Origin: a phage | NCBI GenBank assembly: GCA_012813795.1 | Contig: GCA_012813795.1_4087.1 | Length of the DNA: 64,000 nt | Reading direction: 5' to 3' (one strand) | Shown: piece after piece, positions 1 through 64,000 of the stretch | Layout: each line of letters starts with the position of its first letter | How positions within the stretch are numbered: the first letter of the stretch is position 1 | The notes under the pieces: generated by a model | Told to the model about the DNA's origin: nothing | Databases searched by the model: none | The model's input: the letters and a program-made list of their open reading frames with translations, nothing else | Position numbers and translations under genes: made by a program

Positions 1-172
1 ATATAACGTTGTGTCTTTGTTGTATTGAACTTTGTCAGGTCATTTAACAGTAAAGAGAGTACATGGGCTACATCGCGACCCCTAACATACATCGTGCGTT
101 CACTCATGACCTTTTCATAGCCACGAATGTTATCAAATTCAGATATACCCACGTATTCAATCACGTATCTGT

Positions 173-679
173 TCATTTATCATCCACTTGTATGTCAAAG
201 GCTTTACAGAAATTATCTACTCTTTTACCAGGAACTGACATGTATATGTTATATGGCAATTCACATACCTTATTGGAAATTGCCAGTACTTTAGGAATAT
301 CAGGATCGTGTAGTTCAAAGTTGTATAGCAATGAACTTTGGAATACACCCTCTTCAGTACTGTAATCTACAATGAACAGTTCGTGTGATGATGGTATATC
401 ATATTCTACAATGTTTTTGTGATTCGGTCTATTATGAAAGTGAATTTCATATGTATCACGCACCGTTGGTTTAGATAGATAAACCGCAGATTCAAAAAGA
501 TCACCAATACCGAATGTAACATCACACAGCTTATCACCGTTTGTATCATACAAATAGAACATTGTACTATCAAATACTTTATCAGATACAATATTCATAG
601 TATTGTACGTACCATTGTAGCTCTCATTGAAGTTGATAAACTCTATGAACTTTACAAACTTATCAGTACTAAGATTCAC
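173..679 (-). CDS. EEYFQ-motif paralog family member (168 aa), function unknown
   Basis: ORF track; C-terminal STEEGVFQSSLLYNF matches the motif shared by 18 ORFs in this window. Confidence 0.6.
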   Translation of the reverse strand: MNLSTDKFVKFIEFINFNESYNGTYNTMNIVSDKVFDSTMFYLYDTNGDKLCDVTFGIGDLFESAVYLSKPTVRDTYEIHFHNRPNHKNIVEYDIPSSHELFIVDYSTEEGVFQSSLLYNFELHDPDIPKVLAISNKVCELPYNIYMSVPGKRVDNFCKAFDIQVDDK

Positions 680-879
680 TACTTCACCTCAATGACCTTA
701 AGGTTAACAAAGTCACCTTTGACCTTCATACATTTGTATTCGGTACGAGTTTCTTCACCAGCATCACGAGGCCAGTGTGTCGCAGAATAACACTGCTCAG
801 GTGTTTTATATACACCGTCACCGAATGTATGTGTGATTTCACCATTTGTTAGTACTACGGCTAGATATAAAGTAAACAT
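679..879 (-). CDS. small hypothetical protein with hydrophobic N-terminus (66 aa)
   Basis: ORF track; abuts downstream gene; N-terminal MFTLYLAVVL hydrophobic stretch. Confidence 0.4.
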   Translation of the reverse strand: MFTLYLAVVLTNGEITHTFGDGVYKTPEQCYSATHWPRDAGEETRTEYKCMKVKGDFVNLKVIEVK

Positions 880-888
880 GTGTATTCC

Positions 889-1035
889 TCAAAAAAACTT
901 ATTAATGATAACTGCAAACAGTCCCAGTACTGCAATAATTACAGATACCCACATTACCGCATTCACTGTACCAGTTAGTTCTTTATCAAACTCCCTGCAC
1001 TTCTTGCGGTACTCTTCCCATTCTTTGTTGTTCAC
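889..1035 (-). CDS. possible small tail-anchored membrane protein (48 aa, GTG start)
   Basis: GTG 1 nt after upstream stop, GGAG 7 nt upstream, C-terminal TM WVSVIIAVLGLFAVII; shortened from track ORF 889..1203. Confidence 0.3.
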   Translation of the reverse strand: MNNKEWEEYRKKCREFDKELTGTVNAVMWVSVIIAVLGLFAVIINKFF

Positions 1036-1036
1036 C

Positions 1037-1246
1037 TTATGCTCCCAATAAATCAGTTGCTTTCTTGAGAACAACGTCAATTGTTTCCAGTACTGCACCT
1101 TTGTGTTCAATTGATACAATATTATTATAAGTATCAAGGTCCAAGTATTCCATGTATTCAGTTTTGAATACACGAACATCAGTACTAGTGATTTTAAGAT
1201 CACAACCTTTATTCCAGATAACCTGCATCATTTCATTGGTAGTCAT
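1037..1246 (-). CDS. hypothetical protein (69 aa)
   Basis: ORF track; start abuts stop of 1246..1521. Confidence 0.45.
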   Translation of the reverse strand: MTTNEMMQVIWNKGCDLKITSTDVRVFKTEYMEYLDLDTYNNIVSIEHKGAVLETIDVVLKKATDLLGA

Positions 1247-1521
1247 TATTCAACCTTATCATAAACAAGTTTGTGAGTGCTTATTACTTTGTTGAGTTGC
1301 CCAGGACATTCATATACGTATAATCTCTCCTGACGTTTTTCCCAACCACCACAAATACGTCCTGCTTGTGTACATATTTCATATTCGTTAATAAAAGACT
1401 TACCTGTGAATGTACAATCATAACGAACTAAGTCTTTTGCACTAAACCTGCCGTAATCATTACATGCTGTAAGAAACATTGTACAGAATACAACAAACAC
1501 AGTCAATAGTTTTTTAATCAT
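1246..1521 (-). CDS. putative lipoprotein (91 aa)
   Basis: Signal peptide plus lipobox MFLTAC near N-terminus. Confidence 0.6.
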   Translation of the reverse strand: MIKKLLTVFVVFCTMFLTACNDYGRFSAKDLVRYDCTFTGKSFINEYEICTQAGRICGGWEKRQERLYVYECPGQLNKVISTHKLVYDKVE

Positions 1522-1886
1522 TTAAGATCTCCCCAACGGCAACCCTTCATATGATTCAAATTCACCTCAACTATTTCATGTGTGTCAGTGCACAATATCG
1601 ACAGTTTTTTTGTAAAATCACCTGGTGAACTTTCATATTTCACACAATAGCCCTCGATACGGAGAACCGAGTGGGTCCATGATTCCCACTCAATCCAAAT
1701 TTCATTTGGGTGATATACAATATCTTCGTTTAACTTGTGATATTCATCCAGTGGAAGCTGTGTAGTGATATCAATATATTTTACATTTCGACTGAGTTTT
1801 TCAAGCTGATATCGTGTATTAGCTAGATATTCTTCGTCATTCAAACGTTTTAAGATATTTGCCGAACGAGTAGTATCAAGACTCAT
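1518..1886 (-). CDS. hypothetical protein (122 aa)
   Basis: ORF track; 4-nt overlap with downstream gene. Confidence 0.5.
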   Translation of the reverse strand: MSLDTTRSANILKRLNDEEYLANTRYQLEKLSRNVKYIDITTQLPLDEYHKLNEDIVYHPNEIWIEWESWTHSVLRIEGYCVKYESSPGDFTKKLSILCTDTHEIVEVNLNHMKGCRWGDLK

Positions 1887-1888
1887 TG

Positions 1889-2134
1889 TTATTCTCCATG
1901 AACCACAGATGTATCCACGCGAACTTTACCACTCATATAAGACGTAGTAGTGTTTGCATTAGGACAGTACACAGTGTACAAAGATGCACCAGCACCGTCT
2001 TGTTGCATACGATAAATCTTACACCCTGCTTCTTTGAGTTCAGTTGGTAAAACAAACTCACTAGTTCGTTCTTTGGTTGAAGCATCACATGCAGTGAGTA
2101 GGAAAGCAATTAGTACTGCTACAATATATTTCAT
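1889..2134 (-). CDS. putative lipoprotein (81 aa)
   Basis: Signal peptide plus lipobox FLLTAC. Confidence 0.6.
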   Translation of the reverse strand: MKYIVAVLIAFLLTACDASTKERTSEFVLPTELKEAGCKIYRMQQDGAGASLYTVYCPNANTTTSYMSGKVRVDTSVVHGE

Positions 2135-2442
2135 TAACGAACCTCCACTTCTTGAGAAAGAGCATGAGTCAGTGCATTTGAATTCGAACCATTCATTTCA
2201 CGCTGACATACAAACATAATGGCATCTTGTACTGAACCTGCGATTTCATACTCACGACCTTCTGGATCAGTTACCAGATGTTCAACGATACAACCACCAC
2301 GCAGTACAGAAGCACCAGTACTTACACTAATCCTGTAACCTAAAAAATCAAACTGCATACATGCGTCAGTAGGTTTCATCCAATAACCGCTGTTTTGATT
2401 CAAATCGATGATTACAAAACCTTGAGTGTTAGTTTGAAACAT
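2134..2442 (-). CDS. hypothetical protein (102 aa)
   Basis: ORF track; first gene after promoter 2536..2564. Confidence 0.5.
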   Translation of the reverse strand: MFQTNTQGFVIIDLNQNSGYWMKPTDACMQFDFLGYRISVSTGASVLRGGCIVEHLVTDPEGREYEIAGSVQDAIMFVCQREMNGSNSNALTHALSQEVEVR

Positions 2443-2535
2443 AGTTAATTCCTCATTTAATTTAAAAGGGTGGAAACGCAGTGACGAGTACGATTATGCT
2501 GTCTTTCCTTTCACTGCATTCCCTTTGATATAAAC

Positions 2536-2564
2536 ATTATACTGCTATTATTCAGTACTGTCAA
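2536..2564 (-). promoter_or_regulatory. sigma-70-type early promoter
   Basis: Minus strand reads TTGACA-N17-TATAAT followed by GTTTAT; spacer starts GTACTG. Confidence 0.7.
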
Positions 2565-2839
2565 TCGATATAAGTACCTTTTTTAACATCACAGACTTCT
2601 TCCATCCAATGTGGATTTTCGTTTTTATCAGTGAAGATTTGTTCTGCTTCTTCTTTTGTTTCAGCTAGGACGATACGGTCCCCATCATCCAAAACACGGA
2701 TACGATAAACTTTCAGTTCTTGTTTCTGCTCAAGGATATTACACAGTTCACGTGCTTTTTCTTCATCGCACTCCCCTTCATTAGCATAAAACCAGATTGC
2801 TTTTTTAATAAGGTCACGTTCTTCTTTGGTAAAAGACAT
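2561..2839 (-). CDS. hypothetical acidic protein (92 aa)
   Basis: ORF track; downstream of promoter 2885..2912. Confidence 0.55.
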   Translation of the reverse strand: MSFTKEERDLIKKAIWFYANEGECDEEKARELCNILEQKQELKVYRIRVLDDGDRIVLAETKEEAEQIFTDKNENPHWMEEVCDVKKGTYID

Positions 2840-2884
2840 AATATTTCCTATTATTTGTTAAAGTGGGTGTCGTTTGATATAAAC

Positions 2885-2912
2885 ATTATACAGTACTGAT
2901 ATCTTCTGTCAA
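2885..2912 (-). promoter_or_regulatory. sigma-70-type early promoter
   Basis: TTGACA-N16-TATAAT-GTTTAT; CAGTACTG abuts the -10. Confidence 0.65.
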
Positions 2913-3010
2913 GTATTAATCACCAAAAATCATCATATACCCAAACCAACAAACACAGATGACTAAAACTAACAATACCAACGATAATCTCTAAAGTCAC
3001 GTTTGCATCC

Positions 3011-3211
3011 TTAATCAATGATTTTATATTCACGATGACCATAGAAGCCAGCCTCAAGGATGTGATTACCATCAGCATCTTCCAAGTCCCAGCCACGGGA
3101 TGTTTCGGCAATAATAGTCATGATGTGACCTTTAGTGAAGGTTCCACTCATAGTAGATACGTCTTCAAGTAATTGAACCTGCTTACCAACATTTGTATTC
3201 GATTGAAACAT
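3011..3211 (-). CDS. hypothetical protein (66 aa)
   Basis: ORF track; preferred over overlapping frame 2920..3111. Confidence 0.45.
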   Translation of the reverse strand: MFQSNTNVGKQVQLLEDVSTMSGTFTKGHIMTIIAETSRGWDLEDADGNHILEAGFYGHREYKIID

Positions 3212-3222
3212 TTATTTTTCCT

Positions 3223-3303
3223 TTAAGGTTGGATATATGCCAGTGCACCAATACCGATAACAACTACAGTGAATACAACCAGAAATATATTAAGTTTCAT
3301 CAT
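3223..3303 (-). CDS. possible 26-aa single-TM peptide
   Basis: My translation gives MMKLNIFLVVFTVVVIGIGALAYIQP; ATGATGA overlap with upstream ORF; below track size cutoff. Confidence 0.3.
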   Translation of the reverse strand: MMKLNIFLVVFTVVVIGIGALAYIQP

Positions 3304-3467
3304 TGTTTAATCACCTCGATTACTTTATCGATCTTAGTTCCAATACTTTCAGTACTTTCAGTTTTAGATGTACAGTAATCTGGACGGGTGTCAGGAAACT
3401 TCTCAGTTACCCATGAATGTCCATAGATGCCTAAACCGATACCAACGATTAAGATAATGATTTGCAT
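3300..3467 (-). CDS. possible 55-aa N-terminal-TM protein
   Basis: My translation gives MQIIILIVGIGLGIYGHSW...; below track cutoff. Confidence 0.35.
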   Translation of the reverse strand: MQIIILIVGIGLGIYGHSWVTEKFPDTRPDYCTSKTESTESIGTKIDKVIEVIKQ

Positions 3468-3481
3468 GATAGTTCCTCTAA

Positions 3482-4276
3482 TTAAATTACATAGGGTTTA
3501 TAGTAATGAATCTCATTTGCTATTGCAGTGAAAACTTTCTTATTAAATCTTTCACCATAATCACGAAGTGATTCACCTTCTACGCTTTCAATAAAGTAAT
3601 TATATACTGGTAGTCGTGCACTGTCAATACCTATAAACGATTTCATGTAAATTTGTACTAAACGATTCATACCTGAATTTAAACATTCAACATCAAAGTG
3701 CTTGATACCTTTGTCTAAGTGCTTGAATGCATTGATGATACCACGCTTGAAATCACGCTCCATAGTACTGAATAGATTCTCAGGAAACACTGTAATCGGA
3801 GACATGGATTTAAGAATGTATGTATCTTTTGCATTCTTGATGTACTCAATGAAGCAGTAGTTTACATTAGGCTCAATTGAACGGTCTGCATTATGATACC
3901 AGTACTTAAACTCGCTGTACTCTGCGAACTTATGCTGGCGTAAGGCATTACAATCCTCACACAGTGCAGTCATGTTCTCTTTATCATTACCACCCTGAAG
4001 ACAGTCAAGTACATTATGGTCTAACGTCATGCGTACAAGGCGTTTCCCTTTAAGTACATAAGGTCTGAATTTATAACGGTCTTTAGTACTGTGCTTATGT
4101 AAAGTGAATACTACATTGGATTCACCACAACAATCACATTTAAAGCCGTCACGAGACATTACATGAATGAGTTTGCGAGTATTAGGTCCAAACTCAGATT
4201 TAGTAATATTATCCACAATTTCTGATGGTTGGTAATATTTTGAATTCAGTCGAATCAATTCATCGATAGTACTCAT
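3482..4276 (-). CDS. HNH-motif nuclease domain protein
   Basis: CDCCG...LDHNVLDCLQGGNDKENMTALCEDCNALR (Cys pairs flanking H-N-N); start moved to MSTIDE with GAGGA SD just after upstream stop. Confidence 0.65.
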   Translation of the reverse strand: MSTIDELIRLNSKYYQPSEIVDNITKSEFGPNTRKLIHVMSRDGFKCDCCGESNVVFTLHKHSTKDRYKFRPYVLKGKRLVRMTLDHNVLDCLQGGNDKENMTALCEDCNALRQHKFAEYSEFKYWYHNADRSIEPNVNYCFIEYIKNAKDTYILKSMSPITVFPENLFSTMERDFKRGIINAFKHLDKGIKHFDVECLNSGMNRLVQIYMKSFIGIDSARLPVYNYFIESVEGESLRDYGERFNKKVFTAIANEIHYYKPYVI

Positions 4277-4277
4277 T

Positions 4278-4502
4278 TTAGATTTCCTCTTCACTGCATT
4301 CGGTGATTACTTTTTTAACCTCTATAACTCTTACTAAATGATACCCGCACCTATGGTTGAAATTAAACATGTTTACTAATGCATCAGCTTCTGTTTTTGC
4401 CCTAAATTGGAGATTATATATGTGCATAGTTTCATCGAGTGAGGCTTCACCTTTGCTATTGAAAACAATTTTACAAACTTCAAACCTTACTCGATAAATC
4501 AT
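4278..4502 (-). CDS. hypothetical protein (74 aa)
   Basis: ORF track; 4-nt overlap upstream. Confidence 0.45.
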   Translation of the reverse strand: MIYRVRFEVCKIVFNSKGEASLDETMHIYNLQFRAKTEADALVNMFNFNHRCGYHLVRVIEVKKVITECSEEEI

Positions 4503-4708
4503 TGAGTTTGTCCTACAATAAATTTCGCTTTAATATCACTTTTGTAACACCACATTTGTTCTTCACTAACTGTCATCCAAGAATTTTTGTTTACTTGTTC
4601 GTATGTACTATCACGTACAGAAAAACATTGGTTTAATGAATTCATAGGGGTAATTTGTACACCGGATTGCATTGAAAGAGCAACAATTAAAAAGATTGTA
4701 GTATTCAT
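4499..4708 (-). CDS. small secreted/membrane protein (69 aa)
   Basis: N-terminal hydrophobic signal-like segment; first gene after promoter 4773..4801. Confidence 0.45.
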   Translation of the reverse strand: MNTTIFLIVALSMQSGVQITPMNSLNQCFSVRDSTYEQVNKNSWMTVSEEQMWCYKSDIKAKFIVGQTQ

Positions 4709-4772
4709 TGAATGTTCCTTAATAGTTAGTCATCCATCTCTTCGAGATGTCTGTTCGCTTCTAATACTACGT

Positions 4773-4801
4773 ATTCTACGCGAATGATTAATAACTGTCA
4801 A
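4773..4801 (-). promoter_or_regulatory. sigma-70-type promoter
   Basis: TTGACA-N17-TAGAAT on minus strand. Confidence 0.6.
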
Positions 4802-4804
4802 GGA

Positions 4805-5324
4805 CTTTTAATATTGACGGGATTTGAGGAAGGGATTTTTCTTCCCCCCGCTGGGAGGGGAATTTGACGCTGATGGTATCAGAGCTATTGCATTGAAGAT
4901 TACTCTTAATGAGTACGAAAGCGGGTCATCCTGTTTCTCTCTACTTCAGTTTCATATGACGGTCTACACTTTTAAACATAGTGTATCTTCATTAAGTATC
5001 TATGCAATCAAATACTTAATGTGAGTACTCAAATTTTGGACGCAACTTTCCTGTACAAAATTTGATAACTCTCCCTTAGATAATTCGTAAGGTGTTATCC
5101 TTATATGTCTATCTAGGAACCACCAGCCATCCTAACGTGGTTCTTTATAGTGCCGCATTGCCGTGAGGGGTTCATAATATGCCCACATCTGACGGGTTTC
5201 TTCTGCACTTCGCACTGCTGGACTGCTCAACTGCCCTCTACATTTTCGAGTGGATCAGGTTCATGTCATCCATGCCAACAGAATTGTACAATATCATTGT
5301 ATCATGAACATCCATTTTGTCCCA
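4805..5324. ncRNA. ORF-free, hairpin-rich island; candidate large structured RNA (strand unresolved)
   Basis: No ORF longer than 66 codons and none with an SD; several 5-9-bp nested stems; locally GC-richer; only one AGTACT. Confidence 0.3.
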
Positions 5325-5358
5325 TAAAAAAAGGGCTGACCTAAGTCAACCCTTTTTC
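5325..5358. terminator. bidirectional rho-independent terminator
   Basis: A7-AGGGCTGAC-CTAA-GTCAACCCT-T5 directly after the sigma gene stop. Confidence 0.75.
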
Positions 5359-5359
5359 T

Positions 5360-6322
5360 TTAGAAATCTTCGTATTCGTACCCTTTTTCAAGTACTATTT
5401 TTTTAAGCTTTTGAATAGCTTCACTATATTTTCGGTGCACAGATGAACGGGACTTAACAATGTTTCCTTTATCATCAACATATCCATTATCAGAAATTTC
5501 ACGAAGGGTTTCTGCTTTGTAATCCCCAAGACCATGAACACGCATGATAATTTCTCGTTCTTTAGTACTCAATTCGTCAATGATTTCTGTGATTGCATAA
5601 CGTAATGGATTACAAATGCTATCAACATTAAGGTTATAATCACGAGCAGATGAACTCAGAATATCCCCAAGGGTTCCGTCTGAATCTGAACCCAGTTGTG
5701 CATCAAGAGTCGTATATGCATTCTGGTATAACAAACAGTTCTTAACGTGCTGAAGCTCGATACCAGTACTCTCAGAGATTAATTCTGGTGTTGGTCGCTT
5801 ACCGTGTTCACGTTGATATGATTCATTAAATCGACGTACTTGGATGTTATGAACGCTCATATAACGTGGTAAGTACACCATGTAATTTGCATCTGAACTT
5901 TCATTATACATAGTCATATAAACGGACGTTGTTGCATATGTAATGAATTTGACATTCTTACTAAGATCAAAGGTTTTAAGTGCTCGCATAAAACCTTCTA
6001 CGCCATATGCAATTTTATCTTCAAACGGAATATAACATGTACACTTTGAAGCAACGTCAACAATCATACCATAGTTGTAACGAAGTAATAGGTCAGTATT
6101 CTTTTTTACATTAATCCCAGCACGAATCTCTTCTATGATAGATTCATTAGTTACACCTGCTGGACGTTTAATACTGATATTACTTTTACTACGAACTTTA
6201 TGTGGAATATCATCTTCAATAACTTCTGATGGTTCAATTGCTTCCAATGGATTGACTTCTTCATTCGCAAAACATTCATCCAGTACTTCTTCGGAAATTG
6301 CGTTTAAGTCTAGTTTCTTCAC
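5360..6322 (-). CDS. sigma-70 family RNA polymerase sigma factor (320 aa)
   Basis: Collinear with sigma-70 regions 2-4: FITYATTSVYM..., GKRPTPELISESTGIE, LGSDSDGTLGDIL, STKEREIIMRVHGL, C-terminal HTH. Confidence 0.85.
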   Translation of the reverse strand: MKKLDLNAISEEVLDECFANEEVNPLEAIEPSEVIEDDIPHKVRSKSNISIKRPAGVTNESIIEEIRAGINVKKNTDLLLRYNYGMIVDVASKCTCYIPFEDKIAYGVEGFMRALKTFDLSKNVKFITYATTSVYMTMYNESSDANYMVYLPRYMSVHNIQVRRFNESYQREHGKRPTPELISESTGIELQHVKNCLLYQNAYTTLDAQLGSDSDGTLGDILSSSARDYNLNVDSICNPLRYAITEIIDELSTKEREIIMRVHGLGDYKAETLREISDNGYVDDKGNIVKSRSSVHRKYSEAIQKLKKIVLEKGYEYEDF

Positions 6323-6343
6323 TTACTTCTCCTAATGAAAAAA

Positions 6344-6841
6344 TCAAAATTGGTATACATTAATATTGTCGTCAGTATATTCATCGTGGTTTTTTACCTC
6401 TTTGAAAGTACTGAATATTTTTTGAAGTAGTGTGTCTTGGTTCTCATGCACAGCAGCATCAACCATGTACTCTCCACCACTTCCCATGAAGAATACATAT
6501 TCCTCATGCATGAACTCAAGGTACTTAAAAAACTTCCCGTTCTTTGTTCCTAAGTGAATACAATAATCTTTGGACAACAAGACACAATGGCAGTTCTCTT
6601 TTCTACTGGGCAGTACTATATCACCATATATCAAATACATCAAGACTTTATTGATTTCATTCACTGAACCTGCTGCACTAAACAGACGATCATGAATGTA
6701 TAATGATTTTTGAGTAACTACACCATATTGTTTTTTTGGTTTTAACGGGAATAATCCGAGAAAGTACCTCTCTGTAGAGGTTGTTACTCTTGAATCAGTG
6801 AGCAATAATCCAACACGCTTGTCAACATATACTGTAGTCAT
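6344..6841 (-). CDS. HslV / proteasome-beta-like Ntn-hydrolase (165 aa)
   Basis: N-terminal MTTVYV (Thr nucleophile after Met removal), FSAAGSVNE vs HslV GFAGGTADA, MGSGGEYMVDAA vs HslV IGSGGPYAQAAA. Confidence 0.5.
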   Translation of the reverse strand: MTTVYVDKRVGLLLTDSRVTTSTERYFLGLFPLKPKKQYGVVTQKSLYIHDRLFSAAGSVNEINKVLMYLIYGDIVLPSRKENCHCVLLSKDYCIHLGTKNGKFFKYLEFMHEEYVFFMGSGGEYMVDAAVHENQDTLLQKIFSTFKEVKNHDEYTDDNINVYQF

Positions 6842-6842
6842 T

Positions 6843-7268
6843 CTACACCTTATCTAAGAATGCGGAATATATATCAATTTCTCTTCCTTTCAATACCTTA
6901 TCAAATGGGAAGGGATCTTTACTTCCAGTTAATATACCAAGTTTTGTGAAAAAATACAAGGCAATGAATTCAGTTATTTTGATGTTTTTCTTACTCTTAA
7001 CCAATTCTGCATAAGCAGAATTATAATCAAATTTTGTAGATGAACCATCAAATCCAAAATAGTGAATGTTGTAATTTTTTGAAAAGTTACTAACTGTCAT
7101 TCTTTCACATATCAAATCAATGGCTACTTTGGACCTACAATGCTTATTGAGTAAATCATAATTACAATTATTCAATGCCTCGTATATATCAAAAGACTCT
7201 TGAGCCAGTGTATGTACTTTAGGCTTAATTAGTTTACTTAGTAAGTACCTTATCTTTTTCAGAATCAT
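6843..7268 (-). CDS. hypothetical protein (141 aa)
   Basis: ORF track. Confidence 0.5.
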   Translation of the reverse strand: MILKKIRYLLSKLIKPKVHTLAQESFDIYEALNNCNYDLLNKHCRSKVAIDLICERMTVSNFSKNYNIHYFGFDGSSTKFDYNSAYAELVKSKKNIKITEFIALYFFTKLGILTGSKDPFPFDKVLKGREIDIYSAFLDKV

Positions 7269-7701
7269 AATAGTACTGCATCTCCGAAAGTAACATTACC
7301 TTATCAATATCAGGGAATGAATCAATAAGTAATGCTTTGATTTCATCCTTTAGCTCTTTGGCTTTTACAGACCATCCTTTGTAATAAGCTTGGAGGATGG
7401 GATCTTTCTTATGCATAGTATCTAATGCATTAACAGCGTAATCCACATGAAATGCAAGTACACCACATAGTTCTTCAATGTACTTCATCTTCATGTTATG
7501 AATATCGCGTTTAGCAGCGTTTGCAAGCACTGTGAACGCAGAATGCATATCACTAAGAGTATGTACTTCAAGTTTATAAAGGTCTTCACAAATGGCTACA
7601 ACGCGTTTTTCTGCCTTGGCTTGCTTAGAGTCTGCTTGGAAAAACAATTCAGACGGTGGATAGACCTTAGTTTTTTCTACCCATTGAACTAATTTATTCA
7701 C
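7234..7701 (-). CDS. hypothetical protein (155 aa)
   Basis: ORF track. Confidence 0.5.
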   Translation of the reverse strand: MNKLVQWVEKTKVYPPSELFFQADSKQAKAEKRVVAICEDLYKLEVHTLSDMHSAFTVLANAAKRDIHNMKMKYIEELCGVLAFHVDYAVNALDTMHKKDPILQAYYKGWSVKAKELKDEIKALLIDSFPDIDKVMLLSEMQYYYDSEKDKVLTK

Positions 7702-7973
7702 AGTACACCCTCTTCAAAAGATTCAGAAATGATCAGAGCATCATCGTAGTCGTCAGCAACAGAACGTACTACATCTAAATTAGTTTTACCTTGAACACTC
7801 TTAACATCGTTCATGAGATAATTAAGATCTACTTTAGTAACTTTTTCAGAATCGAATACACAAAAAGTAAGTTCAGTATCAGGGCAAATGTTTTTAAGAT
7901 TATTAGAAATAACTTTTTTAAAATCAAAAGACGGAGAAGCAACCAGGTTTACTGCTACTAGAATAGAGTTCAT
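7698..7973 (-). CDS. hypothetical protein (91 aa)
   Basis: ORF track; first gene after promoter 8014..8042. Confidence 0.5.
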   Translation of the reverse strand: MNSILVAVNLVASPSFDFKKVISNNLKNICPDTELTFCVFDSEKVTKVDLNYLMNDVKSVQGKTNLDVVRSVADDYDDALIISESFEEGVL

Positions 7974-8013
7974 TGTGTTTTTCCTTTTTGGTTTTCAATT
8001 AAAGTAGGAGTAC

Positions 8014-8042
8014 ATTGTACTCCTATATTTCAGTACTGTCAA
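8014..8042 (-). promoter_or_regulatory. sigma-70-type promoter
   Basis: TTGACA-N17-TACAAT; spacer begins GTACTG. Confidence 0.65.
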
Positions 8043-8046
8043 GTAC

Positions 8047-8298
8047 TTAGATACCTAAAACTGCATTTAGTTCTTTGCGTTTGTTAAAAGAATCTGATTC
8101 AATCTTACTTTTCTTATTGAACATTGATTCGATATCTTTGTAGATACCTTCGATGCTTTTAGTAACTACCCATTCTGATTCTTGTAACATACCTTGAAGT
8201 CTAGCGTATTCAACCTTAATAGTGTCACGTAGTTCTTGACATTGGACTTCATTTTTCTGTAAAGCTTCAGTTAATGATTTCACCACATCGAGATTCAT
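8047..8298 (-). CDS. hypothetical coiled-coil protein (83 aa)
   Basis: ORF track; heptad-like charged sequence. Confidence 0.5.
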   Translation of the reverse strand: MNLDVVKSLTEALQKNEVQCQELRDTIKVEYARLQGMLQESEWVVTKSIEGIYKDIESMFNKKSKIESDSFNKRKELNAVLGI

Positions 8299-8327
8299 AT
8301 GTGTCCCTCCTTTGTTTTGATAAAATA

Positions 8328-8356
8328 ATTATATCCCTTAACACATTTTATGTCAA
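8328..8356 (-). promoter_or_regulatory. sigma-70-type promoter
   Basis: TTGACA-N17-TATAAT. Confidence 0.65.
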
Positions 8357-8778
8357 GATGTTTTTGTTCCTTCCCTTGCCTCTCGTTCAAGAAACTCTTG
8401 GATTATTGAATTTTGTCGTGAACGAACAACTATTGTCATTAACAAAAGTATTGATGATGCAACACCAGGAATGATCTCACCCATTTGAATGAAATAAACT
8501 GTCAGTAATGCAAATGGTACAATAGTTACTGAACTGATCGTTTTCCACCCAAAGTCATTCGCAAAGTTGTTTTTATCTTTCTCGTCATTATCCATTGCAA
8601 TTGTTAGTAACGTAATAAGAGCAGCCAAACCCGCACACAGGCAGTATCCAACAATAGCAATAGTAAACCACGCTGGATTAAGTACTGTACCAATCGAATA
8701 CTTTGTGCATAATACGTCAATTAGACATAAAATACCAAATGAAAAGGGAGCGAGTAATAGTTTATAGTATGTTCTCAT
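8353..8778 (-). CDS. multi-pass membrane protein (141 aa)
   Basis: About 4 hydrophobic segments; same architecture as the adjacent gene. Confidence 0.55.
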   Translation of the reverse strand: MRTYYKLLLAPFSFGILCLIDVLCTKYSIGTVLNPAWFTIAIVGYCLCAGLAALITLLTIAMDNDEKDKNNFANDFGWKTISSVTIVPFALLTVYFIQMGEIIPGVASSILLLMTIVVRSRQNSIIQEFLEREAREGTKTS

Positions 8779-9221
8779 TATAAATCTACCTTTGTTGTTG
8801 GAATTGACTTCCTACGTATCTCTTCCGCAGTTTGCATGTCTTCGTACTCCTGTGCAAACTTGTTTTGAACCGTTCGCATACGTTCAAGGACAATAAACAA
8901 AATCATTGCCATGCCCATATATGAATAGTATTCATAGTTCAAAGCATAAATGATACATGGAATGAACGGGAGTGTTAGATACCACCCATAGTGTTTAAAT
9001 TCAAAAACTACTGCATAGAAACGTCTTGCATCGTCTTCATCACTAAAGATCATAAAAGCACTAGAAAAAAAGACACCAAGAAAAAATAAAAGTGAAAACA
9101 CTGAAACTACTGTTTGGTACTTGTTATCATCTGTGACTTGAAAGAAGTCCAGTACTGGTAATGAAAACCAAGACAAAATACCAAGAAGATAAATGTATTT
9201 TACGGATTTGATAGAAATCAT
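8778..9221 (-). CDS. multi-pass membrane protein, paralog-like of 8353..8778
   Basis: About 4 TM segments plus charged C-tail; start moved to the ATG in an ATGA overlap with the upstream stop. Confidence 0.5.
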   Translation of the reverse strand: MISIKSVKYIYLLGILSWFSLPVLDFFQVTDDNKYQTVVSVFSLLFFLGVFFSSAFMIFSDEDDARRFYAVVFEFKHYGWYLTLPFIPCIIYALNYEYYSYMGMAMILFIVLERMRTVQNKFAQEYEDMQTAEEIRRKSIPTTKVDL

Positions 9222-9676
9222 TTTAAACCCCATGCTTGTTTGATTAAGTTAATTTGACTTTGATTTACAACTTCTTTTTTAGCTGCCGCTTTTTCTACCT
9301 TATCCATCACATAAACTTGTGCATCTTTATCCAACATAAACTTACCATCAATCAAGTTACCAAATACTTTAGAATTTCGTGCTGGGTAAGGACCAATCTC
9401 ATCAATGGTTCGTACTTGTTTATCTACAATGGTCGCTTTAATGAATCCAGTTTCCAGTACTGTTGTCATTACTGTCATTTCAATTGCAACAGGTGAATCT
9501 TCCCAGTAAGCCACCCACTTGGTAAAGCCACGATCTTTATCAGATTTTGTCGCTTTTAATTTAATAGAAGCATTGAAAATGTACTGTTTGAAGTTTCCTT
9601 CAACCACTTCACTGATACTCAAGTACCCTTCACGTTGCTCGGTATTGCGTTTAAATTGGGTAGCTAATACTGTCAT
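9218..9676 (-). CDS. hypothetical protein (152 aa)
   Basis: ORF track; downstream of promoter 9726..9754. Confidence 0.55.
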   Translation of the reverse strand: MTVLATQFKRNTEQREGYLSISEVVEGNFKQYIFNASIKLKATKSDKDRGFTKWVAYWEDSPVAIEMTVMTTVLETGFIKATIVDKQVRTIDEIGPYPARNSKVFGNLIDGKFMLDKDAQVYVMDKVEKAAAKKEVVNQSQINLIKQAWGLK

Positions 9677-9725
9677 GGTTGGTTCCTCATTAGATTATAA
9701 ATTAGTGTTGTGTTTCATTGGTAGT

Positions 9726-9754
9726 ATCTTATCACTTCACCTATAGCCTGTCAA
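9726..9754 (-). promoter_or_regulatory. sigma-70-type promoter
   Basis: TTGACA-N17-TAAGAT. Confidence 0.55.
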
Positions 9755-10205
9755 GAACATCTGTAGTTTTATTTTGTAGTGCTTTTAGGATCAAACGAAT
9801 ATAGTACGGTGGTAAAACGAATCTTTCCATTGAGTTATATGAAAGATACATATCACTAAGTTTTAGTTCAGAACTGCTGTTACCTGGTTCTATAAAATGG
9901 ATCACCCCAGGATTTTTCATCACAACTTTGTATCCATTAACATTGTTGATAGCATTTCGACAAACCAGTTCAATGTTTGCTAAATCACTAATACTATAGT
10001 TTAGATTATATGATGAATGATATGAAGACACAACTAAAAATTCTTTGGGTAACAAATATGTCCAAAATAATGATTTAAAAAAAGCAAGATTTCCCTCAAA
10101 CTTAGATATAGATTTACTATATGCAATATGTTCAACATCATCAATGATAGAAAAAATCAATTGATATACAATAACAAATAGACTAATACATATCAGTGCT
10201 GTCAT
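9741..10205 (-). CDS. N-terminal-TM protein (154 aa)
   Basis: ORF track; MTALICISLFVIVYQLIFSII hydrophobic start. Confidence 0.5.
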   Translation of the reverse strand: MTALICISLFVIVYQLIFSIIDDVEHIAYSKSISKFEGNLAFFKSLFWTYLLPKEFLVVSSYHSSYNLNYSISDLANIELVCRNAINNVNGYKVVMKNPGVIHFIEPGNSSSELKLSDMYLSYNSMERFVLPPYYIRLILKALQNKTTDVLDRL

Positions 10206-10528
10206 TCATCAAACCCTCGTATGTAATTAAAAACTTCTACGCATTCTAATGTTTTTTCATCATCATTCATGTCATAGCCTTGAAGGAAATCTTCACGATC
10301 AACTCTCTTTGCCATCAAGTCAGTTTCTGAAATCATGGAATTGTAAAATGAAAACATATCCTTATAGTACTGCTTATTGTGTTGTTCATCCTTTACCTTA
10401 GCATAACCAGCACAATATGATGGGGATTTAACATCCTTCCATCGCACTTTATCAGCATAAACTGGATTGATGAAGCACGTAGTTAAGAATAGTACTGCTA
10501 CTATAGCCATGAAGCTCTTTAGCATCAT
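10202..10528 (-). CDS. secreted protein (108 aa)
   Basis: Signal peptide MMLKSFMAIVAVLFLTTCFINPVYA. Confidence 0.5.
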   Translation of the reverse strand: MMLKSFMAIVAVLFLTTCFINPVYADKVRWKDVKSPSYCAGYAKVKDEQHNKQYYKDMFSFYNSMISETDLMAKRVDREDFLQGYDMNDDEKTLECVEVFNYIRGFDE

Positions 10529-10767
10529 TATACCTCTTCGACAATAATATAGATTTCAACATCTTCACTGGAACTAAGATTTACTCTGTACTCAATATCA
10601 AGGATCTCGTACTGGGTATCATATGTATTTGTGATTGTCAGTACTGAACCAATAGATGGAAGTACTGGGAAATTCAATACATGTTGTACTGAACTAAATG
10701 AAAACTCTTTCTCACCGTTATATTGATTAGTAGTGTATTCATTTACTTCAATGTTACATTTAATCAT
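10528..10767 (-). CDS. hypothetical protein (79 aa)
   Basis: ORF track. Confidence 0.5.
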   Translation of the reverse strand: MIKCNIEVNEYTTNQYNGEKEFSFSSVQHVLNFPVLPSIGSVLTITNTYDTQYEILDIEYRVNLSSSEDVEIYIIVEEV

Positions 10768-11348
10768 AGTGGTAGCTCCTGTAGTGGTTTAAGAATACTC
10801 ATAACTGGATGGTTCTCAATTAATGGACGACCTGGTACACCTGTTAATACTACTGGAATAGAACTAATGTCTTTTACGTAATTGAATCCCTCAAACGTAA
10901 ATTCTTGTTTTTTCTCATTATACAAGACCCACAGAATAACATCAGCTTTTTTCTGAATGTTTTTCAATTGTCTAGTACTGACACATGGACCAAAGTCTTT
11001 CCATGATTTATACTTAATACCTTTTACTTCTATACGCAACCCATTTACTTTAATGTCACATTCACCATCACGTCCATCACATTGGAATGCTGGATCAATG
11101 TTTAACTTAATACCAGTACTGGCTTCAATTTCAGAGAACAATACAAACGATGCGTGTTCACAAACCATTCCAACAAAATGACTATGAGCGTGATTAAACC
11201 CATAAGGTGATTTGTTTTCAGGTGCAAGAACTTGATATCGCTCAGACTTTTCGATTGCCTTCGCCATGAAAGAATCTGCTTCATCAGAGTATAGTTTCAC
11301 AGTCATCTTGCCATTTTTAACAATTAAACGATTTTCTAATACATTCAT
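10764..11348 (-). CDS. possible PD-(D/E)xK-fold nuclease (194 aa)
   Basis: DGRDGECDIKVNGLRIEVKG resembles D...E-x-K; start moved to MNVLEN (AAGGAG SD, downstream of promoter 11377..11404). Confidence 0.35.
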   Translation of the reverse strand: MNVLENRLIVKNGKMTVKLYSDEADSFMAKAIEKSERYQVLAPENKSPYGFNHAHSHFVGMVCEHASFVLFSEIEASTGIKLNIDPAFQCDGRDGECDIKVNGLRIEVKGIKYKSWKDFGPCVSTRQLKNIQKKADVILWVLYNEKKQEFTFEGFNYVKDISSIPVVLTGVPGRPLIENHPVMSILKPLQELPL

Positions 11349-11376
11349 AAAATACTCCTTTTCACTATTAATGTAC

Positions 11377-11404
11377 ATTATACTCAAAAATACAGGTCTG
11401 TCAA
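11377..11404 (-). promoter_or_regulatory. sigma-70-type promoter
   Basis: TTGACA-N16-TATAAT. Confidence 0.6.
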
Positions 11405-11426
11405 GGCCGATTTTCACCCTCATTAT

Positions 11427-11434
11427 CATAAATA
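11427..11434 (+). promoter_or_regulatory. possible T4-type late promoter element
   Basis: CATAAATA (7/8 match to TATAAATA) 36 nt upstream of the ATG at 11470. Confidence 0.25.
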
Positions 11435-11469
11435 TTTTATAAGCATTTCAACAATGAGGGGTTTGTTTT

Positions 11470-12627
11470 ATGTCTAGAACCATAGCTGATACCGGTGAAT
11501 ACAAGTTCGGTGAATGTGGTTATATCGTGGATGGTGCTTTACTAATCGATGGAACCAAATTAAAAAATATAAGAATTTACAGGCAGCGTAGTTATAAACT
11601 ATTTGATATTATAGATCCTGTAACAAACAAAATATATAGACGCGTACAAATTACTTCTTATGATAAGGTAGGAAATTTACTTAACTATAAAAAATCCGAT
11701 GATGAATTATTGGATGTTATTGCAAAGAATACTTTCTTTGTTCGTGGATACACTAATCATTTGAAACCTACAGATCCAACAGGGTTTGTAACTAAATTCC
11801 AATTACACAAAACGATATTTGGAAACTCCGATGTTACTTTTGATATGTACACACCAACTTGTTCAATTATTGATCGTGATATAGATAATATTTTAGTTAA
11901 TCCAGTTCATGTTGGGGATACTGAAATATCGGGTAAACTGTTCAATGCTGGACAAACCATCAACACAACAGGAATGACAATTACTGTAAAATTTTCAGAT
12001 GGGTCCGAGTATTCAACGAGTACAATAGTCAATGATGAATTCATTATAACAGTACCGGAAATTATGTCAACCGGAACTGCAACTATAACTCTTACGTCTG
12101 ATTTTTATAATACAAAAAGCGTTGATTTTAATATATTAGATGTTGGTGAGGATGACGGCTTAACCACTACTGTATCAGTAACTACATTCAGTACTGGGCC
12201 TGGTGATGTGTATAGTGCAAGAATCCCTGCTGATGTACATGGGCGTGGTAATAACTTAGCTATTCAGGTATATGATAATCATAATAATTTGGTATCTGCT
12301 GGCATTAATGTTAGCTCTACTGGTGATATTACAGTAACAATATATGATAATACACCTATAAAACTAAGTATATTGGGTAGTACATTACAAACATCTCCAT
12401 ATGTACAAAATGTCTCTTCTTCTGAATGGACACGCAATGGTGAAATGTATGAAATTAATATATCCAGTACTGGACACTTAAAAGAATTTGTTTTTGTTCA
12501 AGTATATGATAATAACAATGATGCAGTTCAATGTGAAATTCAGCTTGATGATGATGAGAATGTTACAATTACTTCTGTCGAAGCATTTGATGCAAAGATT
12601 GTAGTGTTTGGTTATAACAAACAATAA
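11470..12627 (+). CDS. beta-sandwich repeat protein (385 aa), possibly virion or surface associated
   Basis: Only plus-strand CDS; GAGGGG SD; internal repeat [IV]QVYDN-x-NN-x-V...G[DN][IV]T[VI]T occurs twice; terminator follows. Confidence 0.7.
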   Translation: MSRTIADTGEYKFGECGYIVDGALLIDGTKLKNIRIYRQRSYKLFDIIDPVTNKIYRRVQITSYDKVGNLLNYKKSDDELLDVIAKNTFFVRGYTNHLKPTDPTGFVTKFQLHKTIFGNSDVTFDMYTPTCSIIDRDIDNILVNPVHVGDTEISGKLFNAGQTINTTGMTITVKFSDGSEYSTSTIVNDEFIITVPEIMSTGTATITLTSDFYNTKSVDFNILDVGEDDGLTTTVSVTTFSTGPGDVYSARIPADVHGRGNNLAIQVYDNHNNLVSAGINVSSTGDITVTIYDNTPIKLSILGSTLQTSPYVQNVSSSEWTRNGEMYEINISSTGHLKEFVFVQVYDNNNDAVQCEIQLDDDENVTITSVEAFDAKIVVFGYNKQ

Positions 12628-12655
12628 AAAAAAGCCTCCATATGGAGGCTTTTTC
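12626..12655. terminator. bidirectional rho-independent terminator
   Basis: A8-GCCTCC-ATAT-GGAGGC-T5 between convergent genes. Confidence 0.8.
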
Positions 12656-12662
12656 GTTCTCA

Positions 12663-13505
12663 TTACATAAAGTAATTGCGAATCACATATTCTAATGTTT
12701 TATCTTGGTGCTGCACTGCAACGGAATAAATTAGATTTTTAAATCCATCAATAGCAGCTTTCGATTCTTCTTCACCAAAATTCTTACTGATACTTTCGAA
12801 CATATCTTGTGCACGTTCAGAACTAACAACACTGTCAACGAATGCTGAAATTTCAGCACGCAACTGACGATCAAGCATATCACCAATCAGAATATCATCT
12901 GACTGTGAATCATCGTCGGTTTGTGCTGTGGTATCAGAATATCCAAAGATATCTTCAGATAGACCAAATTTCTTTTTAGCACCAGTAAATGCGGATTTCA
13001 CTTTAGATTTTACATCTTCTTTTTTGGAAGGTTGTTCTTGGGATTCAGGTTCTTCAGTTTCATATTCTTTTGTGAACATATGAGACAGCACTTGGTCAAG
13101 ATTATTAATCATACCATTTAACTTAGATTCTGCTGCGGCCCCCACGACTTTAAATGCTTCTTCATAAAGCTTATCTTCAGCCTTAGATTTTGCAGTACTA
13201 ACAGTTTCAGTGATTTTATCAGTACAATTTTTAAGAAGTTCAACAATTTCAGAAGATTTGCCATTTAGGATCTTATTGACCAACATATCCAACCCATCAG
13301 TTGGTTTGGATTTGTTTACTGGTTCACCATTTAATACCATTGCTAGTTCTTTTAGTGCAGCGTTAGATTCAAGACTAGAATCGAATTCTACCGATAACGT
13401 TGCCCCATTTGTCAACTCAATGACGAGATTATTGATAGACACATAAGAATGAGAATAAAGATCTTTATTGAATGATACAGTTTTGAATACGATAATGTTT
13501 GACAT
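12663..13505 (-). CDS. hypothetical acidic protein (280 aa)
   Basis: ORF track; start moved to MSNIIVF (GGAG SD). Confidence 0.55.
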   Translation of the reverse strand: MSNIIVFKTVSFNKDLYSHSYVSINNLVIELTNGATLSVEFDSSLESNAALKELAMVLNGEPVNKSKPTDGLDMLVNKILNGKSSEIVELLKNCTDKITETVSTAKSKAEDKLYEEAFKVVGAAAESKLNGMINNLDQVLSHMFTKEYETEEPESQEQPSKKEDVKSKVKSAFTGAKKKFGLSEDIFGYSDTTAQTDDDSQSDDILIGDMLDRQLRAEISAFVDSVVSSERAQDMFESISKNFGEEESKAAIDGFKNLIYSVAVQHQDKTLEYVIRNYFM

Positions 13506-13515
13506 TTGAACTCCA

Positions 13516-13857
13516 TTAATTCCCAGACGCGGGAAAGTTTTTAAACATATAGTGACATTGTACCAGATTTTCGAAAGTAAGTCCAAAATCTAGAGTAACC
13601 ATCAGAGTTTGATATAAGTAATGACCAATCTCATTAGTTTCCGCATCTTTAAGATAGATTCCGAATTCAGTACAGCAAAATTGAACAACTTCATTATAAT
13701 CGATAAATTGTGATATTACAAGTACTTGGTCATATGAATTTGCATCAAAGCGAACCATGAACATTTCATTTGTTACAGGGTGGATAATAATACCACCCCT
13801 TGATATGACCTTTTCGTAATTATCACTCAAAAAATTAATTGTTGAGCTTAAATCCAT
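13516..13857 (-). CDS. hypothetical protein (113 aa), possible distant EEYFQ-family relative
   Basis: Start moved to MDLSST just after the upstream stop; C-terminal YLYQTLMVTLDFGLTFENL resembles the family helix. Confidence 0.45.
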   Translation of the reverse strand: MDLSSTINFLSDNYEKVISRGGIIIHPVTNEMFMVRFDANSYDQVLVISQFIDYNEVVQFCCTEFGIYLKDAETNEIGHYLYQTLMVTLDFGLTFENLVQCHYMFKNFPASGN

Positions 13858-13858
13858 A

Positions 13859-14071
13859 TTATGCCTCGTTATAGAGTTTTCGTCCCGTGAGATGCTCATC
13901 TGCACAGAACTTCATTAAAAATGCTTTTTGTGAAAATCTCTGAAGCATTGAAACAGTTTCTTTTTTCATGTAAGCAATCTTATTGTCTACATCTAGCATT
14001 ATATCATGCTTTACGTTTAATTCCTGAATTGTTTTGTAAATTTCAAAATTTCGTTCTTTCATAGCCACCAA
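13859..14071 (-). CDS. hypothetical protein (70 aa)
   Basis: ORF track. Confidence 0.45.
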   Translation of the reverse strand: MVAMKERNFEIYKTIQELNVKHDIMLDVDNKIAYMKKETVSMLQRFSQKAFLMKFCADEHLTGRKLYNEA

Positions 14072-14372
14072 GATCCTCTAGTTCCCAAACAAGTTCTTTT
14101 GCTTCATCAATGTTATGGATGATTTGATAATGTCCAGAACTTGATGTTAGACGACTACCGTTTTGAGTAATGCAATAACCCCATGTTTTTGACTCATTAT
14201 GCATATCTCTCTGAAGTTTATATGGAGATTGTGGTTTCTTTTCTGCTATGTTTTCAGTATATAGGTCTTTTTCAATTTCCATACCACGAATGTGTGCATT
14301 CTTTTCAATACAACGGCAGATGATTATAGTAGCACAACATATTACAGTGATAATTATAGCATACATTTTCAA
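14043..14372 (-). CDS. N-terminal-TM protein (109 aa)
   Basis: MKMYAIIITVICCATIIICRC hydrophobic start. Confidence 0.5.
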   Translation of the reverse strand: MKMYAIIITVICCATIIICRCIEKNAHIRGMEIEKDLYTENIAEKKPQSPYKLQRDMHNESKTWGYCITQNGSRLTSSSGHYQIIHNIDEAKELVWELEDLGGYERTKF

Positions 14373-14797
14373 TAACCTCTACTCTTACTAGTATGTTCAT
14401 TTATTGCATCTACCAGGTCATAACCCTGATAGTTAATACCATCAATTATAACTTTGTACTTATTACGTACCTTTGTGCCATCAGTTTTGGTCCAAATTGT
14501 GTTGTCTGGTGTAATAGATACAGTGTGATTTAAAATGAAATCAAACATCTGTTCCTTTGATAGTACTGTGACATTTTCAGTAATCATATCTACATTGATA
14601 CATTCACGAGTATGCTCAACACCTTCAAAAATGGCAACACCTTCGGTTTCTTTCAGTTTCTGTGCTTGAGCTTTAGCCGTTCCCATATCATCGGCATGAA
14701 CTGTTTCTGTACTGTATTCTACATTTAGTACGTTACCAGTATCTACGTCTTTCCATGTGTCACGAAAATGAACTTTAATCTTTGCTGTATTAGACAC
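14369..14797 (-). CDS. hypothetical protein (142 aa)
   Basis: ORF track. Confidence 0.5.
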   Translation of the reverse strand: MSNTAKIKVHFRDTWKDVDTGNVLNVEYSTETVHADDMGTAKAQAQKLKETEGVAIFEGVEHTRECINVDMITENVTVLSKEQMFDFILNHTVSITPDNTIWTKTDGTKVRNKYKVIIDGINYQGYDLVDAINEHTSKSRGY

Positions 14798-15254
14798 GAC
14801 CGCTTACCTCATTTTCTTTCAATTTAGAACATACATAGAGAATAGCACCCAATTCGTCACGTGTCAAGTCCTGTAGGTCATATGCCACCTGCATCTGAAA
14901 GTAACTTTCATCACTAAGGTCAGTGAATTGGTCAACATTTTCTACATGCACAAAGAAGTTTTTGGGATCATCATTGTAATGTGAATTATAAGGTCTTATT
15001 GAAAACCCATGACTGTATATATCCAATACGAATTTAGCATTTAAATAGCCCTCTAAATCAAGAGATGCAAGAATCGAATTGGATCTTTCAAAAATGTCCA
15101 TGAAATTATTACGATAAGATCTTGCACAAATCAGTACATCACCGAGTTGGATATCAACTTTCTGTCCAGTCTTGGATTCAGCTAACCCAATGATGTACTC
15201 CATAAACCCAGGAAAATATTTCCTGGATTTAATATCTTTCAGTACTGGACGCAT
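14790..15254 (-). CDS. EEYFQ-motif paralog family member
   Basis: SDESYFQMQVAYDLQDLTRDELGAIL. Confidence 0.6.
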   Translation of the reverse strand: MRPVLKDIKSRKYFPGFMEYIIGLAESKTGQKVDIQLGDVLICARSYRNNFMDIFERSNSILASLDLEGYLNAKFVLDIYSHGFSIRPYNSHYNDDPKNFFVHVENVDQFTDLSDESYFQMQVAYDLQDLTRDELGAILYVCSKLKENEVSGRV

Positions 15255-15700
15255 TACATGTACCTCGCAAAAGAATCAATCTCTTCTGCATCAATCTTAA
15301 TCATATCTTCTGTACTGCTTGTGAAGATGATATGTCCATCAGGTGTAAATTGCAACCTCTGATTGATTGAGTACTGCATATTACATGAATCATATTCACC
15401 CCAGTCAATGACATATGATGCCATTTTGTCATTTGCACCGAAGAACACAACATGAGTAACATCACGCTCTGACAGGCGATCTACCAATGAAGTTCCGTTG
15501 TAAAAATCAGCCTCCGTGTCTTTCTTAAAGACAATAGCAAACTTCTTCAGTACTGATTCAATTGACAAACCATTAGCATAACGATATGCACGTTGCGATT
15601 CATCACCAACATACATGTACAGAATGTCAGTGAACTTGAAGTTTTGAACTTCACAGTTTTCAAATACTAGTTGTACTTCTTCAATGTTACCAAATGCCAT
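15254..15700 (-). CDS. hypothetical protein (148 aa)
   Basis: Start moved to MAFGNIEE (GGAG SD, downstream of promoter 15732..15760). Confidence 0.5.
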   Translation of the reverse strand: MAFGNIEEVQLVFENCEVQNFKFTDILYMYVGDESQRAYRYANGLSIESVLKKFAIVFKKDTEADFYNGTSLVDRLSERDVTHVVFFGANDKMASYVIDWGEYDSCNMQYSINQRLQFTPDGHIIFTSSTEDMIKIDAEEIDSFARYM

Positions 15701-15731
15701 TTTATATCTCCGTGTACTCATATGTAATTCG

Positions 15732-15760
15732 ATTACATATAGAAACAATTTAAATGTCAA
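15732..15760 (-). promoter_or_regulatory. sigma-70-type promoter
   Basis: TTGACA-N17-TGTAAT. Confidence 0.5.
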
Positions 15761-15790
15761 CCCATTCAAATCAGACAGTTATGTGGTCGT

Positions 15791-16258
15791 TCACACTGTA
15801 CCCTTATTTGGAATCATTGCACTTAATCTTATTAAATCACGAATTTCTTCATATGTCAAGTCATGGATATCATGTAGAGTTTGAATCTGGAAGTACTGTT
15901 CTTCGGTTAATGGATGATAATTAGCACCAACTTCAATGTGACAGATTTCTGTGCTCTCAATAACTGAACTTAAATCCAAATTAACAGCATTAAATGGTGT
16001 TAAATGTAATGTAACACCACCGGAATTCACAATTACAGTGTATGTACGTTCGGTTCCCCTGTACATGTGTAGCCTCAGTGAGTGAATTTTCTCAAATGAA
16101 GTTGCAGCCCCATGAAGTTTATATGCATATATCTCAATGCTATATGAAGCATTCCATTGTGATGGATGATAACGGCACATCTTTTTTACCATCATGTCAA
16201 TTGCAGCACCCACCATACGACCCAAGTACTCACGATTAACTACTTGATCAAATCGCAT
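15791..16258 (-). CDS. EEYFQ-motif paralog family member
   Basis: LTEEQYFQIQTLHDIHDLTYEEIRDLI. Confidence 0.6.
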   Translation of the reverse strand: MRFDQVVNREYLGRMVGAAIDMMVKKMCRYHPSQWNASYSIEIYAYKLHGAATSFEKIHSLRLHMYRGTERTYTVIVNSGGVTLHLTPFNAVNLDLSSVIESTEICHIEVGANYHPLTEEQYFQIQTLHDIHDLTYEEIRDLIRLSAMIPNKGTV

Positions 16259-16659
16259 CTGAAATCCTCAATAAATTTCTGTACTGAAACCATCAACTCA
16301 TAAGGAATTCGCATATCTTTCACAGTGCTATCCTGAAAGTACTCTTCTTCAGTAGTATACAACTTACTAGCTGCCATTTTAACATCTTCAAAATCATCAT
16401 GAAAGAATTCGTTCTCATTGACAATAACATTAATACGTGCGTCATTAACCAATGTACCAGGAACTAGGTGAATTCCAAATGATAGACCACTTTTAATATC
16501 CTGAATATGGATAGTCAGAACACCATTATTCAGATAGCACCAGTTTTCATCTCCGAAGTAAACGTTCAATCCTTCACCTGGATAACGAAACTCACCATGA
16601 TTATCAAGTGCATTGATGATCATTTCATTGTATTCTGTACTTAACTTATAATTTTTCAT
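16240..16659 (-). CDS. EEYFQ-motif paralog family member
   Basis: TTEEEYFQDSTVKDM. Confidence 0.6.
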   Translation of the reverse strand: MKNYKLSTEYNEMIINALDNHGEFRYPGEGLNVYFGDENWCYLNNGVLTIHIQDIKSGLSFGIHLVPGTLVNDARINVIVNENEFFHDDFEDVKMAASKLYTTEEEYFQDSTVKDMRIPYELMVSVQKFIEDFRCDLIK

Positions 16660-17129
16660 TCGTCCTCTTCCTCATATAGTTTGATACATTCAACGAAGTT
16701 TTTTGATAGTGCTTTATAAAAGTTATAATCAAAAACTAAATCATTGATTAAACTTTCCTGAAAGTATTCTTCTTCTGATTTATAATCTAACTTTAAATTA
16801 TCATCAGATGACAAAACTCGAACAAAGTGTGAGGCTCCATCTTCAGTACTAATATCGTAATAGATATTAATACTAATCACTATCTTGTTCTTGGTTCTTG
16901 GTTTCGTTAACTCAATTGTACAGTGCCATCCTTTGAGTTTGATTTCTTCAATGATAACATATTCATCCATGTATTCAAAGTAAATTAATGAACAGGAACG
17001 ATTAATATAAACACCCGGATAATGGTGTCTATCAAACATAAATTCTATCTTAGAGTTTTTAATAATTTCATCTGAAAGCATTTCAGTACTGATACCGTAC
17101 TGCATTAATACATCACGTATATTTGTCAT
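16656..17129 (-). CDS. EEYFQ-motif paralog family member
   Basis: KSEEEYFQESLINDL. Confidence 0.6.
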   Translation of the reverse strand: MTNIRDVLMQYGISTEMLSDEIIKNSKIEFMFDRHHYPGVYINRSCSLIYFEYMDEYVIIEEIKLKGWHCTIELTKPRTKNKIVISINIYYDISTEDGASHFVRVLSSDDNLKLDYKSEEEYFQESLINDLVFDYNFYKALSKNFVECIKLYEEEDE

Positions 17130-17521
17130 AACTTACCTACGACGTAACAGATTCTGCGTAAGTCAAAGAATGAAATTTTACTCAAATCATACACAAAGCA
17201 TAATTGCTCATACATTTCTTCTTGTAACTCATACATTACAGGATCAATATCGATGGCAATCATCTTGTCTATATCAATTTCAATATGATCTTTGAATAAA
17301 TCAATGGATATGTCATTAGTCGTAGTGATGTTATCAATGGTTATAAAAATGTTATCACAATTGTAAAACTCGGTTAAGTATCCATTATTGTATGCACCAA
17401 CAGTAATAATCCCATCCTTATGTGTCAATGTATGACGTTGTACAAATTCATTAAGTCTAACAAGATTGTACATATACTCAATAGCATCGGAAAAGATATC
17501 GTCTTCTACAACCAAATTCAT
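17126..17521 (-). CDS. EEYFQ-motif paralog family member (divergent)
   Basis: LQEEMYEQLCFVYDLSKISFFDL; start moved to MNLVVEDD (AAGGAG SD). Confidence 0.5.
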   Translation of the reverse strand: MNLVVEDDIFSDAIEYMYNLVRLNEFVQRHTLTHKDGIITVGAYNNGYLTEFYNCDNIFITIDNITTTNDISIDLFKDHIEIDIDKMIAIDIDPVMYELQEEMYEQLCFVYDLSKISFFDLRRICYVVGKL

Positions 17522-17534
17522 GGTGTTCTCCTTA

Positions 17535-17570
17535 AAAAGAAAAAAGGCCGATTCAATTTGAATCAGCCTT
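17535..17570 (-). terminator. rho-independent terminator
   Basis: AGGCTGATTCAA-ATT-TGAATCGGCCT followed by T6 on the minus strand. Confidence 0.7.
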
Positions 17571-17571
17571 A

Positions 17572-17600
17572 AGTATAACATTTGTGGCATTGAAAGTCAA
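17572..17600 (-). promoter_or_regulatory. sigma-70-type promoter abutting the terminator
   Basis: TTGACT-N17-TATACT; predicted start falls inside the 5' arm of hairpin 17535..17570. Confidence 0.5.
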
Positions 17601-17850
17601 TACCAAAATCAAAAGTAATAACCTAGAGGGAGGGTAGTTATTACTCGTTTAGTGACATATATAATGATAAACAGGAGGTAAAAAACATTATACATGTTAT
17701 ATCTCTCCAGAACTACAATGATAGGTACTGGACCTGGAGAGAATGGAAAGACAAACCACTCACAGTACCATTTTACGACAAAATATGTGATAGCTTCTGA
17801 AAGAAAAAGGAGGATTCAGTACTGCTCCAGAAGCTATCGGTATAACATTT
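17601..17850 (-). other. 250-bp intergenic region with three long hairpins (possible leader or sRNA)
   Basis: Stems AGTAATAAC/GTTATTACT, CTCTCCAG/CTGGAGAG and GATAGCTTCTG/CAGAAGCTATC; two CAGTACTG copies. Confidence 0.35.
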
Positions 17851-18129
17851 TCAGTACTGAATGTTTAGTTTAGGATGAGTATGTCCATCTTCGATTTGTT
17901 TTAGAATCGAGTCACGAATTTCTACTGCCCCTTGATAACTATATTTATCTCGTGGGATCACCCATGTATATTCACCATCAGTGGTTTTAAAATCAATACA
18001 CGGGTTATCTTTATATTCAGATGCAACCATTGCAATTACATGAATAGAATTCAAAGAATGATTAGAATACGGATAATTATCTTTGAACTTAAAGGTCTTG
18101 AGTTCTTCAGGAGCTACAATGAATTCCAT
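17851..18129 (-). CDS. hypothetical protein (92 aa)
   Basis: ORF track. Confidence 0.5.
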   Translation of the reverse strand: MEFIVAPEELKTFKFKDNYPYSNHSLNSIHVIAMVASEYKDNPCIDFKTTDGEYTWVIPRDKYSYQGAVEIRDSILKQIEDGHTHPKLNIQY

Positions 18130-18344
18130 TATTCATCCTCGTACTTCTTAAATGGTGGTACTGTTACATTGAAGTCTTTGCACATTTTAGTGGAACGAAC
18201 TTCAGTGTTGTTGTGGTAATTCTTCTTAAATTCATAAGAAACAAAATTACGAATACCTGGTGTATGAATAATTGCAAGAACAAAGGTACGACCAAAAAGA
18301 CATAACAAATTCCAGAACATATTAATCTCCAAATTAGTAGGCAT
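18129..18344 (-). CDS. hypothetical protein (71 aa)
   Basis: ORF track. Confidence 0.4.
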   Translation of the reverse strand: MPTNLEINMFWNLLCLFGRTFVLAIIHTPGIRNFVSYEFKKNYHNNTEVRSTKMCKDFNVTVPPFKKYEDE

Positions 18345-18688
18345 TAATCAAACGTGATACATCTAGTATAGCGTTAATCTCTTCTAATGTCAAGTCACCA
18401 ATGTCATTTATCATTGAGTACTGAAACAGTGATTCTTCAGTGTAATTGCATTCTGGTACAGCGATAAGGATAGGCTGCTTGGATACGTCCAAAGTTATTT
18501 TAGCCATTGTGCTATATATATCAAATTGATATAATTGATTTTTGGAAGTATATGATATGTATATATTATTTGATTCAGATGGATGTACCAAGGTAAAACC
18601 ATCGTAACATAATAGTTTAATGTTCGGATCGTCAAAATTGCCTGTATAAAGGTTCTTTCGAACATCTTGTATTATACGTACTATTAGA

Positions 18689-18696
<8 letters not shown>
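18334..18696 (-). CDS. EEYFQ-motif paralog family member
   Basis: YTEESLFQYSMINDIGDLTLEEINAIL. Confidence 0.6.
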
Positions 18697-19465
<769 letters not shown>

Positions 19466-19468
19466 ACA

Positions 19469-19601
<133 letters not shown>

Positions 19602-19602
19602 A

Positions 19603-19702
<100 letters not shown>

Positions 19703-19746
19703 ATAGGCACATACGGGTCTGCTTTTAAGCTACTGATTCGGGAATC

Positions 19747-19792
<46 letters not shown>

Positions 19793-19799
19793 CGTTCTT

Positions 19800-20018
<219 letters not shown>

Positions 20019-20027
20019 TAATACCCT

Positions 20028-20429
20028 TTAGTAGTTTAAGTCAGCGGCGTTGAACACACCGAGTGAAGTCTTACCACGTAGTTTAGGGGAAATGACATAT
20101 TTTGTCAATGTCTTTTTACCGTACCAGTACTCGAAATCTTTTTCTTCTACATACGGATTAGGGAAATCCCATTTGCGTTCTTTATGAATTTGCTTGGCCT
20201 GGACTTGAAGCTTTTCAACTTCATCTGGTGGTACAGTATCTACATTATTAAACTGCATGTACATACCTTTTAACCCATCAAGAATTAATTTTTCAGTTTC
20301 TTTAACTAATGTAATCTTTTCGATTCCAGTACTGATATTCATGTAGTCATCTACATAACCATTCCAGATAACAATCTCTGGATTACCTTCGATTCCCTGA
20401 AGCATCTTGATCAAGTCATTCTTTTTCAT
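20028..20429 (-). CDS. hypothetical protein (133 aa)
   Basis: ORF track; shared N-terminal motif with 19800..20015. Confidence 0.55.
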   Translation of the reverse strand: MKKNDLIKMLQGIEGNPEIVIWNGYVDDYMNISTGIEKITLVKETEKLILDGLKGMYMQFNNVDTVPPDEVEKLQVQAKQIHKERKWDFPNPYVEEKDFEYWYGKKTLTKYVISPKLRGKTSLGVFNAADLNY

Positions 20430-20437
20430 TTGAATTC

Positions 20438-22078
<1,641 letters not shown>

Positions 22079-22094
22079 ATCACCAACTTTAATT

Positions 22095-22240
22095 AAAAAA
22101 ATGGATGGTGACGCTTTTAAACGCCGCTGTTAATTCAGCTTTATAACCACCCGTTTTAACTTGCCTTTCGGCTACCTTGACGTGGGGCGTACAGGCTACT
22201 AAAAGCAACTTCTGTAAACATATTTCCACGCCTTACCATT
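22095..22240 (-). ncRNA. structured RNA 2, related to 20811..20885
   Basis: Extended -10 promoter (CTGATATAAT at 22244..22252), no ORF, GCC-GAAA-GGC hairpin, GCTG-AATTAA-CAGC hairpin, closing stem followed by T7. Confidence 0.4.
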
Positions 22241-22263
22241 TTCATTATATCAGTACTTTTATC

Positions 22264-22503
22264 TTATACTTTAGTTAGTACTAAGTTGTTGATGTTGTTT
22301 ACATCTGGACAGACGTCGGTGCGATGCATCAATTCAATATCAAGAATGTATTGTTTGATTTTTGAAATGTCAATGTCTTTTTCTTGCATTACGATGATAC
22401 ATGACTCATTTAAAGTATATGTATCATAAGACCATCCCATTCCATCACCACGTGGAACTTTTTGTGATACATTATAACTATAACTCACAAAATACTTACC
22501 CAT
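22264..22503 (-). CDS. hypothetical protein (79 aa)
   Basis: Start moved to MGKYFVS, downstream of the promoter 22536..22563 start site. Confidence 0.5.
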   Translation of the reverse strand: MGKYFVSYSYNVSQKVPRGDGMGWSYDTYTLNESCIIVMQEKDIDISKIKQYILDIELMHRTDVCPDVNNINNLVLTKV

Positions 22504-22531
22504 TTCAATATACCTTCTGTTGTTAAGATAC

Positions 22532-23385
<854 letters not shown>

Positions 23386-23386
23386 C

Positions 23387-23570
<184 letters not shown>

Positions 23571-23574
<4 letters not shown>

Positions 23575-24074
23575 TTACGTTGCATCCAATGTGAGCCAGT
23601 CCATACTTTTTTCTTTTCACGTTCTATCTGTCGTTTTTTTAATTCTTCATCCCACAGGATATTGTCATTCAAGAAATAGTCATATAGTTCTTTTAATTTC
23701 AAATTATCAGAAAATGCGGGAAAGTACTTATTATCGCATACCAAGCTCTCTTGGAAATGTGCATCTTCATCTGTGATGTATCGATATGTAAAAATTCTAT
23801 TCGGGTTTGGATAGATACCATTTGTTTCAGAGAAACATTTTCTAAGTAGACTTTTACCAAAATCACAGATAATAGTGTCTTTACGAACAAAATTCCAGCG
23901 AGTAACCATTGTAATTGTTAGAGTTTGATAATTCTGATCTAAGCTTATTCGATGTTCACCATCTTTGTGCTTATAGTGATAAGTGCCCTGTTTTCGAACT
24001 GTTCGTTCAAACTCATTAATATTAATTTTACTTAAAATTTCAGTAATACTTTCCGGTACATGCGTAATGAGCAT
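23571..24074 (-). CDS. EEYFQ-motif paralog family member (divergent, 167 aa)
   Basis: ITDEDAHFQESLVCDN. Confidence 0.5.
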
Positions 24075-24119
24075 TATTGATCTCCTGTTTAAAACAAAAG
24101 AATAGCATATATATCAGTA

Positions 24120-24302
24120 CTAGTCAATTTTTTTACCTCTAACCGCAAGCTCATAGATGAACCAGCGATTACTATCCTCATCCAAGACAAATGATTTGAA
24201 CTTGTTCTTATCTTTTAAAATATCATAATGACCCTGGCGTACACCAAAGCCAAAATGATCATGTTTGAATTTTAATTCATCTAACCATTCTTGATGTGTC
24301 AT
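24120..24302 (-). CDS. MTHEEW small-protein family member (60 aa)
   Basis: Track ORF trimmed to MTHQEWLDELKFKHDHFGFG; ATGA overlap upstream. Confidence 0.55.
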   Translation of the reverse strand: MTHQEWLDELKFKHDHFGFGVRQGHYDILKDKNKFKSFVLDEDSNRWFIYELAVRGKKID

Positions 24303-24484
24303 GTGTAACATCCAGTTGTTCGTGCTATAGCGTACATAGTCCCATAGCAATCATAATAGCTAATGATCGAATTGAAATAATCATCACTATCACGTAAAAT
24401 ACTTCCAAGACCACCGAATGCGAAGAAGAAAATATCATTTTCATACAGTTTATCGTTTCTTTTATGCCATTCATCTAGTGTCAT
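24299..24484 (-). CDS. MTHEEW-family relative (61 aa)
   Basis: Begins MTLDEWHKRNDKLY. Confidence 0.5.
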   Translation of the reverse strand: MTLDEWHKRNDKLYENDIFFFAFGGLGSILRDSDDYFNSIISYYDCYGTMYAIARTTGCYT

Positions 24485-24485
24485 T

Positions 24486-24701
24486 TTATTTGTCCAGTAC
24501 TATCAAGTGTTTCATCTCTTCTTCGGTAAAGAATGCACTGTCGTGTACAATAGAACCATTTTCATCTATTACATAGTACAGGTTGCCATATCGTTGGACT
24601 TCAATTCCGTCGATTTCAATTCGTGGAAAATTATGCACAATACTGTCTGCACCGAAAACCTCACCAAAAAAGTTTGATGCTGGATTAATAATAACTTTCA
24701 T
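24486..24701 (-). CDS. hypothetical protein (71 aa)
   Basis: Start moved to MKVIINP (GAGG SD, downstream of terminator). Confidence 0.5.
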   Translation of the reverse strand: MKVIINPASNFFGEVFGADSIVHNFPRIEIDGIEVQRYGNLYYVIDENGSIVHDSAFFTEEEMKHLIVLDK

Positions 24702-24715
24702 ATGTACCTCGGAGT

Positions 24716-24747
24716 AAAAAAAATGAGTACTGCAAGCAGTACTCATA
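24716..24747 (-). terminator. rho-independent terminator
   Basis: ATGAGTACTGC-TTG-CAGTACTCAT followed by T8; stem built from two AGTACT copies. Confidence 0.8.
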
Positions 24748-24754
24748 AATAGTT

Positions 24755-25105
24755 TTATTTTTTGTAAAACAACCAACCGAATGCACGAACACCAGCATAC
24801 ATAATCATACTACGTGGCTTACCAACTTCAGTAGTACGTAGAGCCTGTAGTAGCACCTTATCACTATCTTTACGGGATAGCATACCAGTACTATACAAGT
24901 AGTCATGTATTGTTGCTGCGGCGTGACCCATATTACCGACTAGTTCAAATATACCACGAATACGTGGGACGCTTGCAAAATCAGTTTTGAAACCTGCGGG
25001 AACAACAATTTTAATACCGTTATACTCGTATTCTAGATCTTCTAGAACTTTCCAACGTTGACCTTCGTTATTAATTAATTCTACTTTAAGATTACTTTTA
25101 AACAT
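24755..25105 (-). CDS. DUF1353-like protein (116 aa)
   Basis: FKTDFASVPRI ... AATIHDYLY pattern. Confidence 0.55.
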   Translation of the reverse strand: MFKSNLKVELINNEGQRWKVLEDLEYEYNGIKIVVPAGFKTDFASVPRIRGIFELVGNMGHAAATIHDYLYSTGMLSRKDSDKVLLQALRTTEVGKPRSMIMYAGVRAFGWLFYKK

Positions 25106-25156
25106 AGTTACTCCTTAGATTAATCTATAGGTAACTATTTATTTTTTTTGAGAGTA

Positions 25157-25726
25157 TTAATATTCCTCAATTACTTCTAAGAAGGTATCCCATCCAGTAT
25201 AAGTAAAGTGGTCAAAATATTGTTTCTCACCACCGACCATATAAACTTCAATTGTACCATGATCAAATGCATCTTTTGGTTTACGTACAGCAGTTACAAT
25301 TGCTTTATGAGTGAAGTTATTGTAATCAGTGTACAGTACAATATCATTTACTTTAATCGTATCAGGTGTATAGATGGAAGCATTACGATTTAGGTTGTGC
25401 AGATAATGCTCAGCATACTCTTTGTTCTCAATAACACCATATACGTTACCAGGGAAAACCCTGCTACCATTACGTGTTAAGGCCCAGCCAGCCCCAACTT
25501 CTTGCAGTTCGTACACAAAATGTGTACACACTTTATCAACTTCGTGCAGTTCCCAAAAGTCACCATCGAGGTTTGAGAATTTGTAGATAGTATTAAGTTT
25601 TTCTCCTTCAAACGCAAGAAGAGCCACACCAATTTGAACTGTACCATCGTTTAACATAATGTTAAAGAGGTTGTTTGTGTTGAACATACGTTCAGCATTT
25701 TTTGGATTAAACTTCACTAAATTCAT
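25157..25726 (-). CDS. hypothetical protein (189 aa)
   Basis: ORF track; downstream of promoter 25754..25782. Confidence 0.6.
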   Translation of the reverse strand: MNLVKFNPKNAERMFNTNNLFNIMLNDGTVQIGVALLAFEGEKLNTIYKFSNLDGDFWELHEVDKVCTHFVYELQEVGAGWALTRNGSRVFPGNVYGVIENKEYAEHYLHNLNRNASIYTPDTIKVNDIVLYTDYNNFTHKAIVTAVRKPKDAFDHGTIEVYMVGGEKQYFDHFTYTGWDTFLEVIEEY

Positions 25727-25753
25727 TTTATATTCTCCAGTGTTATTGGAACT

Positions 25754-25782
25754 ATTATATCAGTACTGGATAGTACTGTCAA
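25754..25782 (-). promoter_or_regulatory. sigma-70-type promoter
   Basis: TTGACA-N17-TATAAT; spacer holds two AGTACT copies and a TG extended -10. Confidence 0.7.
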
Positions 25783-26171
25783 ATGTTTTTCATAACTTCT
25801 ACAATGAAATCAATTTTATCTTTGAGTTTATAAGGGATACATCCCGCATCACGCTCTAAAGAAGTAATTTTTTGGAACTCGTCTTCGTCTGATTCGGATA
25901 CATAGAATGGACTAGGTATAAATGATTCATCATCTGGAAGCTTCTTTGTTCGGTCAAACAATACTGCTGGGTTCACAAAATAAAATGCATTGATATCTGG
26001 GCGATAATACACACAATCAACCTTATAGTACTGATGTAACCACAAAGACAAAGAATATGTCCTTACATTTCCAATTGGTTTTGAGCCGGAAGCTATGTAA
26101 TTTATATTGTTTTTATCTTGAACCATTTCATAGATGTAATCAATGAGTTTTTGTAAGTCAGTATCAGACAT
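25779..26171 (-). CDS. hypothetical protein (130 aa), paralog of 21695..22078
   Basis: Shared SDEDEFQK motif and C-terminal helix. Confidence 0.55.
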   Translation of the reverse strand: MSDTDLQKLIDYIYEMVQDKNNINYIASGSKPIGNVRTYSLSLWLHQYYKVDCVYYRPDINAFYFVNPAVLFDRTKKLPDDESFIPSPFYVSESDEDEFQKITSLERDAGCIPYKLKDKIDFIVEVMKNI

Positions 26172-26182
26172 GAATTTTCCTT

Positions 26183-26214
26183 AAAAAAATACCCAGTATC
26201 TAATTACTGGGTAA
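26183..26214 (-). terminator. rho-independent terminator
   Basis: TACCCAGTA-ATTAGA-TACTGGGTA followed by T7. Confidence 0.75.
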
Positions 26215-26220
26215 TATATT

Positions 26221-26364
26221 TTATTTCTTTTCTGCTTCAGCAAACACTACTAAAATAGATGCACTGAGGTCGTCTACCATTTTAGTACTTTTTTCATCGA
26301 GATTTTTTGCAAGTGCTTGAATCTCTTGAAGTTTTAAAACCAAATCAACTTTCTGTGAACTCAT
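26221..26364 (-). CDS. possible 47-aa helical protein
   Basis: My translation gives MSSQKVDLVLKLQEIQALAKNLDEK...; stop just before the terminator; below track cutoff. Confidence 0.4.
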   Translation of the reverse strand: MSSQKVDLVLKLQEIQALAKNLDEKSTKMVDDLSASILVVFAEAEKK

Positions 26365-26366
26365 TT

Positions 26367-26663
26367 TTAATCTCCTAAGTCTAGATTGATATCACTAATA
26401 TCAAGGATTGTTTTTTGTTTAACAACTTGTGTTACCTGAACTTCTTCAGGGATTTCTCGTTCTTCTGTTACATCTTTCTTCAGAACTTCAGGGATAATTC
26501 CGTGTTGAACATCACAATACATCGAGACTACGGTTTCAGCACAAGAAAGCATTTCGCGAACCTTGTACTGATATCCTTGTGGTAAATCTTTTACTGCGTC
26601 CATTACGTGTAGAAGTCGATTTTGAACTTCAACGAGGACTTTACTTGCTTCATCTGGTAACAT
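26367..26663 (-). CDS. hypothetical protein (98 aa)
   Basis: ORF track. Confidence 0.5.
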   Translation of the reverse strand: MLPDEASKVLVEVQNRLLHVMDAVKDLPQGYQYKVREMLSCAETVVSMYCDVQHGIIPEVLKKDVTEEREIPEEVQVTQVVKQKTILDISDINLDLGD

Positions 26664-27202
26664 TATAACTCCACGATATCACTATCACGCTTATGCACAT
26701 GATTTGGTGCTGCGTTTTCTGAACTTGGTTTCTTTAACTCGTGTTCAAGTTTTAGAATACGTTTAAATGTATTTAAACTTGGACGTTTCTTATAAAATTC
26801 TTCCTTTCGTTGACCGTAGTAACGATGGATATATCCATAAGCATAGTATTTAGAACCAATCCAGATTTCACCTTCTGAATTAAGAACTTTAACATAACGT
26901 GGATCTGCATGACTAGTGCGATATTGATTTGCTACAAGTGTTGTTTCTTCATCGTTAGGATTGACAAACATAATCGTGTCATCAGATGGTGATAATTTCG
27001 CAATAAGTATTCCAGCTTCAGTCTTATCTAGTAATAGATTAATGGCTGTATCAGCTTCTTTATTATATGACATAGCTGACATAAGAAACTGGAAAGAACG
27101 AAAATATTTAGAACCACTTATGCATGTATTAATAATTAATCCTACCGTTATCAACACCAGAACACTAAGGCATCCAAATAAAAAATAATATTCTACACCC
27201 AT
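26663..27202 (-). CDS. N-terminal-TM protein (179 aa)
   Basis: Start moved to MGVEYYFLFGCLSVLVLITV (GAGGA SD). Confidence 0.5.
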   Translation of the reverse strand: MGVEYYFLFGCLSVLVLITVGLIINTCISGSKYFRSFQFLMSAMSYNKEADTAINLLLDKTEAGILIAKLSPSDDTIMFVNPNDEETTLVANQYRTSHADPRYVKVLNSEGEIWIGSKYYAYGYIHRYYGQRKEEFYKKRPSLNTFKRILKLEHELKKPSSENAAPNHVHKRDSDIVEL

Positions 27203-27267
27203 TTTCTTTTTTCCTCTATACTTTTGATTAAAAAGCCCCATCCATATGGACAGGGCATAAACCCTAA

Positions 27268-27477
27268 TTACTTACGATTTGCTTTACGCAGTTCGTGTAG
27301 TTCTTCTTGGAGATTTTTCTTCCAAGTGATGAGATGAGCGAACATGATTGGCTTAGCACCAGTACCGTGGAATTGAGCAAGTGCTTCTTCCGCTTGGTGA
27401 ATTTGGAACTGAATGTAGTTTACAGTGCGGTCAAAATCAGTTACGTCTAGTACTTGTGCTTTAATTTCTTGTGCCAT
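27268..27477 (-). CDS. hypothetical helical protein (69 aa)
   Basis: ORF track. Confidence 0.5.
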   Translation of the reverse strand: MAQEIKAQVLDVTDFDRTVNYIQFQIHQAEEALAQFHGTGAKPIMFAHLITWKKNLQEELHELRKANRK

Positions 27478-27560
27478 TGTTAATACCCTTTTATTTCTTT
27501 TTTATAGAACCCTCAATCATTGAGGAAGTGATTTGCATTTTAACATCTGCCGATGAAAAC

Positions 27561-27589
27561 ATTATATCATTGGATTCGAAATTGTTCCA
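27561..27589 (-). promoter_or_regulatory. possible promoter (weak -35)
   Basis: TGGAAC-N17-TATAAT-GTTTTC. Confidence 0.35.
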
Positions 27590-27596
27590 CAACTTC

Positions 27597-27893
27597 TTAA
27601 GAATTTTTTAGAACAATCTCAACTACAGGTAAATCAGTGTTATTTGATTCTTGTTCATTGTAACCGTTACTGATAAGAACGTCAATAACTTTTTTAGAAT
27701 CAATTGTGAAACTTTCCAACTCAGTATAACGGTAATACCCGATAGTCTGGCTGAACTCGTACTCACCTGGACGTTGACGGCAACACGTTTGGGTTGCTGA
27801 CATGATATTATTAATTAGATAATATGATTCAGTACTTTCACATGTTGGTACATAGAACTTATTATCAAAAACTAGAACTTCATGTTTATTCAT
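27597..27893 (-). CDS. hypothetical protein (98 aa)
   Basis: ORF track. Confidence 0.5.
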   Translation of the reverse strand: MNKHEVLVFDNKFYVPTCESTESYYLINNIMSATQTCCRQRPGEYEFSQTIGYYRYTELESFTIDSKKVIDVLISNGYNEQESNNTDLPVVEIVLKNS

Positions 27894-28161
27894 ACATTGA
27901 TCTCAGTTCAGATAGTAAACGCTCAGTGATTTCTTTTTGAATTCCAGTAATCTCACTATTCAGACATGATAGACGCTTGGACAGTGCTGAAAATTGTTTA
28001 GCATCTTCTTTAGAACGTTCGTTACGAACTTTATCTGAACTCCAGTTGGCATAGGATTGTTCATCCTTGCGGTTAAGAATATCCCAATCCAGACGAACAA
28101 TGCGGCGTTCTTCACGGAGTTTAGATAGGCGTTCTTTCAGTACTTCTGTTGATTCGGTCAT
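27886..28161 (-). CDS. coiled-coil protein (91 aa)
   Basis: Start moved to MTESTEVLKERL (AAGGGA SD, after upstream stop). Confidence 0.5.
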   Translation of the reverse strand: MTESTEVLKERLSKLREERRIVRLDWDILNRKDEQSYANWSSDKVRNERSKEDAKQFSALSKRLSCLNSEITGIQKEITERLLSELRSMYE

Positions 28162-28171
28162 TCGCTTTCCC

Positions 28172-28435
28172 TTATTGAAGATTGACGATGTGAGGATTAT
28201 ACTCAACATAACCATTCTTTGCAAGAAGTTTTTTAATATCAGCATCTGTGGTAATATATTCTTCTGGATTGCGTGATTGAACGTCAACACGCTTAACAAA
28301 CGGTTCCTTAGTACTGATATCTCTCTTCAACCCTTGAATGCGTTGTAACATATCCAGAGGGTCTGGACTGAATTCATTACCAACATAAAGAGTGCTTTGA
28401 TGTTCACTGCCATATACGTATTCTAAAATTTTCAT
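28172..28435 (-). CDS. hypothetical protein (87 aa)
   Basis: ORF track. Confidence 0.5.
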   Translation of the reverse strand: MKILEYVYGSEHQSTLYVGNEFSPDPLDMLQRIQGLKRDISTKEPFVKRVDVQSRNPEEYITTDADIKKLLAKNGYVEYNPHIVNLQ

Positions 28436-29250
28436 CGCTTATCCTCGTCAGTTACACCTTGTACTGGGAAGTACAAATCACAGTCATCTTTAGGGTTGAT
28501 TACTCTATATTGTTTAACGAGTATATCATTTACACCGCTGTTGTCAATGATTAAATCCATCACCTGATTCCATTTCTGTAGATCAACCACTGATATGTTT
28601 TTACGGTACAAATCATGCCCTTTACAATGAACAAACCCAATAACTTCACTGTTGTATTTGATACATACTGTGATTTCACCTTCAACTATGTTATTAAAAT
28701 TATAATACGATTTATCATATATAAGGTAACTTTCAAGGGCCGTACATTCAGATACAGCATCAGCAAGCATGTCTGCTATTTCAATTGAAATCTCACGATC
28801 CAAATGTTCTTCTACACAGTACTGTATTGTACCAAATACATCCTCCCCGACAGATGGTGCATTGATAGCGACTTTAAGTGGTGCTGGCTTTATATAAAGT
28901 TTTGGAAACTCATCAGTACTAATGAATACAGCATCACATATGTTATGTACAATCTCTGCATATGGAGTATACAGATAGAAAACATTAGTCTCATGTACAT
29001 CTGTTTCAATCCATACGTCCGAATCAGACAATTCACTTTTATTCAGTACACGATTTGTGAATCCAATGTGAAGACAATCGTGTTCTTCCTCGTTATTAAT
29101 TTTAATAGGACAAAACATGATGTAAGGATAACGTTTTAAGTACCCGTTAAATTTACGGCGTACATCACGGTCGCAATTCATCAAGTACTTTGTTAAGTTA
29201 TCTTTTAATATCTTTTCAATACTCATTATCCGATTTCTCATCTTGCTCAT
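28432..29250 (-). CDS. hypothetical protein (272 aa; start uncertain)
   Basis: ORF track; several in-frame Met near the N-terminus. Confidence 0.6.
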   Translation of the reverse strand: MSKMRNRIMSIEKILKDNLTKYLMNCDRDVRRKFNGYLKRYPYIMFCPIKINNEEEHDCLHIGFTNRVLNKSELSDSDVWIETDVHETNVFYLYTPYAEIVHNICDAVFISTDEFPKLYIKPAPLKVAINAPSVGEDVFGTIQYCVEEHLDREISIEIADMLADAVSECTALESYLIYDKSYYNFNNIVEGEITVCIKYNSEVIGFVHCKGHDLYRKNISVVDLQKWNQVMDLIIDNSGVNDILVKQYRVINPKDDCDLYFPVQGVTDEDKR

Positions 29251-29470
29251 ATGGACTTTTGCGGTTCATCACCCAAACAACAAATAGTAACCAAATCACA
29301 AAACCTAATATACGCAATGCAAAGTCAATATCAGTGTTAGTTCCACCATTATATTGGTAAATGATGGATGGAATCAAAGCAACTACAATTGTGATTAAGG
29401 TCATAAGAGCGAATACAACACCTTCAACGATGATTTTCACTTGTTCCCATATAGTTTTAAGATGTTCCAT
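29216..29470 (-). CDS. two-TM membrane protein (84 aa)
   Basis: Two hydrophobic segments. Confidence 0.5.
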   Translation of the reverse strand: MEHLKTIWEQVKIIVEGVVFALMTLITIVVALIPSIIYQYNGGTNTDIDFALRILGFVIWLLFVVWVMNRKSPYEQDEKSDNEY

Positions 29471-30036
29471 TACATGTCCTCTGAACCGATTCTAACCAAT
29501 TTCTGTTCATTATAGAAATCGCAGAAATCACCTTTCATGTATTTGATTTTAAGATTGCGTGTGCCTACCAGACGACGCAAACGACGCTTAACTGCACTCA
29601 GATCAGTTGAGAAGTTAAGATACATACCACCGACTTTACCTGGTACATCTGGTACGTACAGGTAATATGCATATTCCATTACCAGTCGTTGCTGGAACTG
29701 TTTCAGTGCAGCTTTGTATTCATCGAGGTTTTCAAAAAACACAGCATAGCATTCGGATTTACCCCACGGTGTACGTTTAAACATGCGGAAGTATTCATAA
29801 TTATCCCAATTCTCTTCTGTTGGATTGGGATTCACACATTCCAATGATGCGTCGGATTGACCACCTGATTTCCAAACTTCTTTCAAACCATTTTCAAAAA
29901 CAAAAAGAGTTGCCTCTTTACCACGGAAATGTTTTCTGTGCTTAGATAGTACTTGAATATGATTGCGTTTATGGTGATACATTTCATGTCCAATGTATTC
30001 ATCACTGTATTCACAAATCTTTTCACATCCAGCCAT
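29470..30036 (-). CDS. hypothetical protein (188 aa)
   Basis: ORF track; downstream of promoter 30075..30103. Confidence 0.6.
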   Translation of the reverse strand: MAGCEKICEYSDEYIGHEMYHHKRNHIQVLSKHRKHFRGKEATLFVFENGLKEVWKSGGQSDASLECVNPNPTEENWDNYEYFRMFKRTPWGKSECYAVFFENLDEYKAALKQFQQRLVMEYAYYLYVPDVPGKVGGMYLNFSTDLSAVKRRLRRLVGTRNLKIKYMKGDFCDFYNEQKLVRIGSEDM

Positions 30037-30074
30037 TTTTATTTTACCTTTTTGTTTAATTAAAAGACGAGAGT

Positions 30075-30103
30075 ATTATCACACACTCTCGATATATTGT
30101 CAA
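30075..30103 (-). promoter_or_regulatory. sigma-70-type promoter
   Basis: TTGACA-N17-GATAAT; the -35 overlaps the stop of the upstream small ORF. Confidence 0.6.
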
Positions 30104-30270
30104 TCTTCTTTTTTGACTTCTTCATGTAACCCGTATCGTGGGTCATATCGGTCATAAGTAGTACCGTTAGTACTGGCCTTAATGCTTTCAGTACGATTGA
30201 TTGGTTCAATCGATACACCACGATAACCAATCTCTTCTTTGAACTGTTTCCAGGATTCACTCAGACTCAT
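30100..30270 (-). CDS. hypothetical 56-aa protein
   Basis: My translation gives MSLSESWKQFKEEIGYRGVSIEP... with AAGGGGA SD; preferred over track ORF 30060..30260 in another frame. Confidence 0.45.
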   Translation of the reverse strand: MSLSESWKQFKEEIGYRGVSIEPINRTESIKASTNGTTYDRYDPRYGLHEEVKKED

Positions 30271-30282
30271 TTTGTCCCCTTA

Positions 30283-30426
30283 TTATTTCATACACTCGCG
30301 TAGATCAATCTTTTCAACTGAACCACCAAGTACTAGATAGTAAAAATTAGAATCTTTATTAGCCATATTCAGAAGATCTGCTTTCTGTTGAAGTGTAAAG
30401 CGTGATGTACTGTTACGCACTGGCAT
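30283..30426 (-). CDS. possible 47-aa protein
   Basis: My translation gives MPVRNSTSRFTLQQKADLLNMANK...; starts 2 nt after the upstream stop. Confidence 0.35.
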   Translation of the reverse strand: MPVRNSTSRFTLQQKADLLNMANKDSNFYYLVLGGSVEKIDLRECMK

Positions 30427-30428
30427 AG

Positions 30429-30868
30429 TTACTCCTTAAAGTAGATATCACGAATTTGTTTAATCATCTCTAACTCTTGAAGTCCTATCATACCAAAGTC
30501 TTCTTGTATTGTCAACTGCTGAAAGTACATTTCTTCTAAATTATTGTACGGAATCCCAACAAGATTCAAAGGCTCACTTTCCACACGATATATTGTATCT
30601 TCTACGTCATGCTTTTCAATGTGAATACTAAATGTATCTTTTTGAATTCTAAATTTATAAAATGTTTGATTTGATGTAAACAATCCAACTTTAGGATGGA
30701 ATCCCATTTGAATACACAAACAATCTTCATCGTTATATTTCAGGTATATAGTTTTTGACGTTGCCAGTACTTTAGACTTTGGGTAGTAAAAGTCCCCCAT
30801 CTCCTTCTGGCGTAGCCAATCATTATAAACTACCGGATGTTTAACTTTCTTTAATTGGTGCAGTACTG

Positions 30869-30884
<16 letters not shown>
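30429..30884 (-). CDS. EEYFQ-motif paralog family member
   Basis: NNLEEMYFQQLTIQEDFGMIGLQELEMI. Confidence 0.6.
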
Positions 30885-32257
<1,373 letters not shown>

Positions 32258-32272
32258 TTGTGCCTCTGATGG

Positions 32273-34171
32273 TTAAAAGAATATATCACGTAGTAAATGT
32301 TCTATAACAGGTGCTGTCCAGCCATTACCAAGCATTTTGTACGCTTGTGTTGAACTACTAACTTTGAAGTAGTTTACATCAATTCCTTGCAACATGCAAC
32401 ACTCTTGTACTGTTAAATGACGATAGTCCACATTTCGTTTACCCTTCTCAATCAGGAAGTTCCTGTTGATATCAGGGTCTTTGAAAACGATTTGTCTTCT
32501 TGACTTATTGAAGTACTGATTCGGATCTCCACCCTTGAAGTAGTTTGCGTCAATGCAATATGATTTATCACGATCAGTATACCAATTACCAGTTAGTATA
32601 TCTTGTAATTTTGGTGCTAAAATAAGAGGTTTTGGAATAAACAACTTATCCGAGCTATACCAGTAGTAACGTTGGCGATAATGTGCTGTATAATTTTGTG
32701 AATTTATCAAAATTGGTGTCATTTCCAACACGCCATTGATATAATCCTTGAAATCTTCCTTCATCTTAACATTCTCAAAAAGAACTTTCAAGTTAGGATT
32801 GAGACTTTTTATGTGCTGGTAAATATCAACCATTGTATGGAATAACATACCACGAGGATCATTCACACCGCCTTGTTTCCCAGCAACTGACCACGCTTGG
32901 CAGTTATGAACTACAATATTGTTCGCCGTATATGTGTTATCTACTGCAACTTCAATATTGTAAACGGTTTTCCATTCTCCGGTTGTGGTGTTCGATTTAA
33001 CACCTTTTACCCATGAATATGACCCATCATCATAGAATGCTTCATCTTTTCGGTGCTTTTCTTTTTTGTATGTTAATACGTAATACGGCTTCTGATTAAC
33101 AACACGTTCTTCTATAACTTTTGTTTCAGACGGTTTAAAGTATGTTATGTTAGAATGACGACCATACACATTCATAATTAGTTGTTGTATACCAAGAATA
33201 ACATTCTTTGATGTTGATGTAAATTTTAAACAATCATCTTTCTTGTCATGGTGACCATCTGCGTCAAAATAACCATCAATGAATGCTTTCTGATTAGCGA
33301 TACTTTCAGTGAAAAGTGTGGGGTGTACTTGTTTATTTGAAGCACCCTTACCCATTTGTTCACAAAATTCAACTAGTTCTTTTGAACAAATATAGAATTT
33401 ATAAGATGTTCTTTCTTTAACAAAATTATATTTCATATTCATACCATCAAAACATGAAACCAATTCATCAAATTCATCATGAGCACAGCAAATAAAAACA
33501 CGATATTGATAACTATTTTTTCTATTTTGTCGTTTTACTTTGTAAGTCCATCCATCACCCATAAATCTACCCATGAAATACCAAAAGCTTTCACTCTTGT
33601 TATGTTGAAAATTCACATTACAACGAACATTACATATAGCATGTTCTTCTGTGAGTTCATGTGCATCGATCCATGTAGGTTCTGTATATTCACGAACATA
33701 TTGTCGTTTTTCATTATCCCACTTCTTGCTCATTTTTCTCGCATAAAATGGATGATTATCAGTGCATTCAATTGGTATATGTCCCTGACCTGTGATGATT
33801 CTTGTTGGTGCAATCTTGCTACCAATACTCAATACTTTTTGGTATTGTCCAGTGTGTGTAAGAACCATATCACCAATTTTTATATCTTTTATATCTTTAT
33901 GACCTTCATTTGTCATGATCATGGTTCCTGCTGGGAAGCAAGGAAAACCACCCATCAGAAGATCTATCTTGTCCCATTCGATATCCCATTCTTTCCATCT
34001 AGTTACATCACCCAATTGGATGATATCAGGAAAGTTAGCCTGGGATTCAGCTATAGCAAATTTATCAATTTCAGATGAGTAGTACTTTTCAACTGGTATT
34101 CCTGCACTTTGCAAGGCCATATACCCAACACTCATCCCATTGAATAGTGATAGTACACGTATCGGTTCCAT
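32273..34171 (-). CDS. C5-cytosine DNA methyltransferase precursor carrying an intein
   Basis: Motif I LSLFNGMSVG; motif IV split as GGFP|C...HN|CQAWSVAGKQ; ENV motif FENVKM; C-terminal QECCMLQG...GNGW. Confidence 0.85.
   Translation of the reverse strand: MEPIRVLSLFNGMSVGYMALQSAGIPVEKYYSSEIDKFAIAESQANFPDIIQLGDVTRWKEWDIEWDKIDLLMGGFPCFPAGTMIMTNEGHKDIKDIKIGDMVLTHTGQYQKVLSIGSKIAPTRIITGQGHIPIECTDNHPFYARKMSKKWDNEKRQYVREYTEPTWIDAHELTEEHAICNVRCNVNFQHNKSESFWYFMGRFMGDGWTYKVKRQNRKNSYQYRVFICCAHDEFDELVSCFDGMNMKYNFVKERTSYKFYICSKELVEFCEQMGKGASNKQVHPTLFTESIANQKAFIDGYFDADGHHDKKDDCLKFTSTSKNVILGIQQLIMNVYGRHSNITYFKPSETKVIEERVVNQKPYYVLTYKKEKHRKDEAFYDDGSYSWVKGVKSNTTTGEWKTVYNIEVAVDNTYTANNIVVHNCQAWSVAGKQGGVNDPRGMLFHTMVDIYQHIKSLNPNLKVLFENVKMKEDFKDYINGVLEMTPILINSQNYTAHYRQRYYWYSSDKLFIPKPLILAPKLQDILTGNWYTDRDKSYCIDANYFKGGDPNQYFNKSRRQIVFKDPDINRNFLIEKGKRNVDYRHLTVQECCMLQGIDVNYFKVSSSTQAYKMLGNGWTAPVIEHLLRDIFF
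32903..33940 (-). mobile_element. 346-aa intein with LAGLIDADG homing-endonuclease domain, inserted at the catalytic Cys of motif IV
   Basis: N-terminal block CFPAGTMIMT, block B CTDNHPF, LAGLIDADG motifs FMGRFMGDGW and FIDGYFDADGHH, C-terminal VVHN followed by Cys+1; no AGTACT in 1038 bp. Confidence 0.8.
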
Positions 34172-34370
34172 CTATAATCCTTTATAAAATAAAATACTGG
34201 ACGAATATTCGCCCAGTATTGTCCTTTTTAATACTATTTAAAACTTATGTGGATTTCTCTTTTTAAGACCATCCAGTACATCAGTAGGTAGAATTTCACG
34301 GAATGACCCCACTGGGATAAGGATCATTACATATTTCAATTGGAGTTTCCTCGTTGTATAAGATTGATTA

Positions 34371-34399
34371 ATTGTATAATATTATTGCTCCATTGTCAA
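34371..34399 (-). promoter_or_regulatory. sigma-70-type promoter
   Basis: TTGACA-N17-TACAAT. Confidence 0.6.
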
Positions 34400-34442
34400 G
34401 CAAAATATAATTCCTTATACATTCTTTCTCTCTGATACAAAC

Positions 34443-34471
34443 ATTATATCTCCTAATTTAGAAATCGTCAA
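34443..34471 (-). promoter_or_regulatory. sigma-70-type promoter
   Basis: TTGACG-N17-TATAAT-GTTTGT. Confidence 0.6.
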
Positions 34472-34709
34472 TACTTTTTTCTTGACACCATCGGGCAGTA
34501 CAGATGATTGCCGATGCAAGGATTGAAGCACTAGCACGACCACCGCCTAATATGTACTGACTGACCACACCAATCATATTGAACACTTTATCACTCTCGG
34601 ACAGTTGTTCAAAATCCTTTTTCCAAAATTCATATTCTTCGTCTGAAACTTCAAATTCACTACCCATATCATTTAAAATCTTTTTTAGTACTGCACTATG
34701 TTCACTCAT
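34458..34709 (-). CDS. hypothetical protein (83 aa)
   Basis: Start moved to MSEHSAVLKK. Confidence 0.5.
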   Translation of the reverse strand: MSEHSAVLKKILNDMGSEFEVSDEEYEFWKKDFEQLSESDKVFNMIGVVSQYILGGGRASASILASAIICTARWCQEKSIDDF

Positions 34710-34785
34710 CTTTATCACCATAACGTTCGTCGTAGTAATCATCATCACGGTCTAATGGTTCTTTTGGTTTTTCGCTCATATTTCC

Positions 34786-35046
34786 TCACATGGTAAACGT
34801 GTTATCACCATCCATGTCTTCATCAGTTGCTTCTGCTAAGGTCTTGATAGTTAATAATCCACGCTTCACATACAACATGAAAACCTTTTCATAATTACCA
34901 AACATGATTTCCGGTGACATGTAATTTTCTGTTACAATGACAATTGGTCGCCCCTGTGTCAGCATACGAAACATAGTGCGATATTTGTCAAATGTACGGA
35001 ATTCATCCATGTTCATCATGTGGCGTTTACGAACTACTGTAGTCAC
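34786..35046 (-). CDS. hypothetical protein (86 aa)
   Basis: ORF track. Confidence 0.5.
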   Translation of the reverse strand: MTTVVRKRHMMNMDEFRTFDKYRTMFRMLTQGRPIVIVTENYMSPEIMFGNYEKVFMLYVKRGLLTIKTLAEATDEDMDGDNTFTM

Positions 35047-35050
35047 TGTG

Positions 35051-35473
35051 TTACCCTTTCAATTGTTTCTCGATATGGAATGTATTGTATATCTTGTTGT
35101 ACACAGTGTCAATAATTTTCTTAACGTCTGCTAACTCTTCGACAGTTGTGCACACATCACTGATAGTACTTAACTGAAACAACTCTTCTTCAGTACTGTA
35201 CAGTGTTATATCAAATTTGTTGCGAAGTTCATCTTCGATAACGTATTGATTTGTGACAGTATATGATGCAATTTCAACATCCAACAACTTATCACCTTCA
35301 AAAACATTATAAATGAACACAAATGTTAGTTCTTCACTCTCATCATCACTGTAGCTTATATATACATTGTAATTTTCACCATGAAAATCAAGATTGTGCT
35401 CAAACCTATTATCAGGTACTAGTGAATCTATAGGCATTCCCTTTAACAAATCAAAACAATCTCTTGGGTTCAT
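35051..35473 (-). CDS. EEYFQ-motif paralog family member
   Basis: YSTEEELFQLSTISDV. Confidence 0.6.
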   Translation of the reverse strand: MNPRDCFDLLKGMPIDSLVPDNRFEHNLDFHGENYNVYISYSDDESEELTFVFIYNVFEGDKLLDVEIASYTVTNQYVIEDELRNKFDITLYSTEEELFQLSTISDVCTTVEELADVKKIIDTVYNKIYNTFHIEKQLKG

Positions 35474-35910
35474 TTTACATCCATTTGTCGCTGTTCATCA
35501 ATAAAAAAGATGTTAAAGATAGCTGAACGCATTTTTGTTAGCGTACTCATGAGATATTTTAAATCCTTGAAATCAATATTAAATGTTTGAACCAGTGATT
35601 CCTGGAAATACCCCTCTTCAGTAGTGCATTCACTTACATTTTGTACCTGATATATTTTGATAATATTATCATCACGAAGCATAATTTCTAAGTTATTGTT
35701 ATTAACATTGTGCACGATATACATCTGATCACCATATACCAGATTATTAACTGATAATGATAATACATTATTTTCAATAATAATCTTAAAGCAATTCTGA
35801 CCTACGTATGTGGTATTTTTAATTTGTTCTTCAGGATCAGTCAAACCATCGTTGATAAATTTAATTTTATTAAAAGTACTGATATATTTTTTAACTAATT
35901 TAATGTTCAT
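35470..35910 (-). CDS. EEYFQ-motif paralog family member
   Basis: CTTEEGYFQESLVQTF. Confidence 0.6.
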   Translation of the reverse strand: MNIKLVKKYISTFNKIKFINDGLTDPEEQIKNTTYVGQNCFKIIIENNVLSLSVNNLVYGDQMYIVHNVNNNNLEIMLRDDNIIKIYQVQNVSECTTEEGYFQESLVQTFNIDFKDLKYLMSTLTKMRSAIFNIFFIDEQRQMDVK

Positions 35911-36287
35911 TGCTTTACCTTAGATAGAGCATAATTCATTATTGACTTGATTTTTTGTAAATTGTCATATGACATTACATGTTTTTCAATTAATGATAGT
36001 TGAAATAATTCTTCTTCAGTTGAATTCAAGTAAACTTCTGAACCATCATAATTTTCAAAATCATAAAGGTATGAAAGACGGTCATCTATATACCAACCAA
36101 TCCATTCAATGGTGTTTCTTTCTTTGAAAACACAAGTATATGGATTATCTCTTGAATCTAAGGTTATGGTTAAACGTAAACATGAATTTGATTGTTGTAC
36201 ACTCTGTCTCCCATAATATACAGTAACCTCATCGGTTTCAATTGATTTATACAAAGCATCAATTTTTCTATCCAATTCATCTACCAT
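35907..36287 (-). CDS. EEYFQ-motif paralog family member
   Basis: NSTEEELFQLSLIEKH. Confidence 0.6.
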   Translation of the reverse strand: MVDELDRKIDALYKSIETDEVTVYYGRQSVQQSNSCLRLTITLDSRDNPYTCVFKERNTIEWIGWYIDDRLSYLYDFENYDGSEVYLNSTEEELFQLSLIEKHVMSYDNLQKIKSIMNYALSKVKQ

Positions 36288-36691
36288 AATCTTACCCTTT
36301 TCAATGCTTTAACTTCGTCAGTGCACGGGAACACAACGAATCCAGTTAATGTTAGACCATCAAAATGGTTGAATCCATAATCATGAATCTTAGTTGCAGT
36401 GAATCCTTCAGCTTTCACTTTATCGAATAGATTAAGCATCTGTTCTTCAGATTTAGCCTTTAAGATAATCTTGCGGCGACCGTCCTGTACCCAAGTACTG
36501 AAATCGTTCAGGATCTTTTCATCTTCATCTCTTGGGTTCTCACCAACAGCATTACAACCACGAATTGATGTACCAGCAACTGTAACCGTGGACCAGATAG
36601 AATCAACCGCATGACCCGCCTGAGCAGCAAGCTTCCCAACTGGCATATCTAAGTCTTCACGAATGATTATGTAACATTTACTTACTGTCAT
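36281..36691 (-). CDS. peptidyl-tRNA hydrolase, PTH2 family (136 aa)
   Basis: YIIIREDLDMPVGKLAAQAGHA and C-terminal HDYGFNHFDGLTLTGFVVFP match the PTH2 pattern. Confidence 0.7.
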   Translation of the reverse strand: MTVSKCYIIIREDLDMPVGKLAAQAGHAVDSIWSTVTVAGTSIRGCNAVGENPRDEDEKILNDFSTWVQDGRRKIILKAKSEEQMLNLFDKVKAEGFTATKIHDYGFNHFDGLTLTGFVVFPCTDEVKALKRVRLW

Positions 36692-37103
36692 CTACAATCT
36701 CCTTTTCATATTGCTCAAGTATCGAATAGATCTTATTGGAAATGTCCAATGTTTTAACATAATCACAGTACCTGATACACCCAAAATCATACAAAGTACT
36801 AACCATAAAGAATTCTTCTTCAGAGTACTTCTTTTCATTGAATGTAATGGTATTTGTAATTTTTCCAGATTCTGAATATTTTACATAGATAATACTACCA
36901 TTACTTATGTAATCTAATGTCTCTGAATACTTTTCAATACTAGAACTATGTCTAAATTGAATTCCTACAGATTTATCATACCAAAGAGATTTATTTCCGT
37001 CAGTAAGTATAGCATAATCAATCTTACGTTTATCATTGACACACATACCACAATCGGTAATTTTTAGTTTAGTGATATCAATATTCAACAGATCACTTAT
37101 CAT
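36678..37103 (-). CDS. EEYFQ-motif paralog family member
   Basis: KYSEEEFFMVSTLYDF. Confidence 0.55.
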   Translation of the reverse strand: MISDLLNIDITKLKITDCGMCVNDKRKIDYAILTDGNKSLWYDKSVGIQFRHSSSIEKYSETLDYISNGSIIYVKYSESGKITNTITFNEKKYSEEEFFMVSTLYDFGCIRYCDYVKTLDISNKIYSILEQYEKEIVDDSK

Positions 37104-37527
37104 CCAATTCTCCGAATTTGGTTAGAGCAAACACTTTTGCCTCATCATGCAGTTTGTGAATTAGTATGATATTATCATATGTTAAATCTAGTACATTGTC
37201 AACAAGTGAACGTTGAAATAGTATCTCTTCAGATGTGATTTCATGGATGTTTTCTATCTTAATTTCATTGAATGTATCAGTTTCATTTTCTCGCGTACTC
37301 ATGATCAACGTACCACTCGTTGAAATGTATGATATCTTGGTATCCACACCATCAATGGTTGCGTACAGGCGAATTATTTCATATGAATCAGTTAATCTTA
37401 CATTAACCTTAATTTCATCCTCTGTACAAAACCACACACTTTTAGCAAAGAAATTGACACGTACTTTCATATCTTTAAGTTTATTATTTTGGAAATATTT
37501 TAGTACTTTTTTGAATGATATAATCAT
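37093..37527 (-). CDS. EEYFQ-motif paralog family member
   Basis: ITSEEILFQRSLVDNVLDLTYDNI. Confidence 0.6.
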   Translation of the reverse strand: MIISFKKVLKYFQNNKLKDMKVRVNFFAKSVWFCTEDEIKVNVRLTDSYEIIRLYATIDGVDTKISYISTSGTLIMSTRENETDTFNEIKIENIHEITSEEILFQRSLVDNVLDLTYDNIILIHKLHDEAKVFALTKFGELDDK

Positions 37528-37544
37528 ATGTATCTCCTTTAGTA

Positions 37545-37940
37545 CTATATCGCATAGTACTTAAATAATGTTTTTAGATCATCAATAGTGAATGGTAAAT
37601 CCTCCAAAAGCAACTGTTGAAAGTAATGCTCTTCGTCAAGATACTTATGTATATTGATGAATGATTTTCTATGATAATCCGCTTTCCATGTAGGTCTTGT
37701 ACCCTTAGTATATTCAGTGAATACAATTTTGTCCATACCATAATCATACACGAATTCATTCTTTTCTGCAACCCCCTGATACTTTAGTTTTACCGGTTCT
37801 TTGCTGATAGAAAATTTATGCTCAGATGATTCATAATAGAATGATGATTGCTGATATTTTGATAAATCAATCTTTGAAAAATCATTTAGATAATAAGAAA
37901 GTTTAATTGTGACGATGCTGCCTATTCGACGACCCAACAT
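37545..37940 (-). CDS. EEYFQ-motif paralog family member
   Basis: LDEEHYFQQLLLEDLPFTIDDL. Confidence 0.6.
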   Translation of the reverse strand: MLGRRIGSIVTIKLSYYLNDFSKIDLSKYQQSSFYYESSEHKFSISKEPVKLKYQGVAEKNEFVYDYGMDKIVFTEYTKGTRPTWKADYHRKSFINIHKYLDEEHYFQQLLLEDLPFTIDDLKTLFKYYAI

Positions 37941-37955
37941 ACTTTTATCCTAATA

Positions 37956-37980
37956 TAAAAAATGCCCCTGGGAGGGGCAG
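37956..37980 (-). terminator. rho-independent terminator
   Basis: GCCCCT-CCC-AGGGGC followed by T6. Confidence 0.75.
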
Positions 37981-38089
37981 TACGAAAAGATATAAAATGT
38001 ACAATAAGAAATGGAAAATATAATAAATTAATTTTATTATAGAAGGGAGGAAAAATAACATAATAATATGTTAGCCATTACTGGCATAA

Positions 38090-38641
38090 TTATTTATCAT
38101 TAAGCTCTTTTAATTTAGTCTGAACATCTAGTGTTAATTTTCTTAGTTTCTTAAAGACAAAAGCACTGTCATCTAGTTCAAGTTTCATACCATGTGTAAT
38201 GGCATAAAGAACTTCAGCTTTAGCCAAATCATGACGCATCCAATTACCATTCTTATAGAGAGTCATTACACAAAAAGGGCAAACACTTTCAGATGTTTGA
38301 TGACCAATAAAAACGGATTGTATCGTATCATGTTGGAAATTAATAAATGACTCGTTAATTTTTTGAATTTCTGCAATTACATCAAGTTTAGCATCCGTAT
38401 TAATAGCAAAAATATTGTTCCCGTTGTCATCAGTATTGATGTTTAGCTCTATATCAGAACCTATTTTGCGTACTGCCATTGTATAAAGCAATAACTCATA
38501 CATGTCATATGACGTTACATCACCGCTTGGTGCAGTAACGTTAAGGTTAACACCGTGATGTGTAACTTCAGTACTGAATCCTTCTTTATCTGCTAGGAAA
38601 TTTACAATTTGGTTCGTGAATTTTTGAATTTGTTCGATCAT
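38090..38641 (-). CDS. hypothetical protein (183 aa)
   Basis: ORF track. Confidence 0.6.
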   Translation of the reverse strand: MIEQIQKFTNQIVNFLADKEGFSTEVTHHGVNLNVTAPSGDVTSYDMYELLLYTMAVRKIGSDIELNINTDDNGNNIFAINTDAKLDVIAEIQKINESFINFQHDTIQSVFIGHQTSESVCPFCVMTLYKNGNWMRHDLAKAEVLYAITHGMKLELDDSAFVFKKLRKLTLDVQTKLKELNDK

Positions 38642-38718
38642 ATTAAGTACTCCTTTACTTTGTCTTATTTAACAAATGAATATAAGGCTCCCGATTGAGA
38701 GCCTTATTTCTTTTTATA

Positions 38719-39156
38719 TTATGCGGTTTCTTCTTCGAACTTAGCGACGATATCAACCATTTCATTGATTAGTTTGATATGGTCATAAGTTACTGAACGG
38801 AAATCTACAACAAGTGACTGTTGGAAGAATTCTTCTTCTGGCAACCCACCATCAAAGTTGAGATCAACATTCTCATCATCATTAGTTGGTGCAACCTTGA
38901 TGTTGAAACTATTTTCATCAACAACCAGTTTAACTACACAACCCAAGCAGATAGATAGTACATATGCTGGTTTCTTAGCTGCTTCTTTACGGAAAGGTGC
39001 ACGAAGAGCACATACTACGCTACTAATTTCATCACCTTCTTCTTTATATTTGACGGTAATCATTAGCTCTTCAACTTTAATCGCTTCAATTACACGAGAA
39101 GGGTTTTCTGCGAAGAATGGGTTGTTACGGATTACTTGTTCAAGATTCATATTCAT
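38719..39156 (-). CDS. EEYFQ-motif paralog family member
   Basis: LPEEEFFQQSLVVDFRSVTYDHIKLI. Confidence 0.6.
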   Translation of the reverse strand: MNMNLEQVIRNNPFFAENPSRVIEAIKVEELMITVKYKEEGDEISSVVCALRAPFRKEAAKKPAYVLSICLGCVVKLVVDENSFNIKVAPTNDDENVDLNFDGGLPEEEFFQQSLVVDFRSVTYDHIKLINEMVDIVAKFEEETA

Positions 39157-39347
39157 TCCTTATTCATATCACTAAAGTTACGGAGATTGCGATTAGCTTT
39201 GAATTGTTTCAAATCACTGAATCGGTCATCAACCAAAAATGTTGCTGTTTCTGTTGCCTGACATGTTGTACAAACTAACATACCTTGTATTGTATACGCT
39301 GTATTGCAATTTGTACAGTACTTTTTTTCAATCAACTCGACGTTCAT
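39153..39347 (-). CDS. zinc-ribbon protein (64 aa)
   Basis: CTNCN...CTTCQ. Confidence 0.5.
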   Translation of the reverse strand: MNVELIEKKYCTNCNTAYTIQGMLVCTTCQATETATFLVDDRFSDLKQFKANRNLRNFSDMNKE

Positions 39348-39679
39348 AAAACCTTCACATCACTACGTTTATTTCGTGCGTCTTTCTTTTCCTCATCAGT
39401 TCGTGTATCATCTAATTGTAACACAACTTCTTTAAGAATGTCAACATCAATTTCAGCTTCTACGTAATGAAAGTCATTGCGACCAAAAACATACTTCACT
39501 GCAACCCATACACGCTTGTACCATTTAAGAAAAGGATTCAAACGCATACTGACTGTACATTGACCAAGTTTATCATCACCGTGTTCTTCTGTCAAGTCAA
39601 ATTGTGCAATGTGAACACAATGTTCATTTTTATCACCACAAGTACAACGCAACATAAACTCTTTGCTATCTTTACTCAT
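39344..39679 (-). CDS. hypothetical protein (111 aa)
   Basis: ORF track. Confidence 0.5.
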   Translation of the reverse strand: MSKDSKEFMLRCTCGDKNEHCVHIAQFDLTEEHGDDKLGQCTVSMRLNPFLKWYKRVWVAVKYVFGRNDFHYVEAEIDVDILKEVVLQLDDTRTDEEKKDARNKRSDVKVL

Positions 39680-40098
39680 ACTGGATATGCCTTTTCAAAC
39701 GATTTCAGAACACCAAACTTAGCAGCATCGTAATCAAATTGATAACTCAATTCACGATTTTCATTCATACGATATACCATATGAAAGTTTGGATAACCAA
39801 TTCTAACAGGTTTATTAGAATTAGCAAGGAGAATTGCCCATTCTTTTACAGGGAACACATTTTCCTGTAACATTTTAAGATTACGTTCAAAGTACTTCAT
39901 AGCTTGTGTGCCAATCTTGTATTCTTGTTCAGTAATCTCATCAATCTCTACACTTTTGGATTCTAAATCAAAAACCCAATTGTTATCTTCGTAGTATAAA
40001 TCTTTTACATCATCGATGGTATATGAATCTGGAAGATCATAAAAAATCCACGCTGATGCCCCTGAACTGGTAATGATACGAATTTTATAATACTTCAT
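39676..40098 (-). CDS. hypothetical protein (140 aa)
   Basis: Start moved to MKYYKIRI. Confidence 0.5.
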   Translation of the reverse strand: MKYYKIRIITSSGASAWIFYDLPDSYTIDDVKDLYYEDNNWVFDLESKSVEIDEITEQEYKIGTQAMKYFERNLKMLQENVFPVKEWAILLANSNKPVRIGYPNFHMVYRMNENRELSYQFDYDAAKFGVLKSFEKAYPV

Positions 40099-40261
40099 CA
40101 CGATCCTCATTACTGTTAATGTAATAGTAACAGACAATACAGTGTATTACCAATAAAATTAGTTCTATGATGTTAAGCATAACCACATGTGATTGTGGGA
40201 ACACCAGAGCCAATATCAACATTATAGTTGGAATGACGAATATTGTCAACTCTTTTTTCAT
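40085..40261 (-). CDS. possible 58-aa two-TM membrane protein
   Basis: My translation gives MKKELTIFVIPTIMLILALVF...; below track cutoff. Confidence 0.4.
   Translation of the reverse strand: MKKELTIFVIPTIMLILALVFPQSHVVMLNIIELILLVIHCIVCYYYINSNEDRDEVL
40221..40249 (-). promoter_or_regulatory. sigma-70-type promoter internal to the small membrane ORF
   Basis: TTGACA-N17-TATAAT. Confidence 0.55.
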
Positions 40262-40263
40262 GT

Positions 40264-40494
40264 TTATTCCTTAATATATGCATACGGCATAAAAACAACT
40301 TCAGCACCATCTACAGTATCAGCTATCACCTTAACAATACTTTCATTTTTGTTACATTGCCATACTTTTGTTATTTTATGCCTGAATACATTTCCATCTT
40401 TGACAATCCAGTACATGTTCATTTTAACAGTGCTTTCTTCACTTGGCACTAAAAGTTCATTTATTGGGGTTGCATCAAATGTTAGTTTGTTCAT
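40264..40494 (-). CDS. hypothetical protein (76 aa)
   Basis: Start moved to MNKLTFDATP. Confidence 0.45.
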   Translation of the reverse strand: MNKLTFDATPINELLVPSEESTVKMNMYWIVKDGNVFRHKITKVWQCNKNESIVKVIADTVDGAEVVFMPYAYIKE

Positions 40495-40747
40495 TTTTAT
40501 ATAAATCCAAAACATATTGTCCAAAATAAAGCTCAATAGCATCATTTACCATTTGAACCTCATTGCGATATATACCATTTCCACCACACACAGAACACAA
40601 ACACTGATACTGTGGTGTTTTTATTATAACACGACCAGCAGAAAATGACCTTATATCTTTTGCATAGTTCATCTCCATATATTCAAGTTCAAGAGTATGA
40701 TCTACATCCTTATTGTAACATATCCAACAAGTTCTTGAATGATTCAT
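40475..40747 (-). CDS. zinc-ribbon protein (90 aa), paralog of 40749..41024
   Basis: CWICYN...CSVCGGNG; start moved to MNHSRT after the upstream stop. Confidence 0.5.
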   Translation of the reverse strand: MNHSRTCWICYNKDVDHTLELEYMEMNYAKDIRSFSAGRVIIKTPQYQCLCSVCGGNGIYRNEVQMVNDAIELYFGQYVLDLYKNEQTNI

Positions 40748-40748
40748 A

Positions 40749-41024
40749 TCAGTTGAACCCCCATAAATGTGCAAATGAACTGTCATTTCTAACCAATTCT
40801 TTTGCATACGAACTAATTGCATTCACAACCATAATATTAACACAATTCAACTCATGAAGAACAAGTTCATTACCACATAATGAACAAGATGTACTATAAA
40901 ATGGTGTTGGTAATTTTATATAGCCACCTCTTAATGGAAAGACTTGTTCCTCTATTGTCAACATTGTATCAGACGGAGTGACAAACATCTCACATTCAAG
41001 ACAACAAATTTTCACTTTATCCAT
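40749..41024 (-). CDS. zinc-ribbon protein (91 aa)
   Basis: CCLECE...CSLCGNE. Confidence 0.5.
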   Translation of the reverse strand: MDKVKICCLECEMFVTPSDTMLTIEEQVFPLRGGYIKLPTPFYSTSCSLCGNELVLHELNCVNIMVVNAISSYAKELVRNDSSFAHLWGFN

Positions 41025-41511
41025 TATTCATCTCCTTCAGTACAGTTCTGATATCCTCAAAGGTCTGAACAAACCAGCGGTGTTCATCACTAACATCAAT
41101 GATCTTACCACTATACAAATAATAATGCTCAAACTTCAGAGTACTTTTACGCAATCGTTCAGCAAGTTCAGGATTCTGCATTATTTTAGCACATATCGCA
41201 TCCTGGATTACATTTAATCGCTCAGGTGTCATCTCTATACGGTCATGCATATATGTGTTTGCAGCGGCTTTCGCTGCGGCTCCTGACACCTTTCTAAGTT
41301 CTTCATGCTGTTGTCCAGTGAGGAACCAGAAATAAAAAGACTCAACCGAAGGAAACCATCCATATGGTTCTAGTGTAAAGCTATGGGGAGAAAAATTAGA
41401 TAAATCTCTCCCTAGCTTAGTTTTCCCTTTACTGTAGATATTGATATGCGTGTATCCATCTTCAGTACAGTCAATGTAGTTTTTTGGTTGTTCATCAGGA
41501 AATTCAAACAT
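41017..41511 (-). CDS. possible NADAR (YbiA/DUF1768)-like protein (164 aa)
   Basis: LSNFSPHSFTLEPYGWFPSVESFYFW and AKIMQNPELAERL resemble NADAR core motifs as I remember them. Confidence 0.35.
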   Translation of the reverse strand: MFEFPDEQPKNYIDCTEDGYTHINIYSKGKTKLGRDLSNFSPHSFTLEPYGWFPSVESFYFWFLTGQQHEELRKVSGAAAKAAANTYMHDRIEMTPERLNVIQDAICAKIMQNPELAERLRKSTLKFEHYYLYSGKIIDVSDEHRWFVQTFEDIRTVLKEMNNG

Positions 41512-41864
41512 TATTCTTCATCACCTGATGGTGTTCCGCGTAGTTTATCAAAATCTACCCAAATACCATGCTCATTTTTAAAACGACACTTACCATAGTA
41601 CCAGCTATAGTCAGTTTCGACACCTTGTGAATATGAGCGAACGCTACAATCATACATACCATAGAGATGGCCTTTTACACAGTATGTTCCAAATAACATA
41701 ACAACAAAAACAACGGCTGCACTGATTTTAGGAAAATCCATAACTAAATCGATAACAGAATTTTCTTGATGATTATCAATTTTAGAACGAATAGTTGAAA
41801 TAGTTTTCAGTACTAATACTGCTACAACCAATGAAACCAAAAGCACACATAAGTAAATCAACAT
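41511..41864 (-). CDS. two-TM membrane protein (117 aa)
   Basis: Two hydrophobic segments. Confidence 0.5.
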   Translation of the reverse strand: MLIYLCVLLVSLVVAVLVLKTISTIRSKIDNHQENSVIDLVMDFPKISAAVVFVVMLFGTYCVKGHLYGMYDCSVRSYSQGVETDYSWYYGKCRFKNEHGIWVDFDKLRGTPSGDEE

Positions 41865-41865
41865 A

Positions 41866-42396
41866 TTATTCTCCTAACATTCTTAATACATTAGAAATAA
41901 AGAACACATCAAATGGTTCTTTTGGATTTGCTACAGAATGCTGAAATGCATATTCATGAAAATTTTCACGGTCTAACCAATCTTCATTATTAACTAACAT
42001 TTTTTTCTCACCAAGAATCACACTATGTATAGATGTGAAAGATTCTGTTGATATGGTATATCCAACCAATGTACCTTTTTTAGTGAAATCGAAAGTACCA
42101 AAATAATTTCGGGTATATTGTCTTGTTCTATTTTCAAACATTCTTGCAATATTTTCTTTGTATGGATCAGAATATGGCTGACGATATATGGGGTCTAAAG
42201 ATCCAAACATTTCTATTTTAGATTGCAGGGTTATTAAATTATCCGTGATAAAAAAATGAACGCCTTTATATTCGAAATCCTTCTTACGATTATATGAAAA
42301 TACTGATACATCCCACTCTGATATTACCTGAACGAACTCATTAACACCTCTTTCCAGATCGGGGAGATATGGTAGATCTTTATTATCGTATTGCAT
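41866..42396 (-). CDS. hypothetical protein (176 aa)
   Basis: The track start is a TTG; moved to ATG MQYDNKD (AAGGA SD). Confidence 0.5.
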   Translation of the reverse strand: MQYDNKDLPYLPDLERGVNEFVQVISEWDVSVFSYNRKKDFEYKGVHFFITDNLITLQSKIEMFGSLDPIYRQPYSDPYKENIARMFENRTRQYTRNYFGTFDFTKKGTLVGYTISTESFTSIHSVILGEKKMLVNNEDWLDRENFHEYAFQHSVANPKEPFDVFFISNVLRMLGE

Positions 42397-42964
42397 GTTT
42401 ATAATCCTTTTCAAGATTTAATACTTCTAAAATACTAAATTTATTGGAACCCTCAATGTCTTTAATAAATGCATCTGGATTGTCTTCTAATGAATATATT
42501 TCACCATTGATAAGCGTTTTTTCATGTAGAATCATAGCTGACATAATCTTATTACCCATAGATTCTTTCTCAGGCGTTGTACCATTACTATTGGTGAAGT
42601 AAATGAAGTTACTTGGTAGTTCACTCCACTCAACTGATATGATATTTTTCATAGCTGTTGTTGTACAAACTTTAATATAACGCTCAATAATCGTATTGGA
42701 TGAAGTTGCCGCAATTGTCATTGGATGACCGTGGGCAATATTTACACCGCTTGGAACTGCGATAGATGATGATATATTTGGAACATTGGATTCAATTTTA
42801 GGTTCTTTTATCCCTAAAATAAATTCATAATGACGAGCATGATGCTTCATTTTAAAAATTATAGTATCTGATTCAAAACTATAAGGAAGAATTATATTAT
42901 CATATGCACGCTTTTTGATTTCTGCTATACGCTCGAACAACTTAAGAGTTTCATTATAAAACAT
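42383..42964 (-). CDS. hypothetical protein (193 aa)
   Basis: ORF track. Confidence 0.55.
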   Translation of the reverse strand: MFYNETLKLFERIAEIKKRAYDNIILPYSFESDTIIFKMKHHARHYEFILGIKEPKIESNVPNISSSIAVPSGVNIAHGHPMTIAATSSNTIIERYIKVCTTTAMKNIISVEWSELPSNFIYFTNSNGTTPEKESMGNKIMSAMILHEKTLINGEIYSLEDNPDAFIKDIEGSNKFSILEVLNLEKDYKHAIR

Positions 42965-42978
42965 AGTTTATATCCTAT

Positions 42979-43007
42979 TAAAAAGGGAGTACATTATTGT
43001 ACTCCCC
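42979..43007 (-). terminator. rho-independent terminator
   Basis: GGGAGTACA-ATAA-TGTACTCCC followed by T5. Confidence 0.7.
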
Positions 43008-43013
43008 AAATAC

Positions 43014-43568
43014 TTACAATTTAATTACTTCCTGAATACCAGTTTCCATTGCTTTCTTAGTGCGAGTATCAGAAACGACAGTACACAAATGTTCAATATC
43101 TTTACTTGGGAATGTATTAGAATCGATGATTTTTGAGTTCCAGAATCCTTTACGGAATTTCTCATAATCAGTACATTGTTCAATTTTCATTTTCTGCAAG
43201 TTATTGAACTTCTCACGCCCTGCATCAATTGTAACCATCAACTCTTGATAAATCTTAGGATCAAGATTTGGAACTTGTTGTTGAATCTGTGACATTACAA
43301 ATTTCTGATCAACTCCTTCACGTCCCTTAAAGTACGCTTCGATTGTCTCTTTCAATGCATCCTTATATTTGTCCGATACTTGAACCTTTTCTTGAATAGT
43401 TAGTGTATAACTACTCAGTTGACTTTCAGATGCATCGTAGTACTTTTTAATATTACCTTCAAAATTCACTGCACTATCATGTACTGAACTATACATACTT
43501 ACAGTTGCAAACACACCAATAACAAAAATCACCAACATACCAACCAACAAAATCATAGGCTTATTCAT
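43014..43568 (-). CDS. LemA-like membrane-anchored protein (184 aa)
   Basis: N-terminal TM plus helical body; VPNLDPKIYQELMVTIDAGREKFNNL...DYEKFRKGFW resembles the LemA C-terminal half. Confidence 0.4.
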   Translation of the reverse strand: MNKPMILLVGMLVIFVIGVFATVSMYSSVHDSAVNFEGNIKKYYDASESQLSSYTLTIQEKVQVSDKYKDALKETIEAYFKGREGVDQKFVMSQIQQQVPNLDPKIYQELMVTIDAGREKFNNLQKMKIEQCTDYEKFRKGFWNSKIIDSNTFPSKDIEHLCTVVSDTRTKKAMETGIQEVIKL

Positions 43569-44662
43569 ACATTATTTTCCTTCATATAAAGACCAACAAC
43601 AATCGACAGTACAATGAGAATCAAAGATGCAGCAATCATAACATCTTTTCGTGGTTCCATTTTAACTGCCATGTATTCAAACTCTTTATTAGACAGACGT
43701 TCAAACTTAGTCTGTATATTATGAACCTGAACTTTAAGTAAGTCAAGTGTTAATACTTCATTTAACGCATCCATTCGCATTTTAGAATGCAATTCTTCAT
43801 TATTCATACCTTTAGCGAATGACGTACTATTGAATGATTTAACGACACCATCATTACTGATACCAAAGAACATAATCACATCGTTCTTCTTGCCACCACG
43901 CCAGATTGAGGTTACTGCATCAACAAAATTCACGTCATGATAATCATATACTAGTACTTGAATGTTTACTTGCTTTTGTGCACCTAATGTTTTTAACACT
44001 TCACGTAAATATTCATCATACCCACTCACATCGTAATCAGTTTTATTAATAACGTGGTGTGTTTTATAATAATCACTAATACTTGGATATTCAGGTAAAG
44101 ATTCCAGATATTCTTTATCATACATAGAAATCAAATCTTCAGTACTGAATAATGAGTGTTTATCTGCAAATAGATAATTTATGTATGTGTTTTCTGCTGC
44201 TGCATAATCACCATTTTTCACTTCTTGCCAGCGTGGTGGAGTTTGTGTTCCTTGTCTATTGACCCTTTCAATCTCAAACTTACCAACAGTGCTTTTAACG
44301 TACCAATCAATCTCATACGGATAGTCGAATACCTTATAAGATTCACATTCACGTTGTGAGCGACCTTTAGAATCATAGGTAGTCCAGCAACGCTCATGCC
44401 AAGTATAGTGTTTACAAGAACTTGATTGTGATGTGCAGTTCTCACGTTGGCTGTATTTCTCTGTAACCTGACCATTTAGAATTTCAACATCACGAAGTTG
44501 GCTGTAGTTTATCAAGTATGATGTTCCCAATACCAACACCGCTGCAAGAAAGCAAATTCCAGTATGAATTAGCAATTCCTTTGTTGTTATGGCAGTATGG
44601 TATTTGAACTTCATGATTAGAACAACTATCAAACTTGGTATTAGAAGAATTGCTAAGTTCAT
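43565..44662 (-). CDS. membrane protein with TPM-like domain (365 aa)
   Basis: N- and C-terminal TMs; QVNIQVLVYDYHDVNFVDAVTSIWRGGKKNDVIMFFGISNDG resembles the TPM/YgcG core; start moved to MNLAILLI. Confidence 0.4.
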   Translation of the reverse strand: MNLAILLIPSLIVVLIMKFKYHTAITTKELLIHTGICFLAAVLVLGTSYLINYSQLRDVEILNGQVTEKYSQRENCTSQSSSCKHYTWHERCWTTYDSKGRSQRECESYKVFDYPYEIDWYVKSTVGKFEIERVNRQGTQTPPRWQEVKNGDYAAAENTYINYLFADKHSLFSTEDLISMYDKEYLESLPEYPSISDYYKTHHVINKTDYDVSGYDEYLREVLKTLGAQKQVNIQVLVYDYHDVNFVDAVTSIWRGGKKNDVIMFFGISNDGVVKSFNSTSFAKGMNNEELHSKMRMDALNEVLTLDLLKVQVHNIQTKFERLSNKEFEYMAVKMEPRKDVMIAASLILIVLSIVVGLYMKENNV

Positions 44663-44672
44663 TGTGTTACCT

Positions 44673-45374
44673 TTAATAGTTCCCGCGTTCGTTGATTGCA
44701 TTTAAGCAATATGAAACCTGGATAGCTTCACGTGCTGCATCGAATAATGGGTGGTGAAGTTCTAGACCATAAAGACCATGATCAGCAACCATCTCCACAA
44801 ACTTTTTCAATTGTACATCAACAATGGAATCCATGTCAAATTTTTCATCTTCAGTTAGGCGATTCTTAACACTTCGGGCATTCTGTGGTGCATTATATTT
44901 CCACAATTCGCCCACACCAAACATTTTACGATGGTTTGCTTGAAGAATACTACAATCGAAGTGGCAGCCATTACCCCAAATTTCAATATTGTTCTCATTT
45001 CCATTAAGATCATAACGAAGTGAATTCCACAAATCAAGTACATTTTTTGTTTTATACAAATTGTTCTGACTACCGGAAATAATCTCAGGATCTGTCAACG
45101 TGAGTGTGCTAACTACTTCTTCATATGCACCTTTATGATCATTTTGACACATATTCATCCAAAAGTTCATTGAACCTGCATCAACTTTAAGACCAGCATC
45201 AATTTGTTTTTGGAATGGTAGTTTAACATATGCATAACGTGAGATATCTTTCATTGGGTTAGTTGGAACTAAAACAATTGCGTAATTTGGAATGATAATA
45301 TCATAACCACTACGTTCTGGAGTTCCGAAAGATTCAATATCAACTGCATAGTGTGTAACTTTATCTGCCATCAT
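44673..45374 (-). CDS. DEDDh 3'-5' exonuclease (233 aa)
   Basis: Exo I AVDIES, Exo II NGCHFDCSIL, Exo III HHPLFDAARE. Confidence 0.6.
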   Translation of the reverse strand: MMADKVTHYAVDIESFGTPERSGYDIIIPNYAIVLVPTNPMKDISRYAYVKLPFQKQIDAGLKVDAGSMNFWMNMCQNDHKGAYEEVVSTLTLTDPEIISGSQNNLYKTKNVLDLWNSLRYDLNGNENNIEIWGNGCHFDCSILQANHRKMFGVGELWKYNAPQNARSVKNRLTEDEKFDMDSIVDVQLKKFVEMVADHGLYGLELHHPLFDAAREAIQVSYCLNAINERGNY

Positions 45375-45391
45375 ATTATCCTTAGATAATT

Positions 45392-45426
45392 AATAAAATA
45401 TGTGCCCATTATACAATGGGCACATT
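45392..45426 (-). terminator. terminator hairpin after the TelA gene
   Basis: ATGTGCCCATT-GTAT-AATGGGCACAT followed by ATTTTATT. Confidence 0.55.
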
Positions 45427-45436
45427 TATATGTCAA
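45408..45436 (-). promoter_or_regulatory. sigma-70-type promoter embedded in the terminator hairpin
   Basis: TTGACA-N17-TATAAT; the -10 lies in the loop and 3' arm of hairpin 45400..45425. Confidence 0.55.
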
Positions 45437-45439
45437 CTA

Positions 45440-46567
45440 TTACTTGTTAGCTTTGTCAGCAATTTCGCGAAGAGTTTCTTCAAGTTCGTAGGACAACTGT
45501 GCAATTTCATGTTTAGCACGTTCACGTTCTTCCTTACCTTTCTTCTCTTCAATCAGTACTGCTTCGATGCTATCAATCATTGTTTTGTGTACGTTACGCA
45601 ATGTTTTAATATCCACAATACCACGGTTATTAGCTTTAGCAGCATCTAACATATTAGTTGCTACCATTTTGGAGTTCACTTCAAGTAAACGGTTAGTTTC
45701 ATTATCAATCAAATTACCCAACTCGTTATCTTTGCGTTGGCGTTCAGAAATCAATTGTTCTGCTAGTTGTGATTTCCATGCAGGGATGACAACAGATTTC
45801 AGATCTTCAAATTTAGATACAGTGTTTAGATTCACTTTCTTCATACTCATCAGACGAGGGCCACTAAGCTCACACATCATGATAAGACGGCGAATCTTAT
45901 CTTCCTGTTTAGACAATGCTTCACAAATCATCTTCTGCTCTTGGATTGCGAAAGAATCCACATCAGGGTTCGCTTGCATTTCTTCCAGTTTAGCATCTTG
46001 AGTTTTTGTGACTTGTTCCAATTCAACCAGCGTATCGCGTAATTCAAATAGATAGGCTTTATTCTCATTGTAAGCAGTATCCAACCACTCACATTCACTA
46101 TGTTGGCGATTGATACCAACCTGGAGTGTGTTCATGATTTCATCAATCTGCTCTTTACTATTCTTGTACTGATCACCAACTTTCTGTTTTGCATTGACAA
46201 AGAGTTTTTTGACCCAACCTACAATTGATTTATCATCTTGTAGACTGTCAATATCAACAGCACGGGTTAGGGATAAAATTGTGGTAATTGATTTACCAAA
46301 TTCAGTATTGTCATCAGTGACGTTCACTTTTGACATGATTTCATCAGCCAAACGTCCTACACCTGCACCAGCAGTTGTTCCAATGGTGTTAATGTTCTGA
46401 ACAGTTAAAGACATAGTGTTACCTTTTGTATCTTTCAGTACAGGTAACGTTTTAGCCTGTTGGTCGAAAATATCACTCGCATCAAAAGTATTACCTTTGG
46501 TTTTGGTTGTAGTACGCTTAGTAGTTTTGGTAGTTGCTTTTTTTGGGTTGATTTCTTTCTCGGACAT
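45440..46567 (-). CDS. telA: TelA (toxic anion resistance) family protein (375 aa)
   Basis: VIPAWKSQL and NRGIVDIKTLRNVHKTMIDSI match TelA signatures (IPLWKNQ, RGIVDIETLK) as recalled; long helical protein. Confidence 0.65.
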   Translation of the reverse strand: MSEKEINPKKATTKTTKRTTTKTKGNTFDASDIFDQQAKTLPVLKDTKGNTMSLTVQNINTIGTTAGAGVGRLADEIMSKVNVTDDNTEFGKSITTILSLTRAVDIDSLQDDKSIVGWVKKLFVNAKQKVGDQYKNSKEQIDEIMNTLQVGINRQHSECEWLDTAYNENKAYLFELRDTLVELEQVTKTQDAKLEEMQANPDVDSFAIQEQKMICEALSKQEDKIRRLIMMCELSGPRLMSMKKVNLNTVSKFEDLKSVVIPAWKSQLAEQLISERQRKDNELGNLIDNETNRLLEVNSKMVATNMLDAAKANNRGIVDIKTLRNVHKTMIDSIEAVLIEEKKGKEERERAKHEIAQLSYELEETLREIADKANK

Positions 46568-46615
46568 TAGGTTAATTCCTCATTTAATTTAAGATAGTGT
46601 TGCTCTGTGATAAAC

Positions 46616-46644
46616 ATTATACGAGCAACACACATTCATGTCAA
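46616..46644 (-). promoter_or_regulatory. sigma-70-type promoter
   Basis: TTGACA-N17-TATAAT-GTTTAT. Confidence 0.7.
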
Positions 46645-46653
46645 CAACTATTT

Positions 46654-47775
46654 TTACTCTTTATCACCGTAAGCTAAGTTGCGAATGATAGCTGCGGTAT
46701 CAGCGTCTACTGCTTTTCCAACTTGTGTCTGTAATCGATTGATAATCAACGGAATAGTAATAGTTTGGATATCTACCATTCTATTCATGTCAATCTGATA
46801 CTGTTTACTCACATTAACTATACTAGCTTCAGTCATTGCGGCGGTAATGCTCATTTTCATGATACGTTCAAGAGTCAGTTCATATTCAAATGCATCATCC
46901 AAACGACGAATAGCATACTCACACCCAATTTTTCCGTATTCTAATTCATCTTTAATATCACGAACTTCAGTTCGAATTTCATTAAACAATGAAGTTAAAC
47001 CACTAAACTTATTCGTATCATATTTCACTGCATCATTCAATGCTTTCATTACTTTCGGTAAATCGGCCTGTTGAACCTTTATATCCGCTTTACCAAACAG
47101 TTTTTGTGTAAATGTTGGTTTCAATGGGAATAACGATTCAAGTGCAGTGGTTAAGTTATTCATTAATGTTCTAACATAATCACTATGCTTATGTAATGCA
47201 TCATTAAGATCCAATTGACGCTCTGAAATTTTTTGAATCTTCACACCAACTTCCTGTGCACATACTGGTAAGTTTACGAACCAATCCAGTACTTTTACAG
47301 AATCCTTTTTAATAGTTTCAGGAAATTCCATCCATTGTTCGATATCCGCAATGCGTTCATCTTCTGGATCAATTGGTGTTTTAGTCAGAACAATTGGTGC
47401 TGGCACTTCAACCACTGCAAGTTCTGGACGTGGTTTAAGACGACCTTCTTTCCATGCTTCGTATTCACGCTCAAGTGGAGGTACTGGCAAATCACGAATC
47501 TGAATATTTTTAAAATGAATTTCATCTTTCATGAGATCTAACATATTCAAACGTGTGTTTGAATAGTAAATTTTTGATAGTTCTAAATTACGAACATCAA
47601 ATTCGGGATTTCCCATTGAATCATAAGTACGTTTTACGATTACATTATAAAAGTACTTTTTATTGTCGCGACGATCATACTTTTTCAGTAATGAATTCAA
47701 CACAAACTGGTAATCAAACTCTTGGATTTCAATTTCTTGTTTGTTCTCAATGAAAAAATATTTTCCTTTCATCAT
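46654..47775 (-). CDS. divergent TelA-like helical protein (373 aa)
   Basis: C-terminal half is helical with TIPLIINRLQTQ in the position of TelA IPLWK; similar size to the neighbour. Confidence 0.4.
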   Translation of the reverse strand: MMKGKYFFIENKQEIEIQEFDYQFVLNSLLKKYDRRDNKKYFYNVIVKRTYDSMGNPEFDVRNLELSKIYYSNTRLNMLDLMKDEIHFKNIQIRDLPVPPLEREYEAWKEGRLKPRPELAVVEVPAPIVLTKTPIDPEDERIADIEQWMEFPETIKKDSVKVLDWFVNLPVCAQEVGVKIQKISERQLDLNDALHKHSDYVRTLMNNLTTALESLFPLKPTFTQKLFGKADIKVQQADLPKVMKALNDAVKYDTNKFSGLTSLFNEIRTEVRDIKDELEYGKIGCEYAIRRLDDAFEYELTLERIMKMSITAAMTEASIVNVSKQYQIDMNRMVDIQTITIPLIINRLQTQVGKAVDADTAAIIRNLAYGDKE

Positions 47776-47811
47776 CAGCCTCTTTTTAATTAATAGTAAA
47801 TCAATAATGCT

Positions 47812-47840
47812 ATTCTATCTAACTTGATTAGTATTGTCAA
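47812..47840 (-). promoter_or_regulatory. sigma-70-type promoter
   Basis: TTGACA-N17-TAGAAT. Confidence 0.6.
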
Positions 47841-47866
47841 CACCTAAATGAAAAAAAGGACGCACC

Positions 47867-48685
47867 TTAGCACGTCCCTTTGTTGTTCTTCTCTCTGTAC
47901 CAGTTGAAACCCTTAACTGGTGGGTACTTCTCATCTTTAGGTGGCTCCGGCATATCATACACCGTTGCATTCCTAAATTTTAAAATGTAAACTTCCATAA
48001 GACGTATGATAGCATAGTTTAAACATTTCTGTGCTCTTTCTTTCCAAAAATGTTTATATGGTTCTGGACAGTTTAGATAGTCCAGTTTATACATACCCAT
48101 TGCTGCTTGTACAAATCTCTGTGCTGAAAATTTACGTTTGTCAACCTTACTGGCTCTGTACTGATCAGATGTCCAGCTTTGTACCCCAGGTAAATGACAA
48201 AACAAATCAAACTCTACCATAGAACTAAAATATTCATTATGACCGTGTAGTTCACCATAGAACAATGCCTCATTGACAGTCTCATATAATGAAAAATTCA
48301 TATGTATATGTTCATTATCAAAGATGTTCTTTAGTTCTTTGTACGTCTCTGGTACTGGTGGTTCAGGTAACAACTCACCAAATGTCTCAATGCACCAGAT
48401 TTTCCACAATCCTTTTGTGAATTGTACTTCACGTTCTCTATCACTGTCAATATAAAATGTTTTTTCATTAATGAAAACCTTTCGTGCCATATATGCTTTA
48501 AAGATTGCATCGGGATCGATATCATCACGTTTAATGTCATCCCATCCCTTACCAATCCTTGAAATCTCAAATCTACGCATATACATTCTACAAGCTAAAT
48601 CTTTTGTAGTACTGCGACGATACTTTTCATCCTGAACCAATTTAGTACTTTCATGTAGAGATTTCAACATATTTAAAATTCTCAT
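47867..48685 (-). CDS. hypothetical protein (272 aa)
   Basis: ORF track. Confidence 0.6.
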   Translation of the reverse strand: MRILNMLKSLHESTKLVQDEKYRRSTTKDLACRMYMRRFEISRIGKGWDDIKRDDIDPDAIFKAYMARKVFINEKTFYIDSDREREVQFTKGLWKIWCIETFGELLPEPPVPETYKELKNIFDNEHIHMNFSLYETVNEALFYGELHGHNEYFSSMVEFDLFCHLPGVQSWTSDQYRASKVDKRKFSAQRFVQAAMGMYKLDYLNCPEPYKHFWKERAQKCLNYAIIRLMEVYILKFRNATVYDMPEPPKDEKYPPVKGFNWYREKNNKGTC

Positions 48686-49362
48686 CTTAGCACCAGATAC
48701 TTCCCATCTCTACCAACTATATACTGATTACCACTACGTAGTACTGTATAGTTTTCACCTAATATAGAACTAAGTCTTGATGTATCTAATTTGGTTTCAG
48801 TTTTCAGCATAGATTTGATGTATTCCTCAGATGCAAAACCACTACCAGTGCTATAACATAAATCACCATACACGGTTTGTAGTTTTAGGTTATTACCCTC
48901 TTTGAGTACAGTTATACCAGCATAATCCAAAAACTCGCTTAGTGCATCTGGAGTTCCTAATTCTACACGTTGTTGAACTTCATCAAAGTCTACATCAATT
49001 GGATCATTAACACCATAAAGCTGAATTTTCCATCCAGGATTTGGACAAATGTTTTCAATAGTCTTAATTAGAGTTAGTAATTTTTCTGGAAACTCTGCAT
49101 TACGTTCCATTTCAACAAATACTTGATATCTACCATCTAGGTTAGGTGTTTCAGCAGCTTCAGTATCTACCGCAGTGATTGGTGATTTCTCAATGAAAGA
49201 GGACAAATCATATGCAGCATCAAAATTATTCAATACCTGAAACATAACAACGATATTACCATCTTCAATCTTGGGTGTATATTCATCAACACTGATAATA
49301 GGGTAAATCAGATCTTTAAGTACTTCAGGACGTAATCCCTGTTCATTTAATTGTTTAGACAT
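48682..49362 (-). CDS. hypothetical protein (226 aa)
   Basis: ORF track. Confidence 0.6.
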   Translation of the reverse strand: MSKQLNEQGLRPEVLKDLIYPIISVDEYTPKIEDGNIVVMFQVLNNFDAAYDLSSFIEKSPITAVDTEAAETPNLDGRYQVFVEMERNAEFPEKLLTLIKTIENICPNPGWKIQLYGVNDPIDVDFDEVQQRVELGTPDALSEFLDYAGITVLKEGNNLKLQTVYGDLCYSTGSGFASEEYIKSMLKTETKLDTSRLSSILGENYTVLRSGNQYIVGRDGKYLVLR

Positions 49363-49937
49363 TACATTCCTCCTTTTTGTTCATCAGGTGCACCAAATTC
49401 TGCATCTAATTCTTGAACATCCTGCTCATCTTCCATACTCATATCAGGTGTATTTTGATCTAAGTTCATTGGATTACTATTAAATTCAGATGCCATTAGT
49501 TTGTATTCATCAAAGCTTTCTGGATTAATTAGATTTCGAGGTATTTGAAAACGAACTAGTAGTACTGGTACTCTTTCGGTTCTTGGTACATTCACTGATC
49601 CATGTTGAGTTGCTTGTGTTTTCATATCATTACGACTACGAGGCTTCGCAATTGGTCGTATTTCGTAATCAGCTTTAACTTGAACTTTAGTGCCGTGTTT
49701 TTCTAAAACTGTGAATGCTGTTGGATCTGGAAAGTTTTCTCTATAATATTTGAATGTAACAGTACACCAGTACTTAGTAACATTTGGTCCCTCAACTAGT
49801 TCACCTTCAATTACACCAGTATAGGCATATAAATCATTGTCATCAAAATATTTTTCAACCGCCAGAAGAATGTCTAATATTCCAGAATTATCATATAATT
49901 GCTGGATAGCATTGTCTGTTGTATTCATATCTTCCAT
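49362..49937 (-). CDS. hypothetical protein with acidic C-terminal tail (191 aa)
   Basis: Start moved to MEDMNTT (AAGGGA SD); tail MEDEQDVQELDAEFGAPDEQ resembles SSB tails, but no fold evidence. Confidence 0.5.
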   Translation of the reverse strand: MEDMNTTDNAIQQLYDNSGILDILLAVEKYFDDNDLYAYTGVIEGELVEGPNVTKYWCTVTFKYYRENFPDPTAFTVLEKHGTKVQVKADYEIRPIAKPRSRNDMKTQATQHGSVNVPRTERVPVLLVRFQIPRNLINPESFDEYKLMASEFNSNPMNLDQNTPDMSMEDEQDVQELDAEFGAPDEQKGGM

Positions 49938-50020
49938 GTTTTTTATTCCCTTAAAAACTTGAACATTTATATTATTTACTACTTTGAAAACAATGAAAGG
50001 GGAATCAAGTTCCCCTATTG

Positions 50021-50641
50021 TTATTTTTTCATTAGTTCGTAAATTTTTAGACGAAGTTCGCTCCAATTATTAACATAATCAAAGCCGTTGTTATGCTTGT
50101 ATTCATGGTTATGACACGCACACATCATAACAGCAGGTATATCCAACTCTATAGCCGTTTCTATATTTTTAATATAATCGTCAATCAAAAATTTAACGTC
50201 ATATTGAGCTTTTAATTTCATTAGTGCTGATTTTTTGGATTCATACATTTCAATGATAATGATATCATCAAAAATACCCTCACCAAAGACATTAATGAGA
50301 TTCACATTACGGAGAACTTCTCCGTGTCCGAATGTACCCGATTTAGTCAGTACTACAAATTTATCATATGGGAACTTATCACGTAATTCTTGCATAATTC
50401 CAACCGTGTTATGTTCTACTGGGTCAAGTAGACCAAACTCATAAGAACGATGGTTGAAGTGTTTTAGAATCTCTTGCACTTCAGGTTGAGTAATTCCACC
50501 CAACCACTGACACAAATCATATTTTTCTGGATATGGTGTTTCTGGATGAATATCATAATGTTCTTTAACAAAATTATATAGACCACCAATGTGGTCCAAT
50601 AGCACTTCATCACAATCCCATACTACACAACGTTGTTTCAT
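50021..50641 (-). CDS. HAD-superfamily hydrolase, 5'(3')-deoxyribonucleotidase-like (206 aa)
   Basis: N-terminal DxD motif VVWDCDEVLLD; start moved to the TAATG overlap with the clamp-loader stop. Confidence 0.5.
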   Translation of the reverse strand: MKQRCVVWDCDEVLLDHIGGLYNFVKEHYDIHPETPYPEKYDLCQWLGGITQPEVQEILKHFNHRSYEFGLLDPVEHNTVGIMQELRDKFPYDKFVVLTKSGTFGHGEVLRNVNLINVFGEGIFDDIIIIEMYESKKSALMKLKAQYDVKFLIDDYIKNIETAIELDIPAVMMCACHNHEYKHNNGFDYVNNWSELRLKIYELMKK

Positions 50642-51594
50642 TACATATTTCCTGAACAAATCAAGTCAATTTCACATAGTAATGCACTCAGGTTCATCTC
50701 ACGATCAGAAACTGTTGATTGTTTGACAACTGCATCACGGATTTTAACCTTGATTTTCATTAGTGTGATTTCATCAGTACTGAACATTTCTGCATTACGA
50801 TACAGATACGAGAAAAACGCATCCATTTCGTCATCAGGGATATTTTGAACAATCTGCTCACGCATCTGACGAATGTTTCCCGCCTTTAATGCATCAACGA
50901 TTGCCGTGCGATACCCAGCAGAATTCTCAATACTGTCTTCTAGTTTTACTAGTTTACCATCAACTACTGAACTCTGCAATACGTTTAATGTTTTGCGGAA
51001 GTCAGGGTACGATGCATTGATGTATTGCTGCACTTGATCAATACTTTCTTCTGATGATAAATCTACACCCTCAGCTAACAGTACGTTGATGATACGGGTC
51101 ATAAACTGTTCCATATCATGCTTCTCGATTGTAATTACTTGCACACGAGAAATAATAGGTTTCAAAATTTTATGTGGCTCATTACTGGTTAGAATAAAAC
51201 GAGCATTCTCGTGATAATCTTCCATGACACGCTTCAGGCTACCTTGTGCTTTGTGGTTCATCTGTTCCATTTCTTCCAGAACAAATACACGATAACGTCC
51301 AAAACATGATAGTTTTGCGGCAGCGTCAATCTTATCACGCACAGCATCAATACCCTCATCTGACATGTTTAGAGTTGTTACATCACTTGGGTCCAGGTGA
51401 CCATTAGCTTCAAGTCCATTTAGTAGTACTTTAATCGCTGAAGTTTTTCCTGTACCAGCGGGACCAAAGAATCCAATATGTGGAATATTGCCAGTACAAA
51501 TCCATTCTTCCATCTTTTTACGAAGAGCATCATTTTTGAAAACGTAATCTTCTAGGGTTTGTGGGCGATATTTTTCAGTCCATAGTGTAGTCAT
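50641..51594 (-). CDS. RFC/gp44-like clamp-loader AAA+ ATPase (317 aa)
   Basis: WTEKYRPQTLEDYV, Walker A GPAGTGKTS, Walker B VFVLEEM, sensor ISRVQV. Confidence 0.85.
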   Translation of the reverse strand: MTTLWTEKYRPQTLEDYVFKNDALRKKMEEWICTGNIPHIGFFGPAGTGKTSAIKVLLNGLEANGHLDPSDVTTLNMSDEGIDAVRDKIDAAAKLSCFGRYRVFVLEEMEQMNHKAQGSLKRVMEDYHENARFILTSNEPHKILKPIISRVQVITIEKHDMEQFMTRIINVLLAEGVDLSSEESIDQVQQYINASYPDFRKTLNVLQSSVVDGKLVKLEDSIENSAGYRTAIVDALKAGNIRQMREQIVQNIPDDEMDAFFSYLYRNAEMFSTDEITLMKIKVKIRDAVVKQSTVSDREMNLSALLCEIDLICSGNM

Positions 51595-51613
51595 TTATTA
51601 TTCCTCATGTAAA

Positions 51614-51883
51614 TTAGTGAGTCCAATCTGATAGATGGTATAGTAGTGCGGTGAATAGGTCTTCTGTCATCTCCAACTGATTAAAGAGATAGTCAAAAGA
51701 ATTTACTTTATTGTCAATGCCCCTGGCTTTTGCATTCGCAGCAACCACAAGTAAGTGCTTAAATACATCGTGAGATACTTCATAAACATATTTGGTATTC
51801 TTCCTATCTTCAAACAAAAATCTATTATTCTTTGAAACAAGTTGAACATCCGAAAAGCTAAACTTATCATTATCTGTAATCAT
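51614..51883 (-). CDS. hypothetical protein (89 aa)
   Basis: ORF track. Confidence 0.5.
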   Translation of the reverse strand: MITDNDKFSFSDVQLVSKNNRFLFEDRKNTKYVYEVSHDVFKHLLVVAANAKARGIDNKVNSFDYLFNQLEMTEDLFTALLYHLSDWTH

Positions 51884-51896
51884 ATTATATAACCAA

Positions 51897-51926
51897 ATAA
51901 AAAGCCCAGAATATATATTCCGAGCT
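51897..51926 (-). terminator. rho-independent terminator
   Basis: GCTCGGAAT-ATAT-ATTCTGGGC (includes G-U pairs) followed by T5. Confidence 0.55.
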
Positions 51927-51937
51927 TACTTTTATAA

Positions 51938-52261
51938 TTAACGTCCAAATGTTTGTACTGAAGTACGTGGGTCTTCATCGGAAACCAAAGATACTGCGGC
52001 TGGGTAATCAACTAAGTTTAATTGAACACCATCAACCTCAATAGTTCTGGACCAGCGACCGTGGTCAATAAGAATCCATTGACCTTCTTTGATATCAGTT
52101 ATATCTTCACCAACTGAATAAACTTTAGCCCAACGACAACGAATACCACGAATTTTACCGTCATCATTTGTTAAAACAATTCCACCAGCAGTTTTTCGTT
52201 CGCCATGTTCTAAATCAGTAACCAGTACTTTTCCCTTACATGCTGTCATAACTTTAGACAT
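51938..52261 (-). CDS. GroES/Cpn10-like co-chaperonin (107 aa)
   Basis: KVLVTDLEHGERKTAGGIVLT and GEDITDIKEGQWILI follow the Cpn10 pattern. Confidence 0.6.
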   Translation of the reverse strand: MSKVMTACKGKVLVTDLEHGERKTAGGIVLTNDDGKIRGIRCRWAKVYSVGEDITDIKEGQWILIDHGRWSRTIEVDGVQLNLVDYPAAVSLVSDEDPRTSVQTFGR

Positions 52262-52266
52262 TTGTA

Positions 52267-52629
52267 TTACTCCTGATCTTTAGTTTTTGCTCTGCGTGGT
52301 GCTTTCTTCTCTTCAGGTGAAACTGAAGGATCAACTGTTTCTTCGTTTTGTACAACGACATGCTCAACTTCAAAGCTTGCATCATCCCAACCATCATCAG
52401 AATAATCAGTGCTTTGTGCCTGATGTTCTGGAATATAGTCAGGAATTTGCATTTCACGTTCTTTCTCTTGAAGTAGTTCTTCACGAGTTTTAATTACAGT
52501 TCCACCAGAACCAATTTTATCACCACGAGCATTTAGTTTAGCATTACCCAATGCAACCTGATGTTGGTTCTGATATTTTAGCATATCCATATCAATGATA
52601 GTGCCACGATAAGTAGTATGTTTTGACAT
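52267..52629 (-). CDS. hypothetical protein (120 aa), acidic C-terminal half
   Basis: ORF track; preferred over overlapping frame 52254..52484. Confidence 0.55.
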   Translation of the reverse strand: MSKHTTYRGTIIDMDMLKYQNQHQVALGNAKLNARGDKIGSGGTVIKTREELLQEKEREMQIPDYIPEHQAQSTDYSDDGWDDASFEVEHVVVQNEETVDPSVSPEEKKAPRRAKTKDQE

Positions 52630-52670
52630 ATAAAAATCCCTTTTCTAAGTGCTATAACGTCACAACAACC

Positions 52671-52700
52671 ATTATATCACATGTTTCGTTACCATTTCAG
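52671..52700 (-). promoter_or_regulatory. extended -10 promoter
   Basis: TGATATAAT with a weak -35. Confidence 0.4.
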
Positions 52701-53231
52701 AAATTCGTTCACATCGAGATCATACTTCAATGAGTCAACCATATGCAAACCAATCAGAAACAGACAATATGAGGCTACAGAACTACCACGCCCTAAGCCC
52801 CAGAAGATGTTGTGCTCTTCCATATAATCTACCAACCATATCATACAACGCAATAGCTTTGTCATATTATATTGTTCGTATAAATCAATTTCGTATTCCA
52901 CACGCTGTTTTGCTTCAGGTGTGGAACACTTTTGTAAAAAGAATTCTCTTAGATTGATATTGTCATACATTGGATCATAACGCCATAACTCATGATTACT
53001 ATCATGGTCAATTGTATAATCCAACATACGTTGCTCTAGTCCAAATTTTTTACAGTTATCGTTAAACTTCAAACGCTCTTGTTCATCTATATCTTGTAAT
53101 TGTAAGTACTGAATATCTGAACCACAATTCATAGCATAAACTACAGCATTTAAATTACATTTAACATCACCATTGGGACTTATATATCTGTTTCCTTGAA
53201 CTTTCATTTGTCTTTTTACTATCCTCTTCAT
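52689..53231 (-). CDS. stand-alone protein resembling a DnaE (Pol III alpha) segment (180 aa; start uncertain)
   Basis: FWGLGRGSSVASYCLFLIGLHMVDSLKYDLDVNEFLKW parallels DnaE GPGRGSAAGSLVAY.LGIT..DP..Y.LLFERFLN and ends before the catalytic Asp pair. Confidence 0.5.
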   Translation of the reverse strand: MKRIVKRQMKVQGNRYISPNGDVKCNLNAVVYAMNCGSDIQYLQLQDIDEQERLKFNDNCKKFGLEQRMLDYTIDHDSNHELWRYDPMYDNINLREFFLQKCSTPEAKQRVEYEIDLYEQYNMTKLLRCMIWLVDYMEEHNIFWGLGRGSSVASYCLFLIGLHMVDSLKYDLDVNEFLKW

Positions 53232-53475
53232 CTGATAGATAAGAATTCATATCAAAAATACATGGATCAGCTTCCTCGTATGTATCTTTCTCTTTTCTAC
53301 CTTGTCGTAAAGTCATTTCTTCATAGCACTGATTCAGTACTATCTGCATGTTACCAATGATAGAATCACTCATACCAGCGGCACGAGCGGAACTAATACG
53401 TAAACTTTGATCATTAATCTTTTGTTGGAGTTCTTTATCACTCATACCAGAAGGGTCATAAAATGGATTAAACAT
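53167..53475 (-). CDS. hypothetical protein (102 aa)
   Basis: ORF track; 65-nt overlap with the downstream ORF as drawn. Confidence 0.45.
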   Translation of the reverse strand: MFNPFYDPSGMSDKELQQKINDQSLRISSARAAGMSDSIIGNMQIVLNQCYEEMTLRQGRKEKDTYEEADPCIFDMNSYLSDEEDSKKTNESSRKQIYKSQW

Positions 53476-53487
53476 ATTTTTCTCCTA

Positions 53488-55875
53488 TTATATTATGTCA
53501 TTCTGTAAAGCAATTCTAAATGTATCATGTACATAACGTTCATGGTCCTGTGCAAAGTATCCAAATTCAACAGCAGTTACTTCGAATTCAGTACTAACCA
53601 TAGAACTATGCTCATTGTTTTGTAACAACATTTGGAAAAATGCTTCACCCTTACCAGGCAAACAGTATGCTACTGGAATGATAGGCATGAATTTCTTCTC
53701 AATACCATCTTCGATATATGGATGGTTCATGAAGCGTGGAACTGTGTCAATCATCTCATCACTTATGCCTGGTATAGCATCCACATATAGACCACGATTG
53801 ACTAAATCAGTTGGGTCTTTAACCAAGTTTGTTGTATCTTCACCAACAGCCTTATAGATGTTTTGGCGTAAACCAAACAACTCAGCAAGTAAACCATTAT
53901 CTACATTAGTGTAAATTCGAGGGTTGGTGGATACTACAACTTGTGTTCCTTCTGGATGAAGTTCTCTAAACACCAAATCATACAGAAGATTCCCTTTGTT
54001 GTCAAGTGCTGACATGATTTTATAATTACCAATAACCATCTTGAATTTACCATTGGGAATAGTAGCCCCTGATGGATCTATAATATTCTCACGGAGAACT
54101 TTTTTCAAATCACTTAAGTTGGTGTAATTATAGTTCTGATTTACAAAGTTTTCTTTCAATAGAATTCTAGGAACTTTCTGTAACCCATATCTATCATCAG
54201 ATTGACGATGGAATCCAAAATTAGCAAATGTTTGAGTACTGATGCATTTAAACCAATCACGCTCAAACTGTACCGATGGTACAATATGTGAACTCAAATG
54301 ATTTTGTCCCAACCCACGAACGATTTTTAATTTGAAATCACCAATAACACTACTACCCTCGGTGTCATACACTTCAACCTTGAAATTCAATTTTATATCA
54401 TCATTGGCACTAAAATCAGTACTTAATGCATATGCAGTTCCTACAAGATAACCGTCAGGGGTAAGGTCCAATCCATATTTAGTTATATCATCACCACCTG
54501 CCAATACACAAGATACTTGATTCTTACTATTAGTGAGTATTCGTGGGTATACCGTATGTCCGAAATATTCACCAACATGGATGGTTCCCAAGTCTGGATC
54601 GGTGATTATCTGTATAGATGAACCTTCTGCGGCGTTTTCCAAAAATCGGAACATACGTTTCTCACCAATAATACCACTACCTAAAGATACGTCATAATAA
54701 CCTAAATCATTCCAATCTGAACTTTTGAATAATGGTTTTATCATACCTTCATCATATTCACCACTAATAACATATGGATAAACAACGTTATCCCTTAACT
54801 GGTATAAATGGTTAGGTTTGGGTTTTTCATCAGTTGCAGCAATAGTAGATACATCATTTGGACATACCCACATTTGATATGCTTTGAAACGTTGGTCGAT
54901 TGCAAAACGTTCAGCGAGTGTAATGTATGTTTTAAGAATATCTACAATTTCAATCTTAAAGTAAACATCCGTTGGTTCGGATTCATGTAAGAATGTTTGT
55001 AAGAATTGCCCATTAGGGTTAAAGGAAAGACCACTTTTTGTTATCTTCCCAGTGTCATCAACTATGTTAACTTTAACTTCTTTATTAATTCCATCAACTG
55101 GAAATGCTAAATCATCAGGGCGTAGGTAAGCTGCTTTACCTGTAACGTGTCTTGTTGGTAAATCCTGTTCAGTTATATCCAGTAGGCGATACGCTGGAAA
55201 GAACACACGAGGACTAGTATCGGTCGCACTATCTACATTTGGCTGGTATGGACGTTTACGACCGAAGCCTTGAATGAACAAAGTACTGTCAGAACCATAT
55301 TCAATATCACCAATGCAATATAATCGATCGTCATCTGTGATAGTTAATCCAGGGGTTACCCATATTTCTTTACTATCAAAAGTTACTGTTGCTTTGTTTG
55401 CACGCAACAAACCAGATGGTGAAATGTTCCCAAAATGCATAACATTAACTGCCTGTAAATTGAAAACAACACTCTCAACGTTGTTAAATGTACCATCACG
55501 CTTACAATGCAACTTTAGATAATAAACATCTTCACTGATTATAGTACTTGGAAGATAAAAATTATTCTTTTGTATTCTACACTTATGTCTTCCATTTAAA
55601 AACTGGTTTCCAGTGGTTCCGTCCGATAGTGGGACTAAATTTCGTGGGTCATTACCAACAAATAATGAATAATGGTTTTCAGCGTTAAAAACATTACCAA
55701 CATTATCTAAACATTGTATAGTGAAAATCATCTCTAAGTATTCGTTTTCACTTAGTGTATAGCTATCACCTGTAGTTCCTTCTTTATTGATACTTAATCT
55801 AATAAGAATGTCAGATCCTTCTTGAATATATTGAGTATCAGCCTTTAAATCCCAATACGGGGTAAAAGATGCCAT
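53488..55875 (-). CDS. large hypothetical protein (795 aa), possibly a late/virion protein
   Basis: Long uninterrupted ORF; TATAAATA element 34 nt upstream; no motif I can name. Confidence 0.75.
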   Translation of the reverse strand: MASFTPYWDLKADTQYIQEGSDILIRLSINKEGTTGDSYTLSENEYLEMIFTIQCLDNVGNVFNAENHYSLFVGNDPRNLVPLSDGTTGNQFLNGRHKCRIQKNNFYLPSTIISEDVYYLKLHCKRDGTFNNVESVVFNLQAVNVMHFGNISPSGLLRANKATVTFDSKEIWVTPGLTITDDDRLYCIGDIEYGSDSTLFIQGFGRKRPYQPNVDSATDTSPRVFFPAYRLLDITEQDLPTRHVTGKAAYLRPDDLAFPVDGINKEVKVNIVDDTGKITKSGLSFNPNGQFLQTFLHESEPTDVYFKIEIVDILKTYITLAERFAIDQRFKAYQMWVCPNDVSTIAATDEKPKPNHLYQLRDNVVYPYVISGEYDEGMIKPLFKSSDWNDLGYYDVSLGSGIIGEKRMFRFLENAAEGSSIQIITDPDLGTIHVGEYFGHTVYPRILTNSKNQVSCVLAGGDDITKYGLDLTPDGYLVGTAYALSTDFSANDDIKLNFKVEVYDTEGSSVIGDFKLKIVRGLGQNHLSSHIVPSVQFERDWFKCISTQTFANFGFHRQSDDRYGLQKVPRILLKENFVNQNYNYTNLSDLKKVLRENIIDPSGATIPNGKFKMVIGNYKIMSALDNKGNLLYDLVFRELHPEGTQVVVSTNPRIYTNVDNGLLAELFGLRQNIYKAVGEDTTNLVKDPTDLVNRGLYVDAIPGISDEMIDTVPRFMNHPYIEDGIEKKFMPIIPVAYCLPGKGEAFFQMLLQNNEHSSMVSTEFEVTAVEFGYFAQDHERYVHDTFRIALQNDII

Positions 55876-55908
55876 TTTATTTCTCCATAGCTACTAATAT
55901 CTATAGAT

Positions 55909-55916
55909 TATTTATA
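55909..55916 (-). promoter_or_regulatory. T4-type late promoter element
   Basis: Exact TATAAATA on the minus strand, 34 nt upstream of the ATG at 55875. Confidence 0.4.
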
Positions 55917-55920
55917 TAAA

Positions 55921-55949
55921 GGAGGAAGGAAGACCCATAGGGTCTTCCA
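55921..55949 (-). terminator. terminator-like hairpin
   Basis: GGAAGACCC-TAT-GGGTCTTCC followed by a T-rich tract, after the topoisomerase gene. Confidence 0.45.
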
Positions 55950-55956
55950 TTATATA

Positions 55957-57369
55957 TTAATCTTCAGACTTAGGTGTAAAGTCCATTTTTAGTAATTCTT
56001 GTAGTTCTTCTTTATAGATATTCCAGATTTTATCTTGGTTATTAAGTAAATCATTATAACTATCCATTAGATCTAGATTATCTTGAATGTCTTTCAGTAC
56101 TACATCGTAATTATCTTTCGTCCAGCGATAAGATGGGAAGTTTACAATACTCTGGATATTCTCAGATGTAGCTTCGATTTCAGTATTAAGCGAAGTTACA
56201 AATTCAACCATTTCAGCACGGTTTGCAAAGCCTTTTACTTTACCAATCATGTCATTATCAAAACACTCTTTGATGAGAATCTTATAACGAACTTCGGCTG
56301 CACAGTCTTCCAGTTTCTTCTCATATCGCTTCACATAGTATTTGAAACGGAAATTTACGAAATCTTTAATCAGGTCAAGTGTACTGTCATATACACGAAC
56401 TTTACCATTTTCACCAAGAACAGTTAACAATTGAGTCATTTTCTTATTCAATCCAAAATACTCAATTACATCAGCTTCGGTCCATTTTTGAGAAATTCCG
56501 CGTGGTAGTTTGATCGTGATATCAATAACATCAGTACTATCATTATCGTAATCACGAATATCACCATCATCACTCATCTTGATTAGTTTTTCGATAAACT
56601 TTTCAATACTATAATTGGGTGGAAGACCTGTCACTTTAACAGTACTTGCGTCAATTACCTGTGCTTTACCATAAAATTCATATTTGTTTTCGTCTAGTTT
56701 AGTTACTATATCACTAGCACCAACCGATGCATAATATGGTGTCATTTCTTTAAGGGGTTTCCCTTCAATTGCACGAATACAGTTCTTTATTACATCCTCA
56801 ATCTTATGTGGAAGAATTGTACTCTTATACCCTACTGACATACTATCATTACCAAACAATGCTAATGGGATGATAGGTAGGAAGTGTACTGGTTCCATTG
56901 TAGTACCATCATAGTTCTCTTTCATTGGAATTATATCCATATCACGTAGAACTAATGCTTCAGTCGTTTTTGTCTTTTTGACGTAGGTATAACGAGCAGA
57001 TGCCGGAGTACTGTTAACTTGTGTCCCGAAACCACCACGCTTACCAATCAGTGGGTAGTTGTTAGCAACTGGACTAGCTAGGTTTTGTAATGTTCCTGAT
57101 GCAGATGTGTCACCATGAACGTAAATCCCATCACTGATCATACGACCTGCACATGAAACAGTTTTAATCTCCCCACTGATTTTGGATAATGTGAAGATTG
57201 CTTTACGTTGAGAACTCTTGAGTCCGTCAATCCCTGGGATAGCACGGTCAAGTGTGTACATTGAGTATTCTAATGATGTAGTATTGACATAATCTGAACT
57301 TTTATAATCAAGTAAAGTTAGAGTTAATTCATCAACATTTGTATTAGTGTTTTTCTTACTTTTAGCCAT
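55957..57369 (-). CDS. type II DNA topoisomerase, DNA-cleavage subunit (GyrA/ParC N-terminal-like; T4 gp52-type), 470 aa
   Basis: LDRAIPGIDGLKSSQRKAIFT; active-site Tyr context PASARYTYVK. Confidence 0.85.
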   Translation of the reverse strand: MAKSKKNTNTNVDELTLTLLDYKSSDYVNTTSLEYSMYTLDRAIPGIDGLKSSQRKAIFTLSKISGEIKTVSCAGRMISDGIYVHGDTSASGTLQNLASPVANNYPLIGKRGGFGTQVNSTPASARYTYVKKTKTTEALVLRDMDIIPMKENYDGTTMEPVHFLPIIPLALFGNDSMSVGYKSTILPHKIEDVIKNCIRAIEGKPLKEMTPYYASVGASDIVTKLDENKYEFYGKAQVIDASTVKVTGLPPNYSIEKFIEKLIKMSDDGDIRDYDNDSTDVIDITIKLPRGISQKWTEADVIEYFGLNKKMTQLLTVLGENGKVRVYDSTLDLIKDFVNFRFKYYVKRYEKKLEDCAAEVRYKILIKECFDNDMIGKVKGFANRAEMVEFVTSLNTEIEATSENIQSIVNFPSYRWTKDNYDVVLKDIQDNLDLMDSYNDLLNNQDKIWNIYKEELQELLKMDFTPKSED

Positions 57370-57417
57370 TCCATTGTCTCTTTGTTAAGCGGGGAACACC
57401 ATGTCCCCCTTATTACA

Positions 57418-59382
57418 TTATTCCATCCAGTTTTTACGATCATCAGCACGTTTCTTGTTGAAAATCAAATCTAATGTTTCACCAAGACGACCGTCATCAG
57501 TAATTGCTACTGCAACACTATTCGTAAATGCATCGCGGAAGTTACTTTTTTCGAGTGTTCCTAAACCTTTCGCACGAGTTGCTTTCCACCCTTTCCAATC
57601 TTCAGGAATATATTCATGGACGTTATGACCATAAAAATACTTAGATTCCTTACCTTTCTCCAAGATAATAAATGGAGTTTTGAATACGTATACAAACGGA
57701 TTATCAGGATCTTGGAATAATTCGGGCCAGAATTTGTACAAGAAGTTACAAACTAGTGCACCAATGTTCTTACCATCCTCATCTTCGTCCGCACAGATAT
57801 ATAGCTTACCGTAATTCAAATCAGCACGGTCAGCTTTAACTCCAGGGACCAAGTTGATGCTTGCCATTATATCATGCAATGCCATAGAATCCATTAATTC
57901 TTTGGTTTTCTCATTCCCACTAACGTTCATAATCTTACCACGCAATGGGAGGATACCATGAATACTAGGAATACGAGCACTTGCCATGTTGGAAATAGCA
58001 GAGTCACCTTCCGCAACCAATAGAATACATTGTGAACGGTCAGTTCCAGTACTATCAAGTAGTTTTGCAACTTTACCTTTCAAAAGTTTCTTGGCAAGGC
58101 GACGGTCTTCTTCTGCGTCTTTCTTATTAGTACGGGCAGCACAACGTTCAAAAATCTCATCAACCCATTCTTTATTTTTCTTGACCAATTCATCAAACCA
58201 GTCAGTACTCATAGCTTGCTGAATAGGACGAATTACATTTTCATTAGTCAACTTAGATTTAATCTGTGAGTTGAATGATGGTGCTTTCATTGTAGTTACA
58301 TTGTAAATCAACAAACCTTCTTCAATATCAGAACGGTTTGGTTTCATCTTACGCTTCTTCGCTTCTTTCTCTAATGCAGTTCCTACCCCTAAAGAGAAGA
58401 ATTTCTTGAAGGTATCTAGATGTGTACCACCATCAAATGCTGGAGCATTATTCACAAGACCATGCATATGGAAGTTTGTGTTCATACCAGATACAGCATT
58501 AGGTACAATATAAAACGTACTATTGAAATTGAATGATTCATCTTTAACATTCAATGACATTAGTTTTGAAGCATTAAAGAGTGCCTTTTCTGTGCTTCCT
58601 TTAATTGCAATACGTTTACCATTCAAGAAGATTTTGTATGTTGGGTTCGCTGCTGCCATTTCTTTTAGAATACTATAAAGTAATTCAGTTGGTAGCTTGC
58701 GATTAGGAAATACTTCTTTACTTAGGGTAAAGCGAATAGTTGTACCAGTTTTATCGGATTGTACTTTTCGAATAGTTGGTTCATGTACATGAAGTTCAGG
58801 GAACATAATTGTACCTTCTTCAAACTTCTGTGTATATTTGTACATACCATCATAACCGTCATTACTGGATTGCGTTTTATATGGACGTCCGGTTCGGTGA
58901 ATTTCAAGTTCTGCTTTAGAGCTAACAATCATAGCCACAGAACCACCTAGACCGTTTTGACCGATTGTTTCATCACGCTTAGAATCATCAAAGTTACGAC
59001 CAGTTTTAGTTTCAGTCATTACCATCGTACAGAGGTTTTTCTCATACTCTGGGACATAATCAATCGGAATACCACGACCATTATCACTGATTTCGAAGGA
59101 AAGGTCTTCTTCATTGAAATCAACTTTCAGTACTGGTTCTTTCGTACCAGCTTTTTTGAATTCATCAAGACTGTTATCAATAATTTCACGAGTTGCAGTA
59201 AGAATTGCAGGAACCCATTCCATATTTTTTACAGCATAATCATTTTCACCAAAAATCAGTACTTGACTTTCGTGAATAGAACGAGAACCAAGATACATCT
59301 CAGTACGTAGACGAGCATGTTGATAATCGTTTAGACGTTGAACGTCATGTTCTTGTAGAACAGCACTTTCTTTCTTAGCCAT
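57418..59382 (-). CDS. type II DNA topoisomerase, ATPase/Toprim subunit (GyrB-like; T4 gp39+60-type), 654 aa
   Basis: REIIDNSLDE, SDNGRGIP, QNGLGGS, Toprim LLVAEGDSA and ICADEDEDGKNI. Confidence 0.9.
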   Translation of the reverse strand: MAKKESAVLQEHDVQRLNDYQHARLRTEMYLGSRSIHESQVLIFGENDYAVKNMEWVPAILTATREIIDNSLDEFKKAGTKEPVLKVDFNEEDLSFEISDNGRGIPIDYVPEYEKNLCTMVMTETKTGRNFDDSKRDETIGQNGLGGSVAMIVSSKAELEIHRTGRPYKTQSSNDGYDGMYKYTQKFEEGTIMFPELHVHEPTIRKVQSDKTGTTIRFTLSKEVFPNRKLPTELLYSILKEMAAANPTYKIFLNGKRIAIKGSTEKALFNASKLMSLNVKDESFNFNSTFYIVPNAVSGMNTNFHMHGLVNNAPAFDGGTHLDTFKKFFSLGVGTALEKEAKKRKMKPNRSDIEEGLLIYNVTTMKAPSFNSQIKSKLTNENVIRPIQQAMSTDWFDELVKKNKEWVDEIFERCAARTNKKDAEEDRRLAKKLLKGKVAKLLDSTGTDRSQCILLVAEGDSAISNMASARIPSIHGILPLRGKIMNVSGNEKTKELMDSMALHDIMASINLVPGVKADRADLNYGKLYICADEDEDGKNIGALVCNFLYKFWPELFQDPDNPFVYVFKTPFIILEKGKESKYFYGHNVHEYIPEDWKGWKATRAKGLGTLEKSNFRDAFTNSVAVAITDDGRLGETLDLIFNKKRADDRKNWME

Positions 59383-59416
59383 TTTAATTCCTTTTAGTGT
59401 CTCTGTGTCTTGTGAT

Positions 59417-59446
59417 ATTGTATCACGAAAAGTTTATTTGTCTCAA
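59417..59446 (-). promoter_or_regulatory. sigma-70-type promoter with extended -10
   Basis: TTGAGA-N18-TACAAT preceded by TGA. Confidence 0.45.
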
Positions 59447-59482
59447 AAAGAATTCGGAGAGCATAAAGCCCCCCGAATATAA

Positions 59483-59869
59483 TTACAAAAGAAGTAATCC
59501 AAAAATGATAACATAATGGGTAAAATGATGAATCATTTGATCATACCCTAACCACCACCAAAATTCAGCATCTTGTGGTGTGTGTTGTTTAGAGCCAACA
59601 ACTTTAACTCGGTCCATTACAAAATGAACAACTGCATCAATTGCAAGAAGCATGAAAAACACCTTCCACGTTGTTCCAATATAACAAGCAAAAATTGCAA
59701 TAATTATTGCAGTTCCTAATACATGAACAGCAACGTGTGCTGCCAATGGTAGAAACCACCCATGCTCTTTAAATTTACCAAGCATGTATTTGCCTTGGAA
59801 TATATAATCACACAGAAAATGTTTTATTTGAAATAATGCCAATAGCCCAAAAACTAAAAGTATACTCAT
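59483..59869 (-). CDS. four-TM membrane protein, DUF3307-like (128 aa)
   Basis: IKHFLCDYIFQG motif, His-rich TM helices. Confidence 0.45.
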   Translation of the reverse strand: MSILLVFGLLALFQIKHFLCDYIFQGKYMLGKFKEHGWFLPLAAHVAVHVLGTAIIIAIFACYIGTTWKVFFMLLAIDAVVHFVMDRVKVVGSKQHTPQDAEFWWWLGYDQMIHHFTHYVIIFGLLLL

Positions 59870-59878
59870 ATAGTATCC

Positions 59879-60733
59879 TTATTTAACAAGGAGTAATTGT
59901 AACTCAGCACTTGGGCTTGTCTCATCATCACTCCAATATTTGTGAACTTTTTCTGGTGTTGCCTTTGCTAAAACTTCACCACCACCAACAATGTACACTT
60001 GATGTGATCCAATTAGTCTAGTCCAAAATTTAATTGCATCATCAGTGTGTAAACTATCACTAAGTATAGCGTAGCCGTGCTTTAGCATATCCATAAAGAT
60101 AGTGTAAATGATACCTTTTGTGCCTGTTTTAGATGCAGTTGCTGCGATTTCGAAAACATTCTGAACACCTAGTACTGCATCATTAGAAGTATAACCACTA
60201 ACAATAGCTAGTTGTTTACCGCTCTTATCATATGCGATAAAACCAGTACCATTCTTATTCTGATAAACGTCATAATCATTGTGCTTAGCAAAGATTACCA
60301 TGTTATGCTTACCTGTCATTTCTGCTGTCTTATCTACAAACTCATCACGGTCTTGGCCCTGAAAACTATCAAAGCGTTGTGGCATTTCTTCCAACTTCTC
60401 AGTATTTTCATAGAAGTGATGTTCTTTATTTTGACAACACTGTTCACACTCACAATCATCTGCGTGTACATCCATTGTATCATCAATTTCAGGATTGTCC
60501 TGTGCAATTTCTGCATCTTGAATGATATCCACCCAACCTTTCATTGAAGATTCAGTAGTTTTCTTTTTAACGTGTTGGGGCAACTTCGCCCCCTTTTTAA
60601 GATTTCCAGCTTTTTCATCAGCATGATTCCATTCCTTAGCAGTATCTGTTGATACACCATGTGATTTTGCAATCTCTGGGTCATGTGCCATAGCAGCAAA
60701 TAGTCTTGCTTGACTCTTAGATTTAGATGGCAT
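59879..60733 (-). CDS. hypothetical protein with DUF3008-like N-terminus (284 aa)
   Basis: MPSKSKSQARLFAAMAH N-terminal motif. Confidence 0.5.
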   Translation of the reverse strand: MPSKSKSQARLFAAMAHDPEIAKSHGVSTDTAKEWNHADEKAGNLKKGAKLPQHVKKKTTESSMKGWVDIIQDAEIAQDNPEIDDTMDVHADDCECEQCCQNKEHHFYENTEKLEEMPQRFDSFQGQDRDEFVDKTAEMTGKHNMVIFAKHNDYDVYQNKNGTGFIAYDKSGKQLAIVSGYTSNDAVLGVQNVFEIAATASKTGTKGIIYTIFMDMLKHGYAILSDSLHTDDAIKFWTRLIGSHQVYIVGGGEVLAKATPEKVHKYWSDDETSPSAELQLLLVK

Positions 60734-61658
60734 TTTTAATATCTCCTATTAAGTTCTCTAATATAGTTCGGTGATTTTGTTTATAATTTATTCGTATCAA
60801 ATTGATATTGTTAATATTACAAAAATTAGTTTTTATCAAATCACGTTTTTTAATATTAATCAATTCGTCAACACCACCCCAATGTTCCTTTTCGACGTAA
60901 TGCTGTTCACCATCATATTCTATACATATATTATAATCTGGTAAATAAAAATCAAAAGGTAATGGGTTTATATTCTTACAATCATCAAACTTATATTCTG
61001 TTATGTATTTAATTTTATTAATAGTGAGTATGTGACTAATATCTTGAACAGCTTTGGATATTTTATTATTACATAAGGAACAACCTTTTCCAGCTTGATG
61101 GTCAGAAAGTCTTTGGAAATAATAACCATGATTTGGGCAACCAATTTCAACAATATCATTCATATATTCATAATCTAATTTAGAATAATCATACTTATTA
61201 TTATGTATAAAATTACATTTATTAATAACTTTTTCTTTAGATTTTTTTCTTTTATTACCAATTACCACATTAGCACATTTTTTACATCCCTTCCCATCCA
61301 AATGAGAATTAACGGTTTGATAAAACATACCATGATTTTCACATGGACAAAATATTTTGATGGTTGTGGAATGTGATATTTTTTCGCAATATTCATATAT
61401 ATACTTATTGTTATGTATAACATTTGAACGTTCTATAAATTTATCATATGTTAATTTCGCATTACCTGAACACTCTGGACAACCGCCACCATTTCTATGA
61501 TAATAAGCATCTTGTACAAATTCACCATGAAAAGGACATATTATAATTATATTTGATTTTATTTTTATCAAATCAGTTTGAGTGTAATCATAAAAGAAAT
61601 TATGTTTTAAATGACATGAAATTATATATTCTTTCAATGTTATTTTAGGTCGCCCCAT
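60723..61658 (-). CDS. endonuclease with three Zn-ribbon repeats and a Vsr/DUF559-like PD-(D/E)xK C-terminal domain (likely homing endonuclease)
   Basis: Three repeats of HG-x-F/Y-x-Q...GCP-x-C type; C-terminal FDFYLPDYNICIEYDGEQH; very AT-rich and lacks AGTACT. Confidence 0.6.
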   Translation of the reverse strand: MGRPKITLKEYIISCHLKHNFFYDYTQTDLIKIKSNIIIICPFHGEFVQDAYYHRNGGGCPECSGNAKLTYDKFIERSNVIHNNKYIYEYCEKISHSTTIKIFCPCENHGMFYQTVNSHLDGKGCKKCANVVIGNKRKKSKEKVINKCNFIHNNKYDYSKLDYEYMNDIVEIGCPNHGYYFQRLSDHQAGKGCSLCNNKISKAVQDISHILTINKIKYITEYKFDDCKNINPLPFDFYLPDYNICIEYDGEQHYVEKEHWGGVDELINIKKRDLIKTNFCNINNINLIRINYKQNHRTILENLIGDIKNAI

Positions 61659-61661
61659 GAA

Positions 61662-64000
<2,339 letters not shown>

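What the first reader, a model, noticed from the sequence alone, without database searches (positions are those of the whole stretch)
2536..59446. Unusually uniform early-promoter family: TTGACA-N16/17-TATAAT followed by GTTT(A/G)T
At least 25 minus-strand promoters match both sigma-70 hexamers at 5-6 of 6 positions with 16-17-bp spacers. Positions: 2536, 2885, 4773, 8014, 8328, 9726, 11377, 15732, 17572, 19497, 21074, 21675, 22536, 23271, 25754, 30075, 34371, 34443, 40221, 45408, 46616, 47812 and others.

Many also share the initial-transcribed/discriminator sequence GTTTAT or GTTTGT directly after the -10 (2536, 2885, 22536, 34443, 46616). Several overlap the stop codon of the preceding gene. 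The conserved post -10 block is not required by host sigma-70, so it may be a phage-specific control element for timing, pausing, or recognition by the phage sigma.
Basis: seen in the sequence. Interest (0 to 1): 0.4.

Follow-up and report, generated by a model that had tools for sequence, protein, structure and literature searches.

The report
Jumbo-phage early promoters for host polymerase
The window is the early-gene region of a 355-kb E. coli jumbo phage and holds some 30-45 near-perfect promoters for the host RNA polymerase, which is expected for such phages; the GTTTAT block marks only a conserved sub-family of them, and a far more unusual palindrome (AGTACT) turned up along the way.

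Summary
All 22 listed coordinates carry TTGACA-N16/17-TATAAT-like sites on the minus strand. With at most one mismatch there are 33 minus-strand sites against 1 on the plus strand, where about 2 are expected by chance.

The window is 98% identical to Escherichia phage A4, an Asteriusvirus of the Rak2-like jumbo phages. RpoD-type early promoters have already been predicted for relatives of this clade (CBB, PA5oct). The promoter family is therefore an ordinary member of a known kind.

GTTT(A/G)T after the -10 is enriched: 5 of 33 promoters, 0.035 expected. It is not family-wide, because the discriminator carries about 0 bits across 33 window promoters or 119 A4 promoters. It marks a sub-family built on a clade-conserved cassette:
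- AAAAAAGTA-C-TTG(A/C)CA-N9-AGTACTG-TATAAT-(A)GTTT(A/T)YAT, followed by a 5' hairpin and a ribosome-binding site.
- The cassette occurs in A4, 121Q, fEgEco12, RaK2 and Serratia phage BF.

The phage sigma lacks the sigma-70 residues that read the -10, so host sigma-70 is the likely reader. The block most likely tunes initiation, but this is inferred.

In passing, AGTACT (TCAGTACTGA) is five-fold enriched across the whole clade, in genomes that have purged 22 other palindromic hexamers.

The parts
2536..2564 (-). Promoter TTGACA-17-TATAAT followed by GTTTATATCAAA. CAGTACTG overlaps the -35. The stop codon TGA of ORF 2561-2839 lies inside the -35.
   Evidence: identical in 121Q
2885..2912 (-). 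Promoter TTGACA-16-TATAAT followed by GTTTATATCAAA. CAGTACTG abuts the -10. Cassette type.
   Evidence: conserved in 121Q and fEgEco12
3599..3627 (-). Perfect-consensus promoter with a 17-bp spacer, inside the 3' part of an ORF, 131 nt before the next start codon.
4773..4801 (-). Promoter TTGACA-17-TAGAAT, intergenic.
   Evidence: conserved in 121Q and fEgEco12
8014..8042 (-). Promoter TTGACA-17-TACAAT. The -10 lies inside a terminator-like hairpin (8005-8025). CAGTACTG overlaps the -35.
8328..8356 (-). Perfect-consensus promoter with a 17-bp spacer. The stop codon TGA of the upstream ORF lies in the -35.
9726..9754 (-). Weaker candidate, TTGACA-17-TAAGAT (4 of 6 in the -10).
11377..11404 (-). 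Perfect-consensus promoter with a 16-bp spacer, intergenic, 28 nt before a start codon.
12043..12070 (-). Perfect-consensus promoter with a 16-bp spacer, antisense inside the plus-strand structural gene 11470-12627.
15732..15760 (-). Promoter TTGACA-17-TGTAAT, intergenic.
15831..15859 (-). TTGACA-17-TTTAAT inside an ORF. The TTGACA encodes part of a D-L-T peptide motif shared by paralogues, so its status is ambiguous.
17572..17600 (-). Candidate TTGACT-17-TATACT, immediately upstream of a strong terminator hairpin (17544-17570).
18365..18393 (-). TTGACA-17-TATACT inside an ORF (D-L-T paralogue motif), 44 nt before the next start codon.
19497..19524 (-). Perfect-consensus promoter with a 16-bp spacer, upstream of tRNA-Thr (19131-19204).
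21074..21102 (-). Promoter TTGACT-17-TATAAT. Its -10 ends 10 nt before the tRNA-Ser/Met/Asn cluster (20725-21063).
21675..21702 (-). Weak candidate TTGACT-16-TGCAAT. Its spacer is the same as in 22536 and nearly the same as in 21074 (one C-to-T change in the palindrome), i.e. a duplicated cassette.
22536..22563 (-). Promoter TTGACT-16-TATAAT followed by GTTTGTATC. CAGTACTG abuts the -10.
   Evidence: conserved in 121Q and fEgEco12
23271..23298 (-). Promoter TGGACA-16-TATAAT. Its -10 ends 10 nt before tRNA-Ser(tga) (23171-23260).
25754..25782 (-). Perfect-consensus promoter with a 17-bp spacer. The spacer holds two AGTACT copies 10 bp apart.
28520..28547 (-). TTGACA-16-TATACT inside an ORF.
30075..30103 (-). 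Promoter TTGACA-17-GATAAT. The -10 lies inside a terminator-like hairpin (30068-30091).
30487..30515 (-). TTGACA-17-TATGAT inside an ORF, 60 nt before the next start codon.
31884..31965 (-). Two tandem candidates, TTGAAA-17-TATAAT (31937) and TTGACA-17-TACAAT (31884), inside an ORF.
34371..34399 (-). Promoter TTGACA-17-TACAAT, intergenic, in the leader of the C5-methylase gene.
34443..34471 (-). Promoter TTGACG-17-TATAAT followed by GTTTGTATCAGA, intergenic.
35084..35112 (-). TTGACA-17-TACAAT at the 3' end of an ORF, 37 nt before the next start codon.
37174..37202 (-). TTGACA-17-TATGAT at the 3' end of an ORF, 70 nt before the next start codon.
39415..39444 (-). TTGACA-18-TACAAT at the 3' end of an ORF, 67 nt before the next start codon.
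40221..40249 (-). Perfect-consensus promoter with a 17-bp spacer, overlapping a short ORF.
44810..44839 (-). TTGACA-18-TACAAT inside an ORF, 147 nt before the next start codon.
45408..45436 (-). Perfect-consensus promoter. The -10 lies inside a terminator hairpin (45400-45425, -16.8 kcal/mol).
46616..46644 (-). Perfect-consensus promoter followed by GTTTATCACAGAG. The -10 and GTTTAT sit in the loop of a hairpin (-14.3 kcal/mol).
47812..47840 (-). Promoter TTGACA-17-TAGAAT directly after a terminator (47854-47881).
48421..48450 (-). TTGACA-18-TACAAT deep inside an ORF (645 nt to the next start codon). Function doubtful.
53977..54005 (-). TTGACA-17-TATGAT deep inside an ORF (745 nt to the next start codon). 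Function doubtful.
59417..59446 (-). Candidate TTGAGA-18-TACAAT directly after a terminator (59452-59478), upstream of the topoisomerase II large-subunit gene.

Best explanation
The sites are early promoters of a Rak2-like (Asteriusvirus) jumbo phage, read by the host's own RNA polymerase with sigma-70.

What they look like and drive:
- They match the consensus almost perfectly in both hexamers.
- They have 16-18-bp spacers, mostly 16 or 17.
- Many are preceded by an A-rich stretch resembling a proximal UP subsite (AAAAAAGTA).
- They sit at terminator-promoter junctions or in the last ~150 nt of the preceding gene.
- They drive the many small early genes, the phage sigma-factor gene and the tRNA genes.

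Where GTTT(A/G)T fits:
- It is not a family-wide element. It is the T-rich discriminator of one promoter sub-family.
- That sub-family is built on a cassette conserved across the clade: A-tract-GTA-C-TTG(A/C)CA-N9-AGTACTG-TATAAT-(A)GTTT(A/T)(C/T)AT..., usually followed by a G-rich 5' hairpin and a ribosome-binding site.
- In this cassette the A of the (C/T)AT lies 7-8 nt after the -10, which is where E. coli polymerase normally starts.

Inferred, not shown:
- The A/T-rich discriminator and fixed start context help a promoter that binds polymerase very tightly to melt, pick one start site and escape.
- The cassette then spread by duplication together with its small genes.
For: Shown:
- Strand-specific excess of near-consensus sites far above shuffles.
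- Enrichment in intergenic DNA: 16 of 33 sites lie in the 10.6% of the strand that is non-coding.
- Two promoters end exactly 10 nt before mature tRNA 5' ends.
- The -10 hexamers are 92-93% conserved against 121Q and fEgEco12, compared with 76-78% for spacers.
- In the whole A4 genome there are 119 sites on the coding strand and 10 on the other. They concentrate in the regions of small unknown ORFs and are rare in the structural modules (with annotation).
- The cassette recurs nearly unchanged in A4, 121Q, fEgEco12, RaK2, Serratia phage BF and jumbo-sized IMG/VR contigs, while the middle of the spacer varies.
- 14 of 18 AGTACTGTATAAT in A4 are followed by (A/G)?GTTT.
- The phage sigma lacks the sigma-70 residues that read the -10.

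From the literature:
- RpoD-like promoters with an UP-like element, clustered among short early ORFs next to the phage sigma gene, were predicted in phage CBB (PMC5259590).
- The initial transcribed sequence strongly modulates productive initiation at the escape-limited T5 N25 promoter (PMC12464699, abstract).
Against: - There is no transcription start-site or expression data for this phage, so activity, start site and timing are all inferred.
- Across all promoters the discriminator is no more conserved than aligned intergenic DNA (0.78-0.82 against 0.84-0.86). A general functional constraint on it is therefore not shown.
- Members of the sub-family often share spacers as well (for example 21074, 21675 and 22536), so part of the similarity is simple duplication.
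- 17 of the 33 sites lie inside ORFs. Some coincide with a conserved D-L-T peptide motif in paralogues (15831, 18365) and may be by-products of protein conservation.
- The AGTACTG element is not explained by any known sigma-70 contact.
Confidence: 0.72

Rival explanations
1. Operator model. The AGTACT(G) palindromes that overlap the 5' edge of the -35 and lie 9 nt after it, possibly together with the GTTT block, are binding sites for a phage-encoded dimeric DNA-binding protein. This protein switches the cassette-type early promoters off, or on, at a set time. The same protein would also bind the roughly 900 other AGTACT sites in the genome.
For: - AGTACT starts at -7/-8 relative to the -10 in 20 of 119 A4 promoters, where about 0.6 are expected even at the genome's high density. 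It starts at -30 in 5 more.
- Its distance from the -35 is fixed at 9 nt for both 16- and 17-bp spacers.
- In cassettes carrying both copies the two AGTACT start 20 bp apart (read from the cassette sequences listed).
- The flanks are symmetric out to about +/-5 (T-rich on the left, A-rich on the right; consensus TCAGTACTGA), as expected for a dimer.
- The motif is enriched in every Rak2-like phage tested, whatever the host, but not in T4.
- Sites are positionally conserved: 31 of 47 against 39% for all hexamers.
- It co-occurs with GTTT (odds ratio 10).
Against: - No candidate binding protein was identified. None of the 127 window ORFs has a Pfam helix-turn-helix domain.
- Most AGTACT sites are inside genes, far from promoters.
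- Only a minority of promoters carry the motif.
- GTTT itself shows no dyad symmetry with AGTACTG.
- This model is compatible with the main explanation rather than exclusive of it.
Confidence: 0.3
2. Pure descent. GTTT(A/G)T has no function of its own. It is carried along because the sub-family promoters are recent copies of one ancestral cassette that duplicated with its small genes.
For: - Identical or near-identical spacers occur among copies: aaatagttcagtactg at 22536 and 21675, with a one-base variant at 21074. Several spacers are repeated twice in the A4 left end.
- Family-wide information at these positions is about zero.
- Discriminator conservation equals the intergenic background.
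Against: - The block persists next to the -10 in RaK2 and Serratia phage BF, whose sigma proteins are only 42% and 33% identical to this phage's, while the mid-spacer and flanks differ.
- Promoters 2536 and 2885 share GTTTATATCAAA but have different spacers.
Confidence: 0.2
3. Phage-sigma model. The post -10 block lets the phage-encoded sigma-70-family factor recognise these promoters.
For: - A sigma-70-family gene lies in the window (5360-6322; Pfam regions 2, 3 and 4).
- The block is conserved within the clade that carries this sigma.
Against: - The promoters are perfect host sigma-70 sites.
- The phage sigma has TS..M..Y where sigma-70 has WW..Q..T in region 2.3/2.4, and its region 4.2 did not align. 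It should therefore read different elements.
- In phage CBB a separate promoter class (-35 TGAAACG) was described alongside the RpoD-like class. That motif is absent from the coding strand of this window.
- The sigma gene itself lies in this promoter-dense early region, so sigma-70-type promoters must fire before it exists.
Confidence: 0.05
4. Pause model. GTTTAT(AT) acts as a sigma-70-dependent promoter-proximal pause or attenuation signal.
For: TATAAT-GTT-TATATC contains a second, weaker -10-like hexamer (TATATC) 3 nt after the first in 2536 and 2885.
Against: - That hexamer would span about -3 to +3, not the +1 to +25 transcribed region where sigma-dependent pause elements act (established knowledge from lambda PR').
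- It is absent from the GTTTGT variants and from the GTTTTACAT/AGTTTACAT variants.
Confidence: 0.04

Closest known systems
RpoD-like early promoters predicted in Rak2-like jumbo phages (Pectobacterium phage CBB, PMC5259590; Pseudomonas phage PA5oct, 10.1101/679506)
   Same: - The same phage clade.
- TTGACA/TATAAT-type promoters, preceded by an UP-like A-rich element in CBB.
- In CBB, clustered in the region of short hypothetical ORFs that also holds the phage sigma-factor gene; interpreted as early, host-polymerase promoters.
[quoted passage not shown]
   Different: - Those papers list 18 promoters (CBB) and 32 promoters (PA5oct). As far as the main text searched here shows, they do not describe the AGTACTG spacer element, the GTTT discriminator or the cassette.
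- The density here is higher: about 33 in 64 kb and 119 in the A4 genome.
Bacteriophage T5 early promoters (N25, P25, P26 and others) and T7 A1. Details are recalled from memory (Gentz and Bujard 1985; Kammerer et al. 1986), except the N25 initial-transcribed-sequence effect, which comes from PMC12464699.
   Same: - Very strong host sigma-70 promoters of a lytic phage.
- Sequence similarity extends beyond the hexamers into an A/T-rich upstream region and into the discriminator and initial transcribed region, which affects late steps of initiation.
- The cassette's CATCGAG/CATCAAGGGG start region resembles the T7 A1 start ATCGAGAGGG.
   Different: - Unrelated phages.
- The conserved downstream sequence differs.
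- No AGTACT palindrome is known there.
Bacteriophage T4 early promoters (from memory: Liebig and Rueger 1989; Wilkens and Rueger 1996)
   Same: - About 40 strong sigma-70 promoters in front of clusters of small early genes.
- An extended consensus, including an upstream A-tract.
- T4 is a distant relative of Rak2-like phages.
   Different: - The T4 -35 consensus is GTTTAC-like rather than TTGACA.
- T4 shows no AGTACT enrichment: 8 observed against 5.3 expected in 25 kb.

Membership tests
Bacterial sigma-70 (housekeeping) promoter | -35 hexamer close to TTGACA and -10 hexamer close to TATAAT | tested here: met
   11 exact sites and 33 with at most 1 mismatch in 12 positions on the minus strand
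Bacterial sigma-70 (housekeeping) promoter | Spacer of 17 +/- 1 bp | tested here: met
   All 22 listed sites have 16 or 17 bp; the other candidates have 16-18 bp
Bacterial sigma-70 (housekeeping) promoter | Co-oriented with, and shortly upstream of, genes; more frequent than chance | tested here: met
   33 sites on the coding strand against 1 on the other. 16 lie in the 10.6% intergenic fraction. 24 of 33 lie within 150 nt of the next start codon. Two end 10 nt before tRNA genes.
Bacterial sigma-70 (housekeeping) promoter | Transcription starts 6-9 nt downstream of the -10 and depends on sigma-70 holoenzyme | not testable with these tools
   No RNA data are available for this phage. Only the sequence context (C/T)A 7-8 nt after the -10 in the cassette promoters was seen.
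Early-promoter class of Rak2-like phages (as predicted for CBB and PA5oct) | Located in the block of short unknown ORFs that contains the phage sigma-factor gene | tested here: met
   The window equals A4 ~262-326 kb, which holds sigma gene A4_181 and mostly hypothetical ORFs. About 20 Pfam-annotatable proteins among 127 ORFs (30 families matched).
Early-promoter class of Rak2-like phages (as predicted for CBB and PA5oct) | A-rich UP-like element upstream of the -35 | tested here: inconclusive
   A at position -5 from the -35 in 23 of 33 promoters, and weak A-richness at -9 to -7. A clear AAAAAAGTA is present only in the cassette sub-family.
Early-promoter class of Rak2-like phages (as predicted for CBB and PA5oct) | Expressed early in infection | not testable with these tools
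   No time-course data.
Divergent (putative phage-sigma) promoters of CBB/GAP32: -35 TGAAACG with a TATA -10 | TGAAACG about 17 bp upstream of a -10 | tested here: not met
   TGAAACG occurs 0 times on the minus strand of the window.
Sigma-70-dependent promoter-proximal pause element (lambda PR' type) | A -10-like hexamer on the non-template strand within the initially transcribed region | tested here: not met
   The only -10-like repeat (TATATC) lies 3 nt after the -10, upstream of or across the start, and only in 2 of the 5 sites.

The most novel reading that the evidence does not exclude
The phage-specific element in these promoters is not GTTTAT but the palindrome AGTACT (full form TCAGTACTGA).

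Proposed reading: a so far unidentified protein, encoded by all Rak2-like jumbo phages, reads this palindrome as a dimer. At cassette-type early promoters, two copies bracket the -35 with starts 20 bp apart. The same protein also binds about 900 further sites spread through genes in all reading frames. It would then combine temporal control of early promoters with a genome-wide role, such as marking, compacting or protecting phage DNA.

What the evidence shows:
- The genome has purged 22 of the 64 palindromic hexamers and every GCGC, yet AGTACT is five-fold enriched.
- The enrichment holds in phages of E. coli, Klebsiella, Pectobacterium and Xanthomonas, but not in T4.
- Individual sites are conserved in position.

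Probability: 0.35. Interest if true: 0.7.

Novelty: new variant of a known kind. Interest (0 to 1): 0.35.

Why it matters
The promoter family itself only confirms that this jumbo phage, like its relatives, starts infection with the host's sigma-70 polymerase. That is useful for annotating the phage's roughly 120 transcription units, but it is not surprising.

The conserved cassette (UP subsite, -35, AGTACTG, -10, GTTT discriminator, 5' hairpin) is a ready-made set of natural variants. It could be used to study how near-consensus promoters avoid being trapped at the escape step. It could also serve as a parts list of strong promoters that may work in several hosts.

The AGTACT palindrome, if it proves to be a protein-binding site, would point to an unknown clade-wide regulator or genome-organising factor in a group of phages in which over 80% of genes have no known function.

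Tried and rejected
- The loose consensus scan (at least 9 of 12 matches) shows no enrichment: 97, 104 and 88 found against about 98, 97 and 92 expected. Only the top of the score range (at least 11 of 12) is informative.
- SlmA-binding sites (GTGAGTACTCAC, recalled from memory) were considered for AGTACT and rejected. GAGTACTC is the rarest of the 16 flanked 8-mers, at 4 of 922.
- A LexA box was considered for TACTGTATAAT... and rejected, because there is no CAG 10 nt after the CTG (read from the sequences).
- An extended -10 (TGnTATAAT) was considered for AGTACTG-TATAAT and rejected. The TG is one position too close, and the motif keeps register with the -35, not the -10.
- A 5-methylcytosine deamination signature at AGTACT was looked for and not seen. 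AGTATT/AATACT is at 0.91 of expectation.
- A codon-usage explanation for AGTACT was rejected. The counts are 46, 29 and 46 in the three frames, plus 25 in intergenic DNA.
The Sharanji paper lists a HaeIII-type (GGCC) modification methylase in that related phage, though its orthology to the window's gene was not checked. GGCC is not purged: 113 observed against 157 expected.
- There is no sharp spacing periodicity between AGTACT copies.
- Literature searches for CAGTACTG, and for AGTACT with phage terms, gave nothing relevant. The RaK2 genome paper does not mention promoters.
- Pfam on all 127 window ORFs found no helix-turn-helix candidate.
- PHROGs gave 'unknown function' for most genes downstream of the GTTT promoters.
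- Rfam found only the five tRNAs.

Full report
**Identity of the window.**
- Window 2000-12000 is 98.3% identical to Escherichia phage A4 (ON286972, 355,528 bp, Asteriusvirus) and about 84% identical to 121Q, PBECO4 and their relatives.
- The window is the reverse complement of A4 at about 262-326 kb. All but one of its genes lie on the minus strand.
- It runs from the topoisomerase II and clamp-loader genes through about 100 mostly unknown small ORFs and five tRNA genes to a sigma-70-family gene.
- Of 127 ORFs called here, only about 20 have a Pfam match (30 families matched in all).

**Check of the promoter observation.**
- Exact TTGACA-N16-18-TATAAT occurs 11 times, all on the minus strand; 0.14 are expected.
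- Allowing one mismatch in the 12 hexamer positions gives 33 minus-strand sites against 1 plus-strand site. Allowing two gives 67 against 22.
- I shuffled codons within genes and bases within intergenic gaps as a control. It expects 1.6 coding and 0.26 intergenic sites at <=1 mismatch, against 17 and 16 observed. At <=2 mismatches it expects 24.6 and 3.5, against 46 and 21 observed.
- About 30 of the <=1-mismatch sites, and roughly 40 sites overall, are therefore in excess of chance.
- The built-in consensus scan shows no enrichment at its loose threshold. Its top tier (at least 11 of 12 matches) holds 31 minus-strand sites and 1 plus-strand site.
Twenty have at least 5 of 6 matches in both hexamers. 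Sites 9726 and 21675 have a 4-of-6 -10.
- Nine candidates overlap the stop codon of the preceding ORF. Three of these use the TGA inside TTGACA.

**Support for function.**
- Sixteen of the 33 sites have their -10 in the 10.6% of the strand that is intergenic, and 24 lie within 150 nt of the next start codon.
- Promoters 21074 and 23271 end 10 nt before the mature 5' ends of tRNA genes.
- For promoters with an alignable orthologue in 121Q or fEgEco12, the -10 is 92-93% conserved and the -35 region 86-87%. The spacer is 76-78% conserved.
- In the complete A4 genome there are 119 sites on the coding strand against 10 on the other. They are dense at 0-90 kb and 270-340 kb, where the small unknown ORFs lie, and sparse in the structural modules (with annotation).

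**Check of the GTTT(A/G)T observation.**
- The five named promoters do carry the block. That is 5 of 33 against 0.035 expected (P = 3e-10).
- TATAATGTTT occurs 8 times on the minus strand and never on the plus strand, with about 0.4 expected.
- The block is nevertheless not a feature of the family. Across the 33 window promoters the six positions after the -10 carry at most 0.08 bit each. Across 119 A4 promoters they carry at most 0.15 bit.
- Across orthologues the discriminator (0.78-0.82 identity) is no better conserved than aligned intergenic DNA (0.84-0.86).

**What the block belongs to.**
- Listing all A4 promoters shows a sub-family, about 25 copies strong at the left end of the genome (A4 6-25 kb, outside the window).
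- Its form is AAAAAAGTA-C-TTG(A/C)CA-N9-AGTACTG-TATAAT-(A)GTTT(A/T)(C/T)AT(C/A)(A/G)AGGGG..., followed by a G-rich hairpin, a ribosome-binding site and a tiny ORF.
- The window's GTTTATATCAAA (2536, 2885), GTTTGTATC (22536, 34443) and GTTTATCACAGAG (46616) are variants of it.
- In A4, GTTT at offset 0 or 1 after the -10 co-occurs with AGTACTG beside the -10 (9 of 19 against 8 of 100; odds ratio 10; P = 1e-4).
- 14 of 18 AGTACTGTATAAT in A4 are followed by (A/G)?GTTT.
- The 17-mer AGTACTGTATAATGTTT is found in IMG/VR only in contigs of jumbo size or fragments of them. These include contigs whose lengths match the RaK2 (345,809 bp; five of the fetched stretches), 121Q (348,532 bp) and Serratia phage BF (357,154 bp) records.
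- In those copies the upstream GTA-C-TTG(A/C)CA and the downstream (T/A)N(C/T)AT are again present, while the middle of the spacer differs.
- The A of (C/T)AT lies 7-8 nt after the -10, which is the normal start position for E. coli polymerase.
- AAAAAAGTA equals the proximal UP-subsite consensus AAAAAARNR. I recall this from Estrem et al. 1999; it was not checked here.

**Who reads these promoters.**
- The phage sigma (window 5360-6322) has Pfam regions 2, 3 and 4.
- Aligned to group-1 sigmas, its region 2.3/2.4 reads KFITYATTSVYMTMYNES where they read KFSTYATWWIRQAITRAI. The tryptophan pair and the Q and T that contact the -10 are replaced, and region 4.2 did not align.
- Taken with the perfect sigma-70 hexamers, host sigma-70 is the likely reader. 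This is an inference.
- The second promoter class reported for CBB (-35 TGAAACG) is absent from the coding strand of the window.

**Mechanism, with what is shown and what is inferred.**
- Shown: the sequence family, its strand and position bias, its conservation, and the cassette structure.
- Inferred: these are early promoters used by unmodified host holoenzyme. This rests on the CBB prediction of RpoD-like promoters with an UP-like element in the early region (PMC5259590) and on TTGAC/TATAATA motifs identified around start sites in PA5oct (10.1101/679506).
- Also inferred: promoters with two perfect hexamers and an UP subsite bind polymerase tightly and tend to be limited at escape. At T5 N25 the initial transcribed sequence strongly modulates productive initiation (PMC12464699).
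- A T-rich, easily melted discriminator and a fixed YA start is the most economical reading of the GTTT block.
- Duplication of the cassette explains part of the similarity. The spacer aaatagttcagtactg recurs at 22536 and 21675, and with one base changed at 21074.
- Persistence of the block in RaK2 and BF argues that descent is not the whole story. Their sigma proteins are 42% and 33% identical to this phage's.

**Promoter-terminator packing.**
- Several promoters share sequence with terminators. At 8014, 30075 and 45408 the -10 lies inside a terminator-like hairpin followed by a T-rich tail. The predicted energies are -11.6, -12.8 and -16.8 kcal/mol, with z-scores of -3.8 to -4.4.
- At 46616 the -10 and GTTTAT lie in the loop of a -14.3 kcal/mol hairpin.
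- A transcript arriving from upstream would form the full hairpin. A transcript starting at the promoter would contain only its 3' arm.
- Outside the window (A4 329-339 kb, and also in 121Q, fEgEco12, CBB and, as the variant TTGACAtaagtcaaccc, RaK2) the sequence GGTTGACTTCGGTCAGCCCTTTTTGC-TATAAT fuses a terminator stem with the -35.

**The AGTACT palindrome (found in passing).**
- AGTACT is the most over-represented hexamer of the window: 146 copies against 28.9 expected under an order-2 Markov model (z = 21.8). It occurs in all three reading frames and in intergenic DNA.
- The full consensus TCAGTACTGA occurs 9 times in the window against 0.07 expected. It occurs 55 times in A4.
- A4 holds 922 AGTACT, at 11-78 per 10 kb. 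The density is highest where cassette promoters are densest.
- AGTACT is also the top hexamer in every Rak2-like relative sampled, but not in T4:

| Phage | AGTACT observed | Expected |
|---|---|---|
| 121Q | 120 | 22.5 |
| RaK2 | 114 | 18.9 |
| CBB | 132 | 26.3 |
| fEgEco12 | 114 | 26.3 |
| Xanthomonas phage XbC2 | 81 | 16.2 |
| T4 | 8 | 5.3 |

- Sites are conserved in position. Of 47 window sites alignable to 121Q, 31 are intact, against 39% for all hexamers.
- In promoters the motif sits at fixed places: 9 nt after the -35 in 20 of 119 A4 promoters, and overlapping the 5' edge of the -35 in 5 of 119.
- By contrast, 22 of the 64 palindromic hexamers are absent from the A4 genome, with a summed expectation of 596. 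The tetramer GCGC is also absent, with 188 expected.
- I found no mention of any of this in the searchable literature.
- The reader of the motif is unknown.

**Verdict.** The promoter family is real and ordinary for this clade. The GTTT block is real but belongs to a sub-family cassette, and its function is inferred rather than shown. Recognition by the phage sigma is unlikely. The AGTACT palindrome is the unexpected feature and deserves its own follow-up.

Noticed in passing
Whole window, e.g. TCAGTACTGA at 10638, 15547, 17083, 17851, 19645, 19765, 38568, 44139, 50774; also A4 (L002-L009), L010-L014: The palindrome AGTACT (consensus TCAGTACTGA) is the most over-represented hexamer. There are 146 copies in the window against ~29 expected, and 922 in A4. 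It occurs in all reading frames and in intergenic DNA, and sites are positionally conserved against 121Q. It is enriched in every Rak2-like phage sampled (hosts E. coli, Klebsiella, Pectobacterium, Xanthomonas) but not in T4. It sits at fixed positions in cassette-type promoters. Its reader is unknown, and no literature was found.
   Followed up: partly
Whole window and the whole A4 genome (L002-L009): Extreme palindrome purge. 22 of the 64 palindromic hexamers (e.g. GGTACC, CCATGG, CTGCAG, CAGCTG, GCATGC, GGATCC) and the tetramer GCGC are completely absent from the 355-kb A4 genome. Their summed expectations are ~596 and 188. The 22 hexamers are also absent from the window. GATC is at half of expectation.
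   Followed up: partly
window 8005-8025, 30068-30091, 45400-45425, 46590-46632 (minus strand): Terminator-like hairpins followed by T-rich tails that contain the -10 hexamer of the next promoter in their stem or loop. The predicted energies are -11.6 to -16.8 kcal/mol, and no shuffle folds as well. Read-through transcripts would form the hairpin; transcripts started at the promoter would not.
   Followed up: partly
L003:29150-29200, 33440-33490, 35905-35955, 36635-36685, 38625-38675 (A4 329-339 kb); L010:29432, 40013; L012:22995, 23532: A recurring fused element, GGTTGACTTCGGTCAGCCCTTTTTGC-TATAAT. A terminator stem-loop contains the -35 (TTGACT) and its T-tract forms the 18-bp spacer. It is conserved from A4 to CBB.
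   Followed up: no
L004:6000-25000 (A4 left end, outside the window): An array of about 25 near-identical early cassettes. Each has an A-tract, GTAC, TTGCA/TTGACA, AGTACTG, TATAAT, GTTTTACAT, then a G-rich 5' hairpin, a ribosome-binding site and an ORF of 40-110 codons. It has the highest AGTACT density in the genome (62-78 per 10 kb).
   Followed up: partly
window 32273-34171 (minus): The C5 cytosine DNA methylase gene is interrupted by an intein with Hint and LAGLIDADG homing-endonuclease domains (Pfam).
   Followed up: no
window 5360-6322 (minus): The phage sigma-70-family protein has regions 2, 3 and 4. However, it replaces the conserved WW..Q..T of region 2.3/2.4 by TS..M..Y, so it probably reads a different -10 from the host sigma.
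   Followed up: partly
window 12043-12070 (minus), inside plus-strand gene 11470-12627: A perfect-consensus promoter points antisense through the only plus-strand gene of the window, a virion structural protein. It is a possible early antisense transcript.
   Followed up: no
window 4709-5359: A 651-nt stretch with no ORF of 50 or more codons on the coding strand, downstream of the sigma gene. Rfam finds nothing there.
   Followed up: no
window 14839-14867, 15831-15859, 18365-18393: Promoter-like sites inside paralogous ORFs of ~120-155 codons, where GAC-TTG-ACA encodes a shared D-L-T..E(E/L) peptide motif. Promoter and protein constraints cannot be separated here.
   Followed up: no
window 2561-2839 (minus): This 92-codon ORF is annotated in A4 as a 'sigma-70 family RNA polymerase sigma factor'. 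It has no Pfam match and only an unknown-function PHROG. It is flanked by the two GTTTATATCAAA promoters.
   Followed up: partly
window 21063-21074 and 23260-23271: Two tRNA transcription units begin with the -10 ending exactly 10 nt before the mature tRNA 5' end. This implies leaders of only about 3-4 nt.
   Followed up: no

Follow-up and report, generated by a model that had tools for sequence, protein, structure and literature searches.

A conserved multi-copy structured RNA gene of Rak2-like jumbo phages and its possible role at the start of replication

The intergenic island at positions 4805-5324 of the window (the whole 64,000-nucleotide stretch analysed here, from Escherichia phage A4, genus Asteriusvirus) is, on the evidence of sequence comparison, the gene of a predicted structured non-coding RNA of ~0.5 kb encoded on the minus strand. 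Comparison with diverged homologues indicates that the conserved feature is the fold, in which helices are kept through compensatory changes and the joining strands are invariant, and that this RNA structure is under purifying selection. The RNA family is previously undescribed. A structured RNA gene that acts at the start of phage replication is the best overall explanation of the data, with a probability of roughly 0.45.

Results

Position and composition of the RNA locus

The RNA body was placed at 4805..5289 on the minus strand (~485 nt, both ends predicted), and its conserved sequence extends to 4814. It lies between a sigma-70-family gene (5360..6322, minus strand) and an ORF at 4499..4708 (minus strand), both read in the same direction as the RNA gene. 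The initial annotation had set the limits of the island at a terminator and a promoter, and both are found: on one side the bidirectional hairpin terminator of the sigma factor gene (5325..5356), read from the sequence, which forms the upstream border of the RNA gene, and on the other a sigma-70 promoter, TTGACA-17-TAGAAT, at 4801..4773 on the minus strand (P2). An AT-rich stretch lies 3' of the conserved RNA end in all copies.

The description of the island as free of ORFs and GC-rich also holds. The largest frame between the two flanking genes has 66 codons, and conservation of the 64-66-codon ORFs of the window was not found in the homologues. Across 36 homologues the longest stop-free stretch is 50-117 aa, and gap-run lengths modulo 3 (95, 530 and 336) show that indels are not multiples of three, as expected of a non-coding sequence. 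GC content is 0.41 in 4805-5324 against 0.345 in the window, which places the island at the 99.4th percentile of 520-bp windows, and its single AGTACT was found at 5024. The island is not, as had been claimed, alone in being long and without ORFs: two tRNA regions, 22534-23570 and 19115-19799, equal or exceed it in length.

Conserved secondary structure and covariation

The folding energy of the single sequence is better than that of shuffles, but modestly so (z = -2.18 for the minus and -2.35 for the plus strand); the evidence for structure therefore rests on comparison with relatives. The covariation set comprised 36 non-redundant copies that are <95% identical. Their consensus structure contains 80 pairs in 16 helices, with 97.5% canonical cells compared with 81.7% in shuffles, and 47 of the 80 pairs have changed on both sides. 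At 0.447, the covariation score exceeds that of shuffles (0.163) and of slid partners (0.05-0.10), and none of 500 shuffles reaches the observed values. This strong covariation among diverged homologues supports a large structured RNA, one of several options raised when the island was first described.

The four stems named at that time from the single sequence are all present and correspond to helices H6, H10, H8 and H16 of the comparative structure: GAACCAC (5117) with GTGGTTC (5137); ATTAAGTAT (4991) with TACTTAAT (5013); the nested stem GATAAC (5064) with GTTATC (5094), which encloses CCTTA (5074) and TAAGG (5088); and TTCCCC (4842) with GGGGAA (4857). The triple ACTGC repeat fared less well. 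Its three occurrences were located at 5214, 5222 and 5230, but they are strands of helices H1 and H4 rather than a true repeat.

Read from its 5' end on the minus strand, the RNA begins with a 5' domain that is closed by H1 (5275-5281 with 5215-5221; 6 of 7 pairs changed on both sides) and contains a conserved hairpin loop, GAAAAUGUA, within 5215..5281. H4 (5205-5209 with 5149-5153) is 100% paired, with both-side changes in 4 of its 5 pairs, and H5 is formed by 5189-5195 with 5161-5165; the strands that join these two helices, AGAAGAAAC and CAAUGCG (within 5149..5209), are invariant. Hairpin H6 (5117..5143) follows, 99.4% paired and with all 5 pairs changed on both sides. The invariant core (5073..5116) consists of CCUAGAUAGACAUAUAAGG (H7) and then H8, in which ACCUUA pairs with UAAGGG. 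It is near-invariant across all 36 copies, and because the pairs of H7 and H8 hardly vary, covariation is uninformative about them in either direction. The UAAGGGAG stretch of the core resembles a Shine-Dalgarno sequence. A pseudoknot may also form, for instance between GAC in the loop of H7 and GUC in the 3' tail.

Further towards the 3' end lie hairpin H10 (4990..5021), where 10 of 12 pairs have changed on both sides, and H11, H13, H14 and H15 (4894..4987), arranged around the invariant strands GACCGUUG and AACCCGCUU. H13, H14 and H15 are 100% paired, with changes on both sides in 4 of 5 pairs of H13 and 3 of 3 pairs of H15. The 3' domain (4814..4870) is composed of a CGUCA motif, hairpin H16 and a conserved tail, CAAAUCCCGUCAA. 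H16 is built of CCCC, a UNCG-type four-base loop and GGGGGG; its pairs vary solely between C-G and U-G, and the G-run and the tail are invariant in every copy. Four CGUCA motifs occur in the RNA. Optional hairpin modules are found at fixed insertion sites, as in other large RNAs, and many copies have an internal hairpin followed by a U-run. Beyond the RNA, a small hairpin, CAUCUCGAAGAGAUG (4737..4751, minus strand), lies in the leader of the ORF at 4499..4708, and related hairpins with a CGAAG loop occur in other copies between the RNA and the next promoter. CGAAG-loop hairpins were also considered as a general genomic signal, an idea that was dropped since the window holds only 2.

Promoters and strand

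Most copies, the one in the window included, have a promoter (P1) at their minus-strand edge. It is composed of an upstream element, a spacer of ~16 nt and an extended -10 of consensus TGnTATAAT. In the window, the upstream element is TGGGACA (5318..5324, minus strand), which is replaced by TGAAACG or TGGAACA in other copies; its distance from the -10 is constant in most copies, including those of bacterial islands. The extended -10 is TGATACAAT (5296..5304, minus strand), identified by a promoter scan with the TG before the second hexamer, and it appears as TGTGGTATAAT at the start of the minus-strand alignment. Transcription would start at about 5289. The upstream motif is the one known from phages CBB and GAP32 as the 'divergent RpoD-like promoter' (PMC5259590). 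Throughout A4, P1-type motifs number 18 on the gene-sense strand and 2 on the other, and they stand upstream of the late sigma factor gene, the DNA polymerase region and the SSB, primase and ligase genes.

P2 (4773..4801, minus strand), detected by the scan with 11/12 matches, lies directly after the RNA gene and is assigned to the downstream ORFs; equivalent promoters directly follow other copies as well. A canonical intrinsic terminator was not found after the conserved 3' end in most copies. On the plus strand of the window there is a single weak promoter match (9/12, at 5263-5292), and comparisons of flanks and alignments gave no conserved plus-strand promoter of the kind that an RNA I-type antisense gene would have.

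The assignment to the minus strand relies on P1 and on the comparison of two folds. For the minus strand the fold comprises 64 pairs, with -56.6 kcal/mol and ~135 wobble-preserving changes, compared with 48 pairs, -37.7 kcal/mol and ~38 such changes for the plus-strand fold. In H10, numerous G-U pairs of the minus strand are A-C mismatches at the same positions of the plus strand. A strand-symmetric count restricted to Watson-Crick-only helices gave 55 G-U against 71 A-C and leaves the strand undecided; in a comparison separate from that of the two folds, folding energies were equal between the strands. An assignment to the plus strand, suggested by G-U and A-C counts on the plus-strand RNAalifold structure, was discarded, as it was driven by invariant pairs that lack covariation support.

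Copies in phage genomes

The element matches 71-73 phage records and occurs at 4-5 places per genome. A4 carries four diverged copies, all in one orientation, and related genera of Rak2-like jumbo phages carry four or five per genome; in IMG/VR genomes the copies of each genome are likewise all on one strand (the third IMG/VR search pattern was loose, and most of its matches are due to chance). Self-comparison revealed no second copy within the 64-kb window. The DNA is ~70% identical to copies in other genera, where the flanks stop aligning, and the paralogues are ~60% identical and occupy syntenic sites in several genera. All copies are intergenic and interrupt no gene.

Three of the four A4 copies stand upstream of long gene arrays read in the same direction. 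Another type of copy, adjacent to the endonuclease VII gene, is conserved across genera and is followed by convergent genes, with a strong terminator within ~200 nt in several relatives. This arrangement argues that the copy is not a leader of downstream genes. Homing-endonuclease genes lie near the element in A4, and one is inserted beside it in phage TH47. A Pfam search of the proteins that neighbour phage copies returned nothing informative except the sigma factor and a DUF.

Copies in bacterial defence islands

Full-length copies that keep the structure were also found in bacterial integrative defence islands, in two E. coli strains and two metagenome contigs. A P1-type promoter is present at each full-length island copy (the E. 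coli chromosomal island and the two metagenome contigs). In Klebsiella islands only the promoter and the 3' domain remain. The RNA-carrying islands encode an integrase or serine recombinase and defence cargo, are rich in the defence systems PDC-M45, PDC-S16 and Lamassu, and have no transfer genes. The RNA lies upstream of same-direction gene arrays in two or three island contexts, and convergent genes follow the L176 copy. The RNA is missing from most members of the island family, which indicates that the islands persist without needing it.

The two metagenome contigs have no tblastx similarity to phage A4, and the DUF4326 protein alone, among the E. coli island proteins, was matched in the phage sequences searched. 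No informative family was found for the island core proteins in Pfam, NCBIfam or PHROGs, and the plasmid collection contained no match to the element. A scan of bacterial genomes with the pattern CTTATANNTCTATCNAGGAA gave 29 hits, all attributed to chance by nhmmer; since the pattern does not detect the copy in the E. coli island, the scan is of little use as evidence on bacteria.

Comparison with known RNA families

At gathering thresholds, Rfam 15 identified only 5 tRNAs in the whole window, at 19-23 kb. None of the families put forward at the outset (group I and II introns, ROOL, GOLLD and tmRNA-like RNAs) is matched by covariance models, and RNase P, 6S and HEARO are similarly unmatched at gathering thresholds. 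With E <= 10 in the region 4500-5600, only weak matches to terminator-type sRNAs were returned, all on the terminator at 5325..5356, and with E <= 1 across ten diverse copies nothing was found inside the element. A likeness to group I or II introns noted by eye (words resembling P7 of the td intron and a domain V-like hairpin) was rejected, as no model supports it. A literature search found no description of the RNA and no transcriptome of a Rak2-like phage.

ROOL and GOLLD share general features with the RNA described here: they are non-coding, longer than 400 nt, phage-borne and rich in helices with strong covariation. The present RNA differs from them in lacking a match to their Rfam models and a tRNA neighbour, in having a phage promoter of its own and in occurring as 4-5 diverged paralogues per genome. 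The neighbourhood of tRNA genes was one of the settings named in the earlier suggestion of a large phage RNA. Large RNAs with comparably conserved structure are, to our knowledge, rare, and most of those known were later recognised as ribozymes, as components of RNA-protein machines or as unexpected assemblies.

Discussion

The T4 origins oriF and oriG consist of a middle-mode promoter and an R-loop transcript, and ColE1 RNA II is a folded pre-primer of ~550 nt. By analogy, the RNA may function when phage DNA replication begins, as a pre-primer or licensing RNA associated with an origin, a proposal that we place somewhat below even odds. P1 would fire together with the replication genes; the transcript would fold, and its conserved 3' domain (the G-run hairpin and CAAAUCUCGUCAG) would meet the AT-rich DNA that follows, where it would prime or recruit a T4-type replisome. 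Four or five such sites, oriented as most transcription is, would serve the 355-kb genome. In favour are the P1-type motifs ahead of replication genes, the AT-rich stretch beyond the conserved 3' end of every copy and the full-length copies of bacterial islands. If a bacterial island carries one copy, an infecting phage would amplify that island, and it could then be packaged in the way of T4-origin plasmids, which Kreuzer and Alberts reportedly found to be amplified and transduced; islands could hitch-hike on the phage through their copy of the RNA.

Several features are shared with ColE1 RNA II, which is likewise driven by a promoter, multi-helical with a fold of importance, ~500-550 nt long and equipped with a G-run element. 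Size, promoter and fold agree, while hybrid formation and RNase H processing are features of RNA II. RNA II ends where DNA synthesis starts, and the same is proposed here. The two RNAs are unrelated in sequence, no conserved RNA I-type antisense gene accompanies the phage RNA, and the latter is found on phages in 4-5 copies per genome, whereas RNA II belongs to a plasmid. The T4 origins oriF (uvsY) and oriG (gene 34) resemble the proposal in their phage middle-type promoter, priming transcript, multiplicity and T4-like replisome, and T4 DNA with one origin can be amplified and packaged, as is proposed for the islands. They consist of a promoter and an AT-rich unwinding element of ~50 bp, in contrast to the GC-elevated element of 480 nt described here. 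This element is conserved in sequence and structure across genera, unlike the T4 origins, for which we know of no conserved fold. The P1 type is common to promoters of replication genes (PMC5259590) and is a candidate counterpart of the T4 middle-mode promoter.

Other observations weaken the replication proposal. The region after P1 is GC-elevated (0.41) and AT-rich DNA is found only beyond the RNA 3' end; the element is therefore not an AT-rich unwinding element, which counts against an origin. The 3' region of the RNA is C-rich rather than G-rich, save for the G6 run, so that an R-loop is not favoured. GC skew of the A4 genome shows no signal at the four copies and tracks gene orientation. 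In addition, 16 helices and invariant unpaired strands of such length would be less unusual in a ribozyme or RNA-protein complex than in a primer.

That last point leads to an RNA acting in trans, as a protein scaffold or partner, a ribozyme, a sponge or a decoy, in which case the island copies could be decoys or competitors, or antitoxin-like RNAs mimicked by the phage. We hold this reading tentatively; the probability of an RNA-protein complex or a decoy RNA that acts in trans comes close to that of an origin pre-primer. It would account for the RNA having its own promoter and for the copy beside the endonuclease VII gene, which stands alone between promoter and convergent genes (with the nearby terminator in several relatives). 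The ornate architecture, with its long invariant strands, four CGUCA motifs and optional modules at fixed sites, fits as well, and so do the PDC-M45, PDC-S16 and Lamassu systems of the islands. Four or five syntenic paralogues at ~60% identity, however, are unexpected for one redundant trans-acting RNA, no candidate partner gene consistently adjoins the RNA in phages, and most copies do not end in a canonical terminator. Action in cis as a leader is improbable. Here the folded transcript would modify its own RNA polymerase, by processive antitermination like that of HK022 put/EAR, or would stabilise long operon transcripts of the middle phase. Like the RNA described here, put/EAR is folded, lies right after a promoter and occurs in more than one copy per genome at operon heads; several copies at the head of gene arrays, in A4 and in two or three island contexts, recall putL and putR, and the internal hairpin with U-run could be an attenuator. 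Yet convergent genes follow both the endonuclease VII-adjacent type, a conserved type with no downstream operon, and the L176 copy, while a separate promoter, P2, stands between the RNA and the downstream genes. At ~480 nt the RNA is 5-7 times larger than known antiterminator RNAs (65-120 nt for put/EAR), and it matches no Rfam family.

There is a slimmer chance that the conserved object is the DNA itself, either a replication or packaging site that is bound by protein and has iteron-like TGACG repeats, or a structure formed by single-stranded DNA, with P1 being incidental. Four TGACG motifs lie within 380 bp of one strand, a cluster denser than any other in the window, all copies of a genome share one orientation, and neither the Watson-Crick-only helices, with no clear G-U excess, nor the equal folding energies distinguish the strands. 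Binding to double-stranded DNA leaves the compensatory changes in nested, long-range helices across 480 nt unexplained, and an incidental promoter is not expected to be conserved with most copies, bacterial ones included; wobble-preserving changes are also far more numerous in the minus-strand fold. The least probable reading is a mobile insert that has decayed, an option of the initial annotation, or that is non-autonomous; it could be an intron remnant, a MITE or an element of the IS200/IS605 type. Multiple copies, homing-endonuclease genes near the element in A4 and beside it in TH47, and the presence in unrelated bacterial islands would suit such an insert. The option was rejected because the copies lie at syntenic intergenic sites across phage genera, are better conserved than their flanks and leave genes intact. 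Self-comparison of the window shows the terminator hairpin only and no terminal inverted repeats, no group I or II intron model matches at E <= 10, and the structure is maintained by purifying selection.

For the preferred reading, a role at the start of replication that takes up the replication-site option of the initial annotation, the bacterial islands are of particular relevance. The existence of jumbo-phage satellites is established (PMC12595487), and the gene content of the islands, with an integrase or recombinase, defence cargo and no transfer genes, fits phage satellites such as PICI, P4 and those of that study. The satellites of that study are islands of Pseudomonas, differ in gene set and are described with no mention of a shared RNA; the islands found here are candidate satellites. 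More doubtfully, the element may define a new kind of origin, an ornate, conserved pre-primer RNA of ~0.5 kb that T4-like jumbo phages use at 4-5 sites, and that also serves as the single cis-acting 'ticket' by which integrative defence islands of enterobacteria are amplified and carried by these phages. If this is true, the RNA-carrying islands would be minimal satellites that require nothing beyond a recombinase and one copy of the origin RNA of their helper.

Whatever its function, an RNA family with at least 16 helices, long invariant strands and excellent covariation has been absent from databases. Dozens of sequenced coliphages that are therapeutic candidates, as well as Klebsiella and Salmonella phages, carry the RNA unannotated or under spurious 'hypothetical proteins', and annotators would do best to stop calling ORFs across its loci. 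The RNA provides the first candidate for a cis-acting or RNA-level function in Rak2-like jumbo phages, with their 350 kb of DNA, and its copies in defence islands connect jumbo phages with possible satellites or decoys in a concrete way that experiments can test.

A structured element with copies throughout the Rak2-like jumbo phages

The window shares 99.9% identity with Escherichia phage A4 (Asteriusvirus), whose record it matches in reverse orientation; A4 is a Rak2-like jumbo phage of 355 kb, related to T4. The element (predicted limits 4805..5289, minus strand, ∼485 nt) is flanked by an ORF (4499..4708) and a sigma-70-family gene (5360..6322), both on the minus strand, as are nearly all genes around it. 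The initial annotation had described the enclosing island (4805-5324) as GC-elevated and lacking a credible ORF, and both descriptions held: the longest open frame is 66 codons, and the GC content is 0.41 versus 0.345 in the window (99.4th percentile among 520-bp windows). It is not the only long ORF-free stretch, as had been stated, since 22534-23570 and 19115-19799, around tRNA genes, equal or exceed its length. These hold a tRNA-Ser (23171-23260) and a tRNA-Thr (19131-19204), respectively, with several hundred bases left over in each; another tRNA-Ser, with the unusual anticodon ACT (ARAGORN), lies at 20972-21063 and scores 49.9 bits as a tRNA in Rfam.

A search with the core of the element alone matched 265 places in 71 phage records, or 4-5 per genome. 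Within Asteriusvirus the core is ∼93% identical. Copies from phages that infect Serratia, Erwinia, Pectobacterium, Cronobacter, Yersinia, Salmonella, Klebsiella and Xanthomonas are ∼70% identical, and there the flanks cannot be aligned. Almost none of these places is annotated; one record labels part of the element, merely as an automatic 'repeat_region'. Phage A4 carries four copies, at 65.2, 125.8, 205.6 and 320.9 kb (the last being the window copy), a count made on the genome minus positions 246-262 kb that agrees with the four places found by BLAST in the record. The four share a strand, are spaced 60-115 kb apart and sit in intergenic gaps of 650-900 bp; within each of six further genomes from IMG/VR all copies are likewise on one strand. 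Klebsiella phage RaK2 has a full-length, far more diverged copy at the locus syntenic with the 65-kb copy of A4, followed by Dam methylase and cytidylyltransferase genes. Pattern scans and nhmmer together recovered ∼40 copies in phage and IMG/VR records, to which metagenomes added 27; the non-redundant set comprised 36 copies (<95% identical pairwise), and pairwise identity in an initial 21-copy set was 56-95%.

Two further features were noted in these phages. In phage TH47 (L296, 1013-1657), the sigma gene and the RNA gene, itself intact, are separated by an inserted 214-aa ORF, whose motifs, judged by eye, resemble those of a free-standing homing endonuclease. Outside the window, the large terminase of A4 (L010, 34273-36584) is annotated as two ORFs ∼275 bp apart, which could reflect an intron or a frameshift.

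Covariation supports a conserved fold on the minus strand

Folding of the single sequence was better than that of shuffled controls, but modestly so (z = -2.2 to -2.35); by the refutation test of the initial annotation itself, a comparison with shuffled sequences, the case would have been weak had only this sequence been available. In the alignments, long invariant blocks alternate with variable hairpins whose arms change together (e.g., GAACCAC/GTGGTTC versus GAAGTAC/GTACTTC), with optional hairpin modules entering at fixed points. Stop-free stretches in the copies are short and non-conserved, and the indels do not come in multiples of three. The test of the minus-strand alignment used a filtered consensus of 16 helices with 80 pairs. 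Canonical pairs made up 97.5% of cells versus 81.7% in shuffles, 47 of the 80 pairs had changed on both sides, and the covariation score was 0.447 versus 0.163 in shuffles; on each of the five measures, the observed value lay beyond all 500 shuffles. When the partners were shifted by 1-3 columns, only 36-45% remained paired and the covariation score fell to 0.05-0.10. The large structured RNA, one of the options in the initial annotation, was thus supported, and these comparisons identify the element as a structured RNA rather than a protein gene or a plain repeat.

All stems listed from the single sequence are present roughly where described, and four of them correspond to helices: GAACCAC/GTGGTTC to H6, CCTTA/TAAGG to H8, ATTAAGTAT/TACTTAAT to H10 and TTCCCC/GGGGAA to H16. 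The phased ACTGC 'repeat' dissolved as a separate feature, its units being strands of H1 and H4. H1 closes the 5' domain, which has a conserved nine-base loop. The invariant central core, CCUAGAUAGACAUAUAAGG...ACCUUACC...UAAGGGAG, allows two alternative pairings and contains a Shine-Dalgarno-like stretch, and a module UUUUGUAC-loop-GUCCAAAA occurs once per copy, or twice in some. A long-range pairing between the H7 loop (GAC) and the 3' tail (GUC) is possible in the model. The window's densest cluster of TGACG (CGUCA in the RNA), at 4815, 4865, 4957 and 5190 on the plus strand, places four motifs within 380 bp on one strand; two are invariant across the family, and the motif could be a protein-binding site. 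GTAC, which occurs 417 times in the window, is frequent within the variable hairpins of the family, and AGTACT occurs 146 times against ∼21 expected by base composition.

The plus strand, initially chosen from G-U counts, was rejected, the excess having come from invariant pairs lacking covariation support. When only helices with Watson-Crick covariation were counted, the plus strand gave 55 G-U versus 71 A-C, which does not decide the matter, and no difference in single-sequence energy was found between strands. The same method gave 64 pairs, -56.6 kcal/mol and ∼135 Watson-Crick/wobble interchanges for the minus-strand alignment, versus 48 pairs, -37.7 kcal/mol and ∼38 interchanges for the plus strand. 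On the minus strand, H10 lengthens through conserved U-G and G-U pairs and H16 becomes a clean CCCC/GGGG hairpin with a UNCG-type loop, whereas the plus strand would have C-A mismatches there. Because the fold comparison favours the minus strand and a conserved promoter precedes most copies on it, the RNA was assigned to this strand.

A promoter of the replication-gene type precedes the RNA

This promoter, P1, lies upstream of most copies including that of the window, where it reads TGGGACA (5324..5318), 16 nt, TG-A-TACAAT (5304..5296) on the minus strand; its position suggests a transcription start near 5289. The upstream element varies between copies (TGGGACA, TGAGACA, TGGAACA or TGAAACG), and the -10 is an extended TGnTATAAT. 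P1 matches in sequence, and is classed here with, the 'divergent RpoD-like promoter' (-35 TGAAACG, -10 TATA) described mostly 5' of DNA-synthesis genes in phage CBB and also in GAP32 (PMC5259590). In A4, motifs of this type number 18 on the gene-sense strand and 2 on the opposite strand, and precede the late sigma factor gene, the DNA polymerase region and the SSB, primase and ligase genes. The pattern is present at three of the four A4 RNA copies, the 65-kb copy lacking a clear P1, and in six copies of another type a terminator-like hairpin separates P1 from the RNA body. The fold, strand and promoter are well supported by computation. Three further P1-type promoters (TG[AG][AG]ACA, ∼16 nt, TGnTA[TC]AAT) occur on the minus strand of the window, at ∼59924, 59445 and 27589. 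Elsewhere in A4 (L005, 4139-6138, outside the window), 2 kb without annotated genes carries one at 4715 and could encode another non-coding transcript.

The conserved 3' end, CAAAUCYCGUCAR, is followed by 20-60 bp of AT-rich DNA, then a hairpin and the next promoter, which in the window is a near-consensus sigma-70 promoter (TTGACA-17-TAGAAT, 4801..4773). The exact RNA 3' end is uncertain, because no canonical intrinsic terminator was seen there in most copies and many have an internal hairpin with a U6-7 run immediately before the 3' domain. The copy type beside the endonuclease VII gene is kept across genera with convergent genes downstream; several relatives, GAP32 among them, also have a strong bidirectional terminator within ∼200 nt.

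The initial annotation had proposed an Rfam search. Even with permissive thresholds, neither the element in the window nor ten diverse copies matched a family in Rfam 15. ROOL and GOLLD usually lie near tRNA genes, whereas those nearest the element are 14 kb away. The literature search found genome papers for these phages, with no account of the element and no transcriptome. The element represents a hitherto undescribed family of large structured jumbo-phage RNAs.

The RNA family extends to bacterial defence islands

The RNA occurs in 2 of 5,426 complete E. coli genomes. Three bacterial copies, in an island of E. coli LR-29-1 (NZ_AP027515.1, 8951-9547) and in two metagenome contigs (L198, 7920-8594; L176, 7160-7740), are full-length, keep the structure and have a P1-type promoter (TGGGATG...TGTGATATAAT in LR-29-1). 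They retain 71-73 of ∼77 scorable pairs, and in 13-16 pairs of the two metagenome copies both bases differ from the commonest pair. The LR-29-1 copy aligns over its full length (398 bits, E = 2e-121, nhmmer), and its nearest phage copy is just 80.6% identical. Its island adjoins ffs and encodes an IS3-split tyrosine integrase, the candidate defence systems PDC-M45 and PDC-S16, and a resolvase; only its DUF4326 protein has a relative among the phage sequences searched. Neither metagenome contig showed similarity to A4 by tblastx. In one, the RNA is flanked by a large serine recombinase and by a Lamassu system; in the other, tilS and cytochrome c genes of the chromosome lie to one side of it, and ParB-like genes and a serine recombinase to the opposite side. 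These data point to an unexpected foothold of the RNA family in bacterial defence islands.

The E. coli island and one of the metagenome islands encode homologous proteins 3' of the RNA (E = 1.7e-12), which mark a widespread island family found in Klebsiella, Raoultella, Yersinia, Citrobacter, Enterobacter, Cronobacter, Pantoea and Pectobacterium, several of which are hosts of known Rak2-like phages. The layout comprises a recombinase, a ∼480-500 aa protein (phrog_2467), a long non-coding leader, the marker protein (∼256-346 aa), a ∼120 aa protein, variable cargo (often defence genes) and a resolvase. Most islands of this family lack the RNA, and those of Klebsiella keep only the 3' domain of the phage-type RNA, to which a promoter is fused. 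The family's own conserved leader, 5' of the marker gene (L305, L306, L307), is ∼550-970 nt long, and a ∼95-nt hairpin element (CGAATTAACTACC...GTAGTTAAT) is present twice; in one such island (L298) the family's features lie at 5310-5640 and 7200-8000. In Pseudomonas, islands with an integrase and defence cargo but without transfer genes are transduced by a jumbo phage (PMC12595487); they belong to another island family, and that paper mentions no RNA.

A possible role at replication origins

The RNA may be associated with replication origins: transcribed from P1, it would act as a pre-primer or licensing transcript. We tentatively give this reading a probability of about 0.4. Several replication origins of T4, the model relative of these phages, are middle-mode promoters with R-loop-forming transcripts; a plasmid carrying a T4 origin is amplified and packaged upon infection, and the folded, ∼550-nt pre-primer of ColE1 demonstrates that such a design can work. 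An origin role would explain the promoter type, copy number, 60-115 kb spacing and common orientation, the copy without a downstream operon, the AT-rich DNA beyond the conserved 3' domain, the survival of promoter and 3' domain in Klebsiella islands, and the use an island would have for one copy. Against it were counted the element's elevated GC content, the elaborate fold, which T4 origins lack, and an RNA 3' end that is not G-rich.

The ornate architecture is best fitted by a trans-acting RNA-protein complex, ribozyme or decoy RNA, which is somewhat less probable and leaves the upkeep of 4-5 diverged paralogues at fixed positions unexplained. It is improbable that the RNA is a cis-acting antiterminator or leader, as the endonuclease VII-adjacent copies, with convergent genes behind them, cannot lead downstream genes. 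An element acting only as DNA would leave the nested compensatory helices unexplained and is less probable still, while the decayed mobile insert offered in the initial annotation is contradicted by synteny and purifying selection and has very little probability. Whatever its function, sequence comparison establishes an RNA gene with a conserved fold and its own promoter of the replication-gene type; its copies in the phages are multiple, co-oriented and syntenic, and bacterial integrative islands share it. The finding is real and exceeds what could be seen from the sequence of the window.

Follow-up and report, generated by a model that had tools for sequence, protein, structure and literature searches.

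An RpoD-like sigma factor of an Asteriusvirus-type jumbo phage and a candidate promoter class that it may read

Phage-encoded sigma factors, some of them RpoD-like, are a defining trait of the group 2 jumbo phages (Iyer et al. 2021, PMC7824862). These RpoD-like proteins mark a whole jumbo-phage group, yet they stand without an assigned promoter. The question of which promoters such a factor reads is raised by a 64,000-nucleotide stretch of phage DNA (contig GCA_012813795.1_4087.1, hereafter the window), in which a sequence-only reading had noticed a full-length sigma gene together with host-type and T4-type promoter elements. The gene and the parts of its product are as follows.

5360..6322, minus strand: gene of a sigma-70-family factor of 320 aa with a GTG start, equivalent of A4_181 (ORF list, HMMs, fold)
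6173..6322, minus strand: N-terminal part, with a motif at aa 1-22 and a variable acidic linker at aa 23-50 (alignments, charge, pLDDT)
5900..6082, minus strand: region 2, aa 81-141 (Pfam, alignment with E. coli RpoD, RpoS and FliA)
5648..5842, minus strand: region 3, aa 161-225 (PF04539)
5387..5605, minus strand: region 4, aa 240-312 (alignments and model)
5453..5491, minus strand: insertion in the helix-turn-helix, aa 278-290, DNGYVDDKGNIVK, a predicted beta-hairpin (alignment and model)

The GTG start is preceded by the Shine-Dalgarno sequence TAGGAGAAG. With the sigma annotated in Escherichia phage A4 (Asteriusvirus) the product shares 99% identity, with 121Q gp167 73%, with the RaK2 orthologue 42% and with that of CBB 34%. 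The phage is a jumbo coliphage of the Asteriusvirus/RaK2-like group and the product a genuine alternative sigma; the gene is not new, being already annotated in the GenBank records of close relatives. This annotation had been overlooked by the sequence-only reading. Further homologues were sought by a 14-mer scan of viral contigs, which returned mostly chance matches and about nine true homologues after local BLAST. A second "sigma-70 family" annotation in A4, A4_187 (window 2561..2839), was unsupported by Pfam, NCBIfam and PHROGs. No Pfam domain was found in the neighbour genes of the sigma, whose PHROGs matches were all of unknown function.

The collinear arrangement of regions 2, 3 and 4 claimed at first sight was borne out by profile matches and by the fold. 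Both regions whose failure to match sigma profiles would have spoken against the identification gave matches, each with a qualification: Sigma70_r2 (PF04542) was matched at aa 81-141 with 23.4 bits, slightly below the gathering score of 24 and marginal if taken alone, although it is the precomputed match on record for most family members, and Sigma70_r4 (PF04545) was matched at aa 248-278 alone, covering profile positions 2-28 of 50, because an insertion interrupts the region-4 helix-turn-helix. The RpoS models, by comparison, align as far as aa 318, and region 4 with its helix-turn-helix, like region 2, was recovered by profiles, residues and model altogether. Region 3, which separates Groups 1-3 from ECF sigmas, is present (Sigma70_r3, PF04539, aa 161-225, 41.9 bits against a gathering score of 25.3). 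The protein also matched the PHROG_351 profile "RNA polymerase sigma factor" (E = 8e-51) and TIGR02393 RpoD_Cterm (aa 79-283, E = 7e-26). It is no RpoD or RpoS equivalog, as the best score was 91 bits against the TIGR02393 cut-off of 354 and all RpoD and RpoS models scored far short of their own cut-offs. A Foldseek search with the AlphaFold2 model returned sigma-S and sigma-A chains as top matches (probability 1.0). At the N-terminus, the family-conserved motif KKLDLNxIxEEVLDECFxNEE (aa 1-22) opens a segment predicted to be disordered (aa 1-48, pLDDT below 50); the acidic extension that had been proposed is indeed acidic (net charge -8 over aa 1-50), its length being about 75 aa instead of the suggested 100 or so.

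Alignment with the E. coli sigmas revealed that the core-binding motif of region 2.2 is conserved and that the -10 pocket residues F419, K426, F427 and Y430 of sigma-70 are retained. Other positions of region 2 are substituted (W433/W434 by T/S, Q437 by M, T440 by Y), and all sigma-70 residues that read position -12 and the TG motif (W433, Q437, T440, H455, E458) are replaced in the window phage, unlike most other clades, in which a sigma-70-like IRQ is retained. In region 4, the recognition helix S291-R-S-S-V-H296-R-K-Y is aligned to T583-R-E-R-I-R588-Q-I-E of sigma-70. Contact with the -35 hexamer is made in sigma-70 by R584, E585, R588 and Q589, among which the phage protein retains R584 alone.

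The insertion noticed inside the region-4 helix-turn-helix was recovered both as an alignment gap and as a modelled hairpin: nine extra residues (SDNGYVDDK) separate the two helices relative to E. coli sigma-70, sigma-S and sigma-28, and aa 281-289 form a beta-hairpin between the helices in the AlphaFold2 model (block pLDDT about 85-88). It was found in 18 of the 19 closest representatives at the 50% identity level, the lone exception being a truncated entry of 162 aa, and it is absent from the generic bacterial sigma-70 match (P0038) ranked just under the subfamily. Only 17 representatives at that level reach E <= 1e-30 among 1.84 billion proteins, below which scores fall to generic sigmas, at E about 1e-21 or weaker, most of their alignments ending at aa 277-283. 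The protein is therefore a member of a small, discrete sigma subfamily defined by a beta-hairpin of 9-13 residues in the region-4 helix-turn-helix, and it carries both the insertion signature G-[FYL]-x-D-x-x-G-K-x-x-x-S and the N-terminal LDLNxIxEEVLDECF. Within the subfamily, the R588-equivalent position is occupied by varying residues (H, S, Q, Y, F, T); it is followed by Arg, with a single exception (RaK2-type), and two positions beyond that Tyr predominates. A variable DNA-facing position on a conserved region-4 scaffold is the pattern of a specificity determinant.

This pattern bears on the suggestion that the protein has no role in promoter specificity at all, and that it is either a relic without function or a protein that shuts off host transcription by competing for the core or serving as a decoy. 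This suggestion would agree with the loss of the tryptophan pair used for promoter melting (W433/W434). It appears improbable all the same, given the variable DNA-facing position on its conserved scaffold and given that the gene stays full-length, with regions 2 to 4 intact, down to 31-34% identity among phages of seven host genera (Escherichia, Klebsiella, Salmonella, Erwinia, Yersinia, Cronobacter and Xanthomonas).

The expression of the sigma gene itself points to host-type promoters, of which those nearest to it, and the signal that ends its transcript, are the following.

8328..8356, minus strand: perfect host-type promoter TTGACA-N17-TATAAT, heading the gene block whose last gene is sigma (motif scan)
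8014..8042, minus strand: host-type promoter TTGACA-N17-TACAAT, 11 of 12 positions, the nearest strong one upstream of sigma (motif scan)
5326..5359, minus strand: intrinsic terminator right after the sigma stop codon (hairpin and U run)

On the minus strand, which is the gene strand, TTGACA-N16-18-TATAAT occurs 11 times in perfect form and 33 times with at most one mismatch, as against once on the plus strand, in agreement with the more than 25 near-perfect host-type promoters counted earlier. The gene block running from 8298 down to 5360 is densely packed, with the promoter at 8042 as its sole further strong one, and sigma would be the last gene that this block, driven by host-type promoters, delivers before the terminator (a -21 kcal/mol hairpin with z = -6.8 and seven U after it). 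At five other sigma loci, 4-9 TTGACA-type promoters were found per 8-17 kb, exclusively on the coding strand, and at three shorter sigma loci 0-1; the TTGACA class is identical in all clades compared. The CBB sigma likewise lies in a predicted early region (PMC5259590). Sigma is thus probably made early from host-type promoters, and the host sigma-70 holoenzyme would transcribe its gene at the onset of infection from TTGACA-N17-TATAAT.

It could be argued that the phage sigma reads this same host-type class, boosting or prolonging early transcription, for instance after inactivation of host sigma-70. Such a role would suit the gene strand's 33 near-consensus promoters and the RpoD- and RpoS-type models at the top of the HMM matches, but we regard it as very improbable: early promoters must fire before phage proteins exist, only one of the four -35-contacting residues is kept, a beta-hairpin is inserted into the helix-turn-helix, and the recognition helix is highly variable in the subfamily whereas the TTGACA class is invariant.

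Two other recognition elements had been proposed from the sequence, the iterated CAGTACTG and a GTTTAT discriminator, and neither survived closer inspection. Although CAGTACTG is present in 34 copies in the window against 0.8 expected and several early promoters have it in their spacer, its sequence is fully palindromic and turns up in intergenic DNA as well as in each of the three reading frames, with 22 of the 34 copies within genes, and its distance to -10-like elements or gene starts is not fixed. Moreover, it is enriched genome-wide and family-wide, also in RaK2, CBB, SE_PL and a Xanthomonas phage, and its core hexamer AGTACT is about equally dense in replication regions, in structural regions and in RaK2, CBB, SE_PL and XaC1. 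Of the 33 early promoters, only 3 have GTTTAT behind the -10 hexamer. That either of them is the element recognised by the phage sigma is scarcely credible.

The T4-type late elements also noticed earlier are present at the positions given for them.

55909..55916, minus strand: T4-like late element TATAAATA, 34 nt ahead of the gene of a 795-aa structural protein and after a terminator hairpin
11427..11434, plus strand: late element cATAAATA (CATAAATA), 36 nt ahead of the structural-protein gene 11470..12627

The exact octamer and the match of seven in eight positions were thus both confirmed, the second lying ahead of the only long plus-strand gene of the window (11470..12627, annotated as a structural protein). 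The octamer TATAAATA is not enriched, with one copy on the gene strand against 4-6 expected per strand from base composition. The family consensus is the shorter ATAAATA, and 5 of its 9 gene-strand copies are intergenic, intergenic DNA making up 11% of the window; four of these lie 28-34 nt before a start codon. The position of the late-element signal is therefore non-random, ATAAATA and its location being informative and the octamer count not. As expected of T4-type late promoters, which have a TATAAATA-like element around the -10 of late (structural) genes, such elements lie 28-36 nt before start codons, two of these genes being annotated as structural. From the literature on relatives, late genes would use this ATAAATA class as a third promoter class, attributed there to a separate T4 gp55-like factor that would be encoded outside the window. 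The relatives do encode a gp55-like protein (PMC5259590), and none was found in the annotated part of the window.

Which promoters, then, are left for the phage sigma? A comparison of orthologous intergenic regions brought a further class to light, TG[AG]GACA-N16-(tGn)TA[TC]AAT, of which the following sites lie in the window.

5296..5324, minus strand: middle-type promoter TGGGACA-N16-TACAAT, directed into the ORF-less stretch that follows sigma
59417..59445, minus strand: middle-type promoter TGAGACA-N16-TACAAT, upstream of the topoisomerase II large-subunit gene (start 59382; identity taken from the A4 annotation)
59896..59924, minus strand: middle-type promoter TGAGACA-N16-TACAAT, upstream of a DUF3307 gene (start 59869)
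27561..27589, minus strand: middle-type variant TGGAACA-N16-TATAAT
23271..23299, minus strand: ambiguous promoter TTGGACA-N16-TGaTATAAT, upstream of tRNA-Ser, scoring as middle-type and also as early-type with one mismatch

On 114 kb of gene strand, eight strict matches to this class were found against 0.03 expected; the opposite strand gave none, nor did spacers of 14, 15, 17 or 18. A G at -14 is present at 17 of 17 second-class sites versus 13 of 33 early promoters. The sites precede the genes of SSB (two in tandem), primase, exonuclease and topoisomerase II and those of the DNA-polymerase region. The apparent interruption of the topoisomerase II medium-subunit gene was a gene-calling artefact, ORF 55957..57369 being intact. 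The existence of the class, its strandedness, its strict spacing, its conservation at orthologous sites and its co-variation, clade by clade, with the recognition helix are established, as are the family, fold and insertion of the protein. The promoter at 5296..5324 has its counterparts in 121Q (TGGGATG-N16-TATAAT) and RaK2 (TTGAACA-N16-TATAAT). A literal search of the window for the published CBB motif TGAAACG gave no match on the gene strand. For CBB and GAP32, the same three promoter classes have already been described (PMC5259590). That description had been overlooked by the sequence-only reading, which saw no evident class for the sigma and which TGRGACA-N16-TAYAAT had also escaped.

The assignment of this class is contested mainly by the host enzyme. 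Sigma-70 could read TGRGACA-N16-TGnTATAAT through the extended -10, the heptamer being then the site of a separate phage activator, as with MotA of T4, or a weak -35, and the phage sigma would have other, undetected targets. Evidence for this, and against our assignment, is that TGnTATAAT is the host sigma-70 optimum, so that the host factor could probably serve these promoters without help: both the -10 hexamer and the -14 G fit that optimum, GACA at 16-bp spacing represents four of the six positions of its -35 hexamer, the site at 5323 scores 9 of 12 with TG, and the sigma of the window clade is without the sigma-70 residues for recognition of -12 and TG. T4 middle promoters similarly combine a sigma-70 -10 element, often with TGn, and an activator box. 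However, the heptamer keeps a rigid spacing at the canonical -35, whereas a MotA box lies at -30. A tblastn search with T4 AsiA against the window and 115 kb of A4 gave nothing below E = 0.69, so that the AsiA-like anti-sigma of T4-type appropriation was not found there; among the AsiA matches in the phage collection (1169 records), 30 sampled across the ranking included none of jumbo size, comprising phage genomes of 136-200 kb and one 1.6-kb fragment.

The comparison of clades weighs further against the host enzyme. At orthologous intergenic sites of RaK2, SE_PL, CBB and XaC1, the -10 hexamer is retained (TATAAT, TAGAAT or TATACT) and the heptamer is clade-specific at fixed spacing. The base at one heptamer position tracks the residue at the R588 position of sigma-70: His goes with G (TGrGACA, TGGGATG, TGAGCAT or CGGGAAA in window/A4, 121Q, SE_PL, EJP2 and contig L139), and Ser with A (TGAAACr, TGGAATG or TGAAATT in CBB, Kaldavass, XaC1 and contig L138). 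The SE_PL sigma is overall nearer to CBB (44%) than to A4 (38%), yet its helix type and heptamer are as in A4. RaK2 (His, TTGAACA) and contig L137 (His; TGGTAAA, TGAAATA) are exceptions to the His-G rule. This co-variation was observed over about 10 clades, several with one promoter each and without phylogenetic correction, so that few independent evolutionary changes may underlie it, and the contigs carrying the P0014, P0017 and P0013 sigmas have too few promoters for a firm heptamer consensus. In sigma-70, R588 reportedly makes contact at position -33, where a G stands in front of ACA. The hosts E. coli, Klebsiella and Pectobacterium share one and the same region 4.2 in their sigma-70; since the early TTGACA class is likewise constant across clades, clade-specific heptamers need a co-evolving phage factor. 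An upstream activator would also leave unexplained why the -10 hexamer of XaC1 has changed as well (TATACT at 3 of 3 sites). The use of these promoters by host sigma-70 through the extended -10 is for these reasons rather unlikely.

The second class is instead assigned to the phage sigma, because the class is strict and its clade-specific heptamer tracks the recognition helix while the early TTGACA is invariant; we consider this assignment somewhat more probable than its negation. Judged by its sequence and fold, the phage sigma would attach to the core RNA polymerase of the host by way of conserved regions 2, 3 and 4 and direct the enzyme to TG[AG]GACA-N16-(tGn)TA[TC]AAT promoters ahead of genes for replication, recombination and nucleotide metabolism and of a structured RNA directly after its own gene. 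Its modified region 4, with the hairpin insertion and the helix SRSSVHRKY in place of TRERIRQIE, may read the 7-bp upstream element, His296 at the R588 position presumably specifying the G that precedes ACA. A middle class defined by the sigma, as suggested earlier, is therefore the favoured reading, its "middle" timing being deduced solely from gene function. No Asteriusvirus transcriptome or sigma biochemistry was found in the literature searched.

The structured RNA mentioned above is a separate lead and may be the more novel object of the window.

4813..5289, minus strand: candidate for a conserved structured RNA, about 475 nt long, without annotation and with approximate ends (conservation, covariation)

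This region is 92.7% identical in nucleotides to 121Q and about 70% to CBB, GAP32 and XbC2. Compensatory changes were observed at 27 of 58 predicted pairs, and 94.6% of the alignment cells are paired versus 40-48% in slid controls. Matches of its covariance model adjoin sigma in four clades. The candidate had no match in Rfam, the covariance model gave no homology to PA5oct ncRNA001 or ncRNA002, and no paralogue was detected within the 417 kb scanned with it. A nucleotide search with the region gave matches at 4-5 places per record. A bolder reading would unite these elements, taking the protein as a discrete sigma found only in jumbo phages, whose helix-turn-helix hairpin reads a 7-bp -35 element with specificity at the R588-equivalent residue, genetically coupled to a structured RNA of about 475 nt that had not been described before and is transcribed from the sigma's own promoter class, a linkage kept across distant clades. 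This is a tentative and, as a whole, unlikely proposal; if true, sigma and RNA would act together as one functional module when host RNA polymerase is taken over.

The assignment of the second class to the phage sigma is falsifiable, as it specifies a consensus, a rigid spacing and a single base predicted to be read by His296, and it opens the temporal programme of these 350-kb phages to direct tests. If true, it would represent a natural re-coding of -35 specificity in a sigma with an insertion-bearing helix-turn-helix. Since therapeutic use of these phages is being proposed for E. coli, Klebsiella and plant pathogens, knowledge of their transcription switch is of practical value.

Among known systems, the nearest are the RaK2-like ("group 2.2") sigmas A4_181, 121Q gp167, RaK2 ORF244, GAP32 and CBB_513, which are orthologues of the window sigma and essentially the same protein, sharing its domain order, helix-turn-helix insertion and early-region location. 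The promoter-class assignment, the insertion and the link between helix and heptamer were not described in the literature found on them; the subfamily-defining insertion, the second promoter class with its gene context and the tracking of heptamer by helix are what is new here. E. coli sigma-70 and sigma-S are the best HMM and fold matches, with 1.2-like, 2, 3 and 4 regions collinear. Unlike them, the phage protein is without the non-conserved region and a recognisable region 1.1, its contact residues for -12, TG and -35 and W433/W434 are replaced, and its helix-turn-helix carries the insertion. T4 gp55 is a different protein, without regions 3 and 4, and the ATAAATA or TATAAATA late elements of the window resemble its late promoters. 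T4 middle transcription (AsiA and MotA) likewise joins a sigma-70-type -10 to a phage upstream element that replaces TTGACA, before replication genes; in the present phage, however, the upstream element lies at the canonical -35, 16-17 bp from the -10, and there is a full-length phage sigma of its own. In Bacillus phage SPO1, gp28 is a phage sigma for middle genes that displaces the host sigma on the core, and it is a smaller, more divergent sigma with a quite different -10 element. The logic proposed here is the same as in the SPO1 scheme (summarised in PMC13401047), in which an early phage sigma on host core reads middle promoters. A close sequence relationship to gp28 is not seen, and the window sigma, unlike gp28, has region 3, an RpoD-like layout and candidate promoters with a TATAAT-type -10.

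The sigma gene (window 5360..6322, minus strand) starts with GTG, is preceded by TAGGAGAAG and encodes 320 aa. The window itself corresponds, in reverse complement, to ~262-326 kb of the genome of an Asteriusvirus jumbo coliphage, with nearly all genes on the minus strand, and shares 97.7-98.7% identity with Escherichia phage A4 (ON286972, 355.5 kb) and, around the sigma gene, ~77% with 121Q and PBECO4. A sigma-factor annotation is already present in A4 (99% identical), 121Q, PBECO4, RaK2, GAP32, CBB, XaC1 and others. [quoted passage not shown] 2021, PMC7824862), and the genome papers of Sharanji, phAPEC6 and fEgEco12 noted the presence of the sigma and nothing beyond. No experimental work on any family member, and no transcriptome for Asteriusvirus, was found in our literature search. 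The ORF is a real gene of a known kind, annotated before and rightly described by the sequence-only reading; what is added here is a testable promoter assignment, a helix-turn-helix insertion that defines a subfamily, and an adjacent RNA.

That reading had proposed a sigma-70-family factor with regions 2, 3 and 4, and several searches agreed with it. Profile HMMs matched both regions 2 and 4: in Pfam, Sigma70_r2 covered aa 81-141, r3 covered aa 161-225, and r4 matched through its first half alone (aa 248-278). PHROG_351 ('RNA polymerase sigma factor') was matched at E = 8e-51, and the top NCBIfam matches were RpoD- and RpoS-type models (E = 1e-26 to 1e-19), all scoring far under the equivalog cut-offs. 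The AlphaFold2 model (mean pLDDT 69, ~80-89 in folded domains) resembled sigma-S and sigma-A chains with probability 1.0. The acidic N-terminal extension was also borne out, with a net charge of -8 over aa 1-50; residues 1-48 are predicted to be disordered, and residues 1-22 form a motif kept across the family in alignments. Likewise, the insertion noticed inside the region-4 helix-turn-helix corresponds to 9 extra residues between its two helices in the alignment with E. coli sigma-70, sigma-S and sigma-28, modelled as a beta-hairpin (aa 281-289). The recognition helix reads SRSSVHRKY versus TRERIRQIE in sigma-70, R584 alone being kept.

Sigma is the final gene in a tightly packed run, and no recognisable domains were found in its neighbouring genes. 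Two host-type (early) promoters precede it, and its stop codon is directly followed by a strong hairpin and U7 (-21 kcal/mol, z = -6.8).

Early promoters ahead of the sigma gene
8356..8328, minus strand, perfect consensus promoter heading the gene run that ends with sigma
8042..8014, minus strand, 11/12 promoter upstream of sigma in the same run

In the window, TTGACA-N16-18-TATAAT occurs 11 times without mismatch and 33 times with one mismatch or none, all on the gene strand, versus 1 on the opposite strand, which upholds the earlier count of more than 25 near-perfect N17 promoters. They number 19 in window 1-31000 and 14 in 31001-64000; the 50-kb A4 replication region has 4. Around sigma in CBB and at four other loci, TTGACA-type promoters number 4-9 per 8-17 kb and always lie on the coding strand, and the short loci around the sigma genes of RaK2, SE_PL (a Salmonella phage) and XaC1 have 0-1. 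From the promoters ahead of sigma and those in its neighbourhoods, the natural inference is that sigma would be expressed early by host sigma-70.

A perfect 9-bp hairpin (8005..8025, minus strand; TAGGAGTAC-AAT-GTACTCCTA, -11.6 kcal/mol, z = -4.5) holds the -10 hexamer (TACAAT) of the promoter at 8042 in its loop and stem, and at 45436 and 30103, too, the -10 hexamer precedes a sequence that is complementary to the spacer. Within the early region, five tRNA genes are clustered in 19132..23260 on the minus strand (19132-19204, 20728-20799, 20893-20964, 20973-21063 and 23174-23260), some with consensus or middle-type promoters directly upstream. A 92-aa ORF (2561..2839, minus strand) is the counterpart of A4_187, labelled 'sigma-70 family RNA polymerase sigma factor' in GenBank; Pfam, NCBIfam and PHROGs yielded no sigma match for it, and this label looks unsupported.

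A second promoter class, here called middle-type and with the strict form TG[AG]GACA-N16-TA[TC]AAT, emerged when intergenic DNA from the replication module of A4 was compared with the window. Three strict sites were found in the window and five in 50 kb of A4, every one on the gene strand, where 0.03 matches would be expected in 114 kb (60 first-order Markov simulations); spacers of 14, 15, 17 or 18 gave none in the same sequences. G occupies -14 in all 17 middle-type sites versus 13 of 33 early promoters. The A4 sites lie upstream of SSB (two in tandem), primase, exonuclease and genes adjoining the DNA polymerase gene, and one falls just inside the DHFR gene.

Middle-type sites in the window
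59924..59896, minus strand, upstream of a DUF3307 gene
59445..59417, minus strand, upstream of the topoisomerase II large subunit
27589..27561, minus strand, variant TGGAACA, upstream of an unknown gene
23299..23271, minus strand, possibly serving tRNA-Ser
5324..5296, minus strand, heading the ORF-less stretch directly after sigma

The gene order of the replication module is common to 121Q, RaK2, SE_PL, CBB and XaC1. At orthologous intergenic positions the flanks have mostly diverged, the -10 hexamer (TATAAT, TAGAAT or TATACT, often after TGn) is kept, and a heptamer stands at a constant distance from it. For each phage, the heptamers ahead of all -10-like hexamers were counted without bias.

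Commonest -35-placed heptamers and their spacing
A4, 121Q and window: TGAGACA, TGGGACA; spacing 16
SE_PL: TGGGACA, TGGGATG; spacing 17
CBB: TGAAACG, TGGAATG; spacing 16
XaC1: TGAAACA, with -10 TATACT; spacing 16
RaK2: TTGAACA; spacing 16-17

Since the early TTGACA class is constant between clades, and region 4.2 of host sigma-70 is presumably essentially invariant among the hosts of these phages, the heptamer must, judging from these comparisons, have as its reader a phage factor that co-evolves with it and sits at the -35 position. We incline, by a modest margin, to assign the middle-type class to the phage sigma, whose region 4 is the obvious candidate reader. In sigma-70, R588 has been assigned by genetics and structures to position -33, the G preceding ACA, and this is the base that changes between clades here. 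The residue at the R588 position (residue 296 of the window sigma) was compared with the heptamers, using a single promoter from several clades and counting clades with kinship ignored.

Residue at the R588 position and heptamers
His (SR[ST]S.HR.Y; EJP2 NRCTIHRRY; viral contig L139 SKSAIHRRY), in A4, 121Q, SE_PL, EJP2 and L139: TGrGACA, TGGGATG, TGAGCAT, CGGGAAA; G before AC/AT
Ser (SK[AP]TLSRRY; TSPTLSRRY), in CBB, Kaldavass, XaC1 and viral contig L138: TGAAACr, TGGAATG, TGAAATT; A where His-type clades have G

The SE_PL sigma is 44% identical to that of CBB and 38% to that of A4, and nonetheless has the helix type and heptamer of A4. RaK2 (His; TTGAACA) and viral contig L137 break the His-G rule. 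Across the wider subfamily the position holds H, S, Q, Y, F or T; the following residue is Arg except in one member (RaK2-type), and that two positions further is mostly Tyr. It is also conceivable, but in our judgement unlikely, that host sigma-70 uses these promoters, with or without an unknown activator, possibly MotA-like: TGnTATAAT is ideal for host sigma-70, and W433/W434, Q437, T440, H455 and E458 of sigma-70 are lost in the sigma of the window clade, but no AsiA homologue was detectable in the window or in 115 kb of A4, and the heptamer is not at the MotA-box position. IRQ in region 2.4 is kept by the sigmas of most other clades. Reading by the phage sigma fits the altered -10 hexamer of XaC1 and also SE_PL, where the helix-turn-helix hairpin is 2 residues longer and the spacing 1 bp longer (17 vs 16) with heptamers shared with Asteriusvirus; the longer hairpin could be a structural counterpart of the longer spacing, or the match could be coincidental.

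The ORF-less 650 nt that follow sigma share 92.7% identity with 121Q, versus ~77% for window 5000-6862 (the sigma gene with its flanks); over roughly 440 nt, they share ~70% identity with CBB, GAP32, BF, EJP2, SE_PL and Xanthomonas phage XbC2. The records of these seven phages carry no RNA annotation there, most without any feature, and Rfam gave no match. In an alignment of 8 sequences, 27 of 58 predicted pairs had compensatory changes, 94.6% of cells were paired versus 40-48% with partners slid, and none of 500 shuffles reached the observed covariation score. This strong covariation points to a conserved structured RNA candidate.

Structured RNA candidate and related loci
4813..5289, minus strand, ~475 nt, directly downstream of the sigma gene
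Related loci: L011:1802-2279, L010:6832-7302, L012:1881-1995, L138:9951-10027, L139:12127-12267

A covariance model built on the 5' domain located the RNA immediately after sigma in the window, 121Q, RaK2 and L138, and further downstream of sigma in L139 (1.1 kb) and CBB (4 kb); it was not found among the PA5oct ncRNAs. The clade's own middle-type promoter precedes the RNA in 11 of the loci examined, and in three GAP32-like loci the -10 part alone is present within the stretch read upstream of it. The RNA and the sigma gene are linked in several distant clades, which is only suggestive of a functional linkage. An HNH endonuclease ORF of 270 aa (3482..4294, minus strand; PHROG_35175, E = 6e-147) lies 0.4 kb downstream of the RNA; A4 has a different small gene at the equivalent position, and the ORF is probably a mobile homing-endonuclease insertion.

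Two recognition elements previously suggested for sigma did not hold. Of the 33 early promoters, 3 have the GTTTAT discriminator after the -10 hexamer. Genuine enrichment was seen for the palindrome CAGTACTG (extended consensus about aTTCAGTACTGAAt), with 34 copies in the window (e.g. 2553, 8031, 25761) versus 0.8 expected, a ~40-fold excess, and several early promoters contain it in the spacer. However, it occurs in intergenic DNA and all three reading frames, and its core hexamer AGTACT reaches a density of 1.6-3.2 per kb in all regions and relatives examined (window, A4, SE_PL and the RaK2-like L008, L009 and L134), including a Xanthomonas phage. It does not serve this sigma as a promoter element; a binding or modification site is possible. 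In A4, CAGTAC is immediately followed by an AAATA-rich stretch ahead of the major capsid protein and a structural gene (TTTTTCAGTACnnnAAATAATA) and of the RNR large-subunit gene (TTTTGCAGTACTAAATATT) (L006:800-900, 3590-3670, 40850-40920), which hints that part of the palindrome may contribute to some late promoters.

T4-type late elements had also been noted. The octamer TATAAATA has 1 copy on the gene strand, below chance; the shorter ATAAATA proved positionally specific, five of its nine gene-strand copies being intergenic, where intergenic DNA makes up 11% of the window.

ATAAATA copies
63813, 55915, 25142 and 23393, gene strand, 28-34 nt upstream of a start codon (four of the five intergenic copies)
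11428, plus strand, 36 nt upstream of the sole long plus-strand gene (structural protein)

That gene (11470..12627) lies inside the early region of the minus strand and is divergent from the early promoter at 11404.

Three predicted promoter classes have been published for CBB and GAP32 (PMC5259590): RpoD-like promoters, concentrated in the early region with the sigma gene; a 'divergent' class upstream of DNA-synthesis genes, in which TGAAACG replaces TTGACA; and ATAAATA upstream of structural genes, attributed in CBB to a gp55-like factor. Judged by the cross-clade heptamer tally, the Asteriusvirus TG[AG]GACA class is the counterpart of the 'divergent' class. The ATAAATA class of the window matches the CBB late class, and is not the business of the sigma encoded at 5360..6322.

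Follow-up and report, generated by a model that had tools for sequence, protein, structure and literature searches.

A 64-kb stretch of phage DNA, here referred to as the window, carries on its minus strand an open reading frame of 165 amino acids (6344..6841; ATG start, translation MTTVYVDKRVGLLLTDSRV...) that is followed, after 21 bp, by a gene for a 320-amino-acid sigma-70-family protein (5360..6322, minus strand). The initial annotation had proposed that the smaller gene encodes an orphan HslV-like peptidase, in part because its MTTVYV start would allow a threonine to be exposed, and the coordinates and the translation are as had been described. An in-frame stop codon lies upstream, and the ATG is the earliest possible start thereafter, so that an N-terminal extension of the protein is impossible. 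The ATG is located 1 nt past the TAG stop codon of the preceding gene (6843..6845, minus strand), and a Shine-Dalgarno-like AAGGTG, as read from the sequence, lies 4 nt upstream of it (6846..6851, minus strand). The N terminus is MTT in all 36 homologues that we collected, and every match to the family in an exhaustive search aligned from residue 1; with no earlier start possible and an invariant MTT, a mis-called start was rejected. Threonine behind an initiator methionine is a standard substrate of methionine aminopeptidase, and by analogy with HslV and the 20S beta subunits, removal of the methionine would leave this threonine as residue 1 of the phage protein. The N terminus of Escherichia coli HslV, (M)TTIVSV, can be compared with MTTVYV in the phage protein.

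The closest match of the region is the Asteriusvirus jumbo phage Escherichia phage A4 (355 kb), at 97.7% identity, whereas 121Q, PBECO4, phAPEC6 and related phages share about 75% identity with it; all of these are RaK2-like jumbo myoviruses. By tblastn, the peptidase gene was detected in 52 of 50,697 phage records, at identities down to 30%, and the carriers are Caudoviricetes jumbo phages of Escherichia (33 records), Klebsiella and Salmonella, together with one Erwinia phage. Two divergent members of the family, used as queries, returned the same set of phages as the window protein, and among isolated phages the family is thus confined to RaK2/121Q-like jumbo phages in these searches. An exhaustive hidden Markov model search of 1.84 billion representative proteins yielded only 15 representatives at 50% identity, and a profile word search added a few further members. 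Family members range in length from 165 to 185 amino acids. The window protein itself falls into phrog_24804, a group of unknown function, with an E value of 2.6e-79, and in GenBank the protein is hypothetical in most records, the exceptions being fEgEco12 ("ATP-dependent protease subunit HslV") and Turkey3 ("ATP-dependent protease"). The HslV annotation of fEgEco12 goes unmentioned in the paper on that phage, a comparative paper on jumbo phages mentions neither HslV nor the proteasome, and we found no discussion of the gene in the literature that we searched.

[quoted passage not shown] With the 13 closest homologues alone, the resulting model was unusable (pLDDT, 43). The modelled protein is a four-layer alpha-beta-beta-alpha Ntn sandwich of the proteasome beta/HslV type. 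When the model was compared with the PDB by Foldseek, the top six matches were HslV structures, with E values of 1e-5 to 1e-4 (1g3i, 1m4y, 6kui, 4hnz and 1ned), followed by archaeal 20S beta subunits and connectase, and the assignment to the Ntn-hydrolase fold is thereby borne out. Among sequence profiles, phrog_1040 ("peptidase HslV family") was matched by 25 of the 36 family members, with a best E value of 8.8e-11, and a 121Q-type orthologue matched it from residue 1 with an E value of 2.8e-6; the window protein itself did not match it at an E value of 1 or below. Pfam and NCBIfam models gave no match to the window protein, nor was anything returned at an E value of 1 or below for Pfam PF00227 (Proteasome), which 2 of 23 family members matched weakly (best E value, 0.021). 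TIGR03634 and TIGR03692 were weakly matched by a few members, and single-sequence and profile searches of PDB sequences with the phage protein returned nothing relevant. Judging from the model and the family alignment, the gene encodes a real and probably active N-terminal-threonine (Ntn) peptidase of the proteasome superfamily (MEROPS family T1 in the broad sense). A chance resemblance to the proteasome or HslV was also considered and was rejected, as the fold and the pattern of residues agree.

The catalytic residues of the proteasome are Thr1, Asp/Glu17, Lys33 and the oxyanion Gly47 (PMC8665760). The phage protein keeps a set of residues in proteasome order and local context, and the putative catalytic positions are Thr2 (codon at 6836..6838), Asp16 (6794..6796), Lys45 (6707..6709), Gly58 (6668..6670), Ser121 (6479..6481), Asp153 (6383..6385) and Thr156 (6374..6376), all read from the minus strand. 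In 20S beta subunits, Ser129, Asp166 and Ser169 complete the catalytic set. In the model of the phage protein, a hydrophobic strand ends in T-D16-S-R and K45 opens the next one, A-A-G58 closes a strand ahead of helix 1, G-S121-G-G stands ahead of helix 3, and D153-x-x-T156 precedes the last strand. Based on this order, the motif context and the secondary structure, Asp16, Lys45, Gly58, Ser121, Asp153 and Thr156 appear to be equivalent to the proteasome residues. Eight of the 165 positions (M1, T2, T3, K45, G58, G120, G122 and D153) are invariant in the 36 sequences, down to 24% identity, and six more (T15, D16, T20, H50, G102 and S121) are at least 90% conserved. The aspartate near position 16 in the TDSR motif, which had been highlighted from the single sequence, is thus conserved throughout, being replaced by a glutamate in 1 of the 36 proteins; position 121 is serine in 34 and threonine in 2, and position 156 is threonine in 21 and serine in 15. 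As far as the alignment tells, the conserved positions are essentially the catalytic set of the proteasome, kept by selection. The initial annotation had also placed the segment FSAAGSVNE opposite GFAGGTADA of HslV. The region is right, but the register is probably off by about 3 residues, as Gly58, which ends strand 52-58 and is followed by helix 60-72, from its motif context probably matches the glycine of I-A-G45 in HslV and not G48 or G49.

This conservation bears on the idea that the protein is a non-catalytic decoy, that is, a mimic of HslV that titrates or blocks host HslU or HslVU and shields phage proteins, in which case the Ntn chemistry would be irrelevant. Inhibitors of host proteases are commonly encoded by phages, and an HslV-like fold without a partner ATPase would fit such a role. 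However, a decoy would have no reason to keep Thr1, Asp/Glu16, Lys45, Gly58, Ser/Thr121 and Asp153 down to 24% identity, and the H2 region that would be needed for contact with HslU is missing from the model, so that we find this explanation hardly credible. Another reading, which we consider very unlikely, is that of an Ntn amidohydrolase whose substrate is not a protein but, for example, an amide of low molecular weight, a peptide derived from peptidoglycan or a signal linked to a nucleotide.

HslV (ClpQ; MEROPS T01B; TIGR03692) is the nearest solved structure, yet by both sequence profile and modelled architecture the phage protein lies outside the HslV family. DSSP analysis of the model assigned strands to residues 18-27, 31-41, 52-58 and 84-89 as well as a final strand, 160-164, that ends the protein, and a single helix (60-72) lies between strands 52-58 and 84-89. 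H1 is therefore present and H2 is absent in the model, whereas HslV has both. The strands at 18-41 (codons 6718..6790, minus strand) form an elongated beta-hairpin between Asp16 and Lys45. Compared with HslV or the proteasome, this segment has about 11 additional residues, and it is in this Asp-to-Lys hairpin that the family varies most by insertion and deletion, with indels at alignment columns 27-43. On the other side of the lysine, the spacing from Gly58 to Ser121 is 63 residues, compared with 79 in E. coli HslV, and the identity to HslV over the structure matches is 13 to 19%. A search with TIGR03692/PRK05456 picked up 1 of the 36 members, at an E value of about 0.06, and not the window protein. 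The family label "HslV" given at first does not hold, since neither PF00227 nor TIGR03692/PRK05456 is significantly matched and H2 is absent from the model.

Profile comparisons gave a similar picture. When hhalign was run against an alignment of 81 gammaproteobacterial HslV sequences, the only block aligned extended from GSGG to the C terminus (probability, 22%; E value, 9e-4), and with E. coli HslV alone only the GSGG block was aligned; the correspondence of this block in the two proteins, as initially noted, was thus recovered. A second local block, which paired residues 1-14 with residues 1-14, was non-significant, and a forced global alignment was meaningless. The relatives of E. coli HslV available for the profile were close to it and made poor material, the first set being at 86% identity or more and a scan of genome contigs widening the range to about 73% only. 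According to this weak hhalign alignment, Cys160 of HslV (Cys159 in the mature protein) is an aspartate in the phage protein, which results in a proteasome-like D-x-x-S/T.

Another difference from HslV concerns the partner ATPase. HslV has its cognate HslU, and none is adjacent to the phage gene. The statement that no HslU-like ATPase is present in the window was confirmed for the whole 64 kb, in which the best tblastn match had an E value of 1.3 and no HslU-like open reading frame was seen; a single AAA+ frame with a Walker-A/P-loop occurs there, at 50641..51594, and it encodes a gp44-like clamp loader. With E. coli HslU as a query, tblastn matched 164 phage records, among which Erwinia jumbo phages, Lak phages and PA5oct predominate. 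Since only 4 of the HslU-matched records are Escherichia phages, compared with 33 Escherichia records with the peptidase gene, the 121Q/RaK2-like group that carries the peptidase appears to encode no HslU/ClpX-like unfoldase. In contigs with members of a divergent second clade of the family, AAA genes lie 3 to 4 kb away and show a weak generic AAA match only.

The initial annotation had suggested that the peptidase could pair with host HslU, and it is conceivable that HslV-like rings of the phage protein dock onto the HslU hexamer of the host and form a hybrid protease in which ATP-dependent unfolding is redirected to substrates chosen by the phage. In structure, no match is better than HslV, the phage protein has no propeptide, as is the case for E. 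coli HslV (MTT versus (M)TT), and the phage group is without its own unfoldase. The known hosts (Escherichia, Klebsiella, Salmonella and Erwinia) all carry hslVU, and for E. coli the locus was read. However, helix H2 is absent from the model. In HslV, the H2 residues Arg86, Arg89 and Leu88 contribute to the pocket for the C-terminal tail of HslU and to activation, and the missing helix therefore argues against the use of host HslU. In addition, since the identity to HslV is so low and the profile alignment is limited to the GSGG block, little of the HslU interface could be conserved, and phage groups that use such a system, for example, the Ea35-70-like phages of Erwinia, encode HslU-like ATPases of their own, whereas the peptidase-bearing group does not. 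On balance, we regard a hybrid protease as unlikely.

In 2021, Fuchs, Alva and Lupas added 22 homologues to the known relatives of the proteasome (PMC8665760). One of them, PPH, was described by computation only and was termed the first truly viral member, and PPH/RPC are the homologues described as lacking H2 (PMC8665760). PPH is found in tailed phages or prophage regions of Proteobacteria; within group I of the proteasome homologues it is a compact form near HslV/BPH, with no propeptide, no H2 and no S12/H5 and with Thr1, Asp17, Lys33 and Gly47 retained. Compared by description alone, the phage protein resembles PPH-type homologues most, being likewise a compact form without H2, and at 165 amino acids it is longer than PPH, which has about 140 residues. 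The extra length is mostly due to the elongated and variable beta-hairpin at 18-41 between the aspartate and the lysine. The 20S beta subunits, Anbu and BPH stand further apart; the phage-encoded protein is much smaller and is without a propeptide, H2, the C-terminal helix H5 and an alpha-type partner. This kind of protein was thus already known in phages by computation, and the family described here is a new and very divergent member of it.

The neighborhood of the gene is informative with regard to expression. The downstream sigma gene matches Pfam Sigma70_r3, r2 and r4 and phrog_351, and the 21-bp gap that separates it from the peptidase gene holds an AGGAGA ribosome-binding site only. Directly after the stop codon of the sigma gene, an intrinsic terminator hairpin with an A-run, a GC stem and a T-run (5326..5359, minus strand) marks the probable end of the unit; its folding energy is -21 kcal/mol (z score, -5.5), none of 200 shuffled sequences folded as stably, and the same hairpin follows the sigma gene in fEgEco12. 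Because the gap is confirmed to be just 21 bp long and no strong terminator other than the one behind the sigma gene is present, the two genes almost certainly share a transcript in this phage, as judged from the nucleotide sequence, and the common operon suggested by the initial annotation is supported for the window. On the other side, three small genes on the minus strand belong to the same tight unit (6843..7973) and are predicted to encode proteins of 141 (6843..7268), 155 (7234..7701) and 91 (7698..7973) amino acids, all of unknown function; none was matched by Pfam, and phrog_37211 and phrog_3576, to which matches were found, are of unknown function as well. The nearest strong promoter candidate for the unit from 7973 to 5360 is a sigma-70-type TTGACA-17-TACAAT (11 of 12 positions) at 8014..8042, and a perfect consensus, TTGACA-17-TATAAT (12 of 12), of a sort typical for the early region of these phages, lies further upstream at 8328..8356, both on the minus strand. 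Overall, matches to the promoter consensus are no more numerous than in shuffled sequence.

In relatives, the peptidase gene and the sigma gene are mostly found together. The sigma gene is located directly downstream of the peptidase gene in fEgEco12, RaK2, Munch, fENko-Kae01 and two metagenomic relatives at 28 to 29% identity, and it lies one or two small open reading frames away in EJP2 and Hallingskeid. The pairing pointed out in the initial annotation therefore holds as adjacency in most relatives, but not as an operon. Outside Asteriusvirus, a terminator hairpin occupies the spacer in RaK2, Munch and fENko-Kae01, a perfect TTGACA-17-TATAAT starts directly behind the stop codon of the peptidase gene, with no base between, in EJP2 and in the metagenomic relative L092, and an 11-of-12 promoter match is found at the same position in Munch and fENko-Kae01. 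Clade 2 of the family (24 to 28% identity) is unpaired; it has no sigma neighbor, and a DUF7325 gene, of which no counterpart was found in the window or at clade-1 loci, overlaps the 3' end of its peptidase gene. Furthermore, the homologous sigma gene is present in 77 phage records, compared with 52 records for the peptidase gene, leaving about 25 with the sigma gene alone, and in CBB and XaC1 no gene of the peptidase family lies upstream of the sigma gene, nor did three family queries find one in either genome.

These data allow us to weigh the possibility that the protein is a site-specific, ATPase-independent protease or transpeptidase which, in the first minutes of infection and following a connectase-like logic, targets the transcription machinery and processes, destroys or ligates one of its components, in line with the suggestion of the initial annotation that a regulator such as a host sigma or anti-sigma factor is acted upon. 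Candidate substrates would be host sigma-70, an anti-sigma factor and the phage sigma factor encoded next door, with its acidic N-terminal region, and since H2 is missing, such an enzyme might be monomeric or form a non-canonical assembly. The position directly upstream of the sigma gene in the clade-1 relatives examined, down to 28 to 29% identity, and the cotranscription with it in Asteriusvirus phages would be in line with such a role, as would the variable Asp-to-Lys hairpin, which lies near the S3/S4 site of the connectase specificity element. Connectase, an archaeal protein ligase with a proteasome fold, lacks H1 and H2 and has an insertion between S3 and S4 that forms a lid of two helices (PMC8665760). 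The phage protein shows none of these hallmarks, as it keeps H1, its insertion is a beta-hairpin and not two helices, and it has no MtrA-like substrate context. The terminators and promoters between the two genes, the roughly 25 records in which the sigma gene occurs with no detectable family member and the coupling of clade 2 to a DUF7325 gene also argue against a dedicated partnership with sigma. Moreover, the neighboring small genes are syntenic too, so that the adjacency may reflect simple collinearity. The neighborhood is best explained as a collinear, conserved early region, and we do not take the adjacency as evidence that sigma is a substrate; a functional link is possible but is not indicated, and a protease dedicated to transcription takeover seems quite unlikely to us.

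The genomic context does suggest when the peptidase is made. In CBB, RpoD-like promoters are concentrated in the region of the sigma gene and were read as belonging to early takeover genes (PMC5259590). Consensus sigma-70 promoters also flank the unit in the window and in relatives, and the peptidase in the window would be produced early in infection from a promoter of the host sigma-70 type, on the transcript that it shares with the phage sigma factor. In the GenBank record of fENko-Kae01, neighboring genes, and not the peptidase gene, are marked by virion liquid chromatography-tandem mass spectrometry. Expression is therefore likely to be early and nonstructural, and the peptidase is presumably not a virion protein.

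We favor, with a probability of roughly 70% for the reading as a whole, a catalytically competent, stand-alone and early-expressed Ntn hydrolase of the proteasome superfamily that is PPH-like. By analogy with its relatives, the hydroxyl group of the exposed Thr1 would attack the peptide bond, helped by the amino group of the same residue and by Lys45, the latter being oriented by Asp16, while the backbone of Gly58 would provide the oxyanion hole and Ser121, Asp153 and Thr156 would hold Thr1 in place. Isolated subunits of the proteasome type are usually inactive until they are assembled into rings. Since the phage supplies no unfoldase partner, the enzyme would most likely work alone during takeover, as a peptidase or perhaps a transpeptidase that targets a single protein or a small number of proteins of the host or the phage, and its specificity may be determined by the long variable hairpin beside the active-site cleft.

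The present gain is one of annotation, in that a hypothetical protein becomes a proteasome-like, PPH-like Ntn peptidase; no new principle is involved. Phage enzymes with a proteasome fold have so far been catalogued by computation, as PPH and AAH in 2021 and in scattered "HslV" annotations, and the family described here offers a clean first candidate for experiments, as the protein is small, its start is unambiguous, its catalytic residues are conserved as a full set and its gene is located in the early takeover region. The carriers, which infect E. coli, Klebsiella and Salmonella, are well-studied, culturable jumbo phages with a use in therapy. Knowledge of the substrate and of any need for HslU would tell how a minimal relative of the proteasome works without the usual context of ring and unfoldase, and if the substrate turned out to be a regulatory component of transcription, the protein would be the first proteasome homologue of a virus for which such a regulatory substrate has been defined.

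Other phage proteins share the fold. A Foldseek search of BFVD returned proteasome-fold proteins from further jumbo phages, including CcrBL9, RisingSun, Noxifer and PhiPA3, which belong to different sequence families and are related to the window protein at the level of the fold only (TM score of about 0.5 to 0.7; 10 to 23% identity). The protein from Caulobacter phage CcrBL9 is annotated as "proteasome subunit beta." An orphan "HslV" has been reported for Salmonella phage pSal-SNUABM-04 (ORF1/116; PMC7823757). It is of note that proteasome-fold genes recur in jumbo phages, sometimes without HslU.

Host-type promoters with a perfect or near-perfect TTGACA-17-TATAAT arrangement are repeated across the early region, as judged by consensus matches, and two of them lie at window positions 8328..8356 and 8014..8042 on the minus strand. 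At four loci that encode relatives of the peptidase (L003, L004, L006, and the metagenomic locus L092), a host-type promoter begins at the very first base past the peptidase stop codon. This exact placement in several relatives suggests a conserved promoter of the sigma factor gene, which would have been lost or replaced in the Asteriusvirus phages.

The divergent peptidase clade, with 24 to 28% identity, comes from uncultured phages, the nearest isolate being Klebsiella phage 05F01. Here, a gene for a 114-aa DUF7325 protein (L088, 5548..5892; L090, 5545..5889; L093, 3430..3774) either overlaps the peptidase gene by 14 nt, as seen in L090 and L093, or follows it immediately with a 1-nt gap, as seen in L088. 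The DUF7325 protein is a candidate partner or substrate of the peptidase in this clade; no DUF7325 homologue was found in the window. The window's sole Walker-A AAA+ ORF (50641..51594, minus strand) encodes a gp44-like clamp-loader large subunit, with DNA_pol3_delta2, AAA, and Gp44_lid matches. Canonical bacterial hslV/hslU genes, with 50 to 98% identity, were present in several phage-labelled records of the phage record collection, for instance, in Listeria phage LM 4-11-1 contigs, Escherichia phage ECO95 1-6-1, and Salmonella AGRM01000004. These appear to be contaminating host sequences, not genes of the phages.

The third gene downstream from the sigma factor gene encodes an HNH endonuclease (3482..4294, minus strand; phrog_35175, E value of 5.6e-147). 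Since phage A4 lacks about 520 bp within this gene (window 3737..4256), the mobile-type HNH gene is intact in the window and deleted or decayed in this closest relative. In fEgEco12, a relative with the sigma factor gene directly downstream of the peptidase gene, an HNH gene is likewise present in the same relative place. A 92-aa ORF (2561..2839, minus strand) is orthologous to A4_187, which is annotated as a "sigma-70 family RNA polymerase sigma factor" in the A4 record. A Pfam search with this ORF gave no match at an E value of ≤1. The annotation is possibly spurious; alternatively, the ORF could encode a highly divergent fragment.

The window also contains a cluster of five tRNA genes on the minus strand (19131..23260), namely, Thr(tgt), Asn(gtt), Met(cat), Ser(act), and Ser(tga). 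The anticodon ACT on one tRNA-Ser, with A in the wobble position, is unusual.
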